Assembly (NCBI GenBank): GCA_012295275.1
Contig: CM022679.1
Coordinates: 2,790,001 to 2,854,000 of the forward strand
Reading direction: 5' to 3'
Length of the DNA stretch: 64,000 bases
From: Chrysomallon squamiferum
Lineage: Eukaryota > Animalia > Mollusca
The notes beneath the pieces are model-generated. The model ran no database searches. It had not been told where the DNA came from and was given only the letters and a program-made list of their open reading frames with translations. Shown in pieces: positions 1-64,000 of the stretch (positions are counted from its first letter, which is position 1; the number at the start of each line of letters is the position of its first letter). The translations under genes and the position numbers were made by a program.

Positions 1-400
1 AACTAAAATCAAAGGTTTGTATCCTATTATTTTTTATTTATTCATGATTTATTATTGTAATGATTCAGAAACATTAATGATATTTTTAATTTTTTGGAGT
101 AATTTTCAATTTATATACTTGTTTATTTATTATTTGTAAAATTTGCTAAAATAACACTAACATTTTGTTTTTCTCTTCCATCGAACAGTATGCAGTATTT
201 ATAGACAGAATATAAAATATCAGTCAAGTACTTTTTGTATCAAAATATTGATTATAAGGCATTACCTTATTTGTTTTTCAACAAATAAATAAATAAGAAA
301 ATTAAAAATATTTCTAGACATTCATTATAACATAAAATTACTTTTATATCTATTTAATGTTTTCTTTTTCTTCACTTTTTTTAATTTTTTTTTTAATCAG

Positions 401-1612
401 GAAGAACTTGCAGAAGGTTTACACTTGATTGACTTTGAGCAGCTGAAGATAGAAAATCAAACTTACAATGAGAAGATTGAGGAACGAAATGAGGTATGAC
501 ATTCTTTATTTAGCTTCTTAATCTGACAACAGGTGTCTGGATCAAATCTTGTTTCTACCTCTGATATCAGCACATTACATGACTGATTGATTTTTAAAAA
601 TATATTTTTGTGTTTTGAAAGATTTGTTTTTCTGTTGTTTTATTTTCAGAATTACTGAAGCAAACACAGTTCTCTTTCTGAGCTAAAATGTCATCATTTT
701 ATTTTCAGTATTAATGCAGCTGCTGAGAAAAGCAAACATTTTAAATTCGTTCAATAATTTTATATTTAAGTGCTGTCTTTGTGCAGCTGTTAACTGAATC
801 TCCACTGAGAAGTTTTGAACCAAGCATCTCCCATAACCATCGTTTTACATTTGCAAAAACAGTAAATAACTGAAAACAAATTTTATTAAATTATATTTAG
901 TTATTTTATAGGAATGTTTGTAGAATATTATTACCAGTATCAGCACAGTCACATTAAGAATTTATAAACAAAATAATAATTAAGCACTGTTAGTAATAGA
1001 AGATGTTGTTGTAGGAGTTGCTGAAGCTACATGAAAGATAACGAGGCAGTGCAGGTGTTGACACACCTGAAGGAGAAGCTGCAGTTTGTTCAGGCTGAGA
1101 ACCACGTACAGAGAGGAAATCTTCGAGAAGTGGAAGCCCTTGCAGCTCAGGTTTGTTTGTCTCTCAGTACTGATCTCAACATGTGAGTGTGGGTGTTTGG
1201 GTAAAGGGTCTGTATTTTGTATATTTGACTGCGAATTACCGAATGTTTAACTGGTTCTGGGCTGTGGATAAAATGACATTGATTCAATCTAGCATTCATT
1301 TGGTTGTTTTTTCATTCAAGTTTTCATTAATTTTTGCGTGTTTTTTTGTTGTTTTTTTGCTCACAGAAACGGGATATTTTATCAAGGACAAAACAAGCCA
1401 GGGATTCTCTCAGAATTGATAATCAACGTTTACGTCAGAACTGTGGTCTCCTTGGAAACGAGCCCCTGTTGAGAGATTTTGAAGAGCGCGTGGATGAGAG
1501 TGAAGAACTCAGAGACAAGCTGGAACGAATGAAAATGATTCATGCTGAAATGACCTTGACCTGTAACCAAGTGCGAAGAAAAATAGAACAGGCCAGATCA
1601 GGAAGAACATAG
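401..1612 (+). CDS. CCDC96: Coiled-coil domain-containing protein 96 (CFAP184), last three coding exons; middle exon frameshifted in this assembly
   Basis: Exons 401-493 (EELAEGLHLIDFEQLKIENQTYNEKIEERNE), 1015-1150 (ELLKL..KIT..AVQVLTHLKEKLQFVQAENHVQRGNLREVEALAAQ) and 1367-1612 (KRDILSRTKQARDSLR...GLLGNEPLLRDFEER...stop), all with AG/GT boundaries. The LHLIDFEQLKIENQ..NEKIEERNEELLKL and GLL...LLRDFE motifs are recognisable as the CCDC96/DUF4201 C-terminus. AATAAA at about 1657. 5' exons lie outside the window. Confidence 0.88.
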
Positions 1613-2887
1613 GTCCCTTTACTGTTTTCTTAAAAGAAGAAATATGTTGTGTTATCAATAAAATTAATGATTTCTCGTGTTTTATAAGTCTTATTTTTTT
1701 ATTATTATTATTATTTTTTTATTTTATTTTTTTCACAAATTTTCATTATTTAAACCAAAATTTGGATTGCCTGTTGTATTCCTCTGAATATATTGTGGCC
1801 AAAATTTCAGAAGGACTGGACTGTTTATGTATCGTTTCTAAAGGTTATCAGTATCATGTCCTTTTATGTCTATTTTTGAATAAGATGGTGTACCTTCTTT
1901 GAAATATGAGGAGATTATTATTATTACTTTTTTTATTATTTCTTTTTTTTTTTCCTTTTTTTTTTTAATAATAAATTACACTCCATGTGGTGAGGGTATG
2001 CCACAGATAACTGTGTTAGTATTTTTTTATGTGTACTGGATTATTAAATATTCATGGATTATCTAATGGAATATTTGGCTGCTGTTGAATCAAACAAGGT
2101 TTTATACTGAACTCTTCCTTGAATATAAAAGGCAAGTATAATTTTATTACTGTTAATGAAATTAATTTTAATGTTTTACAATTTTTTTAAACCAAAATGC
2201 AAATAATTAATACATTTTTTATTGATCCTTTAAAATCACAATTAAATTATTTTTTATTGTTTTTAAAATATCACAAGCAATCTAGTTACAGTCATTTTTG
2301 AGGAAAGCAGGCAAAAAGTATCCAAATTCATCTTGTACTTTAATATTATTTTACAACAGGGCAAAAGAGACAGGTCAGTCCTGAACATACTTATTTTGTC
2401 TTTTTCATTATTCATTTCACATTCCAACTACATACTGCAATAGGCAGCATGTTTACAAGTGTTCTAACCACAAAATGTGAATTTATTATAATTACCAGTA
2501 TTAAAATAAAGACAAGTTCAGAGTTTGTGTTATTTTATTATTTTATTTTCCAAATTTTAGTGTCTGGTCTTATTAAGAAATATCAATAATGTCTAGTTCA
2601 GTATTGTCAAGAAATGGATAGTGAAATTATGAGATATATTTTTGAATTCTTTAACAATCTGTACATAATGATTTGGATGTAACAATGAATAACATGTCCT
2701 CACCATGGCACTGGGCAGTGACTAAAGTAGACAGCATTACAGGTTGTTTTATCAGTCATCATTAACACCTTCGTTAGGCTGTCTTCCCCATTTTTATGTT
2801 TTACTGTTCAAGGGAATGTGCATATAAATGTTTTCTTGCTGCTGTTTATTGTAACCGTTTATCTTTCTCATTATCTGAACTGACCTT

Positions 2888-2976
2888 AAATCAATTAAAT
2901 TAAATTAAATTAAATTAAATCAAATCAAATCAAATCAAATCAAATCAAATCAAATCAAATCAAATCAAATCAAATC
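2888..2976. repeat. Compound pentanucleotide microsatellite (AAATT)n-(CAAAT)n
   Basis: Directly visible; a shorter (CAAAT)n run recurs at about 7275-7300. Confidence 0.9.
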
Positions 2977-3214
2977 ATGAAGCCATAGAGTGAAAATGTA
3001 TTGAAAAATATGTTTTAATGGTAAAATATTTTTTCAAGTACTGAACTGACCTTTGTGCTATGAGAAAATTAAATTTAAAACTGATTTTATGAATAAATTA
3101 TAAGAAATAAGAAGATTTGAAATGTTTAGCCTAACACATTTTTTTAATGTATTGTGAGATATTTTACAACATTATGTTCAATTTCCTGAGAACATGCATT
3201 TTTGTTTCTGTGTT

Positions 3215-3215
<1 letters not shown>

Positions 3216-3304
<89 letters not shown>
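3216..3304. repeat. (TG)n-(AG)n microsatellite
   Basis: Directly visible. Confidence 0.95.
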
Positions 3305-3307
<3 letters not shown>

Positions 3308-4158
3308 AAGAAATTACCTTTTTTAAGAAATCAATAATAAATTCAGCCTTTTATTAACAAGAATAAAGCATGATACATTACACTTAAAAAAAAAAAATCA
3401 ATTTCAGACAGTTATACCATTTGTTCTAGTTTTTTGTTTTCTTTTAAATTTTAATGATTATTAAAGCATTTTAAAGATATATTTGTCAACAACAAAGTTG
3501 TACAGAAAATGTGGAACAGAGATAATGGTAATGCACAAAACTATATTTAAGGAATTGAGATTTTATTAATAAAGAAATAATAGTAGGACGGATTCACTTT
3601 AATAAATGATAAAAGTAAAAAGAAATTTGAGACAAATAAGAATTGAAAACAAAAAGAAAATGAATGTATAACTTAATAATTCTGATTTTGAATAAAGTAG
3701 TCATGGAATAACATTAAACAAATATTTTAAAAATAAGAAAATGAAGTGAATGTGATAATGCAATTTAAAAAAAAAAGAAAAAAAAGAAGTCAAAATGATA
3801 AACATGTCAGAAATTAATTTTCTTTTACTTGCAGTATGAAAACTAAAGAGTTTTCAAATTTTAAATGTATAAGTATTTCTATTTATTGATAACAGTCCCA
3901 GGAAACATATGAACTAATGAGAAATCTTGCCTTCTGAAATCATTATGTTAAAGATATATATCCATATTTATTATTATTTTTAATTTTTTAAATCACCTAC
4001 AAACTATGTGGGTTTTTCGTTGTTGTTGTTGTGTTCTGCTTCTTCTTCTTTTTATTTATTTTTTTTTAAATTTTTTTATAATGTTTAATAAGATAGTGAG
4101 ACTGATAATTAATATAAGTCTATCATAAAAACACAATAAAAAAGTTCAGTTAACCATT

Positions 4159-7100
4159 TTATGGTAACTGGCTGTAGGAACACACGCGATCACTATTTAG
4201 TTCACAGAAAGCTTCCTGTGCATTGTTGTTCTGTGAATTATTCTGTTCTCTATTTTCCTCCCATAGATTTTCCTCCTCAGGCTTTTGGTAATAGTTCTCT
4301 AATTTTGGAGAAAAAATATTAAATAAATAAAAAGTAATAATAATTAAAAAAAAAAAATACAAAAAAAAATACAAAAAAAAATACAAAAAAAAAAATTATT
4401 TAACAAAAATAATGTAATGTAGTGTAATATTAACAAAAATAAAAATAAATATTAGATATATAAACAAATAAATATTAAATAAATAAAAATAATAAATAAA
4501 TATTAAGTAAATAAAATATCACATTTTATACAGTTCTCCAATGATAATTTGGTTAAAAATATCCACCACTAAAATAACTGGAAATCACTATTACAGTTCT
4601 AACATCAGTATATATTTTTTGGCCCCAAAAAACAGTTATGAATTTAACATAAGGACTTGAAAGAGATTAGTAAAATAACATTAATAAACAAATAAATAAA
4701 TAAATTCCTTTAAAAAAAATTACCATTAAACAAATTACCTTTAAAAAAATATAAATAACAATAAAATTCTTGCCACATTTTGTAATTGCCAAAAATTATT
4801 TATAGGACATTTCTGTTTTTCTTCCACATTTATCCCCAGACCTTGCTTTTATTATTGTTGTTGTTGTTGTTGCTATTATTACTGCTGTTGCTGTTGTTGT
4901 TATTGGTTATTGAAGAGGTGGTTGAGATTATGTAATTTATCTGGTGATGTTTAATATATACATAAAATGTAAAGAAGCTGTTTATGACAAATTTTCTTAC
5001 CTGTCAGATTTATCGTTTCTCTTTTATCACACAGAACCAGTATTTTATTTTGCATCGAAAAAGCGAAAACAGCTGTTATGATCAAACCTAATATTAATAA
5101 TGCTGTGAGTACAGCCCCGATTGGGAAACTTGGACTGTGTTCTGTGTTTTTTGAAGTGTTTTGGGGGACAACAGCTTTTTCTATTGTTTTATAATGTACC
5201 TGGTCTTTATTTGTCTTGTTTTGTGAATAGTATTCATCTGGAAGAGAAATGTAGAACTTAAAAGTGTCAAAATCACAAAATATTTAAATAACAGGAATAA
5301 TAACGTGAATATGTAAATTATGATCATTAGGAATGTGATAATTTATTGTGAATTAAAATTAATTAAATAATAAAATTAATGTTTCAGAGCTTTACAATGA
5401 ATTAGACAAATTTTGTGGTTGAAAAAAATGAAAAGGCAATATTATTATATAAAAAAAATTGAAAGTCTTAAATCATTTAAAATAAAACAGAATAATTAAT
5501 AGCAGTAGCTGAAGAATTCAAGATTTTATAGTTGACTGAGGAAATAGTTAAAAATACTTTATTGCAAAAGTAAAAACACATTTTGCAACAATAATGTTTT
5601 TTTATAATCTCATCAAATTGACATGCTCTTTGAAAACAGTATATCAGTTTATGTACATAACATATTTTTTCCCTAATATTTAATTCAGTGAAAATAATAA
5701 TAAATAAATCATGGCCTAAACTGCAAATACTTTCAGGCTGAAATATGAAAATTATTTGTTCATGTATACCTGGACATTTTGTTTTGCACTCTTCAGTGGA
5801 TCCAGTAATATTATGTTCATAACACAGAACGGAACATGGCTGACATTTCCCTTTTGTTCCAATATGTCGATCAAAATAGAAACCTTTGGCACATTCATTT
5901 TCATTCTTACTGACATCATTCTTCTCTTGAAAACCTGGTATATGATGAATGTAATTATAATATTAGTGTAACTACTCTTCATCTTATATACATGTTCACC
6001 ATCAATTTACTAATCACAGATGGTCCAAAATCTCTTTTAGACTATAAAGATATAAGATGAGGTATCTGAAATTTTTAATTTTTAATATTTTTTAAATTAA
6101 TAATCTGATTGCACTGATGCAGACAGGATTATAAATGTAAACCACAATTTTATATGGATATATTTAATCATTTAATTGACATTTAATTTAAGTTCCTAGC
6201 ACTTTATGGGAAATATGTATTTAGGTGCTCAGAGGTGTGTAGTTAAATTACTATTATGTGAAATTACTATTATGTGAGCATAACAGTCTGAAAAAAACTA
6301 ATAATATGGAAAGGTTATGGAACCAAGGGTTCTGGAAATTTGGTGTTGTTCCTCTAATAATAATAGAAGTTGGTAGAAGTTAAGCAAATTGTTTTGTGAA
6401 TAAAGATACTCTTATTAATTAGCAGCGACATATGTTTTATGTATATATATTTTGTCTTTTGTATAACCATTAATGAAGAGGATATAACAAAGAGTGGGTA
6501 TTTAAGAATATCTGATCCTGTAACACATCAAGCAAGAAATTCAGCTATTCCTAGACAAGGCCAAAATATCAAAATCATTTGGGATGTTTTTAAGTTAAAC
6601 TACTCTAAACAAATAATTAAAATTCTGACCTAACTCCAACCACTTTAACAAATCAGTCTAAAACATAACAATTGTTTGTTTGTATCTCACCTTTACATTT
6701 AAGTTTGCACTCCTTGGTAGTGCCTCGTTGATTGTGATCATAGCATAATTTAGAACACAGCTCACATTTGCCTCTTAATCCGATATGAGGATCCAAATAA
6801 TATCCATCTGGACACTGTATTTCACTCTTTGAAACACCTAGTGGTCCCCCTTCTTTGTTTGTTTTCAAGTATTTAGCTGAGAAAATATTTTGTAAATATA
6901 GTTCAGTGCAGTTATTTATAAAATACAAAATAATATTGTAATAATATAGCAGTAATAGTAGTTAATAGTAGCAGTAGTAGTAGTAGTAGTAACTGTAACA
7001 CTAATAATACTTTAATAGCCAGAAAGTTTGCTTGTTCAAGGCTTTTTAAATAAATAAAGAAAAAAAAAAAAAAATGAAAAAAGAAAAATTTAAAAATAAT

Positions 7101-7489
7101 CTACAGAACTACAGTTTAAAATAATAAATTTACATGGACACTGAATCCTTTTCATTTCCCAGTATTAAATATTTTATTTTACTGTTTTGAATTTAATGTG
7201 TGGGTGTGGGTGTGGGTGTGGGGTTTTGTGGGGTTTTTTTTAACATATAATAATAAAATTAATTAATTAAAGTTAAATCAAATCAAATCAAATCAAATTA
7301 CCAACCTGAACAAACTGTTTTACAGTCATTTTGTCTTTCTCCATTGCTGCACAATTTATCGCAATTTTCACATTTACCGGTATCAGAATCAAAGATGAAA
7401 CCTTTATTACAGATTCGGGTTGAAATTGGACGAGCCAAAGTAACTTGGATAAGAAACAAAATTACTAATATACATCCACATATATTCAT
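4159..7489 (-). CDS. TNFR-superfamily-like type I receptor A (BCMA/TACI/Grindelwald-type CRDs x3, TM, short tail), about 303 aa
   Basis: Five exons, all introns phase 1 GT-AG: 7489-7306 (signal MNICGCILVILFLIQVTLA + CNKGFIFDSDTGKCENCDKLCSNGERQNDCKTVC), 6876-6691 (CPDGYYLDPHIGLRGKCELCSKLCYDHNQRGTTKECKLKC), 5934-5770 (CAKGFYFDRHIGTKGKCQPCSVLCYEHNITGSTEECKTKC; missed by the ORF track), 5237-5001 (stalk + TM IGAVLTALLILGLIITAVFAFSM), 4298-4159 (ENYYQKPEEENLW...VCSYSQLP*). The joined 912 nt is open. Confidence 0.8.
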
Positions 7490-9786
7490 TTCTTAACAGT
7501 ATGACATCGTTCTCTCATGACTATTTCGTAATATTTTTATTAGGTCTTTTTAAGATTCACTGAATAAATAGACTCGTAGTCACACGTTAGCGGCTTTACT
7601 AACACGTTTATGACCCTGAGTCACTTCTAAAAATAGCTAACTGCGTCGTTGAAATAGCTAATTGTTATCTTCAATTTTATAATATTTTTCAAAAAGTAAC
7701 TTTTATTTAGGTACTCTTTGTATATATATGATTTCAGAATGTACAATTAAAATGATGCATGCACAGTGGTTATTATCACAGTACACTGGATATAAATTTA
7801 TATTTTAATAAATATATACTTATTTAATCGTAGCGTGTGTTATATGCTATTTATAGTTTGGGTAATTCCAGTCGGATTTTATTTTTGTTAGGGGAATAAC
7901 CTGAATGGAAAGCATTTTCTCGTCTGTAAGTCACAGTGTCAAACCAGAAAATAATAATAACAATAATAATAAAATAAATAAATAAATAAATAAATAAATA
8001 AAATAAAAAGGTAGGTGCAACTGTACTATATATATTTCCTGCATATTTCAATAAATATTATTTATTTATTTACGTGTTTGTTATCAATCGAATTGCACGA
8101 AAATTTATAAGCAGCTAGACTTTATTAAACAAGATTTAACAAGTAACACACAAAATAACAGTAACAATAAATAAATAAATAAATAAATTAATGATATCAA
8201 AAACAAAATAATAGCTGACAGAGGTTTACTAATAGAGCAAGATATTATTTGTTCTCTTTAGCATTGTCGTAGGACGTTAGATAAAAGTTATAATATTAAA
8301 CAAACCAGTTAACCATAAGAAGATATAATACATAGATACACCACAAAAAATAAAAAAAAAATTAAAAAATAATAAAAAAATAAAATAAAATAAAATAAAT
8401 AAATAAAATTAAAAAATACCAATAAAAAAAAATACTAATAATAAAAATAAAATTTCAAAAAGCAGTATGTAAATATGATAAAGATAAATAAATAAATAAA
8501 TAAATAAATAAATATCGATGAACCCTTTCTTTGTCATACTTTGGTCCTCAGCATAAGAATACTGTGAGGCTATACAAACAAGCAAACAAACAAACAAACA
8601 AACAAACAAGTAACTGATAATGTTTACTGAAAACTTAGTCAGACGCCAGAGATTGTTTCTGAGGAAAATTTCTTCTCCAGTCAATTAAACGTAGAAACGG
8701 AAGGAAATGCTTAAGGTGTTAATAATGTTTTATTTATAGAACACACGTCACGTATGTACCACATGAATGGGAAACCCTGTGACGTTTAATATTATAAATA
8801 GATCAAAAGCCTTGGTGGGCGGTGAAATGCTGCAGTGTGGAAAATATACATATTAAATAAGCATAATGAATGAACAGTTTAATTTTTTTTTTCTTCTTCT
8901 TCTTTACATTAACTGCTGTTAGGTGTTAACAATAATACTAACAAAAAGATTATCAGTAATTAACAATAATTTAATACAAATAAAAGCGACAGTAATCAAT
9001 ACACAAACAAATAAATAAAAAATAAATAATGTTGTTGACACCTTCAAGCAAGTTCATTTCGTCGCCTCGCCTAACTTTGACCATTTGAAAAAAAAAAAAA
9101 AAAAAAAAAAAAATCATTTCCTTAAACAAAGCAAAATGTATTTTTATTATTTAAAAAAAATAATAAAAATAAAAATAATAATATAATTATTTGTAACACC
9201 TGTTAATGCTATGTATACTCTCTCAATCTCGATATAAATAAAAATTGTACTTGTTCCAAAAAAAAAGAGAAAAAAAAAAGAAGAAGAAATTCTCCCTTTT
9301 AGTATGTTTAATTATTTCGAATGTAACGATATCTCGAACTTGATTCCAAGACCCCGAAATTTCGAGACTGAGACAGTTTACTTTATGCATGTATCTGTGT
9401 TTTTCTTGAATGTATGAATGTGTATGTATGTATGTATGTATGTATGTATGTTTATATATTTGTATGTATGTTTGTTTGTGTGTATGTCTGTGTGTATGTA
9501 TTATGTGTGTATGCATGTATGTATGTATATATGTATGTAACACTTTCATTGAATAAAACATAAAAAGATAATAACACTTTCATCGCAAATAATAATAAAT
9601 AAATATATCACAAAAACCTTCCCACGAAATAATATATAAGGTACAGACAGGTAAATAAATAAATACATAGAAATTTGCATTCCTTTTGCCAACATGCAAC
9701 TATTAGGTAAATACATATACAAGAAAATAAATAAATAAATACAGAGTTCATTGAAAACCTCTATAACTTCACGTTATATGCTTATT

Positions 9787-10089
9787 TTATATAATTGTAT
9801 TTGTCAGACATGTGAAACGTTTTTCTGACGGTATCAGACACGACGGTTTTGATAAATCGTTATAAACAGACTTTTTGCGATTTTTTAGTCGCTTGCAGAT
9901 CACGTATGACAAGAAAGATATTAAAAGTAGAACCAGCGTTGTAGCAAGGGCGATAACCAACGTCATATTATAATCTGACGGATAAGTCGATAGGCATTTG
10001 TTGTCATGGAGTCCGGCCGATGTGTCGGAGTAATCTGAAAATGGAAAAAAAATAAAAATAAAAAAAATAAATAAATAAATAAATAAACG

Positions 10090-10139
<50 letters not shown>

Positions 10140-10531
10140 TAAGTTATGTATATATTCAGCCACACACATACATACACAAAATATTTTCGACTATACATGA
10201 TACAGACCAGGGGTGCCCAATACGTCATAGACAGTGTGAGTAGATCGCATAACAACAAAAAATAGCCTATCAACCATCCTGCAAGTGCAAGTGCAAGTGC
10301 AAGTCATCAGAGTAAGGTGATGGCCAAAAATGTACGTACAGGTTCATTCTGTTATGCAAGGTACACCAACATATATTGTAAATATAAGGTATACTTAGAA
10401 TAAATAAATTAAATAAATAAATAAATAAATGTATTGCGCTTTCACTGTAGGTAGATCATTTTGACTTGGTCATTTAAAAAGTGTGAGCACCTCTGATATA
10501 GACAAACGTAGATTACTTTTTAAAAATAGTG

Positions 10532-10568
<37 letters not shown>

Positions 10569-11149
10569 GAATCACTAAATAACTTTGAAGATAAAATGTA
10601 TGATTTAATATTTTTCAGAATTAATGACAGATAAACTAAAAATTTAACAGCAATATCCACAGACATACAAACACAAACTCTACAGCCACTTACATATTTG
10701 GGGCCCTGATGCGTGATCGGTTATGGGGGGCCTTTCGCTGTTTCGGTAAACATAGTTACCTTCTTCTTAGACTTGCTCCATAAAAGATTTTTAAAATTTA
10801 GCCACATGACAGATTTTAATTGAAATTTTTAAGACATGTGGACTGAAGCTGATATTGGGGCCCCTTTGGGTTTAGAGGACCCATAAGTTTAAGCTCTGTC
10901 AGTTTCACAATAGATCACCCCCACAAACAAGCGCGCGCGCGCGCTCACACACGCTACTAAGAAAGAAACACACTTACGTGGACAGCGTTCCTGACATTGT
11001 TTCCTCGTCTTTTGGATGTCGGCTGCGTAACAAATCAAATGGCATGGATCACATTGCTCTGTCACAGGATCATAGTACGTTCCTTCTGCACATTCTTCAC
11101 TGTCAGTGACAGAAGATATAATAAGAATGACAATAATTTCAGTAAGCAT
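9787..11149 (-). CDS. TNFR-superfamily-like type I receptor B (single BCMA/TACI-type CRD, TM, tail with SVYNDL), about 139 aa
   Basis: Exon 11149-10978 (MLTEIIVILIISSVTDS + CAEGTYYDPVTEQCDPCHLICYAADIQKTRKQCQERC; donor c|GTAAGT) and exon 10034-9787 (HYSDTSAG...TM LVIALATTLVLLLISFLSYVIC, KRLKNRKK stop-transfer, SVYNDLSKP...TNTII*). Phase 1, 420 nt open. Confidence 0.8.
10208..10495. mobile_element. Non-autonomous hAT (Charlie-like) MITE in intron of receptor B
   Basis: Imperfect TIRs CAGGGGTGCCCAA / GTGAGCACCTCTG, flanked by an 8-bp TSD atacagac / atatagac (7/8 match). Confidence 0.7.
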
Positions 11150-11879
11150 CACGTACAATTTTCCCGTCTGTTACCACAGTCGCATATATTTTTCTATAAA
11201 TGTATTTCAATGTGTTTATTATTATTATTATTATTTCTGAATTGCAAAATGTTTGCTGTTATTCAGAGTAGACAGCGTTTATGTTCAGATTTCGTTTTTG
11301 CTGAAGGCAAGTAAAAGAACTAACTCCTCCAAATGCTTAAATTTATATAGAAATATATAAGAAAAAAGAAAAAAAAAAAGGTTTATTTTTAAACACACGT
11401 AAAATCACATCACATTAACGGAAAAACCCATTACTTAGTGACGTGTCCGATTTTTATAGTCAGTAATAATAATAATAATAATAAAACAAAAAAAATAAAA
11501 ATAAAATAAAATAAAAATAAAAAATAAAAAAGCTTTTTTTTTTTTTTTTTGTAGCTTACAGAAATACAGAAATATACTACTCAGTTAGTGGTGATCACTG
11601 TATAATGTACATTAACATTACTGCTTGAATCTGAATATTTCTCAACTCACAGTCATTCTGTATATCATCTGTCAAAAGTCATTTACATTGTGTCAATTTT
11701 CGTTTATTTTGTTTTATTTGATCATACTTATTTTATCATTATCATCATTATCCTCTTGTTGTTATTTTTGTTTTTCTAAAACATCGCTTTGACCTAACAA
11801 GAAAGAACAAAACGAAACACTGTATATTAATCCTGCAATTATCAAATTTAATCAATGGCTATATGACGTCATGACAACG

Positions 11880-12025
11880 TAAGAAGGAACCTGCTGCACT
11901 GCTTGACTGGGCTACTCTTTTTTGACCAGCAATAAAGTATTTTGTTTATATGTACCTTCCCACGGATGAGAAAATACATACTAATGCCTTTGATGAGCTA
12001 ACTGTGGAGTACATGTTGGAATGTT
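11880..12025 (-). mobile_element. Degenerate SINE-like repeat fragment
   Basis: Loosely resembles, in the opposite orientation, the segment at 29890-29975 (...ccgtggtatgtgctaccctgtctgtggg). Recalled as similar to a widespread mollusc SINE core; not verified. Confidence 0.3.
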
Positions 12026-12261
12026 TGAAGAGAACTGATTCTGCCATCCATTAACTTTAAAGACAGCTAAGTCCCTCCTCTTGAAGGCCAAAGCACGTCC
12101 GTTATGGCCACACACCGCTGTGTTTGACGTAACTGCAGGTATGAAAAATAGCAAGCCAAATGGCGAATTAGTGCAGAATCTGTTATAATAGTTTTATTTT
12201 TATAATACAGTGAGAGACAGAGTTGGTTCTGAGATTTACATTTGCATGGACTATTAGAACA

Positions 12262-12332
<71 letters not shown>
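12262..12332. repeat. (AAT)n microsatellite
   Basis: Directly visible. Confidence 0.95.
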
Positions 12333-12336
<4 letters not shown>

Positions 12337-13652
12337 CTAAATAAATAAATAAATAACTAATAGTAATAATAGCGATGATGATAATATTAATAATAGTAGG
12401 AGTAGTAGTAATAACTAAATAAATAAATAATACTAATAATAATGATGATGATAATATTAATAATAGTAGTAGTAGTAATAACTAGAATAAAATAAACAAT
12501 AAATAACCATATTAGAATTAACTAACGACTATAATTATTTCCACCTTGGTTGACAAACCTGTTCTATTTATAAATGCATGTGACCATATCACATGCTTGG
12601 GAAAACCATTTTCCTAGTAACCGTAAACAAACCAGAAGAGATGGACAGAAACAGATGCTGTGTTCTGTTGATCTTGTTTGGCAGGAGTTTTGATCGCCAA
12701 TGGTGGGGTGGGGGTGGAGAACGATGTACATTTAATATTACAATGAATAAATGAATTTTTGTTTAACAACAAACGGAGAGGTTCTGTACTGTAAGACTTA
12801 GTTAATGTATGTTGAACAGACCTCTTTGGAAAGGTGGCAGTTTTGAATGTGATAGGCGCGGGTTAAACAACAATCTGATAGAAACATGCCAGAACTTACT
12901 CACAGGCATAATTAAGGGTTTTATAATAAAACGAAATTGGGAAAAAAAAATCCTTTTCCTAAGTTAGATGTTAGGTTCGTTCCAGTAATAGAGGGGTTTT
13001 GTGCTATCCCAGTATCATTTTACATTAAACTTTTCCCGTTTTCCGTAAAACATTCAACTTTTCCTGATTTCAAAATCCGACCTGGAGTGATTAGGTTCTT
13101 TAGCAGACGTCATGCTTCTGTACGATTTCAGAATATTCTGTACTGGTTGTGGGTTTATGTCAACCATCTTTCGATTTTTTTTTCTTCATATCACCTTTGC
13201 ACCATTTATAATATCTTCCATATATTTTTAAACTATACTGTACTAAACAGAATGGAGGAATTCACCATTGATGTACATTATTAAGATTTGGATACAGTAA
13301 ATACTGATAATCATTTTCTTAAAAATAAACTCCAACTTGATAATTTAGCTTTAATTTGTATAACTCTTACATATTACAGAATATAAAAATACAACTAGTG
13401 AAAATACTTCAGTCCATCTCGCACTGAAGAGAGCACAATTCATTTCTAATTTAAAGACGAAATATAAAGTCTTAGCGTTGAGAATGCTAATATGGCGGAA
13501 ACGAGACAGACCAAGAAACTGCGAGATGAGATGCTTGACGATGAAACACCGTGCTGCCTTTTCCATGATCGAAGTTCTCAGCTTACAACTATTATTATTA
13601 TTATTATTATTATTATTAAATCTGAGAGATAATAAATATTATGAATTTCTGT

Positions 13653-13690
<38 letters not shown>

Positions 13691-13757
13691 TTCCAAACAT
13701 TGCCTACATTTTGAAAACACTACATCAGAATGTTTTATACTTTGCTATGTTTTCATC

Positions 13758-13834
13758 GATTTGGGGGTTTCCCGATTTGGGGGTTTCCTGATTTCGGGGT
13801 TTCCCGATTCGGGGGTTTCCCGATGTGGGATCTT
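13758..13834 (+). promoter_or_regulatory. Tandem array of NF-kappaB/Rel-like sites (16-bp period) upstream of receptor C
   Basis: gatttGGGGGTTTCCc, gatttGGGGGTTTCCt, gatttcGGGGTTTCCC, gattcGGGGGTTTCCc and a decayed fifth unit. Each of the four fits GGGRNWYYCC; the fourth unit ends about 64 nt before the ATG at 13885. Confidence 0.55.
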
Positions 13835-13884
13835 CTTAAACATTAAGTTAAAGTGGTAGACAGAAGCTGATCGTTCTAAATCTG

Positions 13885-15342
13885 ATGGAGCTGATTTATT
13901 ATTCGTCAGCTGTAATTTTGCTTTCTGTTTACGTTCTAACAAAACCCAATTGTCCACCGAACACTTATTACGACTCTTCAACAAGGAATTGTGATTCGTG
14001 TGGTTTTATTTGCACGTATCCAGAAATTCAAGGCACCGTAGACAAGTGCAAAAACCTCTGTCCAGGTAAATGTATAAATATAAATATAAATATATATCAG
14101 TATATTTTGTTCTAACAATTTTTATCAACGACAATTTGTAAACTAATATATTACTTATTTTGAGTAGTGATTTTTTTTTTTTTTTTTTACATTTAGATTG
14201 TAATAGAGCCTGCACGGGCGCATCCATATTCGAGTGAATTATCTTCACCTCGTAGCCCTGTTGTTATTCATAATACTCATTTTAACAGTCTCGTCAAATT
14301 CTGGTTATATGTTTTTCTATTAGAAACGTCATATACAGAAGATGAATAAAGTACCAAGTTGTTTTTCAAGACCTTTCCACTGTTAATCAACAATCACTTT
14401 GAATACATTTCTTCAGCGTAACTTAAAACAGTTCTAGCTCATATTCGGGATCGGAGGCTTTTTCCCCTCAACTGTTACGTAGTCTTCATTCGAAAAACTG
14501 ATGTAACACAACCGTGTTACACACGCACTGGTAATCACGAAATCGATACTGGAACCCATCCATTTGAAACGATAAAATAAAATTTGGTGCATGCCTGATA
14601 TTTCAAACAACAATTATTTATTGTTTGTGAACGATTGTCTGAAACGCGGAGCCTCGCTTATTGACAACAGGGTGATTTCTTTTCCTAAAATTCTGTAAAG
14701 AAATCAAATCAAATTAATTGCTGTATTATAATTAAAATTTATTTAAGTTCTAATTTTGTGGTGTTATTACTTTCATTTAATAAAAATAACTTTTTTATAT
14801 GAATTACAGTGATAATGTATGAGGTCTGATTTATTTTTCTGTTGTATTAACAGTATATATAACTGACTACACTGTTCAGTCTGTAATACAGGCCATAAGC
14901 ACATAAATTACAGGCCATCAGATAAAGTATATCAAGTTTGTGGTGTCTAAATATATATTTGTTTTCCTTTTTTGTTTCTAGGATTCACCACCCCTAAATC
15001 AACAGATCGACCTATTGATATTGAGGAACCTATTTCATATAGCACCATAGCGATTATTGTCATTATAGTAGTTGTTGCGGTCATCAGTGCTGTTGGTGTT
15101 TCGTACTGCCTAATAAAGAAAAAATGTGCTAAAGGACGTGCAAAAAACCAAGGTTTGACATCATATACGTATTTATTTGACAAGCAAGTTTTTTCTTTAT
15201 TTCTTCATTTATTCGAGTAGCATTATTGTTAGTTTAGCTGACTTTTTTGTTGATTTTTATTTTTATTATTATTTTTTTTTTGTTAATGTTCTTTCATTAA
15301 AATAGTCATATATCTCTATACGCAGATTCTTTTTTTAAATTA

Positions 15343-15391
<49 letters not shown>

Positions 15392-15693
15392 TTCATAGAT
15401 TTGATTTTGTTTTTCCTGTCTAAGGAAAGATGCATCAGCATTGTATATGGCGATATCCTTTGAATTATTCAACGATTTTCACAACTTTTAAAATATCACA
15501 CTGATTTCTGTCACATTATTAAGAATAGTGTATTAAAGCCTGTTTGTTTTAAGGATCTGTTCAATATATTTTACTGGTTTTGTGAAAATACTTTACATAA
15601 TGCTAATTAACTAATGTTTGTTCTTATATACAAAATGTGTGTGTAAATGAGTGTGTGTGTTTATATGTGTTTCTTTATGTATCGATGTGTGTT

Positions 15694-15748
<55 letters not shown>

Positions 15749-16092
15749 TAGTGTATGAGTATGTGTGTGTTTGCCCTGACATTGGTTAATCTCTTGCAGT
15801 CAGGATAATTTCACCATAATCTTTTTTTTCTCTCGGTAAAATTAAAAACATGACTATGACGTGTTTACTGGTTTTACTGAAATATGTAACAGTTGAGTGT
15901 TTCTTTTCTGCAGAGAAAAAACAGAAAAGTAAACTGCTTCCTCCAGAAGACAGGAAAAAACCTGTGGAAGCAACAGAAGAGAATCCTGCTTCTCAGAAAC
16001 TATGGCAAACTAGAAGGGAGACAACCATTGAAAACAAAATGATTTTTAATAAACATGAAAAAGGATACTCTTCAAATAAAGTAATAAAATAG
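13885..16092 (+). CDS. TNFR-superfamily-like type I receptor C (single CRD, TM, TRAF-motif tail), isoform with terminal exon 3a, about 176 aa
   Basis: Exons 13885-14065 (signal + CPPNTYYDSSTRNCDSCGFICTYPEIQGTVDKCKNLC), 14982-15152 (stalk + TM IAIIVIIVVVAVISAVGVSYCLI + KKK) and 15914-16092 (EKKQKSKLLPPEDRKKPVEATEENPASQKLW...). Phase-1 GT-AG introns, open frame. Confidence 0.8.
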
Positions 16093-16390
16093 TTTAGATC
16101 TGAACAAAGAAACAAAACTGGATTAAAAAAACAAAAAACTAAAATAATGTGTATTTGAACAAACATATACAAAATGTGATTGTGTATGTGTGTTTCTCTA
16201 TGTGTGTGCATGAGCATGCATGCATGTGTGTGTGTGTGTGTGTGTGCTTGCAATGAAATTGGTTTAACCCCATGCACTTTTTTTCAGGAACCCTCCATCT
16301 ATTATTATTATTGTGTAAAATTTAAAAAATGACTATTAGGTATATACTGGTTTTGCTGAAGTTACGTACAAGTTGAATTCTTTTTTTTAG

Positions 16391-16467
16391 GTTCCAACAT
16401 AAGAAGACCAGTGCAATGTTCAGAAGCAAATCCTACCTGTGATAAACTGGTAGTATCTGGTCACTAA
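16391..16467 (+). CDS. Alternative duplicated terminal exon 3b of receptor C (GSNIRRPVQCSEANPTCDKLVVSGH*)
   Basis: Poly-T + AG acceptor in phase 1, compatible with exon 2. The peptide and the preceding 70 nt of intron align with exon 3a and its acceptor region. Confidence 0.55.
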
Positions 16468-18223
16468 TTTGAGGAAGATTCTTTTTGTTTTCATGGTGTA
16501 GTAAACAACTTTTCAGTTAATTCTTGACATATATACACTACGGTTTACCTTCACTTTTCTGGACACCTGAAAAAGAGTAGTAAAAGAGATACTGTTCAGT
16601 TAGGATTGGCTTCAATTTGTGGGTAGAAGTTGAAAACATTCGCTTCAACTGTATTAAAAAAAAAAAAAAAACTTATTGAAATAAATAAATAAATTAATTA
16701 AAAACTAAAAAGTAAAAAATGTAAAATAATGTGTATTTGAACAAACAAAAACAAAATAACAACAACAGCTATAGTATTTTTACACTTTTGTACAATCTTA
16801 CTGAATTAAAAGTTATTATAGGCCTGAATAAGATAAGTAATAGACAATTAAATAGTTTGTCTTCTGTTATCTGCTCTTAGTAACAAGCTGCATTATAGCA
16901 TCCTTATTGTTACACTAATTTAAAATTGTACTTAACTTGTACTTAGATGTTAAGGAATGTTAAGAATTACTATTTACATTTAATTTGTACTGAAGTCTTA
17001 AATAATTTTAAAATGTTACAGAATAAGAATAAGATCATATTATTATTTAGTCACGTATTTACATTTGACTTGTATTTGAGTGTCAAAGTATTTTAAATTG
17101 TTATAGAACAAGAGGCATCAGAATATGTGAAACAAGCGGGCCTCTCCTTCCCTTGAAAAACTAGATAAACTGGTAACATGCTGAACATATAAGAGTTTTC
17201 GGTAGAGAGAACATATGAACTGTTTAATACCTAATATCTGTTCTGTTGTTTTTGACTTGTGCATAGCTATTGTGTAAATAAACCGTAAAATAAATGTGTT
17301 AAGATGCAGTTATGTTTATATATATATATATTTAATGTCTTCAAATTTTTAATATTTACAGTTTTCATTTTGTTAAACTTTTACCGTTTATTTACACAAT
17401 AGCTATGTACACAAAGTCAAACTGCAGTTATTGTAATGACACTTTATTGGAAGAAACTGATTTCTGATGCATATTAACAGTTGATGCATTTTGTTGCAGT
17501 TTGCTTTGATTCTTATTGTTATTATTATTTTAGTTGTCTATATGTTATTTGCTGTATGGAATTCTATTTATTTTTAATAATTAATTCTACTGATTGTTTG
17601 TAACATAAATGCATTTTGTAAATATTTGTGTTCTTCTATTTGTGCCATTTAACACAAAAAAAATATCTGATCAGAATGTCATATGTCACCTTTTGTGATA
17701 TCAGATGTGTCACAAGATGCATTACTGTAATTAACACATTTGCATATTAACACATTTATTTACATATACTTATTGTACATGAAAATATAGACTGTTCTTG
17801 AATGTAAACATACGGTTTTAAAGTGTGATGAAGCCATTATGTCAGACTTAATTGTCTGTTCTAGACCATCAGTGACATGTAAATACAAATTTTATACCTT
17901 TTATGTAGTTGTTTTCTTTCTTACTTTTTTACATAATTAGTTGTATAGTTGAATGAAATGAACAGTGAAAGACTCATTTGAACACAAAAAACTTCACTTT
18001 AGTAAACATCTTCCACTGACTGAACAAACTGAGAATTGTGTATACGTAGAGGCCAGTAATCTCTTACACTAGAGTACTTCATTTGATAGAATACAAACAT
18101 ACAAATGTACACACATACATATGTATACACATTGTCAACAGCATTTCCCCACATCATTTTAACAATGTATTAACTTTAAACTGAAACAAACAAAAAAAAA
18201 AATTTAAAATTTAAAAAAAATTA

Positions 18224-18268
<45 letters not shown>

Positions 18269-18335
18269 TTCCAAACATTGCCTATATTTTGAAAACACCA
18301 CATCAGAATGTTTTATACTTTGCTTTGATTTCCTC

Positions 18336-18415
18336 GATTTGGGGGTTTTCTGATTAGGGGGTTTCCCGATTTGGGGGTTTCCAGATTTGGGGGTTTCCCG
18401 ATATTGGGTTTTCCA
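18336..18415 (+). promoter_or_regulatory. Five-unit 16-bp NF-kappaB-like array upstream of receptor copy D
   Basis: gatttgggggttttct, gattagggggtttccc, gatttgggggtttcca, gatttgggggtttccc, gatattgggttttcca; paralogous to 13758-13834. Confidence 0.5.
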
Positions 18416-18502
18416 GATTTATTTTTAGAATATAGAACCGGCTTAAACGTAAAGTGAAAGCGGTAGACAGAAGCTGATCGTTCGGATCGCCATTTAAATC
18501 TG

Positions 18503-19618
18503 ATGGAGCTGATTTATTATTCATCAGCTGTAATTTTACTTTCTGTTTACGTTCTAACAAAATTATTTGTAAACCGAACTCTTACTACGATTCTTCGACA
18601 GATAACTGTGATTCATGTGGTTTTATTTGCACATTTGCAGAAATTCAAGGCACGGTAGACAAGTGCAAAAAACTCTCTCCAGGTAAATGAATAAATATAT
18701 TTTGTTCTTGTTCAATTTTGATCAACGACAAATTCTAGACTGTAGTAGAACCTGCATGAGCGCATCCATCTTGGAATGAACGATCTTCGTGTCGGAGCGC
18801 TGTTGTTATTCATAATACTCATTTTAACAGTCTCGTCAAATTCTCTGTTATATGTTTTTCTATTAGAAACGTCATAACGCTTGATATTTAGTACAAAAAG
18901 ATGAGTAAAGTAGCACTGCTAAACATTTTTCAAGACCTTTCCACTGTTAATCAACAATCACTTTGAATAAATTTCTTTAGCGTAACTTAAAACAGTTCTA
19001 ACTCATATTCGGGATCGGAGGCTTTTCCCCCTCAAATGTTTTAGTCTTCATTCGTAGTCTTCATTTTGTAAAACTGAATGTGGTTTTATTGGTTTAATCT
19101 AATAAAAATAACTTTTATATAATTGTTTACAGTGATAATGTATAAGGTCTGGTTTCTTTTTCTATGATTCTGGCCATAAAATCCATCAGGTAAATTAAAA
19201 TTTATTTATTTTCAAGTTTGTGGTGTCTAAATATATATTTGTTTTCTTTTTTACAGTTTCTAGGATACATCATCCCTAAATCAACAGATCCACCTATTCA
19301 GCATGAGGACCCAGTTTCATATAGCACCGTAGCGTCTTTATTTCTTTAAATTGTCATTATAGTAGTTGCTCTGGTTTCTGTTCTTTTGGTGTTTTCTTTT
19401 TGTTTCTAGGAAACAAAACAGATGTGCCTAAAGGACATGAAAAACAGCATATAGCACTATTGACATCATTTTATACGTATTTATTTTGACTTGCAAGTTT
19501 TTGTTTATTTCTTTATTTATTCTAAAAACATTAAGGTTTGACATATTTTACATATTTTAGCTGATTTTTTTTATTTATTTATTTATTTATTAATTTATTC
19601 TTTTTATGATTATTTATT

Positions 19619-19654
<36 letters not shown>

Positions 19655-20328
19655 TTCTTTAAGATGAATTTTTTTTTCCTGTTTAAGGAAAGATGTATCA
19701 GCCTTGTATGAGGAGATATTGTTTGAATTATTAAACGATTTTCACACCTTTTAAAATAATACACTGATTTCTGTCACCTTTTTAAGACTAGTTTGTGACC
19801 AGATACAGATTTAGATTTCATAGATTGTTTACTGATGATACCTAATTCATGATTTCTCTCTAAATAAATCTGTATTTCATTTAAATTTGTTAAGCCTGTT
19901 TCTTTTCAGGATCTGTTAAATATATTTTACTGGTGCTGTGAAAACACTTTTCATAATGCTAAATAACTAATGTTTGTTCTTATATACAAAGTGTGTGTCT
20001 GTTTATATGTGTATCTCTGTATCTCTGTCTGTGTGTGTGTGTGTGTGTGTGGGTGTTGTGTTAACCTCCTGTGTGTCAGTGTAATTTTGTTTTTGCGTCA
20101 ATGATTTTTTTTTTTCACTCAGGAAACCTCTGTATGTTTTTATTGTCATGTAAAATTTAAAAAATAAGTATCAAGTGTATGCTGGTTTTACTGAAATATG
20201 TAACAGTTGAGTGTTTTTTTTCTGCAGAGAAAAAACAGAAAAGTAAACTGCTTCCTCCAGAAGACAGGAAAAAACCGGTGGAAGCAACAGAAGAGAATCC
20301 TGCTTCTCAGAAACTAGTGGTAAACTAG
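18503..20328 (+). pseudogene. Receptor D: tandem duplicate of C, frameshifted and stop-containing
   Basis: Exon 1 (18503-18682) is 180 nt versus 181 in C, with a 1-nt loss before the first Cys and the last Cys changed to Ser (tgt>tct). Exon 2 from 19264 has an inserted in-frame TAA, further indels and no clear donor. Exon 3 (20228-20328) is intact (...PVEATEENPASQKLVVN*). Confidence 0.7.
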
Positions 20329-20789
20329 AAGGGAGACAACCATTGAAAACAAAATAATTTTTGATAAACATGAACAAGGATACTCTTGAAAAAAAGAACA
20401 AAATAATTTAGATCTGAACAAAGAAACAAAATTGGATCTAAAAAAAAAAAAATGTAAATAAAATAAATAAATAAATTAAAAAATAAATAAATAAATGAAT
20501 TAAGAATTAAAAAGTAAAAACTGTAAAATAATGTGTATTTGAACAAAGAACAAACAAAATAACAACAACAAGTAATAGATATTAAATATTTTATCTTCTG
20601 TTATCTGCTCTTAGTAACAAGCTGCAATTTCAGATTACAGATTTGTTTTAATTTATCAAGAGATTATAGCATCCTTATTTTTACACTAATTTAAAATTGT
20701 ACTTAACTTGTACTTAAATGTTAAAGAATGTTAAGAATTACTATTTACTGAAGATGAAAATCATTAAATCCTTTATTTATTTGGTTAAA

Positions 20790-21160
20790 ACTTGTCTGCA
20801 GCTGACAATAGCTAAAAACCAAGGACTCCCTGGAGACAAACTAACTGCCCTCATGAAATGTGTATGTGTATGTGGCTCACCAGTTCTAACCTGGCATACA
20901 TGACTGACTGCTTATACCCCTCCTGCCCTTCAAATTAGAGTCCGTGGAAGAGCCAAGATGCCCCAATTAACCAACCACCACAGTACAATGCTGATGTCAT
21001 CTTCAGCTCCTAAGACTGAGTATATCCACATTACCTTAAGCTGAAGTGGAACCTAACCCAAGACCAGAGGAACCTTATCTCTCTTCAGGGTTCCTCCAGC
21101 CAGAATGAGTCTATATCCAGTCCATCGATCATGGAAACACTTGGCCTCCACCCAAAACAA
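20790..21160 (+). mobile_element. Possible decayed non-LTR retrotransposon 3' fragment inserted in unit D
   Basis: GC-richer block absent from unit C. It translates to CVCGSPVLTWH, reminiscent of the C-x-CG...H zinc-knuckle region at the end of LINE ORF2. Confidence 0.3.
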
Positions 21161-23235
21161 CAGTACTGCAGTTGTTGTAATGGCACTTTATTGGAAGAAA
21201 CTGATTTCTGATGCCTTATGGCACTTATATTATACTGGACCAGTCAACTACAGTTAATTCCCTTTGGCCGCTGCCCTTCCTTCCCATCCAGTAACCTCAC
21301 AACTAGCTGTATTTTCCTGGCACTGAATGGGATTATTAGGTGTTACAAATAGTCTGTATATTTCTATCACATCATTATAAAACTGTTCATACACTCTGTT
21401 CTCTCATGGCAGCAAACAAGTACTTCAGTGTATCTTAATATAAGATATTAAAAACAATAAAAAGTAAATTATATTTTTATATTGAAAGAAACACATCACA
21501 GATATGCAAATAAAAACGAAACATATAAATACACATAGAAACACATACACAAACTAAGATCCTTATATTTTTTTTTTTTTTTTTTTGAAGAGTATCAGCA
21601 ATACAGTGAGAATTTTGAATCTCTGTAGGAAACATGTCCAATGACTGTTAGATATTGCTACCATGAGGACAGTATTTAAAGATACAGGGACTTATCTTCA
21701 CTGTAAAACACATTAGTTCCAACTAGTAGAAATAATCAGCAGGTAATTTTTTTTTTTTTTTTTTTTTTTGATGCCATACACTAACTGGAATTCTGCCCTA
21801 ATGTTACTAGTATCCTATGAAATCAAACTATGCTGATAACATATCATACTTTCTGCTAGCTAGATGTGATCCTATGACATGACTTTCTTCTAGCAGGATA
21901 TGATCCGGTTATACAATTTTGTATTAGTAAGACTTTCAGCTAGTAAAACAGATTTAGCTTTTTAACAGAATAATTAAATTGGAGAGGTAGCTTCATGTAT
22001 GAAACATCTGAAGAAATTAGATACGCAATGACAAATTCTGAAGATGTGGATGCCCTGAAGCTAACTCTAAATCATTAATAACTGAATATTAATAATTAAT
22101 AATAACAACTAATAACTCATTTATTAATAGTAGACATAATTTTTACAATTGATGCATTTTCATGCAGTTTGGTTTTGATGCTTATTGTTATTATTATTTT
22201 AGTTGACTGTGTTGTTGATTGCTGTATGAAATTCAGTTTGAATGTTTAATAACTATTTCCATTGCTTTTTTATAATGTAAATGCATTTTGTGAATATCAG
22301 TGTTAAGGTTTTATTTGTTAGTTAACACACATAAAAAAATATCTGATCAGAATGGCACATGTCACCTTTTGTGCTATTAGTTTTGTGAAAGACGTTCTAA
22401 ATCAGATGTGTCACAAGATGCATCACTGTAATTAACATATTTGCATCTTAACACATTTATTTACAGTCTTATTCTTGAATGTAAACATGGTTTTGAAGTT
22501 TATAAAGTAAATAAAAATGTTATATCTTTTATGTAGTTGTTTTCTTTGTTATTTTTTTTACATAATTAGTTGTATACTTGAATGAAATGAACAGTGAAAG
22601 ATAAACTGTAAAATAATTGAAGTGTCATTGAATTATGATGACTCAAAATGACATGTGTTCATTTCCTCTTATTACTTTTTATTTTATTTTATTTACTGAC
22701 ATTTATTATATTTATTTATTTATTATTATTGTTATTATTTATTTATTTATTGGGCAATTTCTCAATGAGAACACAAATTTTAAACATATTTTGCAAGAGA
22801 GTCATTTATGTCAGCATTTGTTAAATATATTTTTATAATAATAAAGCTTGTCCCTGGAAGTTCTACTTTCTGCTAGGGAGTTATACTACACAAACAGCAA
22901 ACATACATATAAACACACATACATATAAACATACATACATATAAACATATACACATACATACAAATGTACACACATACATATGCATAGACATTGTCAACA
23001 GCATTTACCACAGCAATTTTAACAATGTATTAACTTTAAACTGAAACAAACAAAAAATAAATTTAAAATTAAAAAATAAATAAATAAATAATAATAATAA
23101 TAATAATAATAACTGAATAAATAAATAAAAATGACAAAAATGTTTGAAAATATTAAACATGATCTCTTTCCACAGTATAGGTACCAAAAGTGATATGTTT
23201 AAAATATTTAAACTTTTACTTTGTCAGAAAATTAC

Positions 23236-23266
<31 letters not shown>

Positions 23267-24954
23267 AGTCTCACTGAATTATGGTGACTCAAAATGAAGT
23301 TGTTATTCCGATATGTGTGTATTTCCTCTTATTACTTTTAATTTTATTTTATTTACTGACTTATTTATTTTTTCTTATATTATTTATTTATTTATTTTAT
23401 TTATTTTGGCAATTTCACAAATTTTCAACACATTTTTCAGGGGAAAAAACTGGTGTTGTCATTCTTATATTTCAAGACTACTCACTACTATGGTTTAGGC
23501 CAGATGTACTGATTTACGTCACAGCATTTAGTTCTGTCTGTAAAATAAATTTATATGAATGTAGGCCAGTGACAACTTCCAGGATCAACTGTAGTGAACC
23601 CCTTCTGCCCTTATACCGAGTTTCAGGATTCAGAGTCCTAAGCATTTTCTAAATTTAGTCTCTACTATCGTGTAGACCACATAGAGTGATTTATGCCACA
23701 GCTTTCATTTCTGTCTGTAGGTCACAACCAACTGGTTTGTACAGTCCATTTATAGTACCATCCCTAACATTTTGGACCTGTGTTCTTAAATATATATTTA
23801 TAATAATAAATCTTGTGCGTAGAAAATGAAAGACTCGAATCTGAAAATAAAACAAATTTGCCCGTCATGACAGAACTAAATATATCTGTTATTGTGGATA
23901 TTAATAATTAGAAATGGTGATTAATATATCAGAATAATCTATTCAGTATTAATCAACACTGTGTATCTTGATTTTTCATTATTAAGTATTTTAAATATTT
24001 AGTGGTAAACAGTTAAAACGATGCTGTGATATACAGTTTCAACATCCTATGCGATCTCTGAAGGCCAGTTTTTTTCTGTCACGTATTTTTAAATTCCTCA
24101 CACAGGCCATTTCTTTCCTTGTTTATACTATTATTATAAGATATTATAACCCTCAGTTTGGTTTCCGCGGCAAACTGAAGGTTTTGTATACGCGTGATCC
24201 TTCAGAAAAACTCGTGGCCTATAAAAATACGCGAACTTAATTCGTCCTGAAAGTTTCATGTACGTGCAGTTTTCACTCGCTCATTTTGATTGTTTTGGTC
24301 AGACTGAATCTACCTGATTATTTGTCCCTGGGTGATATAAACCAGGATAAAAAAATAAAATAAATAACGACCCTAAAAAAAAGAATTTGAAGAAATGCGC
24401 CACCTGAAATGTGTGCGTGCGTATGTGTGTTACTTAAAAGACTACAAGTATTTGATCTCTAACCATAATCTTCTGCAATACACAAACTCGGCTACAGCTT
24501 GGAGCTCCCTCCAGAAAGGTGTTTCAGGTTCTACTTAGGGGCAATAACTTTATTTCTTTGTTTATTTGAGTAGCATTAGTTTTAGTTTAGCTGACTATTA
24601 TTATTTTTATTTAATATGTTACTTCATTTAAATGATTATATAACTTTAAAAGCAAACTATATATTTTTTAAAATTATTTTTATGTTATTACTGGTTTGGT
24701 GTGAAACTTTTCATAATGCGAATTAACTAATGTTTAATCTCGTGTACAAAGTGTGTGTATGTGGGTATATATCTGTATGTGTTTCTCTATGTGTGTATAT
24801 GTGAGTGTGCGCGTGTGTCTGTATGTGTGCTTGCAGTGATATTGGTTCACCTCCTTCAGTCTGGATAATTTCACCATAATTTTTTATATTTTTTTCAGGA
24901 ACCCTGCATATATTTTTATAATCATGTAAAATTCTAAAAATTTTAAAATATTAA

Positions 24955-25540
24955 TTTAAAATTTCAAGTATAATACACCTAACTTATAATGATGATAGTT
25001 AAATTTCAAATATTACATCATATTAAATGTATAATTATCGTATGTAAATTTCAAACATAATACATCCTACTTATAATGATGACAATTAAATTTGAAATAT
25101 TATATTTAAATAATAACTATATGTAAATTTCAAGTATTGATACAATACATCTAACTTATAATGATGTCTGTAAAAATTTGAAATATATTATATTTAATTT
25201 CTAATTATGATATGTAAATTTCAAGCATAAAACATCCAACTTATAATGATGAATATTAAATTTGAAGTATTATATTATTTTTAATTTATAGTTATATGTA
25301 AATTTGAAGTATTGATACAGTACATCCAACTTATAATGGTGACTGTAAAAATTTCAAATATTATATTATATTTAATTTATATATATGATAAGTAAATTTC
25401 AAGCATAATATATCCAGCTTAGATGACTGAAAATATTTCAAATATTATATTTAATTTATAATTATGATATGTATATTTCAAGCATAATACAACCAACTTA
25501 TAATGGTGACCGTTAAATTTCGAATATTATATTATATTAT
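24955..25540. repeat. AT-rich minisatellite, about 85-88-bp unit, about 7 copies
   Basis: The motif taaatttcaagcataatacatccaacttataatg recurs near 24960, 25045, 25125, 25215, 25300, 25393 and 25472. Confidence 0.85.
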
Positions 25541-26101
25541 AATATACTAAAATGTACAATGTGAAGCTATTGTTAAAATAATCAACGACACTAAAAATGA
25601 AACAAAATATAAACCAGTAATGTTAATAATGAAATATAAATGAATAAAGAAAGAAAGAACAGAAACAACATTAAATAAATATAAACACCTATATTCTCAC
25701 ATTAATATACATAATTATAAATAAAATTAAATAATAAATAATCTTTATTAAAAATAACTATATTTAAAATTTCGCGGGTCTTTTTTTAGTTTCTACAGTT
25801 CCGGTCATTAACGTTTTCTCTCGTTTTCAATAACCAGAGACAGTCGGGTATCTCGTAAGAGTAAGAAACGAGTTATATGCAAGTATGGTAAGTACTGATG
25901 TTATTTATAAGCATGGGGGTGTTAGTGAAATCATATTCTCTATTATATTTTATAACCAAACTGTAAAGAATCTTGACATTTCTTCAAAATCGTTCACCGG
26001 CAAAACATTTCTGTTGATAAACATATCATCAAGTCGAAATGCACGTGCTAAAGCGAAAATATTGAAATGCCGCTATATCGTTAGCAAGGAATATACTGGG
26101 A

Positions 26102-27570
26102 ATGGTAAGCTGGCAATCATGTTTAACTTTCGGAGTAGAACTATTTGTTGTTTGTAAAAGTTCGAAACTGATCAAGTGAATGTTTACAATCTAGTTAGGT
26201 CACAATGACCCATATGTAACAAATGTGCTAATCAGAGCAAGTTGTTTGATGACCGTTGCCTCTTTCTGATAGGTAAGAGAGCGTGCCAGTCGCAGATACA
26301 CACATATATGAATATGTATGTTTTATTTATAGGACACTCCACCGCGTTACCAACCAATCAGCCTTGTGAGCACGTATTTGCAATTTCTTATAGCTGCTGT
26401 GATCATCATTGTTATTGGTTTTGTGTACTTGAGAAGAAGACAAGAAAACCAAGGTGTGACATAATTTACGTATTTACTTGCAAGTATTTTCTTTATTTAT
26501 TTGAGTACCATTACTTTTAATTTAGAAAACATTTATTAGTGATATTTTAGAGTTATTTAATATTTTATTTCATTAAAATGATCATATAACTTTAAAAGTA
26601 AATTTTAAGCTGTTGTGGTCATCAGGAGTATTCATGTCTCGCAAAGAAAGAAAATGAAAAAAAACCAAGGTGCGACTTAATTTACTTATTTATTTCACTT
26701 GCAAGTTTTTACTTTATTTCTTTGTTTATGTGAGTAGCATTAGTTTTAGTTTAGCTGATCATTATTATTTTTATTTAATACGTTACTTCATTTATAAGCA
26801 AATTTTTTATTTTTTTTTAAATTAATTTATTTTTAAAATTATTATTAATTTTAAGATGGCTATTTTTTTTTTCCTGTCTAAGGAAAGATGCATTCAGCCT
26901 TGTATGAGGAGATATTGTTTCACTTATTAAATGATTTTCACTCCTTTTAAAATAACACACTGATTTCTGTCACCTTATTAAGAACAGTTTGTGACCAGAT
27001 ATGGACTTACTTTTATAGATTCTTTACAGATCAGGGGTGGGCAAACTTATTGGTTCAAGGTTTTTAAAAAATACTCATGAAATCTATTTATTTTTTCTGT
27101 TTTTAATCAACAAATGTATTGTTGAAAGGCTGAGTCCAGTTGCAATGCGCCACCTGGTGGTACCAATTAAATACCTGGTGGCACCAGTGAAATGAAGACT
27201 ACGAATTTAAAAATGTTATAGGTTTATTGTTCGTGAAAATTCCTGACGGGCTGGATAAAATGATGTTGCAACACAAGGCAATAATGTCGTAGTTTGCCCA
27301 CCTCTGCTCTAGGTGATAAATATTTATCCGTATTTCATTTAAATTTGTTAAGCCTGTTTGATTTCAGGAATATGCTTTTTTTTTACTGGTTTTGGGTGAA
27401 ACTTTTCATAATGTTTGTTCTCATATACAAAATGTGTTTGTGTGTGTGTGTTTCTCTATGTGTGTACATGAGCATGCATGCATGTGTGTGTGTGCTTGCA
27501 ATGAAATTGGTTTAACCCCATGCACTTTTTTTCAGGAACCCTCCATCTATTATTATTATTGTGTAAAATT
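26102..27570 (+). pseudogene. Degraded receptor paralogue E (CRD-like remnant, frameshifted TM exon, second TM-end remnant), truncated by the gap
   Basis: AG-flanked exon 26333-26453 (121 nt, 1 off frame): GHSTALPTNQP / VSTYLQFLIAAVIIIVIGFVYLRRRQENQ|GT. A second ...KKNQ|GT remnant lies at 26609-26669. The downstream intron is homologous to C/D intron 2. A possible CRD remnant ends at the donor at 26272. Confidence 0.5.
27032..27306. mobile_element. Non-autonomous hAT-like MITE
   Basis: TIRs CAGGGGTGGGCAAAC / GTTTGCCCACCTCTG. The paralogous intron of D (about 19825-19840) lacks it. TSD is degenerate. Confidence 0.7.
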
Positions 27571-27770
27571 NNNNNNNNNNNNNNNNNNNNNNNNNNNNNN
27601 NNNNNNNNNNNNNNNNNNNNNNNNNNNNNNNNNNNNNNNNNNNNNNNNNNNNNNNNNNNNNNNNNNNNNNNNNNNNNNNNNNNNNNNNNNNNNNNNNNNN
27701 NNNNNNNNNNNNNNNNNNNNNNNNNNNNNNNNNNNNNNNNNNNNNNNNNNNNNNNNNNNNNNNNNNNNNN
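27571..27770. other. Scaffold gap (200 N)
   Basis: Run of N; the round size suggests a placeholder of unknown true length. Confidence 0.99.
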
Positions 27771-28052
27771 AAACAGTTATCACCAGATAAATCTTAATAT
27801 CTGGTAAAAATCCAGAAACAGTAATTTTAATATGGACGCAAAACAAAAAGTATTGCTGTCATGTCAGGCGATCATTCAGTTCCGTTTGATTTTCAGCTCG
27901 CATTTCAACTACGGTGTCTGTTTCTTTGCACGTCTCAGGTTTGAAAAAAACCAATTCGTTTTAACAGATCTGTTTTTCTTTATCCTGATGAGGCGTGCTG
28001 TGGTTCATAGAAGAAAAAAAGATAATTAATTACTGACATATACATAGATCAG

Positions 28053-28090
<38 letters not shown>

Positions 28091-30664
28091 AGAGAAGAGA
28101 GAAGAAGAAAGAAAGAGAGAGAGAGAGAAGAAACAAATAAACAAAGAAAAAAGAAAAACAAAAAAAAAAAAGGAAAAAAGCGTATTAAACAAAAGAGACT
28201 GTCTGACAAACAAAATTATGTATGAGGAACAGAGAAACAGTTCTTCTGAAAAAATGTTTAAATCAGAGTAACAAAGCAATGCAGGGAAGAAATAAAACTC
28301 CGACACTTGGTGACCTTTTAACACCCGCCATCATGAAAACTCTCCACACCTAACAACACTCACTGTTTTATCCCGATAAAAATGAAAGATTATACCCTTT
28401 TCTTAAATCACAGAAGTTTCAAATGACAGACATCTTCGTCTTGTTTCAGTTCTAAGGTGGTCACTGGTAAGACAAAGCGAGCGCGCCGGGTTTTGTCGCT
28501 TCAAGCTGTTTTTGACGAGCAAGCGACACGACGTCTTTGTCTTATCTGGTCACATGAACTGGTTAATGCAACGACCGTGAATTATTATCAGACAAACTAA
28601 TACGAAGATCAGTTTTCTTCTGATCCGTGGGAAGGTTTATACAGAACATCTCTTACAGCTAACTGACATAACATGTGTACATTGGTGACAGTACTTTTTG
28701 TTTTAGAAAAAACATCATAGCAGATGTTCACGCACATACACTCACACATATACATTTGTATTATAATTTTATATATATATATATATATACACAAACACAT
28801 ATTGCGCTAGACAAAAAGATAAAGATGAATAAAATGTAATAAAATAATTAATAATAACAATAATAAAGTAAAATAAAATAACTTAATACCTTATTAAATT
28901 CTTCGTATCAGACGTATAACATAAATAATCATGTTTCTTATTCGTTTAGTAAATAAATAATAAATAAATAAATGAATAATTGAATAAATAAGTAAATAAA
29001 TAAATGGCTGAAAGTCTTCATTAAACATTTTAACTGTAACGTGATGAATTATCAAGAAGGAACTGTTACTGCCACTAAGATGTCGATTCTGAATACAGGA
29101 TCATTTATCTAGAATCTCCTTAGACAGGAGTGTACGAATGAATGGTAATGGTAGTAATAATAGTTGTTGTTGTTGTTATAACAGAAGTAGTAGTGGAAGT
29201 AACCATAGCAGTAATAGAAGTAGTAATAATAGTAGTAGCAGTAGTAGTAGTAGCAGCAGTAGCAATAGTACTAGTAATGATAATAGTAATAGTAACTGAA
29301 GTAGTAGTTTTAGTAGTTGAAATAATAGTAACGGTGATTTTTTTCTTGAACTTTTAAACAGCATCCTTTATAATGTTAAAACACCATCACTTTTGTTAAT
29401 AAAACACAACACAGTTTGACAAGACACGTCAGAACAGGATATAGCAAAATGACTTTTTTCTTTTCTTCGCATTCAGTGCAAACCTGATTTTTACAATCCA
29501 CGATTTAATGGCATAAATAACTGCGCAAACGTATTAGCCATAATGAGTGGTAAACACGAAACGGGAGATCTTGCGAAAAGCCGCTATTGCTTCGCTCTTC
29601 CCCGTAAAGCGTGAAACGAGTGTTTCCAATGCAAAGCAGAGTCAATTATTAGCGACTGGCAGAATTGTGTCGTCGCTGGCGATATCCGAGAGATGAAAAG
29701 CGACGTGAATATTCTTCTGATTTTCAGACAAACAAATAAGAAAGATAAGAAAAGCCGGACGCAGTCGGTGGATGTAGGTCTTTACGACAGGACAGGTGCG
29801 GATCCTAGGGTGAAAAGAGTTTAGTGAAAAGAGTTTAGAACTCAGACTGGGCCGGTGATGGGTATGGTTTGTTACATCAGTCCGCCTCTCGGAGGACTCA
29901 TTGAGTTATTTCTCACTGCAGCCAATGTTCAACAGCTGATTAAGAAAGACCGTGGTATGTGCTACCCTGTCTGTGGGTTTACTGTTGCTAACTGAGACAG
30001 GGGATTTCCCCTCTCCTTATCTGTATTCGTAAATAAAATGTATTGAATTAAACAAAACAAGTGCCAATATTTAAGTTTATTTTGCTGTTTGATCCTGTTT
30101 TCACACATCCTTATAAAACATAACGAGTCTGTATTGTCCATAGTGATCGGCACCGGTAAATATTGTTGGATCCGCCCCCAAATAAGGATAAGACTTGTGG
30201 ATTAGTGTACTTTAGAAAGCTGTTACAAGACTTAACGCACTTTAACAGGAATCTGCTCATTAAAACAAACCAGTTGTTTCTCTTTGGCACTTAACTAAAA
30301 TAAAAACCGACTGAAAATTCTCTTCCAGCGGTTCTGTAAAGCTGCTAATTTGAAGGACATAAACAAATCTTATAAGTCTTAGTACCCACTGATATCAGCA
30401 AAAAAATATATAAAATAAAATAAAATAAATCAGGTTTGATCCTTTGTTTACCGGAACAAGTTGAAACTGAGTTAGAATTATTTCCTCTTGTTTGTTTTGC
30501 CTGTAATGGAAAGCAGGACAGACAAACGTAAACTGTTGACTACTTTGTAAAATATCAACAAATCATGCAAACAGCTGGGGACCAGTGAGAGTCAAAACTA
30601 CGTCATCAGAATGTGTGTTGTTCCAGTGCCACATCAAGAAAGGATGTATTTTTTCAGTGTTAAT

Positions 30665-30925
30665 CTGTCTGAAAATCTACAGCGTCTGAAGGTCTACAAC
30701 GTCTGAAGATATATAATATCTTTAGATTTACAGTGCCTGTACGTTTACAACGTCTGGATATCTAAACTATCTAAAGATATACAGTGACTGGAGATCTACA
30801 ATACCTGGATATCTACAGTGTCTGGAGATTTACAATGTTTGGGTATCTCAAATGTTTGGAATATTCAGTCTCTGGATATTGATAATGTTTGGAAGTATCT
30901 GGACACGAAACGTCTCTGGACTTGC
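30665..30925. repeat. Degenerate about 19-bp tandem repeat (tctggaNatctacaNtg-like)
   Basis: About a dozen imperfect units are visible. Confidence 0.65.
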
Positions 30926-32991
30926 ACTGTCTGTACATCAGCCGGGGCTAGAGCTCTGCAGAGACGGAGACGGAGACGGCAACAACGTCGCTAACTGCGA
31001 GTGATAAATTATAACACTGTCTGAGTAATTACCGCTTGCTGCAGTCGTCTTTCTCGCAGCATCTCAGTGAATCTAGACGTCTTAGCTTGAGCCTCTTTGA
31101 TTGGAGACTAAGCACATGAGGGTTAAATTTTGGCGACATCTGACCACCGTCTGATAGCCAAAGCGATCTCGCCATCCATTTATAGATGACGGCAATTCTA
31201 AGATAACTGTGTGTGTTCGAAGAGGGATATAATTTGGCCTCATTTTCAGAGACAGTTATTTCGAGTTTCATTAAATGGTTCAGTCTGACGAATGAATTAC
31301 AGACAGACTGATTCTAAGAGACTGAAAAAAAAAAAGGAAAAGAGAGAAACGGAATTATGAAATCAGGAATGAAAGAAAGATGTAATAACTGCCATAGAGA
31401 CATAAACAAATAAGAAAATAAGAAGAAAAATGGTTACACACGTACCTACAAACATGCACATTAACATCTATACATACACACATATATACATACAACCATA
31501 CAGACATACACATTTATACACATTTATACATACTCACATATATACATATACGATTTTGTACCCAAACACACACATTATACATATAGATATACATAAATAC
31601 ACAGACATAAATACACAGACATATACAAACACACCGTAGATAAGTTCAGCGTGCAAAATGAACGTTATCTTTTTTCTTCTTCTTCTTTTCTGTTTATCAC
31701 AAATTAATGTGAAAAAGTTGCGTGCTGTCATCACATCATCAACTAAGAAATGAGATCGTTCGTTACCCTTGTTTCTTCTCAGTTGTCCATTTACGATGTT
31801 TTCAGACGTCAGGCAGTGTAGGAGAAACCACCGCTAATGAATCAGTTAATGAACAAACAGAATGGTAGACGTTTGAATGAAAAGGTGCTTAACGATGCAC
31901 TCTGTCATACTGACAGTTATTTGGAGTCAGACATTAATGTTTTAAATACGATTATAACGGAGAAGACATTGTACAAACGGAGTAGTGATACATTAACTGT
32001 TTTTATATTTTGATACTGACTGTTATTTCATGGCGAGATCTTACAAAAAAAAAAAAAAAAAATTGTTTTTATAGATGACAATAGAAAGGACACCTGTCTT
32101 TTGTAAATAATCGTTGTGCTGTATTTGGAAACACGCACAGATAAAAAAATACAAAATAGACTTGAATCCTTCCTTCACTGAAATTTCTCGTCTTACAGTA
32201 TTCTGTTTCTTTTAAATTTATTTTCTTGTTGTTTTTTTTCACGGCTTCTGATGACACTAAGATCTAGAGGTATATTTCAGGGAGAAAAGAGTAACACAAG
32301 TAATGGAAATATTATTAGTTAAATTCAGCCATATATATGCAGTGTGTAATTACTTTCTAAAATACAAACACACATATACGTACATACATGCACACACATA
32401 CATACTTACATCCCTCCGCATACATACATCATACACACATACATACGCACACATACACATACGAACATACACGCATACAGACAAATACATACATACATGC
32501 ACATACACACATATATGCATGCACACATGCACATATACATACATATATACATACATACATACATACTCATACACATAAAAACACAGACACAGACACATAC
32601 ACACACATACATACACATACATATAGTTATAAAATACTGTTGGGAATCAAAACTTTCAAAAACAGGCTCTAACTGACTATCTGAGGTTGGCCAAGCATAG
32701 GTCCAAATGTTGCCACAGTCTACCAAGTGAAATTATTAATTATAATTATTTTCCGAAATGTAAAAAATAAATTTAAAAAAAAGGTCTAAGACAATGGTGA
32801 AAGCATTATTATATTAACACTGATGAGATGGGTAGGTTAATCATTGTGTAATACAATACAGCGGGGTGAGGATTAAGTTACGTTAGTCATTGAGCTCACA
32901 TTGTTAACATTTACTGAATTCATGAAATTCCAAGAAAGAGTTTATTCGAAATGGTGTGAATCAGATGAATTCCAACAGTATACATATATTA

Positions 32992-33071
<80 letters not shown>

Positions 33072-34170
33072 TTCAAATTCGTTCGTTTTCATACATGTTT
33101 ACGTATCCACACGTGCATACACTGACATACCGACGTACGTACTCATAGAATTCTTCTCAAAATGACGCCCACAGTAATACATACGACCACCCAGATTAAG
33201 CAAAACTAATTAACTTGTAATTAATCAGGAGTTAATCAGCATGATTACGTCTGAAATATTTTTCTTGACTTAATAATATTCTAAGAAATAAATAATATCA
33301 AATTGTGAGGTATATTAATCACAATGCATGAACAGTTGCTGAAACGAGCAAAGCTGTTTTCATTTTCATAATTTTTCTTTTTTAATTTTTGTAGCTGAAT
33401 ATCGTATTATGGTGTTACTGACCGAACGAGCTTTTTAAACACACATTAGAATAACACCTAGTTAAAAAGTATAAAGGAGTACAGTTTAAAACTAAATTAT
33501 ACGTCGCCGTTTCTTACGTTTCAACTATAGCAGTGACGTCAGTTCATAGATCGAGGATTAATGAGCTACATGAGTTTATAGTAGTAATGACGTAATGTGC
33601 AGTTTAAAGAACAATGTTCAAGGTTTTGTATTACTGAATAACACAAACACACACACACACACATACATAAATTTAAGTACGCACATGCACATGCACAGAT
33701 GGATGCATACATGTGTTCTTATATATATACTTACATACGGACTCATAAATACACACTTGGATACACAAACGTACATATTCATACAATCACATACACATAT
33801 TTATATATATATATATATAGTGACAGATATACATATAACGTAAATATACACATACGAACACAGCTAACACATAAAAAATACACGATGTGCACCAAAAACG
33901 TTAAGAATTTTGACACAGTTTTGCAGTCGCTCGGTAAAAGAAAAACACTGCGAAGAAACCTATCATTTAACTGAGAAGTGATTTCCGTGTTTTGTGACAG
34001 CTTATCACTTCAAATCACCAATAAAACGTGTTTTCTTCCATTTACTACAGTCACAGCTCATACTCACGCAGGCCATCTGCTCACGTTTCATTAGTTTACA
34101 AAATAACATAAACCCTTTTTTTTTGTCAGTTACTTAGACATCGTGACTTTTTATTTATTAGTTACAGTAC

Positions 34171-34302
34171 CAGGGGCGGTAACTAGTGTCAGCCACTTCT
34201 TGTAAATAATGTGTACAATCCTTATTTCTTCTTCTTTATAATGAAATTCTTTGTATCTTAAAATGTAAACACAGCACAATCAATTTCCATGATCCGCCCC
34301 TG
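34171..34302. mobile_element. Small MITE-like element with CAGGGGCGG termini
   Basis: caggggcgg ... ccgcccctg inverted ends; no clear TSD. Related CAGTGGCGGATC ends occur at 45441 and 57356. Confidence 0.35.
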
Positions 34303-34596
34303 AATACTATGTAAAATTCTTGTCCTTGCTGTTGCCTAGAAACAGCAATGAGAGAAAAGAAAACAGGAAGTAAAGTATTTCACTACAGAGATATTATTAA
34401 GCTTGCGTGACGAAAAATAGCCTAGTTTTACGTTAGGGTCAAAACGTCTTAATGTTACAGATTATCGCTCATTAGTTGTTTAATCATTTTAAATAGTGTG
34501 TTTATAAGAAATACGCACACTGAAATACAGACTGGTATCAGGTTGAGTAAACATTATAAATGGGCACATAATTATTGTGTTATGTATTCACTACAC

Positions 34597-34663
<67 letters not shown>

Positions 34664-34976
34664 CAATATTTTTAACAATGTTTTAATTAAATATCGTGAC
34701 CGGTATATAAATTATCTCATATTAATTCATGTACAAAGAGAACTATCGTGACAAACCACAATTAACTGTTATTACAAATGTTGCGAGAACTCTAATGATT
34801 AAAGGTAATGTATCTTTGTAATCAACTACAGTCACGTACTTTTCTACGTAGTTTTCCTTTTGTGTGATTGTATGTGTGTGTGTGTGAGAGAGAGATACCC
34901 TTTCATTACAACGTACGTTTGACATGTTATACTTTCACAAAACAGAGCTATCAGTTAGATATTTGTTTACTTGCAG

Positions 34977-35524
34977 GTGATCTGTTCATCCTGGTGTACA
35001 GCATTGACAACCGAGAGAGCTTTGATGAAGTCAGACGTCTGCTAGATCAGATTGTCGAGTGTAAGAGTCAGTGTCGCAGCGTAAAGGACGTCAAGCTGCT
35101 CAACGTGCCTATCATGATCGTTGGCAACAAGTGTGACCTTGAGAAGGACAGAGTCATTGACCAGAATGACGTCATCAATCTTCTGGAAGGACGTTCCAAC
35201 ACCATCTACACGGAGTGCTCGGCTAAGAAGAACGTAAATATTGAGGATGTGTTCGTACGACTTTTCCACACAGCCAAACTGCCTTCTGAAATGAGTCCAT
35301 CGCTACATCGCAAAGTGCACCCCCAGTACGTGGGCAAAGGCAGCTCGCCCGTGGCTGGCAGAGTCATGTCCATCAGAAGGAAGACCAGTGATGCCTGTGG
35401 GGCGGTGGCTCCCAATGCCAGACGACCCAGCATCAGAACCGATCTGCTGGTTGCCCAGAGCCGGACAAACTCCAGTACGTCACCAGATGACGATACGAGA
35501 GATGCCAAGTGTGTTCTTCAGTGA
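34977..35524 (+). CDS. RASD2: Rhes/Dexras1-type Ras-family GTPase (RASD1/2 co-orthologue), terminal coding exon
   Basis: Acceptor ttgcag|GT GAT; GDLFILVYSIDNRESFDEV, G4 GNKCD, G5 ECSAK, LPSEMSPSLHRKV, DACGAVAPNARRPSIRTDL and CAAX CVLQ are typical of RASD exon 2. The exon with the P-loop is not found in the window. Confidence 0.9.
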
Positions 35525-36427
35525 CCATCATTGCTGTGTTACTGTGTTACGTACAAAATGTTACTGTGTTACACAAACACGTAAAAGTATTACACACAAA
35601 CAACTTACTATGTCAAACAAAGTTACTGGGTTACGTGAAGTGTGTTACATATATAATTATAAACTATATTGTTTTATACAATAGACGTTACTAAACGTTA
35701 CCGTATTTTATACAATAAACCTACCGTGTTTATACAATTGATATAACAAATATAATAACAGCACATTAGTTTGATGTATACAAAATTAATATAGTTTATT
35801 GAATATAAACAATGTTACAGTGTAAAGACAAAGATACAATGTTAGAAAATGTTTTGTTATAGAGAAAAATGCAAACAAAAAACCCCACAAAAACAACAAC
35901 AACAACAAAAATATCGTGGAAGACAGGTAAAATCAGAATGAATGTTGACATAATGACTTCATAAACAGACAGTGACCCCAAAACTAAATTTTTGAATTAA
36001 AATGTCGACTTGTAATCTGAAATTAAAATTACATTTGAATGTTGACAAAATAATTTTCCTTGAACCTTAGAATTCATGGAAACTATTGGTCAATAAAAGA
36101 AAAATTTTAAAAATTGAATTTCTTTGAGAGAGATAATTTCTTTTTAAATTTTAGATCATCAAATAAACTCATGATTAACAAAAAAAAGAGTAAAAACAGA
36201 AACTATCTCGAACAATCAATACATCGAACTTCGACATAATGGTGTTTAGCTGAGTGTTACTCGATGTTTCACTTGAGGCAACTTCAACTTGAGGCCAATT
36301 TCACATTAACTGTTGTAAAATGTTCGATCTTTAAACTGAAGTATCTTGGTTCAAATCCTGAAGGAGGAAACTGAGAAGTCATATAGATTCGTGTTTTTAT
36401 GTGTTGTGTTTGTCAGATAAAGTCTAT

Positions 36428-37010
36428 ATTTAATACATACTCTGTTTACACGTGTTAGTGAATGATATTTAATACATGCTCTGTTTACACGTGTATTAGT
36501 GAATGACATTTAGTACATATTCTGTTTACACGTGTTAGTGAATGACATTTAATACATGCTCTGTTTACACGTGTTAGTGAATGACATTAATACATGCTCT
36601 GTTTACACGTGTTAATGAATGACATTTAATACATACTCTGTTTACACGTGTTAATGAATGACATTTAATACATACTCTGTTTACACGTGTTAATGAATGA
36701 CATTTAATACATGCTCTGTTTACACGTGTTAATGAATTACATTTAATACATGCTCTGTTTACACGTGTATTAGTGAATGACATTAATACATGCTCTGTTT
36801 ACACGTGTATTAGTGAATGACATTTAATACATACTCTGTTTACACGTGTTAATGAATGACATTAATACATGCTCTGTTTACACGTGTTAGTGAATGACAT
36901 TAATACATGCTCTGTTTACACGTGTTAGTGAATGACATTTAATAATGTTCTGTTTACACGTGCTTTATTGAATGACATTTAATACATACTCTGTTTCCAC
37001 GTGCGTTAAT
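36428..37010. repeat. 39-bp minisatellite (about 15 copies) containing TGTTTACACGTGT
   Basis: Unit atgacatttaatacatgctctgtttacacgtgttagtga, with 38-41-bp variants. Confidence 0.95.
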
Positions 37011-37653
37011 GAATGGCTTATCAGTGGCGGATTTAGACACACACTGAACAGACAGGACGCAGAAGCTTCACGAATTAAACTTTCGAGGCACTTTTGTCAC
37101 ACGACCATAACAGCTTGCCAAATTACATCTTCGTCAGGTTTACGACATTTCAGGATAAAAATCCATATGCTTATCATTTAGCGTGCTTTCTGTCAGAGAA
37201 GTGTTAAAGCTTGCCCAAGATTTTCACAAAAATCTGATTTTACCAGAGTTCTGTTCAGGAAACGTCTAAATCCGGACCGACTACATGAATGTAGTTGCCT
37301 AATGATACAACTTTAATAGAGAATGACTGAAATATGTATTGAGTATTCACTGTGCATGTACAGATACATACGTTTTGTACTTTGTGTTATGTTTTAAACA
37401 ACATCTGAATGGTCAGAGATTTCTCAATGAGTTTGTTTTTTGTTTTTGTATAGTATAACACAGAGGATACTAATTTCTTACAAGACACACGTTTTAGGAT
37501 CTATTAGTCATTAAAACTGTAGCGACAGTTTGTGTGGTGTGTGTGTGTGTGTGTGTGTGTGTTTGTGGCTGTGCGTGAGAGATAGAGTAGAAAGGGAAAA
37601 GAAAGAGGGACACACAGAGTGACAGAAAGAGAAAGACAGGAAGAGAGAGAGAG

Positions 37654-37743
<90 letters not shown>

Positions 37744-37799
37744 TTAGTTTGCTGCGAGTTAGTTGCACGGTAATAGTACGTTTTTATTTTATTTTTAAA

Positions 37800-38025
37800 C
37801 ATGATCCGATATGAATACAAATTTCAAGAGTTAAATGGAACATGATCCAGTATGAATATTAATTGCAAGAGTTAAAGACAATATGATCCAGTATGAATAT
37901 TAATTTCAAGAGTTAAATACAACATGATTCAGTATGCATACTAATTTCAAGAGTTAAATATATCCAGTATGAATACTAATTTCAAGAGTTAAATATATCC
38001 AGAATGAATGCTAATTTCAAGAGAT
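37800..38025. repeat. About 36-41-bp tandem repeat, 5-6 copies
   Basis: Unit core atccagtatgaatactaatttcaagagttaaa. Confidence 0.85.
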
Positions 38026-38219
38026 GTGTTTTTCAGAAGCTTGGTTTAAACAAAGACTGAAAGATGCCCGCGGGTTTACTGATCCGTGTGTCCATTAATA
38101 GAATAATGCAAATATCCAATAACTTGAAAAACGAGAGAGGAAAATGAGAATACAACACACTCAGCTATCTCATTACAGTAAACACAAACAAAATCTTCAT
38201 CGTGACCATCTGTTAATAG

Positions 38220-38221
<2 letters not shown>

Positions 38222-38314
<93 letters not shown>

Positions 38315-38329
38315 CTGTCTCTCTCTTTT

Positions 38330-38406
<77 letters not shown>

Positions 38407-38460
38407 GTCACATCTCTCTCTCACTTTTTCTTTCTCTCTGTCATTTCTCTCTTTCTCTGT
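38222..38460. repeat. (CT)n-(AT)n-(CT)n compound microsatellite
   Basis: Directly visible; similar (CT)/(AG) tracts at 28050, 32993, 34597, 37640 and 61125. Confidence 0.95.
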
Positions 38461-40704
38461 GTATCGTTCCATCTCTTCCATTCAAAGCAGGCCAATCCAG
38501 GATGGGTTTGAGGTGAACCGTACTTTTATTTTAAAATGGATACATGGAAGAAATAATTTTAGGTTTGTTTTCATATTGATATAAATACATTCATCGAAAC
38601 ACAATAACAGACAAAATTCTGTTATGGGATGTGTCCTCCATGATTAAAAAAAAAAAATCTTTGTCTAACCTTTTTAAATGTTTCCGGATAATCTTACATC
38701 ACCGGGTCGTGATTTTTGTTTAATTTCTGTTTATCTTGATGTTTTTTTTGTGATTTGTAATTGTTATTATGATTTGGTTTCAGATAATATTTTGAGGTCA
38801 TTACGGTTCAGCTGTAACTAGTCAAAATGTTAACAGTAATTGTCAGGAGACGTGTTAGCGTTGCCTGCTGATGTGTGACGACACAGAAATATCAACTTAC
38901 TCATTGTGTCCGCTATACCATGTTGAAATTGAATCTACTGTTTCTCTTTACATCACGATTTGTTTTCCGCCAGGTTGTACATAGAATAAAAAATACATAT
39001 GACAACCAGGTGTTTGTAACGTTAAAAAAAAACAAAAAAACATTCAAACAGTTTTAAAGTGCGTCTCTGCTATTAAATGCTTTCCAAAACAAAACAGATG
39101 TATAGACTGGTAACACATTGATAGTTCTTGTCATGAAAAAAAAGTGAGACTTCTTTGTTGTTTTTGTATCTTTGTCGAGTTTTTAAATTCGACGCTTGGT
39201 TGTGACGAGTCTTCTTATCGCCAAGAGAAATTTTGCAAAGTCAGAATTCGGTGAAAAAATTAATAAATTACTATATATGTATGTATAATAATTTCCATCC
39301 ATATGTGTCTGTGTGTGTACGTACGTACACATGTATGTATGGATGTATGTAGATAGGTAGGTATGTGTAATGAAGTATGTCTGTACATTTATGTCGCATG
39401 TACTAAGGTGTAAATAGAGTTCTATTTTATTCTTAGCTGCAGCAGAGCTCAACAACCTCATTAACTCTCTGTCTCTCAGTAAACAAGAATTACTCGGTGT
39501 CTTGGTCGAAGTATTCTTACAGTGGCAGTCTTCTTCCCGTGACAGCTCAAACACCTGGATTCACTTGCTTGGACAAGTCAGAATTATTTAATGGAACAGT
39601 TAGTTTTCAGCGATATTTAAACCGAGCGCTGATCCAAATGTGATTGAGTTAGACTGAATTTCAAATACTTCAGAAACATTATACTGTATTTCACTAATTG
39701 TGATATACAATTACTAGATATTGACTCCTAATTTAACTCTCAAGTGATAGAGGTTGTTGTTTATAATTCGTTGTTTGTGCAGTTTTCTTTATTCACTAGC
39801 CACTTGGCGAGTAAATGTAAACTGCTGTTTTGAGTCTGATATTATAAACAGTTAAACCTATTCTACTTGACTGTCTTTTGTTTCTTTCAAGTCAGTGTTT
39901 CTCAGCGTATCCTAAGTTACTCTTTATCTGATAAACTAATTTTATTAAATACTACTAAATAATATCATTATCAAATTTAAAGCGTGTGATGCGTGTTTAC
40001 CGAGGTTTAACGCATGTACATCATTGTACTACTGCTGAACAACACCAGTCATTGGACAGACATTGATTTTATTATTATATAATATTATTACCAGTATGGA
40101 GGCGATTACATATCAACAATTAAGTATAAATGCTAACTTCCGAGGAGAACTATCACTCTGGCAAAAAAAAAAATTCAGAAGTGCTTTTTTCAGTTCCTGA
40201 AGATTTTACAAACGACAGTCACTGAAATAATTACCTTTATTTTGATTTGCTTGATGATTTTAAAACAGGCAAGAATTTCACTGTTGTGAAAACTGCCAAG
40301 CGCTTTGTTTAGTTAGCAAGAGTTCACTGCATCTCTGCTAGATCCGCTGCTTAAAATACATAAACACGACAAGTACAGCCACTGAACTGAGCTTTATTGA
40401 CACTCAAACATAGTTTTTTCTTTATCTATGTGTTCATTTTTATTTAATACGAAAATCAGTTTCTGTCCCAACATATTATTGTTTTATTAAATACGAAAAT
40501 CAGTTTCTGTCCCAATATATTATTATTTTATTTTTTCTCCCAGTTAACCTTGTATAATAGTGAACAATTAGGCAACAATTTCCTTTCTTTTCCTGTTTAC
40601 GCGTATTATCATAGAATAAGCACAACATTTTTTATGATAAATTAAATCATTCGTTAACAGTTGATGTACGTCAAACAGCAATTAACACGAAACGTTCACA
40701 GTTT

Positions 40705-41211
40705 CTAGCCTATAACCAGTTTATGTTTTCCTTCTATTCTGTAAGCACCGTCTTCAAGAACTGGTTCTGCAATCTGCATTAGCAGCCGGCGTACGTCAAA
40801 CGAAGAACTAGGGACAAGACGGTCTGTGGCTTCCAGAAATTGGTACGAATCTTCAGCTCTGCTCGATGTTACAATTGCTGAGAACGCATGACCGGGCGAT
40901 ATAGGATTTCTGTTGTCTTCTTGCAGTAGACATCTGTACATCTGTTCCAGTTGTGCGACATGTCTCAACGAGACATCCGTTCCAGACGCCAAAGGGCAGT
41001 TTGGTGACATCCATCGGTGGAAACTGTTTATAGCAATTTCAGAAACGATGTTACCCGCAGCAGCTACCGCCAAGTGACACACGTGGCACCGGATCGTTCT
41101 CGACTCCTCATCATAATATAATCCTGCATTAGCTATGTTTATGGGCCTACATTGACCTAAATTAGGGAATATCTCCGGTCCGTGAATCTCATTGTCGTTA
41201 ATCCACGCCAT
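40705..41211 (-). CDS. Single-BIR IAP-like protein 1 (degenerate BIR N-terminus, no RING), 168 aa
   Basis: ANAGLYY...IRCHVC-x19-HRWMSPNCP retains the CCHC zinc ligands but has lost R..TF. The C-terminal half is near-identical to the paralogues at 44852 and 56855. Confidence 0.65.
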   Translation of the reverse strand: MAWINDNEIHGPEIFPNLGQCRPINIANAGLYYDEESRTIRCHVCHLAVAAAGNIVSEIAINSFHRWMSPNCPLASGTDVSLRHVAQLEQMYRCLLQEDNRNPISPGHAFSAIVTSSRAEDSYQFLEATDRLVPSSSFDVRRLLMQIAEPVLEDGAYRIEGKHKLVIG

Positions 41212-41801
41212 GTTAGCTTTATTTTACAATACGTACAGACAGTCTAGCTGAGATAAATAAACAACCTGAAAAGAAAACAGAAAAGATCAAACGTTTAATA
41301 GTTTTTTTCAGTGTATAATCGCAAAGAAATTACTTTAAAAATTATTTAAAAGAAAATAACGAGAGAGATACAGAAAGACAGACAGAGATAGAGAGAGGGA
41401 TGATAGAGAGAGCCAGAGGGAGAGAGATAACAGAACCACTGAAAGAGGTAACAGATAGATAGAGAGACAGAGAAAGAAATAGAGATGATAGAAAGAGAGA
41501 TATATAGAGAATGAATGGGACATGAGAGTGTAAGAGATGAAGTGTGATATAATGACAGAGAGATGTAGTACAGTTAGTGTTAGTAGTCGAAGAAATAACA
41601 GGAACTGATAGGACAGCAGTAGTAATAATAGTTATGACATTACTGTAGTAGAATTAATTTACTGATTCTGTGTTAATGTGTATTATATAAACGGCAGGCA
41701 AATCAAAAAGCCACAGAAAGGAAATTTGTGTTCAAACTTACTGAGACGTACTGTGATGATTAACACAATTTTAGCAATATGTCAAACAACAGCAGTCTAT
41801 C

Positions 41802-41833
<32 letters not shown>

Positions 41834-42036
41834 AATGTTTATTACATGTATTTGTTTTTGTTTTGTTTGTTTGTTGTTGTTGTTTTCTACTTTTTAAAAA
41901 TATTATTCCAATGCAATTAGATATTAAATGTTGTTTAAGAAAAAACCTAAGAAACAAAAATATATTAAAAATAAAATAAAATAAAATAAAATAAATAATA
42001 ACAAATAAACAACTAAAAAAACAAAAACAAAAACTA

Positions 42037-42082
<46 letters not shown>

Positions 42083-42487
42083 TAATAAAATAAAATAAAT
42101 AAATAAAAACAAGTTAGAAACCCTGCAACAAATCCACATCGAGACTAATGCGAAAATAGAAAAAAGACAATACATTACCTGTAGTCTTTTGTTTTCTCTA
42201 TAAAACTCTGATTTCGCCTGAATGAAACTGTCATTCACATGTAACTGTCACAATGACAATGACTACTGTCATAAACTGTATGATCACAGTACAGAGAAGA
42301 ATGTATTACAGATATATAATAACAACGACATGACCCTTCTCAAGAAGCAGTAATCAAGTGATTTACACTCTGGGCAATTCTATTTTGCGTTTTATGAAAT
42401 CATGTATAGATTTATCAAAAAAATTCATTAAATTATGAACTAATTAAAATAAGAGTAGAAAGTTATAACTTACCTGGCCTCACTTAC

Positions 42488-42529
42488 CTGTTTGTCGGTA
42501 AATGGGGATTTCCACCTGGGGAAAACACC
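42488..42529 (-). promoter_or_regulatory. Short 5' non-coding exon of BIR1 containing a consensus kappaB site (GGGGATTTCC, 42504-42513)
   Basis: The block cag-GTGGAAAT...ACAAACAG|GTAA is conserved upstream of all four BIR ORFs (42515-42488, 43604-43632, 56258-56286, 58920-58946). Confidence 0.5.
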
Positions 42530-44851
42530 TTTAATTACTCAACAGTGTCTCCTCTGTAATTTAATAGTTGAAGGATACATGTAAACATTGCGGTGATCAA
42601 TAGAATAAAAATAATAATAATAAATAATAATAAATTCATTTTTAATAAAAATACCAAGTAAAAAGAGAGAAAAATTAATAAACTTCTTTAAACGTTACTT
42701 ACACATCAGAATATTAAAATGTTTGGCACATCGATCATTCATTTTACAAAAAGATGACATCATTTCCTGCTTTCAAATAATACCACTATAGTGTCGCGTG
42801 ACTTGTACGGGTATATGTATCTCAATACAACACACTATTTAAACGGCCCGTATTATGTATATTAAATCGGGTCAAATAATAATATCTAAGAAAGAAAATG
42901 AACATACTTCTGTATGCAAATGCCGTATCTACTTTTTTAATGGGTCAAACTAAAAAATCAACAATAAATATGTTCTCACTGACATGCGAGTTGTTACCTC
43001 AATCATTACACTGAGCTCCTCTAGATTATTTGGAAACCGATTATTATCGTATAGATGGTGTGGATGTCTCTTACCGCATAAAGTATGCAAATATGATAAA
43101 CATTGAAATAATCCATGTATTGAATGTCTGTAAATAATTAATAAAGAAAGTATTCGTCTAAAAATGTGTTTTTTCACAAAAAGCAATCACTGCTACTTCG
43201 TGAGTTTACCAATGGCTTCCATGTTCTACAGGTGACTTGGTTCTTTGTGACTATGCAATTACCGTATCTTCTTTTTTATTACGTAAAGTATTAGTTAAAA
43301 CAGATTAAATTAATCTACAGTATTATATTAATGTTTACTTCCTTCAACTGTTATATTTAACTGTCTTATATTATATGGCAATATGGAGCGGATATTATAC
43401 CTGTGCCACAGGGAACAGGTACGAGGTGATCTTTGTAACTGTTTGATAAGTATGGTGGATAAGTAATTTAATGGTTTCGTAATGAAATCTTATCTCTGGC
43501 TCTGCAGTCAATCAGTGATGAGTGGAGAGATTATCGTCAGTTATCGACGTGTCCTCTGTAATTTGTCCTCCGTTCCGGTTGAGTAATGAAGCTGTCTCCC
43601 CAGGTGGAAATCAATACCATACTGACAAACAGGTAAATGTTTATTTATTTATTTAATTTATTTTATTATTATTATTTTTTTAATTTATTTTTGTTTGGCT
43701 GTTTTTTTCTTAATATATAATTGTGTTGTAATAATATTTTTAAAAAGCATAAAATAATAAAATAAAAAAAACATACACCCACATGTAGTAAACATTCTAA
43801 AATGATATAACATTGTTCTCCTTGTTTAGTGTCACAAATAAATCCGTGATTTCAATACTTCATCTGAGGTTTTGGAATAATTATCTGAGAATTTAATAAC
43901 TTATGTATATAGTAGTAGATGTACTGTTACTATTTATAGTGACTGTACTTAGTGATAGAAGTTACAACAGTTGTAGCAGTAATAGCAGAAACTAGTTCAT
44001 ATTTTTTCTTTCTATTTCCTTGTTGAAATTAGCAAGAAAACAGAAAGATATCACATAACTATACCAATGACATACTTGTCTTCTGATATTTTTATCAAGT
44101 TCAAATCAGTTTTACATATATCGTGACATTGTAGTGATTACTGATTTTTCGCCTAGGTAAGTTGGAAAAATAATTTCTCTTCTGTGTCTTATTAATTTGC
44201 CTGCCGCTTATATAATAATACACGTTAACACAGAATCAGTAAATGAATTACTTTAGATGTACTACTATTACTACTAGCATTACTTTTCTACTGCTGCTAC
44301 TCTAACTGCAAGCGATACCAAAACCACTACAACTACGGCCACTACTACTACTACTACTACTATTATTACTTCTGCTGTCCTATTTCTTCGACTACCAACA
44401 CTAATTGTACTACATCTCTCTGTCATTATGTCACACTTCATCTCTTACACTCTCAGTCCCATTCATTCTCTACATATCTCTCTTTCTATCATCTCTATTT
44501 CTCTCTCTGTCATTATGTCACTCTTTATCTATCTCTCTTACACTCTCACTCCCATTCATTCTCTATATATCTCTCTTTCTATCATCTCTATTACTCTCTC
44601 TATCTATCTGTAACCTCTTTCACTGGTTCTGTTATCTCTCTCCCTCTAGCTCTCTCTATCTCTATGTGTATTTCTGTATCTCTCTCGTTATTTTCTTTTA
44701 AACACTTCTTAACGTAATTTCTTTCCGATTATAAACTGAAAAAACTATTAAACGTTTCATGTTTTCTGTTTTCTTTTCAAACTGTTTATTTTTTTTTTCT
44801 CTCTCTCTCTTTATGCTAAACAGTCTGTACGTATTGTATAATAAAGCTAAC

Positions 44852-45415
44852 ATGGCGAGGATTGTTTGGAATAAGGACATTGAGCTTTGCCGACTACGGA
44901 CATTCCAGACATGCCCTGATATAGGTCAACGTCGGGCCAAGAAGCTGGCTAGTGCAGGATTACACTATGATGAAGAAAGGAGAGAGATCCGATGTCACGT
45001 GTTTGACAGGGGGGTAGCTGTGAGTGAGATCGACCCTGAAACTGATGACAACAGTCTCCACCTTCGGCTGTCACCAAACTGCCCTTTGGCGTCTGGGACG
45101 TATTCTCGTAATGTTCCCATTCAGAATGAAATGTCGCTGAGACATGTCGCACAATTGGAACAGATGTACAGACGTCTACTGCAGGAAGACAACAGAAATT
45201 CTACGTGTCCCGATCATGCGTTCTTCCGCCAGGAATCCTCAGCAATTGTAACATCAAGCAGAGCTGAAGATTCGTACCAATTTCTGCAAGTCACAGACCG
45301 TCTTGTCCCGAGTTCTTCGTTTAACATACACCAGCTGCTGATGGAGATTGCAGAACCAGTTCTTGAAGACGGTGCTTACAGAATAGAAGGAAAGCATGAA
45401 CTGGTTATAGGCTAG
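44852..45415 (+). CDS. Single-BIR IAP-like protein 2 (second zinc-ligand Cys>Phe), 187 aa
   Basis: ELCRLRTFQTCP...KLASAGLHYD...IRCHVF-x18-HLRLSPNCPLASG..NVPI. The likely start is ATG 44852 in the conserved aaagctaacATGG context. Confidence 0.7.
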   Translation: MARIVWNKDIELCRLRTFQTCPDIGQRRAKKLASAGLHYDEERREIRCHVFDRGVAVSEIDPETDDNSLHLRLSPNCPLASGTYSRNVPIQNEMSLRHVAQLEQMYRRLLQEDNRNSTCPDHAFFRQESSAIVTSSRAEDSYQFLQVTDRLVPSSSFNIHQLLMEIAEPVLEDGAYRIEGKHELVIG

Positions 45416-46426
45416 AAACTGTGAACGTTTCGTGTTAACCCAGTGGCGGATCCAGAAATAAAATTGGGGGGTGGTGGCTAGATTGGGATGGAGTGAACTT
45501 TCTGGGAGTCCAGTTGTTTCTCAAAGACGATGAACAAAGCACATAACAAACTGATTTTCGTATTTAATAAAACAATAATATGTTGGGACAGAAACTAATT
45601 TTCTTTTTTATTTATTTATTTATTTTAACTTTATTCTTTTTTCGTGTTTTCTTTCTTTCATTCTAACGTTTTCTTTTTTATTGTTTTTTCTTTCATCTTC
45701 AAAATACACATAAAATTATTTTGTATTCTCTTTCACTAAAACTGACTATAAATTAAACAACATGTTTTGAATGTTGTTCGCTAGTTTTGTCTCTTACCTT
45801 TTACAGCGTAGCAAAAAAAAACAAAAAAAAAACAACAACAACAAACAATATCGTACGCTATGTTTCGTTTCTCTTCGCGATAAAGATTAACGTAATAACG
45901 TATAACCGTCATATAAATAGAATACCACATACCTTCGCTATATTATTACTTCCTATTTCGATATAGTGGCTGGAGTCTGTTGTTTAATTTCGTAGCAAAA
46001 ACAAAACAAACAAACAAAAAAACAACAACAACAAACAATATCGTATGCTATGTTTCATTTCTCTTCGCGGTAAAGATTAACGTAATAACCGTCATATAAA
46101 TAGAATACCACATATATTCGCTATATTATTACTTCCTATTTCGATATAGTGGCTGAAGTCTGCGGTTTAATTTCATATCATGTCCTCGAATCCCCACTGT
46201 TTGTCGGATAACTGATACGTTTATCAAAAAGAGAAAGTCACAGGTGATGATCCACAAGTAAAATAATTAAAAAAGATAAACCATGTTATAGTCAGTATCA
46301 TTAAAGTAAACACTTATTCCGAGTCCAAGCCTCTTTTTAAATATGTCGCAGCTTATGTACACGTCAGTGAAATATGATTGTTCAGCGTCGGTATACATTC
46401 GCCGGACACAATACAAATCATACAGA

Positions 46427-46625
46427 ATGGCAAATGCTCAGGTAAATTTTCGATTTGTGCCGAATACTCAGGATGGTGACAATTTGATGTACTGTGGCTA
46501 TATGTTTAGAATAAAAAAATCGCTGGCGATGTTGCCATAATGACTGCAGCTAACATCAACAAAGCGGATAATGTAATCACAAGCTATAGAAACGTATGTA
46601 GCCATCCATCACATGACAGCAGCAT
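46427..46625 (+). mobile_element. Decayed FLYWCH zinc-finger / MULE-type transposase fragment
   Basis: FRFVPNTQDGDNLMYCGYMFRIKK, then after a frameshift RWRCCHNDCS and ...SHP, fits the FLYWCH pattern (F..G..L...GY.F....W.C....C...H.H). Confidence 0.5.
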
Positions 46626-47064
46626 TACGGTCAACATGCTTAACTGCTACAATAATGTATAACAATAGCTGCTAACCTCAAATGTTGGAGATTTTTCAAT
46701 AGCAAAAGTGCCCTCCTCGCCTGTATGAAGTCGTGTATTTTGAGAAACAAAAATACGTTATGAGAAGAAATATTAATTATTTTATCTGTCCAGAAAACAT
46801 GTGAAGAACTTTATAATCATTAAAAACAATCCCACTCATGTGGAGATTTTATAAGTTGGCGAAGAAGACTGCAACAGAAATACAGAAATATTTTCTTACT
46901 CCAGTAAATAAAATGTATTAAGCGACATCTTTTTATAACATTTCACAATATTCATTTCAAGATTTTTAACGGTTTTAAAGTTTGTTTCACTGACAGATAA
47001 ATTATTAGATATTTTTACCAACAAACAGAAGTAAGAGATGCCAGCTGTTACACCGCTTTAAGAA

Positions 47065-47165
47065 ACCGATATGTGAGACACCTAACAACCGATATGTGAA
47101 ACACCTAATAACAGATATGTGAGAGATTTAGTAACCGTTATGTGTGTCACCTAATAACTTTTATG
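47065..47165. repeat. 23-bp tandem repeat (gatatgtgagacacctaataaca), also at 63665-63790
   Basis: 4-6 units. The flanks 45690-45960 and 46850-47170 are shared with 62580-62830 and 63450-63830. Confidence 0.85.
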
Positions 47166-47176
47166 TGTGACATTGT

Positions 47177-47212
<36 letters not shown>

Positions 47213-47222
47213 ACAGAGAAAA

Positions 47223-47258
<36 letters not shown>

Positions 47259-48314
47259 GTTTCTACGAGTGTACATGTGTTTGTATGTGAATAATTAATA
47301 CCTCCGCTACAGACACACTAACTGAGGCCCTCAAACTGAAAGAAGTGTTTTCTGACTTAAAGGAAACACACACTATCTAGCCACTGTTTACCTTTCATTC
47401 AATCAAATGATAAAGTGTAATGAAGAGTTCAGGCATTGTGATTAGTCATGTTTTTCATTCAAGTCATGCTTGAACACGCATTAAAATGATTTTATCATCA
47501 CAGTGTTGAACCAGACACTGCCTAATACGGACAGAGAAGTTCAAGTTATGTCAGCGAACAAAACGTAACACCCGTCATGGTAACATCTCTGTCACATACA
47601 ATTATGTAATATTATTTTTCTCACATGTTGTTTTCAAACAAGTCTGTTACTCGGGGTGAAGTTCCTTGAAGTTCGACTCTAGCATGTATATATGAATGTA
47701 TGTATCTATGTATGTATATTTGTATGTATGTACGTATATATGTTTGTATGTATATAAGATTGTATGTCTGCATGTATGTTTGTGTAATGAAGGATGGATG
47801 GATGTACACAGACAGGTAGGTAGGTGTGTACGTACATCTCATCAGAAATGGAATTTTATCATCCTCCAGGAATTCACGCCAGCGTATTATTTCTAACTTC
47901 AGTACACAGATTTATTAAGCACATATGAAAACCTATAACTATGAATATTCAGTACGTTTTTATTCTTTATAAATAGATATAACATCACATACTTATTTCT
48001 TCCAGTCCGTCTATCTTATCTTCTTTTTTATCAGTGTTATCTAACTAAGAAAGTTATTTATTTACATATAAAATTTATACCCTGTTGACAAATGAAAGTA
48101 AAATGTTTTACGACACAACACAATGTACGTGAATCGTTACGTCACAGTTTGTTTGCAGGACGGTCTCATCAACGTCTCACTCGACATTTTGGACGTTAGC
48201 GTGACTTAGTTGCCAACAACTTGCGATCGCGTCTAAATGAACTTCACGTCAAGATGGCACCATTTTACTGTAAAACCAAAATCCATTATTTCTACTATTT
48301 AGAAAAAGACGTCG

Positions 48315-51300
48315 TCACAAAGGCCCCGTTCTGAAGCAGTACTGGCCCTGGTACTGCGGCAAGAATTGTTTCTTCATGGCCTCCTGTCTCAGTTTTCGCT
48401 TGACGATCTGTCGATACAGTTTCGCTCTGTGCGCTTTCCAGTTGACATAGTCTTGTAAGTTTCTCTGTAGATATTCCTCTGTCGGGAACGGACATTCCTA
48501 CAAATAAATAAATGAATATTTATAACATCTAAACGCATTGCAGTATTAATCATTATTTCGTGCCTTAGTCACTTGTGTAATCGTATTTAAGGAAATGCAC
48601 GTAGGTCTTCTTGTACGTTCGAGTCTCGTTAGAGGTATCTGACGGGTTTGTGAGGTCGTGACTGGACTTTGTCCTCCTGCTCCAATGCGTTCCCGAATAT
48701 TGTCTATGTGCAGAGTCTAATCAGACGTACATAAGACCGAGAATATTCAAAATCCTAAACTACATACATACATACACACACATACAAACATACACATTCA
48801 TAAAAACACATTCATATATGCATCCATAAATATATATTTATATATATACAAAGTACACACATAGAGACAGACAGACACATACATATATACACTAGGTATG
48901 CAACGTTATTCAAAATAAAATGGTTACACTCACTGTTTGTCTGAGATGTCTCATGGAAGACTCAGACGCTTTTTCCAAGAAGAATTTCTTAGACATGACA
49001 ATACACTCAGCTCCGTTACTGACCAAGTACAGACTGGGCTGCTCCGGGTAAACCATGTTACTGACACCCTGTACGTTAATTAACGAATAAACTCTGTTAA
49101 TTACGTCCTGTGCGTTAATTAACGAATAAACTCTGTTAATTACATCCTGTACGGTAATTAATGAATAAACTCTGTTAATTACATCCTGTACGTTAATTAA
49201 CGAATAAACTCTGTTAATTACATCCTGTACGTTAATTAACGAATAAACTCTGTTAATTACATCCTGTACGTTAATTAACGAATAAACTCTGTTAATTACA
49301 TCCTGTACGTTAATTAACGAATAAACTCTGTTAATTACATCCTGTACGTTAATTAACGAATAAACTCTGTTAATTACATCCTGTACGTTAATTAACGAAT
49401 AAACTCTGTTAATTACATCCTGTACGTTAATTAATGAATAAACCACGTTACTGACATCCTGTACGTTAATTAATGAATAAACCACGTTACTGACATCCTG
49501 TACGTTAATTAACGAATAAACTCTGTTAATTACATCCTGTACGCTAATTAATGAATAAACCACGTTACTGACATCCTGTACGTTAATTAACGAATAAACT
49601 CTGTTAATTACATCCTGTACGTTAATTAACGAATAAACTCTGTTAATTACATCCTGTACGTTAATTAACGAATAAACTCTGTTAATTACATCCTGTACGT
49701 TAATTAACGAATAAACTCTGTTAATTACATCCTGTACGTTAATTAATGAATAAACCACGTTACTGACATCCTGTACGTTAATTAATGAATAAACCACGTT
49801 ACTGACATCCTGTACGTTAATTAACGAATAAACTCTGTTAATTACATCCTGTACGCTAATTAATGAATAAACCACGTTACTGACATCCTGTACGTTAATT
49901 AACGAATAAACTCTGTTAATTACATCCTGTACGTTAATTAACGAATAAACTCTGTTAATTACATCCTGTACGTTAATTAATGAATAAATCGTATTACTGA
50001 ATCCTGAACGTTAACTAACGAATACACCATGTTAATTACATCATGTACGTTAAGTAACGAATAAATCGTGTTAATTACATCCTGTACGTTAATTAATGAA
50101 TAAACCCTGTTAATTACGTCCTGTACGTTAATTAAAGAATGAACCGTGTTACTGATATCCTGCTATGATGAATTAATATCGCCTCGATCTATTTCTATAT
50201 TAACATTTAAAAGATAGAAAACTACTTTCATTTATTTGTTAACTTATATTCATATTTATTTATTGTTAGACATTGTCATCATCATCATTAATAATAATAA
50301 AATAGTATTATTTAGAGCGGAACAATGGCGTATTTGTGTCCATCAGTGGTTGCTGCTGATTGTGTTGTACTTACTCCGGTAATATTTCAGTTATGTTCAC
50401 AAACTGGAAAGTTTTATATTTGTCCCCACTAGCTCCAGTTAAACACTGCCGAACAGACGTGCAGTTTTTGTTCTTTTTAATAATATTATCATGCTATTGT
50501 TTGCTAGTGTCTGTGTATGTGTGTGCATGTGTATGTGTGCGTATATGTGTGTATGTATGAGTGTATGTGTGTCTGTGTGTGTGTATGTGTGTGTGGTGTC
50601 AATGATATTTGTTATTTTTTTTTACATCAGTATTGCAGAACGGATTGCTACACAAGGGAGATTACTCCAGTCACTGACTACTGATTCCAGGAGTCAAGAC
50701 TTAATGTTTCCAGTGTGTATGTGTGTGTATGTTTATATGTTTGTGTGTGAATGCTGTGTTGTGATTGTGGGTGTATGTGTGTGTTGTGTCTATATGTTTT
50801 TTGATTTTATGTTTGTGCATATATATGTATGTGTGTATTTATGTAATTTTGTGTATATATGTGATATATATATATATATATACAAATACACACACAAACA
50901 CATACATACATACATACATATATATATTTATATCTTAATACTATATATATCTGTAAGAGTATTAGTGTGTATGTGTTGTGTGCATGTACTGTGTGTTTAT
51001 GTATGTGTTTGTGTATGATGTTTCTGAAAATACAGAATTATCAGAAGTTATAAAACAGACATCGAACGGAAAAGAAAAAAAGTTATGAGTCATGACGTGA
51101 CATTTGCCTGTCTGGATTGGCTACAGAACATAAATATAAGCTAACTGAGATTCAAATTCGAGTAAACCTGTCTTGTAAATAAATTACTGGTAATGTTAAT
51201 GTGTATTTATTTTATATCAGTTCAACATTTTAACATATTCAGTGCATATAAAGTGCACTTTTAGTGATATGAAGGAAAAGTCAAAATGTATTCTACACAC

Positions 51301-51395
51301 TTCAAACACACATAGTTGTACAAACAGAAACTAGAGAGAGAGAGAGACAGACAGATATACAGATAGACAAACAGACAGATAAATAGATAGGAAGA

Positions 51396-51439
<44 letters not shown>

Positions 51440-52438
51440 TAGGGAGATACAGAGACAAATAGACAGACATATATAGATGGGCAGACAGACAGATAGAGAG
51501 ATTCAAAGACAGAGAGACAAACATACAGACAGACACACTGTCTGATGTTAACACGTTTTTAACACATTTATTAATGTTTTGTGCGTCTTGTAGAATAAAT
51601 TCTAACGAATTACAAGCTGAAATCACTCATGAATTACCTATTCTTGTAAACAAACATTTTTATCAAATTACAAAATATTCGTCTTGAAAATAAAGTTCTA
51701 ATAATAAGAAATTACCGAAAAATACTCGTCATATACATACATACATACATACATACATACATACATACATACATACATGCATGGATCTATATATATATAT
51801 ATATATTATTTATTAATTTATTTTAAATTTTAACCTGAATAATAATAACAACAATAATATAATAATAATAACAATAATAATAATAACAATAATAACAATA
51901 ATAATAATAATAACAATAATAATAAAATCAAATAAATACGATTCCAGCAGGAAGTTGAAAGCAAACTACTTACAAAATATTGTCCTCTTTCTATGACTTG
52001 AACCATTATATACATGGGGTGAAGGTCAGCCTCGGTGAAAACGAAATCTCGCTGACCTTTGCTGTCCAGTTCTTCCGCTATCGTCTTTCTTCCCTCGCGC
52101 TGAATAAACTTCCGTTCGTATTCTGATTGCAAAAAATTATTAACGGTGACAGGTGTTAAATAGATTTCTAACGAAGCGAATGAATGAATGTTTAACGAAA
52201 GCTCTAGAAATTCTATTAACTTGTTTTATATAGTTACAATTATAAACAGAGAGCAGATATTTAACATCCCTCGACCTCTTTCTAAACAGAAATAAAAGAA
52301 GTAGAAATCAGATATTATATCCGTTGATAAACCAGTGGTGTGGTTTATGATCTACGCTGATATTTTTAATTCTTTTTATTTTATTTATTTATTTATTTAT
52401 TTACATCATTTTATTACTATTATTATTATTATTATTAT

Positions 52439-52476
<38 letters not shown>

Positions 52477-53381
52477 TTTATTTATTTATTTTCAAACCTT
52501 ACCTAATAACAAAGTATGTAGACAGCTGTATAACATGTGCACTTTAAATGAATGTGATTGTTTTACCTAGCTGCAGCTTGGCGAGTTTTTCTCCAGCATG
52601 TTTGTCTCCACTGTCATCAGCTTGCTCCGATGTTTGTTGTCTGATGCTGCTGACGTCTTCTGACGTTGTCGTATCGCGGAACTTCTTACGTGGACTGGCA
52701 GCCAAATACACACCCTGAAAGAAACAGCAAGCTGGTCTCTTTCCATAATCCGTAAAGTATGTGGGTGGGTGCGTGTGTGATGTGTATATGTGCTGGTGTG
52801 TTTTTTTATGCGTGCGCGTATGTATATTCACATGTATTGAGTATCTGTGCGGACGTGTTCGGTATCTGTGCGTGTGGGGGCGTGTGTGTTGTGTTGTATT
52901 TTATCTAAAATGAAGTGGAATTGACTTAAATCGACCTATCAGCCCCAATGAAACCTAACAGAATATATAAGTTGTCACACATTATTACCTTTGAGGTCTT
53001 ACTAGTTATTGGTCGCGTTATAAGTGGTTTCAGGTAATTTCCTCCGTGATTTAGAGCGGCACCAGCTATAGGTGGAAGTCGAAGATCTTCAACTTTGTTT
53101 TCCTTTTCACCCTCGACTTTGACTTGGCTGTTAGGCGTAACAATGTTGGGTAGTTGTATGTTGTTGTCGCAGTTCCTGATCACCAGTCGTGACTGATGCT
53201 CCTTTATGATGGCGTCGTAGTCGATGAGACCAAGCCTGTCACTGGGTTTGTTATAGCCAGGCAGTGTCTTTTCCTGTGGTAAATTAAAAAATATAGAGGG
53301 ATGTCATAAATGTATCTCTGATACAAATAATGTCCGTTGGGTATTGTATTTTGGTATAAGGATGTTAGGAAAATGTTAATG

Positions 53382-53419
<38 letters not shown>

Positions 53420-55038
53420 TGCTGCTGTTGTTTGTAGTAGAAGCCCAGATAGTAACAGAAATATTGGAAAAAATATTATTAGCAGTAGTAGTAGGAGGAG
53501 GAGGAGTAATAGTTGTTGTAGTTGTAGTTGTAGTAGTAGTTGTTGTAGTTGTAGCAGTAGCAGTAGCAGCAGAAGCAGTAGTAGTAGCAACAGTAGAAGT
53601 AGTAGTAGCAGTGGCAATAGTAGTAGTCGTATTAGTAATATTAGTAGAGTAGAAATAGGTAGAAGTAGTAGCAGTTGTATTATCAGTAGCAAGCAGTGGT
53701 TGTAGAAATACTGTTATATGTAACATGCTGTGTTATTTTTACTCTTGGAGACAACATTTTGACTACTGAAGTTTTGGAAGAAGATGTCGTCAGTAATAGG
53801 GATGAAAAGCTTGTATAAGTAACGTATTACATTGTACAACAAAAATAAAAATAAATAAATAAATAAAGATTAGCGTAACGTAATATCCACGCGTGTAAAA
53901 CAGTTAAATAATGTAAATCATTATATTAATAAGCCCAGTGTATTTACGTAACGTAAATAAAATACATGTTTATTAAACAGGTAACATACGAGCTGCTTTT
54001 CCATCTCAAACTGGTTTCGGTACAAGTCGGGCTCACTTCGAGTTGTCAGAATCTCGTCTCGCTGTGTGCTGTCACTGCGCATGCGTATGTCCCACCTTCC
54101 GAACATTTTCTTCTTCTTTCTTGCGGCTTTTCTCTCCTCTGTTCAGCGACCATTAACAGAGAATTTTAACTTTTGTTATTTAAAGCAGATTAAGAGAAAA
54201 TATTGATGACCATAAATTATAAAGTAATACGAAAATGTTAGAAGTCGAGTTTAGTTGAACAGGCCTTCATCTACGCATTTATTTCTGTCAGTGTTGAGTG
54301 TGTGTCTGTGTATCAGATATACAGAGAGAAACAATTTGTAAGGGTGTTTATGTACGTGTGTCTTTCTGTCTGTGTTTATGTGTGTACAGTGTATAATACA
54401 GTGTATGTCTAAGTGTGAAATCTGACTCACCATATTCTATGTCTCTTGGCTGAACTTTCCGTAATTTCTTTAGCACTGACAAACTTCCCTGAAAGAAATA
54501 AGTATTCATATATGAGTGTATGTCTGTGTGCGTGTGTGTGTGTGTGTGTGTGTAAACGATGTCGCACGTACACACTGACACTGACACGGACTTTTCAACG
54601 AAACTGGACAAAGGTCATTAGATGAAGTTTCAACATGTAATCACAACTTAAGCTCCTGTCAAATTATTATTCAACATACAACAACCCAACCTGAAACAGC
54701 GGTTAACAGTTAATAATATCATCAAACACCCGAGCTTCAGCCGTTCATACTGAAAGCTTATGATTTCCCCATAAAATGAAAAAAGAAAATTAAAAAATGA
54801 CGTGAGCTACGAAAATCTACAGACACAGAAAAGATATCTGATGCAGTGTTTGGCTTTAAGCTGTAGTTTAGTTTATCAGATACTGGTCAGATTTACTTAT
54901 AATAACCTCAGAACGTAGAATTTTGTAACAGTAATTACTGTGTAAAAAACTGGTGAAAATAATGTTTGAAATCTTACTGATTTTACAATGTAGATCCAGT
55001 CTGAATTGTTGCTATCTCTCACCAGAACTTGGCCTCGA
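48315..55038 (-). CDS. Cyclic nucleotide-binding domain protein (CNBD2-like), 3' exons
   Basis: Phase-consistent GT-AG exons: 55038-54978 (RGQVLVRDSNNSDWIYIVKS), 54488-54431 (GSLSVLKKL..), 54138-53990, 53273-52989, 52714-52567, 52122-51974 (..VQVIERGQYF), 49068-48934 (GVSNMVYPEQPSLYLVSNGAECIVMSKKFF..), 48497-48315 (ECPFPTEEYLQRNLQDYVNWK..GPL*). IYIVKSG...GQYFG...LVSNGAEC form a cNMP-binding barrel split by a long insert. 5' exons were not found in the window. Confidence 0.8.
49048..50163. repeat. 39-bp minisatellite (about 28 units, two subtypes, 312-bp higher-order repeat) built from the CNBD intron/exon junction
   Basis: Minus-strand unit ttattcgttaattaacgtaCAG-gatgt(aattaacagagt|cagtaacgtggt). 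A diagnostic variant recurs at 49544 and 49856 (8 x 39). Confidence 0.95.
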
Positions 55039-55569
55039 CTGAAATTAAAACAATGTGATTACTACATCCGTATGACATAATTCTATTAGACTATTATAGA
55101 ACGTAAAACAGAAATAATATAAGTCCTAGAGATGAACACACAATATACATGTATTCATACCCTGACACATAGAAATACTTTTTTTCTGTTTAATTCTTTT
55201 ATTTATTTATTTATTTATTTAAATTAATTTCTTCAGTTTTTTACATGTTTGGATTGTATTCCTTTGTCTAACAATTTATGATTCATTGTTTTAGAAATAA
55301 AAAAACAAAATGTCGAAATAAACAAACCCTGCATATATACATCAGCGAAGTTACAGAAATATTTTTAATAAATGTAAAATTATGTTTAATTAAAAAGAAA
55401 AAATACATAAATATTTTTTAAACTGAAATGAAAAAAAACAAATCTGCTGACAATCTGTGACTGCGATAACTCGTATCATTTTGTTTCATAAACAGCAGTA
55501 AAGTGGAATGTTGACTGACAAACTAATTGTTTTATTTACATTAGGCGGACTGTATATATTGGTCTAAAC

Positions 55570-55860
55570 CAGGCGTGGGCAATCTTTTTTTAAGAAGCGG
55601 GCCACATGAAACATGGCTCTATTTCAGGCAGGCCGCAGGTACTAATTTAGGCGATTTTGTGGTTTTACGAAGAGTTTATTTTAAGAAAATTTTCATTTTC
55701 ATTTGTTTCAGGAACTGTTATAACAAAAAAACATTACCAGTGTTTTAGTACATTAGTAGATACAAAATACACTCATTTGGTAAAATTTGAATTAACGTTA
55801 TTTTCCTTGTGAAATTAGGCGGGCCACTGAGAAAGCCGCGCGGGCCGCAGTTTCACCATG
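55570..55860. mobile_element. hAT/Charlie-like MITE remnant
   Basis: 5' end CAGGCGTGGGCAA after gtctaaac; internal gcgggccac/gcgggccgc motifs typical of Charlie MITEs; 3' TIR eroded. Confidence 0.5.
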
Positions 55861-56771
55861 ACAACAAGTTTGGTCAAAAAGACAGATCGTCCCGAATACA
55901 GATAACTAAGATAAAACAATAAAACATTTTTATTGTCTAACAAATAAAGCAGTATAAATGTTATTAATAGAAGTTTTACTTTTAATGAGCTTTACAGAAG
56001 AAAAATAAAATACTCGGTGATATCTGTAATTTGCGCAATGTTTATACACACAATGTTTTCGTAGATTTTCTGATGACATTTTTTTTATGACACTACGCGA
56101 AAAAAAAATGACCTCTGCTAACCTGGTACAGAGAGTAACGAGTTATTTCTCACAGATATTAGTTTAATTCTGAATCGCAGAGGCAACACTTTAACAACAT
56201 CTTTCAGTTGTTAAATTACATCCATTGTTGAGTAATGAAGGTGTCTGTTGATCCCAGGTGGAAATCAATTATATAGCGACAAACAGGTAAGTGTATATTT
56301 ATTTATCTATTTTATTTTATTATTATTATTTTTTTAAATTGATATTTGTTTCGTTGGTAACAACATTTAATATCTCATTGTGCTATAATAATATTTATAA
56401 GAAGTATATAGCTCCTCGAAAAACTGAATAATCGATGTGTCAAACGTGCTTGTATTTTAATGTTCTAATGTGTAAGTTTTATTCAAGTATATTTTCAGGT
56501 TTCACATGGTGGCTTTTAGGGGGTTTTGAGGGTTTTGTTTTTCTTAAAAACAATTAATATTTAATGTGGTCTAATAATTGTGGTATAATAATATTTTTTA
56601 AGAGTTTCGTCTGAGGTTTTTGAATAATTATCAGAGAATTTAATAATTTATACATATAGTAGTATAAAAAAACTATTAAATGTTTCAAGTTTTCTGTTTT
56701 ATTTCGAATTGTTTATTTTTTCTCTCTCTCTTTATGCTAGACAGTCTGTACGTATTGTATAATAAAGCTAA

Positions 56772-57331
56772 CGAGGATTATTTGGAATAAAGACAAAGAG
56801 ATTCACAGACTGGGGACATTCTGGACCTGCCCTCATTTAGGTCAACGTCGGGTCATGAAGCTGGCTAGAACAGGATTACATTATGATGAAGAAAGGAGAG
56901 AGATCCGATGTCACGTGTGTAACAGAGGTGTAGCTGTGAGTGAGATCGACCATGAAACTGATGACAACCGCCTCCACCTTCGGCTGTCACCAAACTGCCG
57001 TTTGTCGTCTGGGACGTATTCTCGTAATGTTCCCATTCAGAATGAAATGTCGCTGAGACATGTCGCACAATTGGAACAGATGTACAGACGTCTACAGCAG
57101 GAAAACAACAGAAATTCTACGTGTCCCGGTCACGCGTTCTTCCGCCAGGAATCCTCAGCAATTGTAACATTGAGCAGAGCTGAAGATTCGTACCAATTTC
57201 TGAAAGTCACAGACCGTCTTGTCCCTAGTTCTTCATTTGACGTACGCCGGCTGCTAAGGGAGAATGCAGAACCAGTTCTTGAAGACGGTGCTTACAGAAT
57301 AGAAGGAAAGCATGAACTGGCTATAGGCTAG
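56772..57331 (+). pseudogene. Single-BIR IAP-like copy 3; original start codon deleted (N-truncated ORF 56855-57331 or pseudogene)
   Basis: aaagctaac[atggc deleted]gaggatt relative to BIR2. The frame is otherwise open (RIIWNKDKEIHRLGTFWTCP...CHVC-x18-H-x6-C). The next ATG at 56855 lies after the R..TF helix. Confidence 0.65.
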
Positions 57332-58905
57332 AAACTGTGAACGTTTCGTGTTAACCCAGTGGCGGATCCAGAAATAAAATAAGGGGGGGGGTGGCTAGAT
57401 TGGGATGGAGTGAACTTTCTGGGAGTCCTGTTCCTCAAAGACGATGAACAAAGCACATCATAATATGATGTTCATACAGTAATGAATTTATTTTCCACCA
57501 CAACATAATTAGGCCAGGTTTACACGAGGCCACAACCGACATGGTCACACTGTTCATAAAATCAAGAGTGAAATTCTGCCTGTTTTAAAATCAAGCAAAA
57601 CAAAATAAAGGTAATTGTTTCAGTGACTGTCGTTTGTAAAATATTCAGGAACTGAAAAAAGAACTTCTGAATTTTTTTTTGCCAGAGTGATAGTTCTCCT
57701 CGGAAGTTAGCATTTATACTTAATTGTTCATATGTAATCGCCTCCATACTGGTAATAATATTATATAATAATAAAATCAATGTCTGTCCAATGACTGGTG
57801 TTGTTCAGCAGTAGTACAATGATGTACATGCGTTAAACCTCGGTAAACACACATCACACGCTTTAAATTTGATAATGATATTATTTAGTAGTATTTAATA
57901 AAATTAGTTTATCAGATAAAGAGTAACTTAGGATACGCTGAGAAACACTGACATGAAAGAAACAAAAGATAGTCAAGTAGAATAGGTTTAACTGTTTATA
58001 ATATCAGGCTCATAACAGCAGTTTACATTTACTCGCCAAGTGGCTAGTGAATAAAGAAAACTGCACAAACAACAAGCCAAGTCAGGATTTTTACTAGCAG
58101 GCATCATAATAATTTAGACACATTTAATAGAATGAATGAATTTTACACCACAACCTCTATTACTTGAATTAGGAGTCAACATTTAGTAATTATATAAACA
58201 GCATACTGTATAATTTTTGAAATATGGATCGACTGAAACGCTAGTACCTGGTATTTCAAAAAATTCGTTGCTATCATCGACTTAAATATATATTAATTGT
58301 AACAGTCAAATGCTTTTATTTCAGTGGCTTGCAGTGTTCGCGGGAAACTTAAAACGCTATCAAGTAACTTATATTTTGTGAAGTTGTAATCTACACTACA
58401 CACTTTAAAAAGAATCTTCTCTTTCTTATAAACATTGATATTGTTTTGTCACCATCGGTTAGATCTGCTTCGTGCTCACTGTACTAGAACTTGTTATATC
58501 CGAATTAGTGAAATACAATATAACTTTTCTGAAGCACAAATACACACGTGCGTGCATGCATGCATACATACATATATACATACATACACATATACCTACC
58601 TACATACATACAGTCATACATATGTACGTACGTACACACGCAGACAAATATGCATGGAAATTATTATACACATACATATATAGTAATTTATTCTTTTTTT
58701 CACCGAATTCTGATTTTGCACAGCACTGACTCATCCCTTGACAATTACTGTTAACATTTTGACTAGCTACAGCTGAACCGTAATGACCTCAAAATATTAT
58801 CTGAAATCAAATCTCGTCACGTTAATCATAATAACAATTAAAAATCACAAAAAACAACAAAATAAACAGAAATTAAATAAAACTGACCATCATTTGAGTA
58901 ATTAA

Positions 58906-58946
58906 GGTGTTTTCCCCAGGTGGAAATTCCCAAGATAAACAAACAG
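58906..58946 (+). promoter_or_regulatory. 5' non-coding exon of BIR4 with consensus kappaB site (GGAAATTCCC = GGGAATTTCC on minus, 58922-58931)
   Basis: Paralogous to 42488-42529; ends in AG|GTAAGT. Confidence 0.5.
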
Positions 58947-59289
58947 GTAAGTTATAATTTATTACACTTATTTTAATTAGAAAGTTTGTTTCTAAAGATT
59001 CTTTACTTGAGAAATCTATACATGATTTCATAAAACGCAAAACAGAATTGCTTGATTACTGCTTCTTGAGAAGAGTCAAGTCGTTGTTATTATATATCTG
59101 CAAAACATTCTTCTCTGTACTGTGATCATACAGTTTATCTGAATGACAGTTTCATTCTGGCGAAATCAGAGTTTTAAAGAGAAAACAAAAGACTACAGGT
59201 AATGTATTGTCTTTTTTCTATTTTCACATTAGTCTCGATGTGGATTTGTTGCAGGGTTTCTAACTTGTTTTTATTTATTTATTTTATTA

Positions 59290-59323
<34 letters not shown>

Positions 59324-61123
59324 GTTATGATTATTATTATTTATTTTTTGTTTTTGTTTTTTAGTTGTTCATTTGTTATTATTTATTTTATTTTATTGTA
59401 TTTTATTTTTAATATATTTTTGTTTCGTTTTTTTTTTTCTTAAACAACATTTAATATCTAATTGCATTATAATAATATTTAAAAAAAAATAATAATAAAA
59501 ATAAAATAAAACAAGTAGTAAACATTCTAATATGTAGAATACAATCCTGCTTTTACCATGACTCTACAGTTTTACTAAAATTGATATTTTAATATTCATG
59601 ATGGGAATTTTATCCCATGAATGATTAATTACTTTCAGTAAGTTGATGTTGTATTGTTTCATAGGTGTTATTACAAAAAGTACAAGCACTGCTATTAATT
59701 TAATGAATGAAATGTAAAAATGTATTAGTGGTTAAAATTCTGAACCTAAACGAAAATAGAGTGAAATCTTTTAGTCATTAAAATGAAGATAATATGTTCT
59801 CCTTGTTTAGTGTCATAAATAAATCCATGATTTCCATGCATCATCTGAGGTTTTGGAATAACTATCAGAGAATTTAATAACTTATACATTTAGTAGTAGT
59901 TCTACCATTACTATTTATAGTAACAATAGTAGTAGTAGTGGTGGTTGTAGCAGTGGTGGTTGTAGTAACAGCAGCAGTTGTAGTAATGAATTAATTAATT
60001 TAATCTGTTTTAACTAATACTTTATGTAATAAAAAAGAAGATACGTAAGTGCATTTTGTTTCTTAGATAAAATATTCTGTCTCTTGTTACACGTGTCATA
60101 CCGACAAGCTTGAACCTAACAGCGCTCTGTCATGCTTAAATAATTTGCTAACACGAGTCTGTTGAGCTGACATATAAATAGAGCAGAACCAAGATCCTGT
60201 ATATTCTGCGACGGTTTCCAAATAATGTAGAGGAGCTTATTGTAATGACTGATGTAACAACATGCATATCAGTAAGAACATATTTATTGTTTGTTTTTTG
60301 TTTTTTGACCCATTGGGAATTCGATCACGTGGAAGTAAGCCCACTGAATGCAACAGATACAAGTGACATGAAACTATACCTGTTAGGTAAATATCAGAAA
60401 CATGAAATGATGAACTCTTTATTTCGAAGTCTTCTAGAAAAACCCCAAGATGTATATATTTTAATGTTTTCATGTGTAAGTAAGTTTAAGCAAAGTCAGT
60501 TAATTTTCTTCTGTTTTCGCTTGTTATTGTGGATACATTTTTTTTTTTTTTTTTTTTCTGTTTTTATTTATTTATTCATTTATTTATTAATTTAAATTAA
60601 TTAACTAATTTACTTTTTTTCAGTTTCGAGCGAAGACAGACTGGTGCTGGTTTGACATATTGCTAATCACCACAGTACGCCTCAGTAAGTTTGAACACAA
60701 ATTTCTCTTCTTTGTCTTTTTGATTTGCCTGCCGTTTATATAATACACATTAACACAGAATCAGTAAATGAATTACCATAGATATACTACTATTACTACT
60801 AGCATTACCATTCAGCTATCACTACTACTATGCTGCTGCTGCTTCTACTACTATTTATACTACTACAGTAATGTCATTACTATTATTACTACTTCTGTCC
60901 TATCAGTCCTGTTATTTCTTCGACTACTAACACTAATTGTACTACATCTCTCTGTCATTATGTCACTCTTCATCTTTTACACTCTCATGTCCCATTCATT
61001 CTCTCTTTATATCTATTTCATCTCTCTCAATTTCTCTTCCTCCATCCATCTGTTATCTTCCTCACTGGTTCTCTCTGTCTCTATTCCTCTCTCTATATAT
61101 ATATCTTTTATTTCTTTCTATCA

Positions 61124-61218
<95 letters not shown>

Positions 61219-61397
61219 GTTTTCCTTTAAACACTTTAATTGAGTAATTAGAATTTCAGAATATTTTATTTTCAGAAACACGCCCATTCTCACTTATTCT
61301 ATTCTGTTAATATTTTCCTTGGGCAGACAGAGAAGACTATCGTTTCTCGGAGAAGGTTCCAGAAACAACAGTTTTGAACATTTAAAATAAAGCTAAC

Positions 61398-61925
61398 ATG
61401 GCGAGTAGTATTTGGAATAATGACAATGAGTTTTATCGACTACTGACATTCCAGACCTGCCCTGATGTAGGACAACGTCGGGCCACGAAGCTGGCTAGAA
61501 CAGGATTACATTATGATGAAGAAAGGGGAGAGATCCGGTGTCACGTGTGTAACAGAGGTGTAGCTGTGAGTGAGATCGACCCTGAAACTGATGACAACAG
61601 TCTCCACCTTCGGCTGTCACCAAACTGCCCTTTGGCGTCTGGGACGTATTCTCGTAATGTTCCCATTCAGGCCGACATATCGCTGGGACATGCGACACAA
61701 TCGGTGCAGGAAAGCAACAGGAATTCTAACAGAAATTCTGCATATGCCCAAATTGTAACATCCAGCGGAGCTGGAGTTTCGTACCAGTTTTTACTAGACA
61801 CAGACAGTCTTGTCCCCAGTTCTTCAACGTTTAACTTAAACCAGCTGCTAATGGAGATTGCAGAGTATGTTCTAGAAGACGGTGGATATATAATGGAAGG
61901 AAAGCACAAACTGGTTATAGGTTAG
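61398..61925 (+). CDS. Single-BIR IAP-like protein 4 (complete BIR, no RING), 175 aa
   Basis: EFYRLLTFQTCP...KLARTGLHY...IRCHVC-x18-HLRLSPNCP-LASG..NVPI has all BIR hallmarks (R..TF, LA..G.Y, CCHC). Confidence 0.8.
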   Translation: MASSIWNNDNEFYRLLTFQTCPDVGQRRATKLARTGLHYDEERGEIRCHVCNRGVAVSEIDPETDDNSLHLRLSPNCPLASGTYSRNVPIQADISLGHATQSVQESNRNSNRNSAYAQIVTSSGAGVSYQFLLDTDSLVPSSSTFNLNQLLMEIAEYVLEDGGYIMEGKHKLVIG

Positions 61926-64000
61926 AAACTTTATTACGTACCAGTGTGTCGAGGCGAACATATTTTAAGCAGCGGATCTAGTGGAGATGCAATGAGCTCT
62001 TGCTAAGGGCGATCGAAAATTAAAAAACTGACTAAATAAAGCGCTTGGCAGTTTCCACAGAAAGAAATTAGCTACAAGTTCTCACGAATCGATGACAGTC
62101 AGGGCTGTCTAACCACCTCTGTAATTTATCGTGGATTCGCCGCGGTTGTATTCATTTAATACAGAAACATCAATCAAGTCAGAATCTCAGTACGAGATTG
62201 ACTGCCGCTGTAAGAATGTTGTGGAAGGAAACTATGCAGAACAGAAGAAAAGATTATCGTAAAAAACTAAAAATGTGATTTTTGTTTGCTTTGAATCGAC
62301 TTTACGATAACTGAAATGTAAAGCTGTATATGCGGGTAGCAGGAATCATATGTACATGTTTGGTTTCTTCTCGTTCTTCTTGTGTTGGCCAGTTTTCTCT
62401 GGTAGACAGTGACACACGACTTTCTTCTTTAAAATATGGAAAGATATATAAATAATGATCTTTAGGTTAATAATACCCTTTTTATATTTGTTTTCTTGCT
62501 CTTTTCTTTTTTTTTTTTCTTGTTTCTTTTTTATTTATTTATTTGTTTTAGCTTTCTTTCTTTCTTTTTTCTTGTTTTTCTTTCATCTTCAAAATACACA
62601 TAAATTATTTTGTATTCTCTTTCACTAAAACTGACTATAAATTAAACAACATGTTTTGAATGTTGTTCGCGAGTTTTGTCTCTTACCTTTTAAAAACAAC
62701 AACAAACAAACAAACAATATCGTATGCTATTTTTCGTTTCTTTTTGCGATAAAGATTAACGTAATAACGTATTACCGTCAGATAAATAAAACATCACGTA
62801 TATTCGCTATATTATTACTTCCTATTTCGATTATCCATGTTGTCCATTCAGCGATGTAGAAAAACCTGAGCGTGACTAAATTTCTGTTCTGTTATTTAAT
62901 CTTATTTTCAGCTTGACAGAAATATATCTTTGTTAAAATCATCGACAAAAGTGTATAGGTATAATTTTATTTACTAGGATCTACTTAGTGAAGTTTTATA
63001 ATGAAAACGTGGCCAAAGAAAGTGAGTATTGTCACTGCCTCTAGGCGGTCTAAAGCTCGGCGGTGTGTTTATTTATTTCTCACTACAATAACGGATCTTT
63101 GCGATATCAGGCTGATAATGTAACCTTTCTGTACAATCCAATAACCAGGCCTACTGACAGCGGGAGGGAGATGACGGTTTAATGTTTGTTATCGCAGTAG
63201 CACCGCAGTTTTCTGCGCATGTCGAGATATCAAATCTGATATGTTTGTCAAAGAGAGGCGGTCTCGGGTGCGGATCCAGAACTTTTTACACAGGGGTGGG
63301 GCTGCTACCCTTTGATGTTGGAGACTTTTATCAGGAATGGCCTCCCCACGTGTCCAGAGAACGAGCGAAGAACACTAAAATCATTCAAAACGAATGTTAG
63401 CACGTTGTTAAGTGAGTGGTCTCCACACATACTCCTCTATGGAGATTTTATACGTTGGCGAAGAAGACTGCAACAGAAATACAGAAATATTTTCTTACTC
63501 CAGTAAATAAAATGTATTAAGCGACATCTTTTGATGACATTTCGCAATATTCGTTTCAAGTTTTCTAACGGTTTTAAAGTCTGTTTAATTGATAAATAAA
63601 TTATTAGATATTTTTAGATACAAACGGAAGTAACAGATGCCAGCTGTTAGACCGCTTTAAGAAACCGATATGTGAAACACCTAATAACAGATATGTGAGA
63701 CACCTAATAACAGATATGTGAGACACCTAATAACAGATATGTGAGACACCTAATAACAGATATGTGAGACACCTAATAACAGATATCCGTGAGATTTAAT
63801 AACCTTTATCTTTGACATCTAATAACATTTAAACACACGGTTCAATTACCCAGACCCTCAGTCATTCTACACTATTTATTTATTTATTTAAATTAAGATA
63901 GACTACATACACACATACAACCGTGTTAATCACCACAGTACGCTGCTTTTGTTTTACAGTTTCGCTCCTGGTTGTGTCCACACGAACTCTCCTTACAGTA

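What the first reader, a model, noticed from the sequence alone, without database searches (positions are those of the whole stretch)
4159..27570. Cluster of BCMA/TACI/Grindelwald-type mini TNF receptors in an invertebrate
Seen: five paralogues (A, B and C intact; D and E broken) in 23 kb. The intact ones have signal peptide - six-Cys domain(s) - stalk - TM - short tail, and every CRD is bounded by phase-1 introns. CRD A1 has spacing C-x12-C-x2-C-x3-C-x8-C-x3-C and an aromatic-aromatic-Asp hairpin. Established: this is the BCMA CRD spacing; TACI and Drosophila Grindelwald use related compact folds, and BCMA/TACI bind ligand via a DxL hairpin. Seen: the Asp is kept but the following residues vary (DSDT, DPHI, DRHI, DPVT, DSST). 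Inference: a lineage-specific, diversifying family of TNF-ligand receptors that standard annotation would miss because the exons are short.
Basis: partly seen in the sequence, partly recalled or inferred. Interest (0 to 1): 0.85.

Follow-up and report, generated by a model that had tools for sequence, protein, structure and literature searches.

The report
Snail cluster of mini TNF receptors
A genome that is likely a snail's holds a tandem cluster of small membrane-protein genes (three with open reading frames, one of them shown to be spliced, plus two broken copies) whose outer domains are predicted to fold like the fly receptor Grindelwald and the human B-cell receptor BCMA, so they are likely TNF receptors of a mollusc-wide family that databases leave unnamed.

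Summary
Real, but not lineage-specific. A (three six-cysteine domains), B and C (one each) read as signal peptide–domain(s)–stalk–membrane helix–short tail. RNA contigs of one study join all four introns of A; B–E were not tested. D is a broken copy of C; of E only a broken membrane exon is demonstrable. First domains share an exon with the signal peptide, so not every domain is intron-bounded. A confident model (pLDDT 92) matches only Grindelwald, BCMA, TACI, Fn14 and BAFF-R (6 of 6 rows; best Z 4.7). The domain is a hybrid: BCMA-like aromatic–Asp hairpin but no DxL, Grindelwald-like helical spacing but six cysteines. A profile found 78 relatives; all 27 named ones are molluscan and none is annotated as a TNF receptor; Gigantopelta has counterparts of A, B and C, and abalones have apparent clusters. 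Tails are enriched for TRAF-binding motifs. Positive selection on the hairpin was not found. Ligand binding is untested. Grindelwald-like receptors of bivalves and annelids are already in a preprint, and this scan noted similar genes on other DNA (clam, annelid, arthropod).

The parts
7306..7489 (-). Gene A exon 1: signal peptide + domain A1 (Cys spacing 12-2-3-8-3, hairpin DSDT)
   Evidence: Open frame, phase-1 GT donor; covered by RNA contigs in 3 of 4 runs and joined to exon 2 in one run
6691..6876 (-). Gene A exon 2: linker + domain A2 (15-2-3-11-3, hairpin DPHI)
   Evidence: both junctions in RNA contigs; Pfam TNFR_c6 E 0.003, below cut-off
5770..5934 (-). Gene A exon 3: linker + domain A3 (15-2-3-11-3, hairpin DRHI)
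   Evidence: both junctions in RNA contigs
5001..5237 (-). Gene A exon 4: stalk, membrane helix, start of tail
   Evidence: both junctions in one 543-base RNA contig
4159..4298 (-). Gene A exon 5: tail with PEEE (Px[QE]E TRAF-type motif) and stop
   Evidence: Junction 5001/4298 in an RNA contig; motif
10978..11149 (-). Gene B exon 1: signal peptide + domain (12-2-3-11-3, hairpin DPVT)
   Evidence: Pfam BCMA-Tall_bind E 6e-4, 20.2 bits against a cut-off of 27; modelled at pLDDT 92; splicing not tested
9787..10034 (-). Gene B exon 2: stalk with an unpaired Cys, membrane helix, about 35-aa tail with PSEKRF (PxExxZ), stop
   Evidence: splicing not tested
13885..14065 (+). Gene C exon 1: signal peptide + domain (12-2-3-11-3, hairpin DSST)
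   Evidence: groups with Gigantopelta P0014 (99/86); splicing not tested
14982..15152 (+). Gene C exon 2: stalk, membrane helix (donor GTTTGA is weak)
   Evidence: splicing not tested
15914..16092 (+). Gene C exon 3: tail with PVEATE (PxExxZ) and stop
   Evidence: nearly identical copy in D; splicing not tested
16391..16468 (+). Duplicate tail exon behind C exon 3, in frame with C exon 2, motif PVQCS; possible alternative last exon or stray copy
   Evidence: its upstream 159 bases are 92% identical to 27422-27570; use not tested
18503..18682 (+). Pseudogene D exon 1: copy of C exon 1 with a 1-base loss after the signal peptide and the sixth Cys replaced
19264..19455 (+). Pseudogene D exon 2: stalk/membrane exon with in-frame stops, indels and no donor
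20228..20400 (+). Pseudogene D exon 3: tail exon, near-identical to C for 29 codons, then a 1-base insertion and stop
26333..26453 (+). Remnant E: frameshifted stalk/membrane exon homologous to C and D exon 2, followed by intron-2-like DNA up to the assembly gap at 27571
26110..26272 (+). Supposed domain exon of E: a Cys-containing stretch before a GT donor; homology not shown
   Evidence: no significant match

Best explanation
A, B and C encode small single-pass membrane proteins whose six-cysteine outer domains are predicted to take the Grindelwald/BCMA fold and that likely bind trimeric TNF-family ligands and likely signal through TRAF adaptors. Steps: (1) shown: gene structure, splicing of A, membership of a mollusc-wide family. 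(2) predicted: each domain is a beta-hairpin followed by a helix-loop-helix. (3) inferred from the BCMA, TACI and Grindelwald complexes: the hairpin tip with its kept Asp inserts between two subunits of a TNF trimer, and the residues after the Asp set which TNF paralogue is bound. (4) inferred: the trimer clusters three tails; these have no room for a death domain and recruit TRAFs through Px[QE]E or PxExxZ motifs, leading to JNK/NF-kB signalling. (5) the cluster is old, with continuing birth and death: A, B and C have separate counterparts in Gigantopelta; C later gave D, which decayed; E is an older remnant. The three domains of A would add avidity or a second ligand specificity.
For: Fold: model at mean pLDDT 92; of 48,161 solved chains only 6 reach Z 2, and all 6 are Grindelwald (Z 4.7, 39 residues, rmsd 2.6), BCMA (two entries), TACI, Fn14 and BAFF-R; Foldseek ranks 1-10 are all BCMA. 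Sequence: family profile against the PDB gives BCMA first, E 2.4e-4, six Cys and the Tyr-aromatic-Asp aligned, and TACI at E 0.017. ESM Atlas neighbours of the Gigantopelta counterpart of C: a mollusc cluster 0.95, Grindelwald 0.94, TACI 0.92, Fn14 0.91, BCMA 0.90. Topology: 62 of 78 relatives have a membrane helix after the last domain. Tails: Px[QE]E in 12 of 61 tails against 3.6 in shuffles (0 of 2000 reach it), Px[QE]E[TS] 9 against 0.6; after grouping related tails 10 of 48 against 3.4 (2 of 1000) and 8 of 48 against 0.6 (0 of 1000); motifs as defined in PMC6125299. Asp kept in 80 of 83 modules. Molluscs have many TNF ligands, up to 27 in one species (preprint).
Against: No single score is strong: no Foldseek match reaches E 0.001 and the best Z is under 5; no window domain passes a Pfam cut-off and 1 of 40 relatives does (TACI-CRD2). 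The DxL motif is absent: Leu two places after the Asp in 0 of 6 window domains and 0 of 106 modules. Only 12 of 61 tails carry Px[QE]E; the PxExxZ motif, the one that B and C carry, is not enriched (4 of 61 against 4.3), and the Gigantopelta counterparts of A, B and C show no Px[QE]E. The positional counterpart of A1 lacks the Asp. Transcripts of B and C were not tested.
Confidence: 0.7

Rival explanations
1. The fold is TNF-receptor-like, but several members act mainly as decoys or tuners: they bind TNF ligand and signal weakly or not at all (short or motif-less tails, possible shedding from the Ser/Thr-rich stalk).
For: 49 of 61 relative tails lack Px[QE]E; tails are short and unalike (48 groups among 61); B has only about 35 tail residues; V, L or I ends 25 of 61 proteins against 15% expected (p 1.5e-6), which points to PDZ-type localisation rather than TRAF signalling.
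Against: TRAF-type motifs are enriched well above shuffles; A carries PEEE in its RNA-supported last exon; C and D kept the tail exon almost unchanged.
Confidence: 0.13
2. The domain has been redeployed to bind something other than TNF (microbial or symbiont surface molecules, or another cytokine), as a variable recognition receptor.
For: Tandem clusters, gene turnover, loss of DxL, the column after the Asp is the most variable one (3.67 bits); RNA contigs of A differ from the assembly at 7 codons, 6 of which change the residue.
Against: dN/dS 0.30 for C against D and for the A2/A3 hairpin; counterparts in another genus keep 52-65% of non-Cys residues in 4 of 5 domains; Grindelwald also lacks DxL yet binds Eiger (PMC8024323); four of the seven changed codons come from one shallow contig.
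Confidence: 0.12
3. The module is not TNF-receptor-related: a chitin-binding peritrophin (CBM14), furin-like or LDL-A type cysteine module that resembles BCMA by chance.
For: CBM_14 scores almost as well as BCMA on B (E 0.0011 against 6e-4); 57 of 135 profile hits lack the six-Cys pattern, and 4 of 4 of these that were scanned are CBM_14 proteins; NCBI calls one relative 'laminin subunit alpha-like'.
Against: The CBM_14 match covers only the hairpin (profile positions about 2-20); the predicted second half is helical; no such module reaches Z 2 in the wide structural search and LDL-A rows rank below the TNF receptors in Foldseek; TRAF motifs in the tails.
Confidence: 0.04

Closest known systems
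Drosophila Grindelwald (PDB 6ZSY, 6ZT0; PMC8024323)
   Same: Best whole-domain structural match (Z 4.7-4.9, 39 of 40 residues); helical module spacing Cys-x3-Cys-x11-Cys-x3-Cys as given for Grindelwald's C2 module in A2, A3, B and C; no DxL; short tail without death domain.
   Different: Six cysteines, not eight (no second hairpin disulfide); keeps the aromatic-aromatic-Asp hairpin; one to three or four domains per chain; occurs as a multi-gene cluster, not a single gene.
BCMA (TNFRSF17) and TACI domain 2 (TNFRSF13B)
   Same: Best sequence match (E 2.4e-4 and 0.017): six Cys, Cys-x12-Cys-x2-Cys-x3-Cys and Tyr-aromatic-Asp; hairpin and first helix superpose at 1.0-1.6 A over 23-25 residues; TACI also has tandem domains.
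   Different: No Leu two places after the Asp; second module usually three residues longer; a signal peptide is present, whereas BCMA and TACI have none (recalled, not from a call); below the Pfam cut-offs.
Fn14 (TNFRSF12A)
   Same: Signal peptide, one six-Cys domain, short TRAF-binding tail (PMC3648529); Z 2.0; Atlas score 0.91.
   Different: Weaker match; lacks the S-x-D-L tip named in PMC8024323.
Invertebrate 'grnd-like' receptors of bioRxiv 10.1101/2024.07.27.603686
   Same: CXXCXXXC signature and membrane helix; homologues reported in Crassostrea and Mizuhopecten and 12 paralogues in one annelid. The window's genes very likely fall in this class.
   Different: In the sections read they are described as single-domain; no gastropod cluster, tandem-domain form, hairpin Asp or tail motif is discussed ('gastropod', 'BCMA', 'TACI', 'DxL': 0 occurrences). 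Its homologue lists were not seen.
Unnamed mollusc proteins: Gigantopelta aegis XP_041363601 and XP_041364166 (A-like), XP_041364976 (B-like), XP_041362680 (C-like); Haliotis rufescens LOC124152008-024
   Same: Same architecture; 44-49% identity to A, B and C over 74-189 residues; 6 of 7 Gigantopelta hits lie on one contig; abalone hits share a contig and have near-consecutive ids.
   Different: Annotated as uncharacterized, hypothetical or laminin-like; tails diverge; gene positions within the contigs were not seen.

Membership tests
Mini-CRD TNF receptors (Grindelwald/BCMA/TACI/BAFF-R/Fn14 type) | Extracellular Cys-rich domain: beta-hairpin followed by helix-loop-helix | tested here: met
   Model pLDDT 92 with E7-10, E15-18 and helices; all 6 rows at Z 2 or more are these receptors. 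Predicted, and Z is under 5.
Mini-CRD TNF receptors (Grindelwald/BCMA/TACI/BAFF-R/Fn14 type) | One membrane helix after the domain(s); short tail without death domain | tested here: met
   A, B and C read by eye; 62 of 78 relatives by hydropathy, median tail 72 aa; no death domain in 40 relatives scanned with Pfam.
Mini-CRD TNF receptors (Grindelwald/BCMA/TACI/BAFF-R/Fn14 type) | TRAF-binding motif in the tail | tested here: inconclusive
   Px[QE]E enriched in the family and present in A; B and C carry only PxExxZ, which is not enriched. No binding test.
Mini-CRD TNF receptors (Grindelwald/BCMA/TACI/BAFF-R/Fn14 type) | Binds a TNF-family trimer | not testable with these tools
   No TNF ligand of this organism was at hand: no whole genome is held and none was seen in the window.
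Mini-CRD TNF receptors (Grindelwald/BCMA/TACI/BAFF-R/Fn14 type) | Disulfide connectivity of the second module (nested as in Grindelwald/Fn14, or as in BCMA/TACI) | not testable with these tools
   The structure tool returns no coordinates. Spacing and whole-domain Z lean to the Grindelwald type.
BCMA/TACI/BAFF-R subfamily in the strict sense | Asp-x-Leu at the hairpin tip | tested here: not met
   0 of 6 window domains and 0 of 106 modules have Leu there; Val 28, Gly 27. Motif as named in PMC8024323.
BCMA/TACI/BAFF-R subfamily in the strict sense | Pfam PF09257, PF09305 or PF09256 above the curated cut-off | tested here: not met
   Best window score 20.2 against 27 bits; 1 of 40 relatives passes TACI-CRD2 (24.1 against 22.9).
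Grindelwald in the strict sense | Eight cysteines, X2 hairpin with two disulfides | tested here: not met
   Six invariant Cys in alignments A2 and A3; Grindelwald has eight.
Grindelwald in the strict sense | C2 module spacing Cys-x3-Cys-x11-Cys-x3-Cys | tested here: met
   A2, A3, B and C (D with the last Cys lost) and 101 of 115 modules; A1 has x8.
Canonical elongated TNFR_c6 receptors (TNFR1/Wengen type) | Pfam PF00020 above the cut-off | tested here: not met
   Best 18.4 bits in the window and 21.1 in relatives, against 29.4.
Chitin-binding peritrophin-A (CBM14) | Match over the whole domain above the cut-off | tested here: not met
   Only profile positions 26-46 of 53, 19.6 bits against 22.1.

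The most novel reading that the evidence does not exclude
This family is the living intermediate between insect Grindelwald and the vertebrate B-cell receptors: a BCMA/TACI-type Asp hairpin on a Grindelwald-type helical module, so the ligand-binding hairpin of BCMA/TACI predates the protostome-deuterostome split. Molluscs have built from it an old clustered panel of paralogues, each with its own hairpin and tail, that decodes their expanded TNF repertoire; three-domain members such as A could clamp several sites of one TNF trimer with a single chain, a mode not described for TNF receptors.
Probability: 0.3. Interest if true: 0.75.

Novelty: new variant of a known kind. Interest (0 to 1): 0.5.

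Why it matters
Molluscs have many TNF ligands (up to 27 in one species by the preprint), and receptor surveys built on Pfam TNFR_c6 do not see this family, whose members sit in NCBI as 'uncharacterized'. Naming it supplies candidate partners for those ligands and a small, foldable domain on which pairing can be tested. Its mix of BCMA-like and Grindelwald-like features bears on whether the fly receptor and the B-cell receptors share an ancestor, which the two evolutionary preprints read leave unsettled. It is less surprising than first scored, because Grindelwald-like receptors of bivalves and annelids, with expansions, are already reported.

Tried and rejected
Word-indexed homologue search with the six window domains: none among 211 candidates; with a 40-protein alignment only 5 of 4359, all of the family, two of them new (Nucella, Littorina); too insensitive to say anything about non-molluscs. 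Alternative last exon for A at 4940 (13 codons, then stop) and five other donors: rejected, RNA joins 5001 to 4298. B's domain exon as a fourth domain of A: rejected, B has its own membrane exon and A its own signal peptide. Further domains elsewhere in the window: none by pattern scan, tblastn or profile. Positive selection: dN/dS 0.30 for C against D (38 codons) and for the A2/A3 hairpin (8 codons); A2 against A3 as a whole is saturated at silent sites; too few codons for a site test. The 'C vs D tail' line was read in the wrong frame for D and the first motif list has an indexing error; both were discarded. PxExxZ enrichment: none. Atlas structure searches: all TM under 0.5, uninformative because the full-length models are poor. 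Link to the Biomphalaria polymorphic transmembrane clusters: one listing, not followed. The tree has 38 columns and an unsettled bootstrap; only three local groups are used. Literature searches that found no description of this gastropod family or cluster: (open-access library only).


Full report
What is in the sequence. A six-frame scan of the window for the Cys pattern gave five hits, all within the finding; a sixth, D, has lost its last Cys. Gene models were built from coordinates. A lies on the minus strand with exons 7489-7306, 6876-6691, 5934-5770, 5237-5001 and 4298-4159 (303 aa; signal peptide, three domains, stalk, membrane helix, tail of about 63 aa). B lies on the minus strand, 11149-10978 and 10034-9787 (139 aa). 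C lies on the plus strand, 13885-14065, 14982-15152 and 15914-16092 (176 aa). All introns are GT..AG and phase 1. Signal peptides and membrane helices were read by eye from hydrophobicity; no dedicated predictor was run. In A, B, C and D the first domain is on the same exon as the signal peptide, so the statement that every domain is bounded by phase-1 introns is true only for A2 and A3.

Expression. Five public runs hold part of 4150-14100, four of them RNA from one study. On gene A, contigs from 3 of 4 runs cover exons and all four introns are skipped: one 543-base contig joins exons 2-3-4-5, and two contigs of another run cross the exon 1/2 junction. Contigs show presence only, and the runs are one study. 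No RNA was laid on B, C, D or E, so those models rest on open frames, splice signals and homology.

Broken copies. About 4.6 kb around C (13654-18252) recurs at 18232-23112 with 70-84% identity in most blocks. The copy, D, has a one-base loss after the signal peptide, Ser for the sixth Cys, stops and indels in the membrane exon and a one-base insertion in the tail exon. Its domain differs from C's with dN/dS 0.30 and its signal peptide only at silent sites, so it probably worked for a time. E keeps a frameshifted stalk/membrane exon (26333-26453) that is homologous to C and D (0 of 300 shuffles in both tests) and intron-like DNA up to the assembly gap; its supposed domain exon matches nothing significantly.

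What the domain is. Pfam gives only sub-threshold hits: BCMA-Tall_bind on B (E 6e-4), TNFR_c6 on A2, C and D, CBM_14 on B and C, nothing on A1 and A3. A profile of the six window domains finds BCMA first in the PDB (E 0.009); a 47-sequence profile improves this to E 2.4e-4 with all six Cys and the Tyr-aromatic-Asp in register, and TACI at 0.017; the other rows of that search match mostly through the membrane helix. AlphaFold2 on B's domain gave pLDDT 73 with 6 sequences and 92 with 47: hairpin, then helices. Foldseek's first ten rows are BCMA, none at E 0.001, with Grindelwald having the best TM-score by query (0.66). The wide structural search leaves 6 of 48,161 chains at Z 2 or more: Grindelwald 4.7, BCMA 3.1 and 2.6, TACI 2.5, Fn14 2.0, BAFF-R 2.0 (one search agrees). 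The scores are low, as expected for 40 residues, but the list holds nothing else. The ESM Atlas places the Gigantopelta counterpart of C beside a mollusc cluster, Grindelwald, TACI, Fn14, BCMA and BAFF-R (0.95-0.90); the three-domain counterpart of A scores lower, 0.90 for a mollusc cluster with some TACI/BCMA hits.

A hybrid, not a BCMA. Passages of PMC8024323 give Grindelwald eight Cys, a C2 module spaced x3-x11-x3 and no DxL, and give BCMA, TACI and Fn14 a hairpin tip with Asp-x-Leu or Ser-x-Asp-Leu. The family here has six invariant Cys, x12 in the hairpin (96 of 115 modules), an aromatic residue and an Asp that are nearly fixed (83 and 80 of 83), x11 in the helical part (101 of 115) and never Leu two places after the Asp (0 of 106). 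The x8 spacing of A1 that matched BCMA occurs in 1 of 115 modules, and A1's positional counterpart in Gigantopelta has x11, so that exact match is probably a local shortening; the search profile does favour x11.

Range. HMMER over 1.84 billion representatives returned 135 proteins; 78 carry the six-Cys pattern, one to three copies each, and 62 of these have a membrane helix behind it (truncated or read-through models were not removed). Most of the other 57 match only the hairpin, and 4 of 4 scanned are CBM_14 proteins. Of 30 family members looked up, 27 are named: Gigantopelta aegis 7, Haliotis 15, Nucella 2, Mercenaria 2, Ruditapes 1; 26 are uncharacterized or hypothetical and one is 'laminin subunit alpha-like'. 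Best BLAST hits of A, B and C are three different Gigantopelta proteins (44%, 47%, 49%); in the domain tree B groups with P0030/P0021 (100/87), C and D with P0014 (99/86), A2 and A3 with domains of P0001, P0002 and P0003 (96/89), while A1 does not group with P0002's first domain (few columns, rough supports). Six of 7 Gigantopelta proteins share a contig; H. rufescens LOC124152008, 009, 012, 016, 019 and 024 share one, as do near-consecutive accessions in H. asinina, H. cracherodii and H. rubra. Clustering is inferred from ids and contig lengths. So the window is probably from a gastropod near Gigantopelta, and the family, and likely the cluster, are old.

Diversification. Family-wide, the residue after the Asp is the most variable column, but other surface columns are close (3.67 against 3.61, 3.48 and 3.42 bits). 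Between window domains and their Gigantopelta counterparts 9 of 15 residues at Asp+1 to +3 are identical, the same rate as the non-Cys residues overall in A2, A3, B and C (52-65%); A1 is far more diverged (5 of 20 comparable) and its counterpart lacks the Asp. dN/dS is 0.30 where measurable. One hint the other way: RNA contigs of A differ from the assembly at 7 codons, 6 changing the residue, four of them in one 97-base contig of depth 3.5 that may be an allele, an unassembled paralogue or an error. The picture is old paralogue differences and gene turnover, not shown positive selection.

Tails. Using motifs recalled and then confirmed in passages of PMC6125299 (the wider [PSAT]x[QE]E form is recalled only), Px[QE]E occurs in 12 of 61 tails against 3.6 in shuffles, Px[QE]E[TS] in 9 against 0.6, PxQxxD in 6 against 1.1; the excess holds after related tails are grouped. 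PxExxZ is not enriched. A has PEEE, C has PVEATE, B has PSEKRF. V, L or I ends 25 of 61 proteins, which suggests PDZ-type binding; that reading is inference.

Mechanism and verdict. Most likely these are small TNF receptors: hairpin into the groove of a TNF trimer, clustering of tails, TRAF recruitment (0.70). Rivals are decoy or tuning roles (0.13), a non-TNF ligand (0.12) and an unrelated module (0.04). They work like Grindelwald and BCMA but fail the strict tests for either. Of bioRxiv 10.1101/2024.07.27.603686 I read the abstract, Results, Discussion, the first part of Methods and term passages: it reports 115 Grindelwald-like homologues, including two bivalves and 12 paralogues in an annelid, and puts nine human receptors in the same tree. 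Its supplements were not seen and may list gastropod members. Of 10.1101/2021.12.26.474206, PMC8024323, PMC6125299 and PMC3648529 I saw passages only. Eight searches of the open library listed no paper on this gastropod family or cluster, judged from titles and abstract starts. What appears new is the tandem-domain form, the hybrid anatomy, the old gastropod cluster and the tail motifs. New variant of a known kind; interest 0.5.

Noticed in passing
window 40705-41223 (-), 44735-45415 (+), 56741-57331 (+), 61386-61925 (+): Four similar open frames, each with one BIR domain above the Pfam cut-off: repeated IAP-like exons 13-34 kb from the receptor cluster. IAPs act downstream of TRAFs (recalled); the proximity may be chance.
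   Followed up: partly
window 16164-16468: A duplicate of the intron end and tail exon sits behind C's last exon, in frame with C exon 2, with PVQCS, close to the TANK motif PIQCT quoted. It could switch C's tail type, or be a stray copy of E's tail, whose place falls in the assembly gap; D has no such copy.
   Followed up: partly
window 5797-5893: One shallow RNA contig differs from domain A3 at six bases (three residue changes, one in the hairpin) and is not a copy of A2; allele, unassembled paralogue or error.
   Followed up: partly
window 9993-9995 region, gene B stalk: An unpaired Cys in B's stalk (residue 71) could form a disulfide-linked dimer.
   Followed up: no
window 400-1612 (+): Last exons of a CCDC96/CCDC113-family gene (Pfam E 1e-11) flank the cluster on the left; useful as a synteny marker.
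   Followed up: partly
window 34976-35524 (+): Last exon of a Ras-family GTPase ending in CVLQ (Pfam Ras E 3e-19); RASD/Rhes-like by recall.
   Followed up: partly
window 24548-24900 and 24916-25580: A further remnant of C's second intron without exons, followed by an AT-rich tandem array of about 85-base period.
   Followed up: no
window 48910-54200 (-): Scattered coding-like frames and a 15-codon-period array at 48910-50010; four frames scanned gave no Pfam hit.
   Followed up: partly
window 27571-27770: Assembly gap of 200 N directly after remnant E; further cluster sequence may be missing.
   Followed up: no

What the first reader, a model, noticed from the sequence alone, without database searches (positions are those of the whole stretch)
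4159..61925. TNFR-like cluster and IAP-like cluster co-located, both carrying kappaB-like sites: candidate self-regulating TNF/TRAF/IAP/NF-kappaB locus
Seen: receptors with TRAF-type tail motifs, four single-BIR proteins 13-35 kb away, and GGGRNWYYCC sites at the 5' ends of members of both families. Established: TNFR tails recruit TRAF2/3, type I BIR domains of cIAPs bind TRAF2, and cIAP2 is an NF-kappaB target. Inference: this could be a physically clustered, inducible receptor-plus-modulator module. Caveat: a scaffold gap and unrelated genes (RASD, CNBD) lie between, and molluscan IAPs are numerous, so proximity may be chance.
Basis: partly seen in the sequence, partly recalled or inferred. 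Interest (0 to 1): 0.75.

Follow-up and report, generated by a model that had tools for sequence, protein, structure and literature searches.

The report
Neighbouring TNF-receptor and BIR gene arrays
A snail-like genome carries a run of small TNF-receptor-type genes and, across an unsized assembly gap, four copies of a cut-down apoptosis-inhibitor gene; members of each are likely switched on by NF-kappaB, but the inhibitors lack the parts needed to act on the receptors in the proposed way, so the two groups are probably just neighbours.

Summary
Both gene groups exist. There are three intact receptors (A, B, C) with Grindelwald/BCMA/Fn14-type cysteine-rich domains, one frameshifted copy (D) and remnants running into the gap. 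There are four type I single-BIR frames, and only I4 is fully canonical. The 21 kappaB hits collapse to 5 clusters and 3 independent origins. They lie at the 5' ends of C, D, I1 and I4, and scrambled motifs hit both families in only 6 of 3000 trials.

The proposed TRAF2-bridged module is not supported. cIAP's TRAF2 contacts E47/R48 are absent in 4 of 4 BIRs and in the Gigantopelta homologue, and there is no RING. The gap must hide more than 200 bases, or be a misjoin, or the Ras exon beside it is an orphan: about 77 N-terminal codons of that gene are nowhere in the window. Chance proximity to some IAP is about 1.5-15% per genome under stated assumptions. Expression and synteny are untested.

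Verdict: two independent birth-and-death arrays, each likely NF-kappaB-responsive. What is new is a RING-less type I BIR subfamily with an uncharacterised conserved C-terminal motif, and a tandem kappaB array upstream of receptor C.

The parts
4159..7489 (-). Receptor A: signal peptide, three CRDs (one per exon), TM helix, tail with PEEE; 303 aa, five exons
   Evidence: exons 7306-7489, 6691-6876, 5770-5934, 5001-5237, 4159-4298; open frame
9787..11149 (-). Receptor B: one CRD, TM helix, short tail with PSEKRF (TRAF6-type); whether exon 2 is the last exon is unconfirmed
   Evidence: (BCMA-Tall_bind E 0.0077, below cut-off)
13758..13823 (+). Tandem array of four 16-bp units carrying kappaB consensus sites, about 60-125 bases upstream of C's ATG
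13885..16468 (+). Receptor C: one CRD, TM helix, two paralogous candidate last exons (15914-16092 with PVEATE; 16391-16468 with PVQCS)
18336..18415 (+). Duplicate kappaB array (five units) upstream of D; same origin as C's
18503..20330 (+). Receptor D: pseudogene copy of C (frameshift in exon 1, stops in exon 2, last CRD cysteine lost); end approximate
24540..27570 (+). Remnant receptor units (E), including a TM exon at about 26332-26453; the contig ends inside a stretch 92% identical to C's last intron; start approximate
27571..27770 (.). 200-N scaffold gap of unknown true length
   Evidence: missing Ras 5' exon
30000..30010 (.). kappaB consensus site near no gene of either family
34977..35524 (+). 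Last coding exon of a Ras-family (RASD-like; that name is recalled) GTPase gene; residues before about 78 are absent from the window
40705..41211 (-). BIR gene I1: type I-like, Zn ligands kept, RxxTF lost, conserved C-terminal motif
42488..42513 (-). I1 inferred non-coding first exon: splice donor at 42488, kappaB site at 42504-42513
43606..43632 (+). I2 inferred first-exon donor; homologous position lacks the kappaB consensus
44852..45415 (+). BIR gene I2: second Zn cysteine replaced by Phe
56260..56286 (+). I3 inferred first-exon donor; homologous position lacks the kappaB consensus
56741..57331 (+). BIR gene I3: start codon lost to a 5-base deletion; likely pseudogene or N-truncated
58922..58946 (+). 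I4 inferred non-coding first exon: kappaB site at 58922-58931, donor at 58946
61398..61925 (+). BIR gene I4: the only fully canonical copy; 175 aa, type I BIR plus conserved C-terminal motif, no RING

Best explanation
The window holds two separate local duplication arrays, one of small TNF-receptor-type genes and one of RING-less single type I BIR genes; members of each are likely NF-kappaB-inducible, but they probably sit near each other incidentally and not as one selected module. Shown: the gene structures, the broken copies, the site positions and the residue substitutions. Inferred: the receptors would bind a TNF-family ligand and recruit TRAFs through their tails, and Rel binding at the tandem kappaB array would raise receptor C during immune challenge. 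Inferred, weaker: I4 is a non-catalytic adaptor or decoy working through the BIR1-type surface, more like XIAP BIR1 than cIAP BIR1, plus its own C-terminal motif. It cannot ubiquitinate and is not predicted to dock on TRAF2 as cIAP does.
For: Each array is explained by local duplication: C/D are 74-84% identical over several segments; I1's flanks are inverted copies of the I3-I4 flanks, up to 96.7% over 517 bases. Birth-and-death decay is visible in D, E, I2, I3 and partly I1. E47/R48 are absent in 4 of 4 BIRs and in P0001 and P0012. The best PDB matches are DIAP1 BIR1 and XIAP BIR1 (E 6e-7 to 1e-5) against 0.037 for cIAP2 BIR1. There is no RING. The Gigantopelta homologue is a single dispersed one-BIR gene. 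IAP clusters of three or more occur in half of 20 species surveyed, and gastropods carry 22-89 IAPs (passages). Chance proximity within 35 kb is 1.5-14.5% for 5-20 receptor loci in 1.15 Gb or 444 Mb. Unrelated genes and an unsized gap lie between the arrays.
Against: Strict sites sit at 5' ends in both families more often than scrambled motifs do (6 of 3000). A looser, post hoc Rel-type pattern also lies 271-371 bases upstream of A and B. The BIR site is kept in I4 and I1 and is missing in the two copies with a lost start or Zn ligand. All 8 internal indels among the BIR frames keep the frame, so selection acted on them. For a single receptor locus the chance of an IAP within 35 kb is only 0.3-0.8%. 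Mollusc TRAFs could not be examined, so co-evolved contacts are not excluded.
Confidence: 0.62

Rival explanations
1. The arrays are truly linked and form a co-regulated NF-kappaB neighbourhood: Rel induces the receptors and also RING-less BIR decoys that damp or redirect receptor signalling by a route other than cIAP-like TRAF2 docking, such as competing for TAB1 or using the C-terminal motif.
For: 5' kappaB placement in both families; frame-keeping indels; type I BIRs are adaptor-binding modules in NF-kappaB signalling (passages); the top Foldseek row is XIAP BIR1 in the TAB1 complex, E 3e-3 on a low-confidence model.
Against: No expression, synteny or contact data; unrelated genes intervene; the gap is unsized; trans regulation needs no linkage; only C among intact receptors has a strict site.
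Confidence: 0.2
2. The scaffold join at the gap is wrong or spans a long distance, so the co-location is an assembly effect.
For: The left contig ends inside a receptor repeat unit. The right contig starts without the roughly 230 coding bases of the Ras gene's 5' part, which do not fit in 200 bases and were not found in the window. A round 200 N is a usual placeholder (recalled).
Against: A correct join hiding a few kb to tens of kb explains the same facts, as would an orphan Ras exon. No read-level test was obtained.
Confidence: 0.12
3. One reading: the BIR proteins dock on TRAF2 at the receptor tails as cIAP BIR1 does, making a self-regulating receptor-TRAF-IAP-NF-kappaB locus.
For: The BIRs are type I by the H77/L80/S81 rule; L30 and M33 align to hydrophobic F and L in I4; the receptor tails carry TRAF-type motifs.
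Against: E47/R48 absent in all copies and both homologues; no RING, so no E3 activity; the subfamily forms its own clade (FastTree support 0.90), far from a cIAP-like BIR1; 3 of 4 copies are damaged.
Confidence: 0.06

Closest known systems
Drosophila Grindelwald and vertebrate BCMA/TACI/Fn14 (single-CRD, death-domain-less TNF receptors)
   Same: Hairpin plus two helices in the model; Cx3Cx11Cx3C module as described for Grindelwald in 4 of 5 CRDs of intact genes; top fold rows are Grindelwald (Z 3.6, rmsd 3.2, 40 aligned), BCMA and Fn14; short tails with TRAF-type motifs.
   Different: Six cysteines rather than Grindelwald's eight; A has three such CRDs in tandem; local array with pseudogenes; all matches are individually weak, and two database searches found no homologue. 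Grindelwald homologues and expansions in molluscs and annelids are already reported (passages).
Gigantopelta aegis XP_041354874.1 (LOC121372548), a one-BIR, RING-less IAP
   Same: 44% identity, E 2.5e-23; same C-terminal motif ending the protein; same lack of E47/R48; three exons.
   Different: A single dispersed copy there, with no orthogroup assigned; four local copies here.
cIAP1/2 (BIRC2/3) with TRAF2
   Same: Type I BIR; likely an NF-kappaB target.
   Different: No E47/R48, no BIR2/3 and no RING seen; cannot be the receptor-complex E3 ligase.
Molluscan tandem IAP expansions (oysters, hard clam, gastropods)
   Same: Local clusters, mixed orientation, degenerate BIRs, single coding exon (passages).
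   Different: This subfamily's C-terminal motif matches nothing in Pfam or PDB, and only 2 of 152 fetched proteins carry it.

Membership tests
TNF receptor superfamily, single-CRD type (Grindelwald/BCMA/Fn14) | Type I membrane topology: signal peptide, ectodomain, one TM helix, tail | tested here: met
   exon chains and hydropathy for A, B, C (C's signal peptide read by eye)
TNF receptor superfamily, single-CRD type (Grindelwald/BCMA/Fn14) | CRD with hairpin plus C2 helical module (Cx3Cx11Cx3C) | tested here: met
   alignment against the consensus in PMC8024323; 4 of 5 CRDs exact, A's first has x8; model
TNF receptor superfamily, single-CRD type (Grindelwald/BCMA/Fn14) | Significant profile or fold match to a family member | tested here: inconclusive
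   Pfam TNFR_c6 and BCMA-Tall_bind below cut-off; PDB profile E 0.03-0.06 to BCMA; Foldseek E 0.3 and Z 3.6; all point the same way but none is strong
TNF receptor superfamily, single-CRD type (Grindelwald/BCMA/Fn14) | TRAF-interacting motif in the tail | tested here: inconclusive
   motifs present in A, B, C (consensus); shuffle p 0.33, 0.003, 0.07/0.01; binding not tested
TNF receptor superfamily, single-CRD type (Grindelwald/BCMA/Fn14) | Binds a TNF-family ligand | not testable with these tools
IAP family | BIR domain above Pfam cut-off | tested here: met
   4 of 4
IAP family | CCHC zinc ligands | tested here: met
   met in I1, I3 and I4; not in I2, where the second Cys is Phe
cIAP1/2-type TRAF2-binding IAP | Type I BIR (no IBM groove) | tested here: met
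   L80/S81 in I2-I4, M80/S81 in I1, no E/Q76 (rule, applied)
cIAP1/2-type TRAF2-binding IAP | TRAF2 surface L30, M33, E47, R48 | tested here: not met
   E47/R48 replaced in 4 of 4; mapped through a cIAP-like database protein, P0141, whose numbering coincides
cIAP1/2-type TRAF2-binding IAP | Further BIRs and a C-terminal RING | tested here: not met
   stop at the same position in all four and the same C-terminal motif in two homologues; no RING pattern in six frames
NF-kappaB target genes | kappaB consensus near the 5' end | tested here: met
   4 of 8 genes, from 2 independent origins; scrambled-motif control 6 of 3000; transcription starts not mapped
NF-kappaB target genes | Rel binding and induction | not testable with these tools
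   needs ChIP, reporter or challenge RNA-seq
Selected functional gene cluster | Physical linkage at the stated distance | tested here: inconclusive
   gap hides more than 200 bases, or is a misjoin, or the Ras exon is an orphan
Selected functional gene cluster | Conserved adjacency in relatives | not testable with these tools
   no eukaryote genomes held; the supplement lists IAP positions only
Selected functional gene cluster | Co-expression | not tested
   no reads were laid on either array

The most novel reading that the evidence does not exclude
A vent-snail-type lineage keeps a linked NF-kappaB feedback neighbourhood. Rel induces Grindelwald/BCMA-type receptors through a tandem kappaB array and also induces a lineage-restricted, RING-less type I BIR decoy, whose conserved C-terminal motif engages the receptor signalling complex by a route that does not use cIAP's TRAF2 surface, tuning cell death and immunity in a symbiont-bearing animal.
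Probability: 0.12. Interest if true: 0.7.

Novelty: new variant of a known kind. Interest (0 to 1): 0.33.

Why it matters
If the module were real, it would be a rare animal case of a receptor and its intracellular modulator kept together under one transcription factor; two literature searches found no such report. As it stands, the value is narrower. It is an undescribed RING-less type I BIR subfamily with a conserved tail of unknown function, shared with Gigantopelta, and a set of fast-evolving single-CRD receptors that Pfam and homology searches miss, one with four kappaB sites in tandem that can be tested directly in a reporter assay.

Tried and rejected
No whole genome is held, so no genome-wide permutation test or synteny check was possible. 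No reads were laid on either array, so expression, splicing and the gap remain open. Two RNA runs hold 0.10-0.12 of the words of 4100-14090, a small unlaid share that is not used as evidence. Homologue searches with a receptor exon and with a six-CRD profile found nothing (weak evidence). The Atlas gave no answer for the receptor exon; for P0001 it returned only generic BIR clusters. The idea that the BIR frames are first exons of long IAPs was rejected because homologues end at the same motif. The idea that the kappaB array is a widespread dispersed repeat found no support: one unrelated match in the metagenome collection, which may not hold this animal's DNA. dN/dS among the BIR copies was 0.36-1.07 on few sites and is not decisive. 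The C-terminal motif matched nothing in PDB or Pfam, and its model is low confidence. No complex was predicted, as no TRAF sequence was available. PMC2855162 is not held. Four look-ups of earlier findings returned nothing.
Full report
Setting. The window is 31% G+C, rich in microsatellites, with one 200-N gap at 27571-27770. No genome is held. The nearest relative of the BIR genes is from the vent snail Gigantopelta aegis, so a gastropod, probably a neomphaline, is inferred.

Receptors. A six-frame scan found five cysteine-rich domains, and a sixth lies in D's frame. Exon chains with phase-1 junctions give open frames for A (303 aa, three CRDs), B (139 aa) and C (176 or 142 aa, two paralogous last exons), each with a TM helix. 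D has a 1-base deletion in exon 1 and stops in exon 2. Further remnants run to the contig end, which falls inside a stretch 92% identical to C's last intron, so the array likely continues into the gap. Family evidence is weak piece by piece but agrees. Pfam gives TNFR_c6 and BCMA-Tall_bind below cut-off. A six-CRD profile ranks BCMA, p75 and TACI at E 0.03-0.5, behind one unrelated hit at 0.003. The model (pLDDT 75) is a hairpin plus two helices, and its best fold rows are BCMA (Foldseek E 0.3) and Grindelwald, BCMA and Fn14 (Z 3.6, 2.8, 2.2). The Cx3Cx11Cx3C module described for Grindelwald (PMC8024323, passages) is exact in 4 of 5 CRDs of intact genes. Two homologue searches found nothing.

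Tail motifs. Against the consensus motifs in PMC6125299 (passages), A has PEEE, B has PSEKRF and C has PVEATE or PVQCS. PVQCS has Ser where the cited motif has Thr; accepting Ser is recalled. In 5000 shuffles of each tail the chance of the matched class was 0.33 (A), 0.003 (B), 0.069 (C, first exon) and 0.010 (C, second). So B and C are suggestive and A is at chance level.

BIR genes. All four frames pass PF00653 and are 75-92% identical in DNA. All are type I or type I-like by the rule in PMC8917759 (passages; applied). Only I4 has a start codon, the RxxTF motif and all four zinc ligands. I2 has Phe for the second Cys, I3 lost its ATG, and I1 lost RxxTF; that the Arg matters for the fold is recalled. 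All 8 indels inside the frames are multiples of three (about 1.5e-4 if neutral, alignment-dependent), so the frames were under selection. Among the 150 listed of 364 hits in the 1.84-billion-protein library, one stands out (P0001, E 2.5e-23); a profile search added only P0012 as a strong hit. Both end in the same C-terminal motif as the four copies. Outside the BIR the likeness beats shuffles in 0, 0, 0 and 6 of 3000 trials. The motif matches nothing in PDB or Pfam. In a FastTree of 400 BIR domains the six form one clade (support 0.90; short alignment). The supplement of PMC13159474 lists P0001's gene as three exons, one BIR, no RING, dispersed, no orthogroup, BIR subgroup E (rows seen).

The TRAF2 test. 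The cIAP2 residues most important for TRAF2 are L30, M33, E47 and R48 (review PMC6360406, passages; the primary paper is not held). A cIAP-like database protein aligns without gaps over this stretch and has L30, E47 and R48 at those numbers. I4 has F, L, A, T at the four positions. I2, I3 and I1 have A/K, V/M and P/I at 47/48, and both homologues P/I. I4's best solved relatives are DIAP1 BIR1 and XIAP BIR1; cIAP2 BIR1 scores E 0.037. No RING pattern lies in any frame of the window. A caveat: only 1 of 267 BIR-like cores among the fetched proteins has the E-R pair, so invertebrate IAPs may reach TRAFs differently, and no mollusc TRAF could be examined.

kappaB sites. The 21 matches (0.83 expected) are 5 clusters. 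C and D share one 16-bp tandem array inside a duplicated segment, and I1 and I4 share one position about 25 bases before a splice donor kept in all four copies. At that position I2 and I3 lack the consensus. With the site at 30000 this makes 3 independent events; 400 Markov simulations give 0.8 on average and P(3 or more) = 0.058. Placement is the stronger signal. Of 3000 scrambled versions of the motif, 6 hit a 500-base 5' window in both families. These windows were set after the sites were seen, and transcription starts are not mapped. It says nothing about linkage, as the factor acts in trans.

Linkage. The nearest intact receptor is 24 kb from I1 and 45 kb from I4, plus the gap. The Ras-family exon at 34977 aligns from residue 78 of Ras proteins onward. 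The P-loop and switch motifs were not found on the plus strand upstream, and none of 42 filtered plus-strand frames between 20.6 and 35 kb matched Ras in Pfam. About 230 coding bases are missing, so the gap is longer than drawn, the join is wrong, or the exon is an orphan. Using the 48 Gigantopelta IAP positions and genome sizes of 1.15 Gb and 444 Mb (PMC7895826, passages), 0.3-0.8% of a genome lies within 35 kb of an IAP. With an assumed 5-20 receptor loci the chance of one such neighbour is 1.5-14.5%, and 3.5-31% at 100 kb. This is not negligible for a pair noticed among many possible immune pairs, but it is not proof of chance either. No reads were laid, so expression and the join are untested.

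Literature. Tandem IAP clusters with mixed orientation are common in molluscs (PMC8917759 and PMC13159474, passages). Grindelwald-type receptors are reported in molluscs (bioRxiv 10.1101/2024.07.27.603686, passages; its supplements were not seen and may list such receptors). PMC3697994 was seen in passages only. Two searches for a TNFR-IAP cluster returned 0 papers; some searches were seen as listings. The library lacks most subscription journals.

Verdict. The parts are real and partly novel in detail; the module is not supported. Most likely (0.62) these are two independent birth-and-death arrays, each likely NF-kappaB-responsive. A linked co-regulated neighbourhood by another route has 0.2, an assembly effect 0.12, and the cIAP-like TRAF2 module 0.06. 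Interest 0.33.

Noticed in passing
window 401-1609 (+): 3' exons of a CCDC96/CCDC113-family gene (Pfam E 1.3e-11); a single-copy flank useful for synteny tests.
   Followed up: partly
window about 47800-54490 (-): A multi-exon gene lies between I2 and I3. The CNBD label got no Pfam support on the exons tested. Its 5' exons were not recognised up to 64000, so I3 and I4 may sit in one of its introns on the opposite strand.
   Followed up: partly
window 49049-50177: About 1.1 kb of 39-bp tandem repeat, apparently amplified from the splice acceptor of one exon of that gene; it reads as a 366-aa open frame on the minus strand.
   Followed up: no
window 58906-58931 and 42504-42530: Beside the BIR kappaB site lie a CAGGTG E-box and a second, one-mismatch kappaB-like site; possibly a composite element.
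   Followed up: no
window 11149-13885 and 42488-43632: B and C are head to head 2.7 kb apart, and the first-exon donors of I1 and I2 are head to head about 1.1 kb apart; each pair could share regulatory DNA.
   Followed up: no
window 15914-16092 and 20228-20330: C's first candidate last exon differs from D's by a 1-base deletion that extends the tail past the stop used in D.
   Followed up: partly
window 29500-30010: A G+C-richer non-repetitive stretch ending in a strong kappaB site with no assigned gene; possibly an enhancer or a non-coding exon.
   Followed up: partly
window 24916-25580 and 36425-37015: Two further minisatellite arrays.
   Followed up: no
L001 2325-2380: An unrelated metagenome contig has a similar kappaB-like 16-bp tandem repeat just upstream of a helicase-like frame (by eye), showing such arrays can arise elsewhere.
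   Followed up: no

What the first reader, a model, noticed from the sequence alone, without database searches (positions are those of the whole stretch)
15840..16747. Duplicated, mutually exclusive tail exons giving two TRAF-motif variants
Seen: after the TM exon of C there are two phase-1 terminal exons that align: RKKPVEATEENPASQKL (15914-) and IRRPVQCSEANPTCDKL (16391-). Established: PxQx(T/S) is the TRAF2/3/5 motif (CD40 PVQET, TANK PIQCT), PVPATE is the BAFF-R TRAF3 motif, and PxExx(acidic/aromatic) is the TRAF6 motif. PVEATE fits the TRAF6 pattern, resembles BAFF-R and contains ATEE; PVQCS fits PxQxS. Inference: one ectodomain could be switched between adaptor outputs by last-exon choice.
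Basis: partly seen in the sequence, partly recalled or inferred. Interest (0 to 1): 0.75.

Follow-up and report, generated by a model that had tools for sequence, protein, structure and literature searches.

The report
Snail TNF receptor with borrowed tail
A small TNF-receptor-like gene, likely from a snail, carries a second copy of its tail exon that was likely pasted in recently from a neighbouring gene copy; RNA shows the first tail joined to the receptor and the second spliced on behind it as untranslated sequence, so a switch between two signalling tails is possible but was not seen.

Summary
The two aligned tail exons (15914-, 16391-) and their motifs PVEATE and PVQCSE are real. Gene C is a single-domain receptor of an unnamed gastropod family resembling BCMA, TACI, Fn14 and Grindelwald, and TRAF-type motifs are enriched in relatives' tails (11 of 30 against 5.3 expected). 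'Mutually exclusive' is not borne out. All 3 RNA runs join the TM exon to a 3a-type exon. One contig in one run splices 3a onto 3b (16080>16391, GT..AG), which puts PVQCSE out of frame. The 582-bp 3b cassette sits between 26-bp direct repeats. Its intron is 98% identical to a broken neighbour, against 84% just upstream, so it is likely a recent capture in a reshuffling gene cluster. By the published consensus 3a fits both the TRAF6 and the TRAF2/3 class, so the motifs differ by degree. A minor 3a-skipping isoform stays open, because the 3b acceptor works and its frame is intact. The scan had not noted this family before.

The parts
13885..14065 (+). Gene C exon 1: start codon, predicted signal peptide and one six-cysteine domain of BCMA/TACI/Fn14/Grindelwald type; phase-1 donor
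   Evidence: Translation and borders; 39 relatives; model pLDDT 78.8 with best fold matches BCMA and Grindelwald; RNA contigs cover it in 3 of 3 RNA runs
14982..15152 (+). Gene C exon 2: stalk, predicted transmembrane helix, basic juxtamembrane stretch; 171 nt, phase 1-1
   Evidence: RNA joints leave from its end in 3 of 3 RNA runs
15914..16092 (+). Tail exon 3a, the coding tail seen in RNA. The stop is at 16011-16013 in the frame of the contigs with one more base behind 16002, and at 16090-16092 in the window's own frame
   Evidence: Joints 15147>15912, 15150>15912 (GT..AG when cut +2) and 15152>15933; extra base behind 16002 in all 4 runs; frames
15961..15978 (+). Motif PVEATE: fits PxExx[acidic] (TRAF6 class) and Px(Q/E)xT (TRAF1/2/3/5 class); binding untested
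   Evidence: consensus from PMC6125299 passages
16081..16390 (+). GT..AG intron from inside 3a's 3' region to the 3b acceptor; paralog D lacks this donor
   Evidence: X3 loose end behind 16082 equals the window from 16393, with GT fitting on either side; D comparison
16140..16165 (+). Left 26-bp direct repeat (end of unit a); the cassette junction lies at its right end
16164..16747 (+). Unit b: captured cassette of intron end, tail exon 3b and 3' region
   Evidence: 16164-16322 matches paralog E at 146 of 149 columns, against 275 of 328 upstream; Fisher P 1e-6
16391..16467 (+). Tail exon 3b: open frame in phase with the TM exon; out of frame or untranslated when reached from 3a
16408..16425 (+). 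Motif PVQCSE: close to PxQxT (TANK PIQCT) with S for T; does not fit the TRAF6 pattern; binding untested
16680..16693 (+). AATAAA cluster behind 3b, homologous to D's cluster; the matching stretch is missing at the end of unit a
16722..16747 (+). Right 26-bp direct repeat, 582 bp from the left one
18503..20328 (+). Paralog D, broken (frameshift in exon 1; stops and no donor in the TM exon); single 3a-type tail, 97 of 99 columns identical to 3a against 157 of 179 in exon 1
   Evidence: Fisher P 0.003
26150..27570 (+). Paralog E, broken (degenerate exon-1-like stretch with a stop, frameshifted TM exon 26333-26453); its intron runs straight into a unit-b copy and then into the N gap

Best explanation
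Gene C is a small, likely TNF-receptor-type gene whose working tail in the RNA examined is exon 3a, while exon 3b is a likely recent copy of a neighbouring paralog's tail cassette that was seen only as untranslated sequence spliced behind 3a. Shown: TM>3a joins, a 3a>3b splice, the direct repeats, the identity jump at the cassette's left end, and broken paralogs D and E. Inferred: the cassette arrived by unequal exchange or template switching between tandem paralogs. Inferred: unit a lost its strong poly(A) cluster, so some transcripts run on and end in unit b through a weak donor at 16081. Predicted: the 3a tail recruits TRAF adaptors through PVEATE. A 3a-skipping transcript would carry PVQCSE in frame, but is likely rare or absent.
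For: RNA contigs: TM joined to a 3a-type exon in 3 of 3 RNA runs; 3a read on past 16080 in 2 of 3 (X1 record 8, X2 record 16); 3a>3b in 1 of 3; TM>3b in 0 of 8 listed joints (not visible there, as 3b lay outside the stretch) and 0 of 18 listed RNA loose ends. Reached from 16080, 3b gives three residues and a stop in the window's frame, or lies 67 nt behind the stop in the common frame. Unit b's intron is 146 of 149 identical to E, while C and E share 79-86% upstream. 3a is likewise closer to D than the rest of the gene is. Both neighbours are broken, as expected in a birth-and-death cluster. D has 8 AATAAA/ATTAAA hexamers at 20457-20490 where unit a has a deletion.
Against: The 3a>3b join rests on one contig, whose depth I infer to be about 4 (13.5 minus 9.3 at 16048). 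Contigs cannot be assigned safely to C rather than to close paralogs; X3 record 19 has 22 differences in the TM exon. The 3b frame and motif are intact, and Q is the commoner residue in relatives (PxQxx[DE] in 8 of 30 tails, PxExx[acidic/aromatic] in 3 of 30), which would suit a used tail. Unit a still has three AATAAA (16048, 16075, 16083). E's exon is in the gap, so the donor's tail was not seen.
Confidence: 0.58

Rival explanations
1. One reading: 3a can be skipped, so the gene makes two receptors with one ectodomain. One has a tail predicted to take TRAF6 and TRAF2/3-class adaptors, the other a tail predicted to take the TRAF2/3 class only, in a regulated ratio.
For: The 3b acceptor is used. 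Its frame is open and in phase. Both motifs sit at a family-enriched site. Q at P0 makes three hydrogen bonds to TRAF2 and E only one, while TRAF6 needs E (PMC6125299 passages). C-terminal swaps are the enriched class of tandem exon substitutions, 77 of 236 in human (PMC9741552 passages).
Against: No TM>3b join among the listed rows. The cassette looks recent. About two thirds of the human events predate vertebrates. A PxE match is weak evidence of TRAF6 binding: 10,451 matches in the human proteome and 1,200 screened non-binders (PMC9597381 passages). The consensus comes from vertebrate TRAFs.
Confidence: 0.22
2. The duplication is old and C keeps the ancestral two-tail layout. D and E each lost one unit by crossover between the repeats, and later gene conversion made the copies alike again.
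For: 3a and 3b differ at 16 of 48 nt in the motif block. D has 3a followed by a unit-b-like end, and E has the intron followed by unit b: the two reciprocal collapse products.
Against: It needs a conversion tract that starts exactly at the cassette junction, where identity to E jumps from 79-86% to 98%. Divergence of 3a and 3b is equally explained by their evolving in separate paralogs.
Confidence: 0.12
3. The 3b cassette is an assembly mosaic of paralogs or haplotypes next to a gap.
For: A near-identical copy of the unit-b intron ends at the N gap (27420-27570). No listed contig spans the junction at 16165 with the window's letters. X1 record 8 stops matching exactly at 16165, and X1 and X2 have loose ends behind 16175 that continue as 16758 onward.
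Against: An RNA contig links C-type 3a sequence (D lacks the GT) to 3b at a canonical acceptor, which needs the two in cis. The X1 and X2 rows fit as well a haplotype without the cassette, a poly(A) start, or 3b-end sequence laid on its repeat.
Confidence: 0.08

Closest known systems
Single-CRD TNF receptors: human BCMA (TNFRSF17), TACI, BAFF-R, Fn14 (TNFRSF12A); Drosophila Grindelwald
   Same: One small cysteine-rich domain (beta-hairpin, then helices), a TM helix and a short tail without a death domain. The best fold matches are BCMA (Foldseek prob 0.82, E 0.56) and Grindelwald (Z 4.1, rmsd 2.8, 41 aligned); all 4 chains at Z 2 or more were Grindelwald, BCMA or Fn14. Grindelwald binds Traf2 directly (PMC8024323 passages). 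Grindelwald homologues are reported in molluscs (10.1101/2024.07.27.603686 passages).
   Different: No Pfam family reached its curated cut-off for any of 39 proteins scanned. It has six cysteines where Grindelwald has eight. Ligand and adaptors are unknown. None of these receptors is, to my recall, described with a duplicated tail exon.
Tandem duplicated exon substitutions at the C-terminus (236 human events, 77 C-terminal; PMC9741552)
   Same: Two homologous last exons in tandem, each in phase with the upstream exon.
   Different: Those events are annotated as alternative coding isoforms and are mostly ancient (passages). Here only one exon was seen coding, the second was seen spliced behind it, and the copy looks recent and paralog-derived.
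TNFR splice variants that alter signalling (GITR, RANK)
   Same: Splice variants of one TNF receptor gene are described (PMC2948872 passage; PMC3680950 search listing only).
   Different: From recall these arise by exon skipping or frame shifts that lose or replace the tail. They do not come from a duplicated exon with a homologous motif.

Membership tests
Small single-CRD TNF receptors (BCMA/TACI/BAFF-R/Fn14/Grindelwald type) | Cysteine-rich domain with hairpin plus helical module | tested here: met
   Six invariant cysteines in 22 aligned sequences; model strands 27-30 and 35-38, then helices; fold matches weak in score but uniform in kind
Small single-CRD TNF receptors (BCMA/TACI/BAFF-R/Fn14/Grindelwald type) | Passes a curated family profile | tested here: inconclusive
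   0 of 39 proteins reach a Pfam cut-off; sub-threshold hits to TNFR_c6, BCMA-Tall_bind, TACI-CRD2, BaffR-Tall_bind and stn_TNFRSF12A; Atlas neighbours of relative P0013 at 0.92 and 0.91 are TNFRSF12A clusters
Small single-CRD TNF receptors (BCMA/TACI/BAFF-R/Fn14/Grindelwald type) | Single TM helix and short tail without a death domain | tested here: met
   Gene model; no Pfam family on either tail; TM and signal peptide judged from the sequence
Small single-CRD TNF receptors (BCMA/TACI/BAFF-R/Fn14/Grindelwald type) | Binds a TNF-family ligand | not tested
   No ligand of this organism was on hand
TRAF-recruiting receptor tails | Published motif present and enriched beyond chance | tested here: met
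   11 of 30 relatives' tails against 5.3 expected (P 0.005); control stalks 1 of 30 against 2.5. 3a fits PxExxZ and Px(Q/E)xT; 3b fits only with S for T
TRAF-recruiting receptor tails | Physical binding, with different TRAF preference for the two tails | not testable with these tools
   Needs pull-downs; motif matches predict TRAF6 binding poorly
Mutually exclusive tandem duplicated exons | Homologous exons in tandem, same phase | tested here: met
Mutually exclusive tandem duplicated exons | Each exon is joined to the common upstream exon | tested here: inconclusive
Mutually exclusive tandem duplicated exons | The two are never in one transcript | tested here: not met
   One X3 contig joins 16080>16391 at GT..AG
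Mutually exclusive tandem duplicated exons | Pair conserved in related species | not testable with these tools
   No genome was held for this window and no animal genomes were searchable; identity to paralog E points to a recent origin

The most novel reading that the evidence does not exclude
A TNF receptor caught in the act of gaining a signalling switch: tail cassettes with different TRAF motifs move between paralogs and pseudogenes of a snail receptor cluster, and in gene C a captured cassette, possibly still polymorphic, gives one ectodomain a second, splice-selectable adaptor output.
Probability: 0.2. Interest if true: 0.62.

Novelty: new member of a known kind. Interest (0 to 1): 0.3.

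Why it matters
As it stands, this is a clean small example of how a tandem receptor cluster shuffles tail modules between live and dead copies. It also points to an unnamed gastropod family of BCMA/Grindelwald-like receptors with TRAF-type tail motifs. If the TM>3b join exists and the two tails bind different adaptors, it would show a new signalling isoform arising by capture of a paralog's last exon, which could be studied within one species. I found no such TNF-receptor case in four searches (listings only).

Tried and rejected
No genome was held for the window. Word-index protein searches found nothing: exon 1 against longer proteins gave 5 candidates, none at E 1 or better, and the TM exon against 30-98 aa proteins gave no candidate, so no protein record of either isoform was available. 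The 3b frame is too short for that search. An exact 24-nt piece of 3b had 0 matches in metagenome contigs. The 19 letters that replace the start of 3a in some RNA contigs have 0 matches in the window at up to 3 mismatches. Foldseek gave no match at E 0.001 or better. The Atlas could not read the window's own exon, so relative P0013 stood in. The first CRD tblastn query was in the wrong frame and was replaced by a pattern scan and an HMM. I first took E's TM exon as intact; with the true acceptor it is 121 nt and frameshifted. Px[QE]xx[DE] (11 of 30 against 2.6) was picked after seeing the tails, so I rely on the literature-motif test. In one search PxQx[TS] alone (4 of 30, P 0.07) and PxExx[DEFWY] alone (3 of 30, P 0.30) were not enriched. 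Codon counts between 3a and 3b (16 codons) are too few to show selection. No complex was folded, as no TRAF of this organism was on hand. Contig depth was not used to rank expression. Look-ups of earlier findings near this place, by sequence and by words returned nothing. No supplements were opened; those of the bioRxiv preprint are closed and may list molluscan members of this family.

Full report
Gene and family. The window is AT-rich animal DNA. Gene C has a signal-plus-cysteine exon (13885-14065), a TM exon (14982-15152) and the two tail exons; all joints are phase 1. A scan of 1.84 billion representatives gave 39 proteins at E 0.001 or better. I looked up 10 of them: 8 carry names, all 'uncharacterized' proteins of Haliotis or Gigantopelta, and 2 are unnamed. 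The host is therefore likely a gastropod. None of 39 proteins scanned reached a Pfam cut-off, but weak hits recur to TNFR_c6, BCMA, TACI, BAFF-R and Fn14 profiles, and also to CBM_14. A model of exon 1 (pLDDT 78.8) matched BCMA best by Foldseek (E 0.56, not significant). The wide search gave only Grindelwald, BCMA and Fn14: 4 of 48,161 chains at Z 2 or more, best Z 4.1. It works like a small single-domain TNF receptor (inferred); ligand binding is untested.

The observation. The two tails align over 16 codons without gaps (32 of 48 nt), and the homology covers whole units from intron to 3' end. The motifs PVEATE and PVQCSE are at the quoted places. One correction: contigs of all 4 runs, and paralog D, have one more base behind 16002, so the usual 3a tail likely stops at 16011-16013. 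The window's longer tail is likely a rare allele or a consensus error.

The motifs. Of the 39 hits I dropped 9 (6 shorter than 120 aa, 1 without a TM helix, 2 long outliers). In the other 30, published TRAF motifs occur in 11 tails against 5.3 in shuffles (P 0.005) and in 1 extracellular stalk against 2.5. The best relative carries PVECTE in its tail. So the site is likely a real adaptor site. By PMC6125299 (passages) TRAF1/2/3/5 accept Px(Q/E)E, Px(Q/E)xxD and Px(Q/E)xT, and TRAF6 accepts PxExxZ. 3a fits both classes; 3b resembles TANK's PIQCT with S for T and lacks the E that TRAF6 needs. PxE matches predict TRAF6 binding poorly (PMC9597381, passages), and these rules come from vertebrate proteins.

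RNA. Four runs hold parts of the locus: three RNA runs of one study, and one of unrecorded kind that covers the introns. Contigs were laid on 13300-16190 only, so 3b can appear only as a loose end. The TM exon is joined to a 3a-type exon in 3 of 3 RNA runs: 15147>15912 in X1, 15150>15912 in X3 (GT..AG when cut +2), and 15152>15933 with 19 other letters in X1, X2 and X3. Some of these contigs may come from paralogs. 3a is read on past 16080 in X1 and X2. In X3 one contig leaves 3a behind 16082 and continues with 30 letters identical to the window from 16393; GT fits on either side, so the join is 16080>16391 with GT..AG ends. D has no GT there, so the contig is C-type. In this transcript 3b gives three residues and a stop in the window's frame, or is 3' UTR 67 nt behind the stop in the common frame. 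By the 50-55 nt rule (recalled, from vertebrates) the latter form may be degraded. None of the 18 listed RNA loose ends shows TM>3b. That is weak evidence, since 38 rows were hidden and contigs drop rare forms.

History. Unit b (16164-16747) lies between 26-bp direct repeats 582 bp apart. Its intron matches broken paralog E at 146 of 149 columns, while C and E match at 275 of 328 upstream (P 1e-6); the jump falls at the junction. 3a in turn matches broken paralog D at 97 of 99 columns against 157 of 179 in exon 1 (P 0.003). The simplest reading is that 3a and 3b diverged as sole tails of separate paralogs and were brought together recently (inferred). Unit a lacks the AATAAA-rich block that D and unit b have, which would let transcripts run on into unit b (inferred; three single AATAAA remain in unit a). 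X1 record 8 stops matching exactly at 16165, and X1 and X2 have loose ends behind 16175 that continue as 16758 onward. This fits a haplotype without the cassette, but also a poly(A) start or 3b-end sequence laid on its repeat; I could not tell these apart. E's own tail lies in the N gap and was not seen.

Mechanism and verdict. Most likely (0.58) gene C signals through 3a, and 3b is a captured tail that serves as an alternative 3' UTR end. A real two-tail switch (0.22) is not excluded, because the acceptor works and the frame is intact. An old duplication with later conversion (0.12) and an assembly mosaic (0.08) are less likely. Duplicated last exons are a known and enriched class (77 of 236 human events; PMC9741552, passages), and Grindelwald-like receptors are reported in molluscs (10.1101/2024.07.27.603686, passages). 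Papers were seen as passages or as search listings; none was read whole. Those listings showed no TNF receptor with a duplicated TRAF-motif exon, which is limited evidence. Verdict: a new member of a known kind, interest 0.3, with one cheap decisive test, the 15152>16391 junction.

Noticed in passing
window 7489-4160, minus strand: A three-domain member of the same receptor family: signal plus domain (7489-7304), domains at 6877-6692 and 5935-5771, TM exon near 5238-5002, tail from about 4298 with PEEE, which fits the major Px(Q/E)E motif.
   Followed up: partly
window 11149-10979, minus strand: A further signal-plus-domain exon with a GT donor (best Pfam hit BCMA-Tall_bind, E 6e-4, below cut-off). 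I found no TM exon of its own, so it may be an alternative first exon of the gene below it.
   Followed up: partly
window 15152>15933, RNA contigs of X1, X2, X3: A third tail variant: 19 different letters replace the first 19 of exon 3a in contigs whose TM exon is close to C's. They are not in the window, so another allele or paralog exists.
   Followed up: partly
window 14362-14583, RNA contigs of X1, X2, X3: Contigs that contain part of intron 1 and join on to the TM exon without a GT donor in the window's sequence; their flank resembles paralog D. Likely a transcript of a diverged paralog.
   Followed up: no
window 40705-41223 (-), 44735-45415 (+), 56741-57331 (+), 61386-61925 (+): Four similar open frames within repeated blocks that look like degenerate BIR (IAP-type) domains; the label is recalled, not tested.
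   Followed up: no
window 34868-35524 (+): Last coding exon of a Ras-like GTPase ending in a CAAX-like motif, resembling RASD/Dexras; label recalled, not tested.
   Followed up: no
window 410-1612 (+): Three 3' exons of a coiled-coil gene resembling CCDC96; label recalled, not tested.
   Followed up: no
window 49049-50177 and 36428-37015: Two tandem arrays with units of about 39 bp.
   Followed up: no
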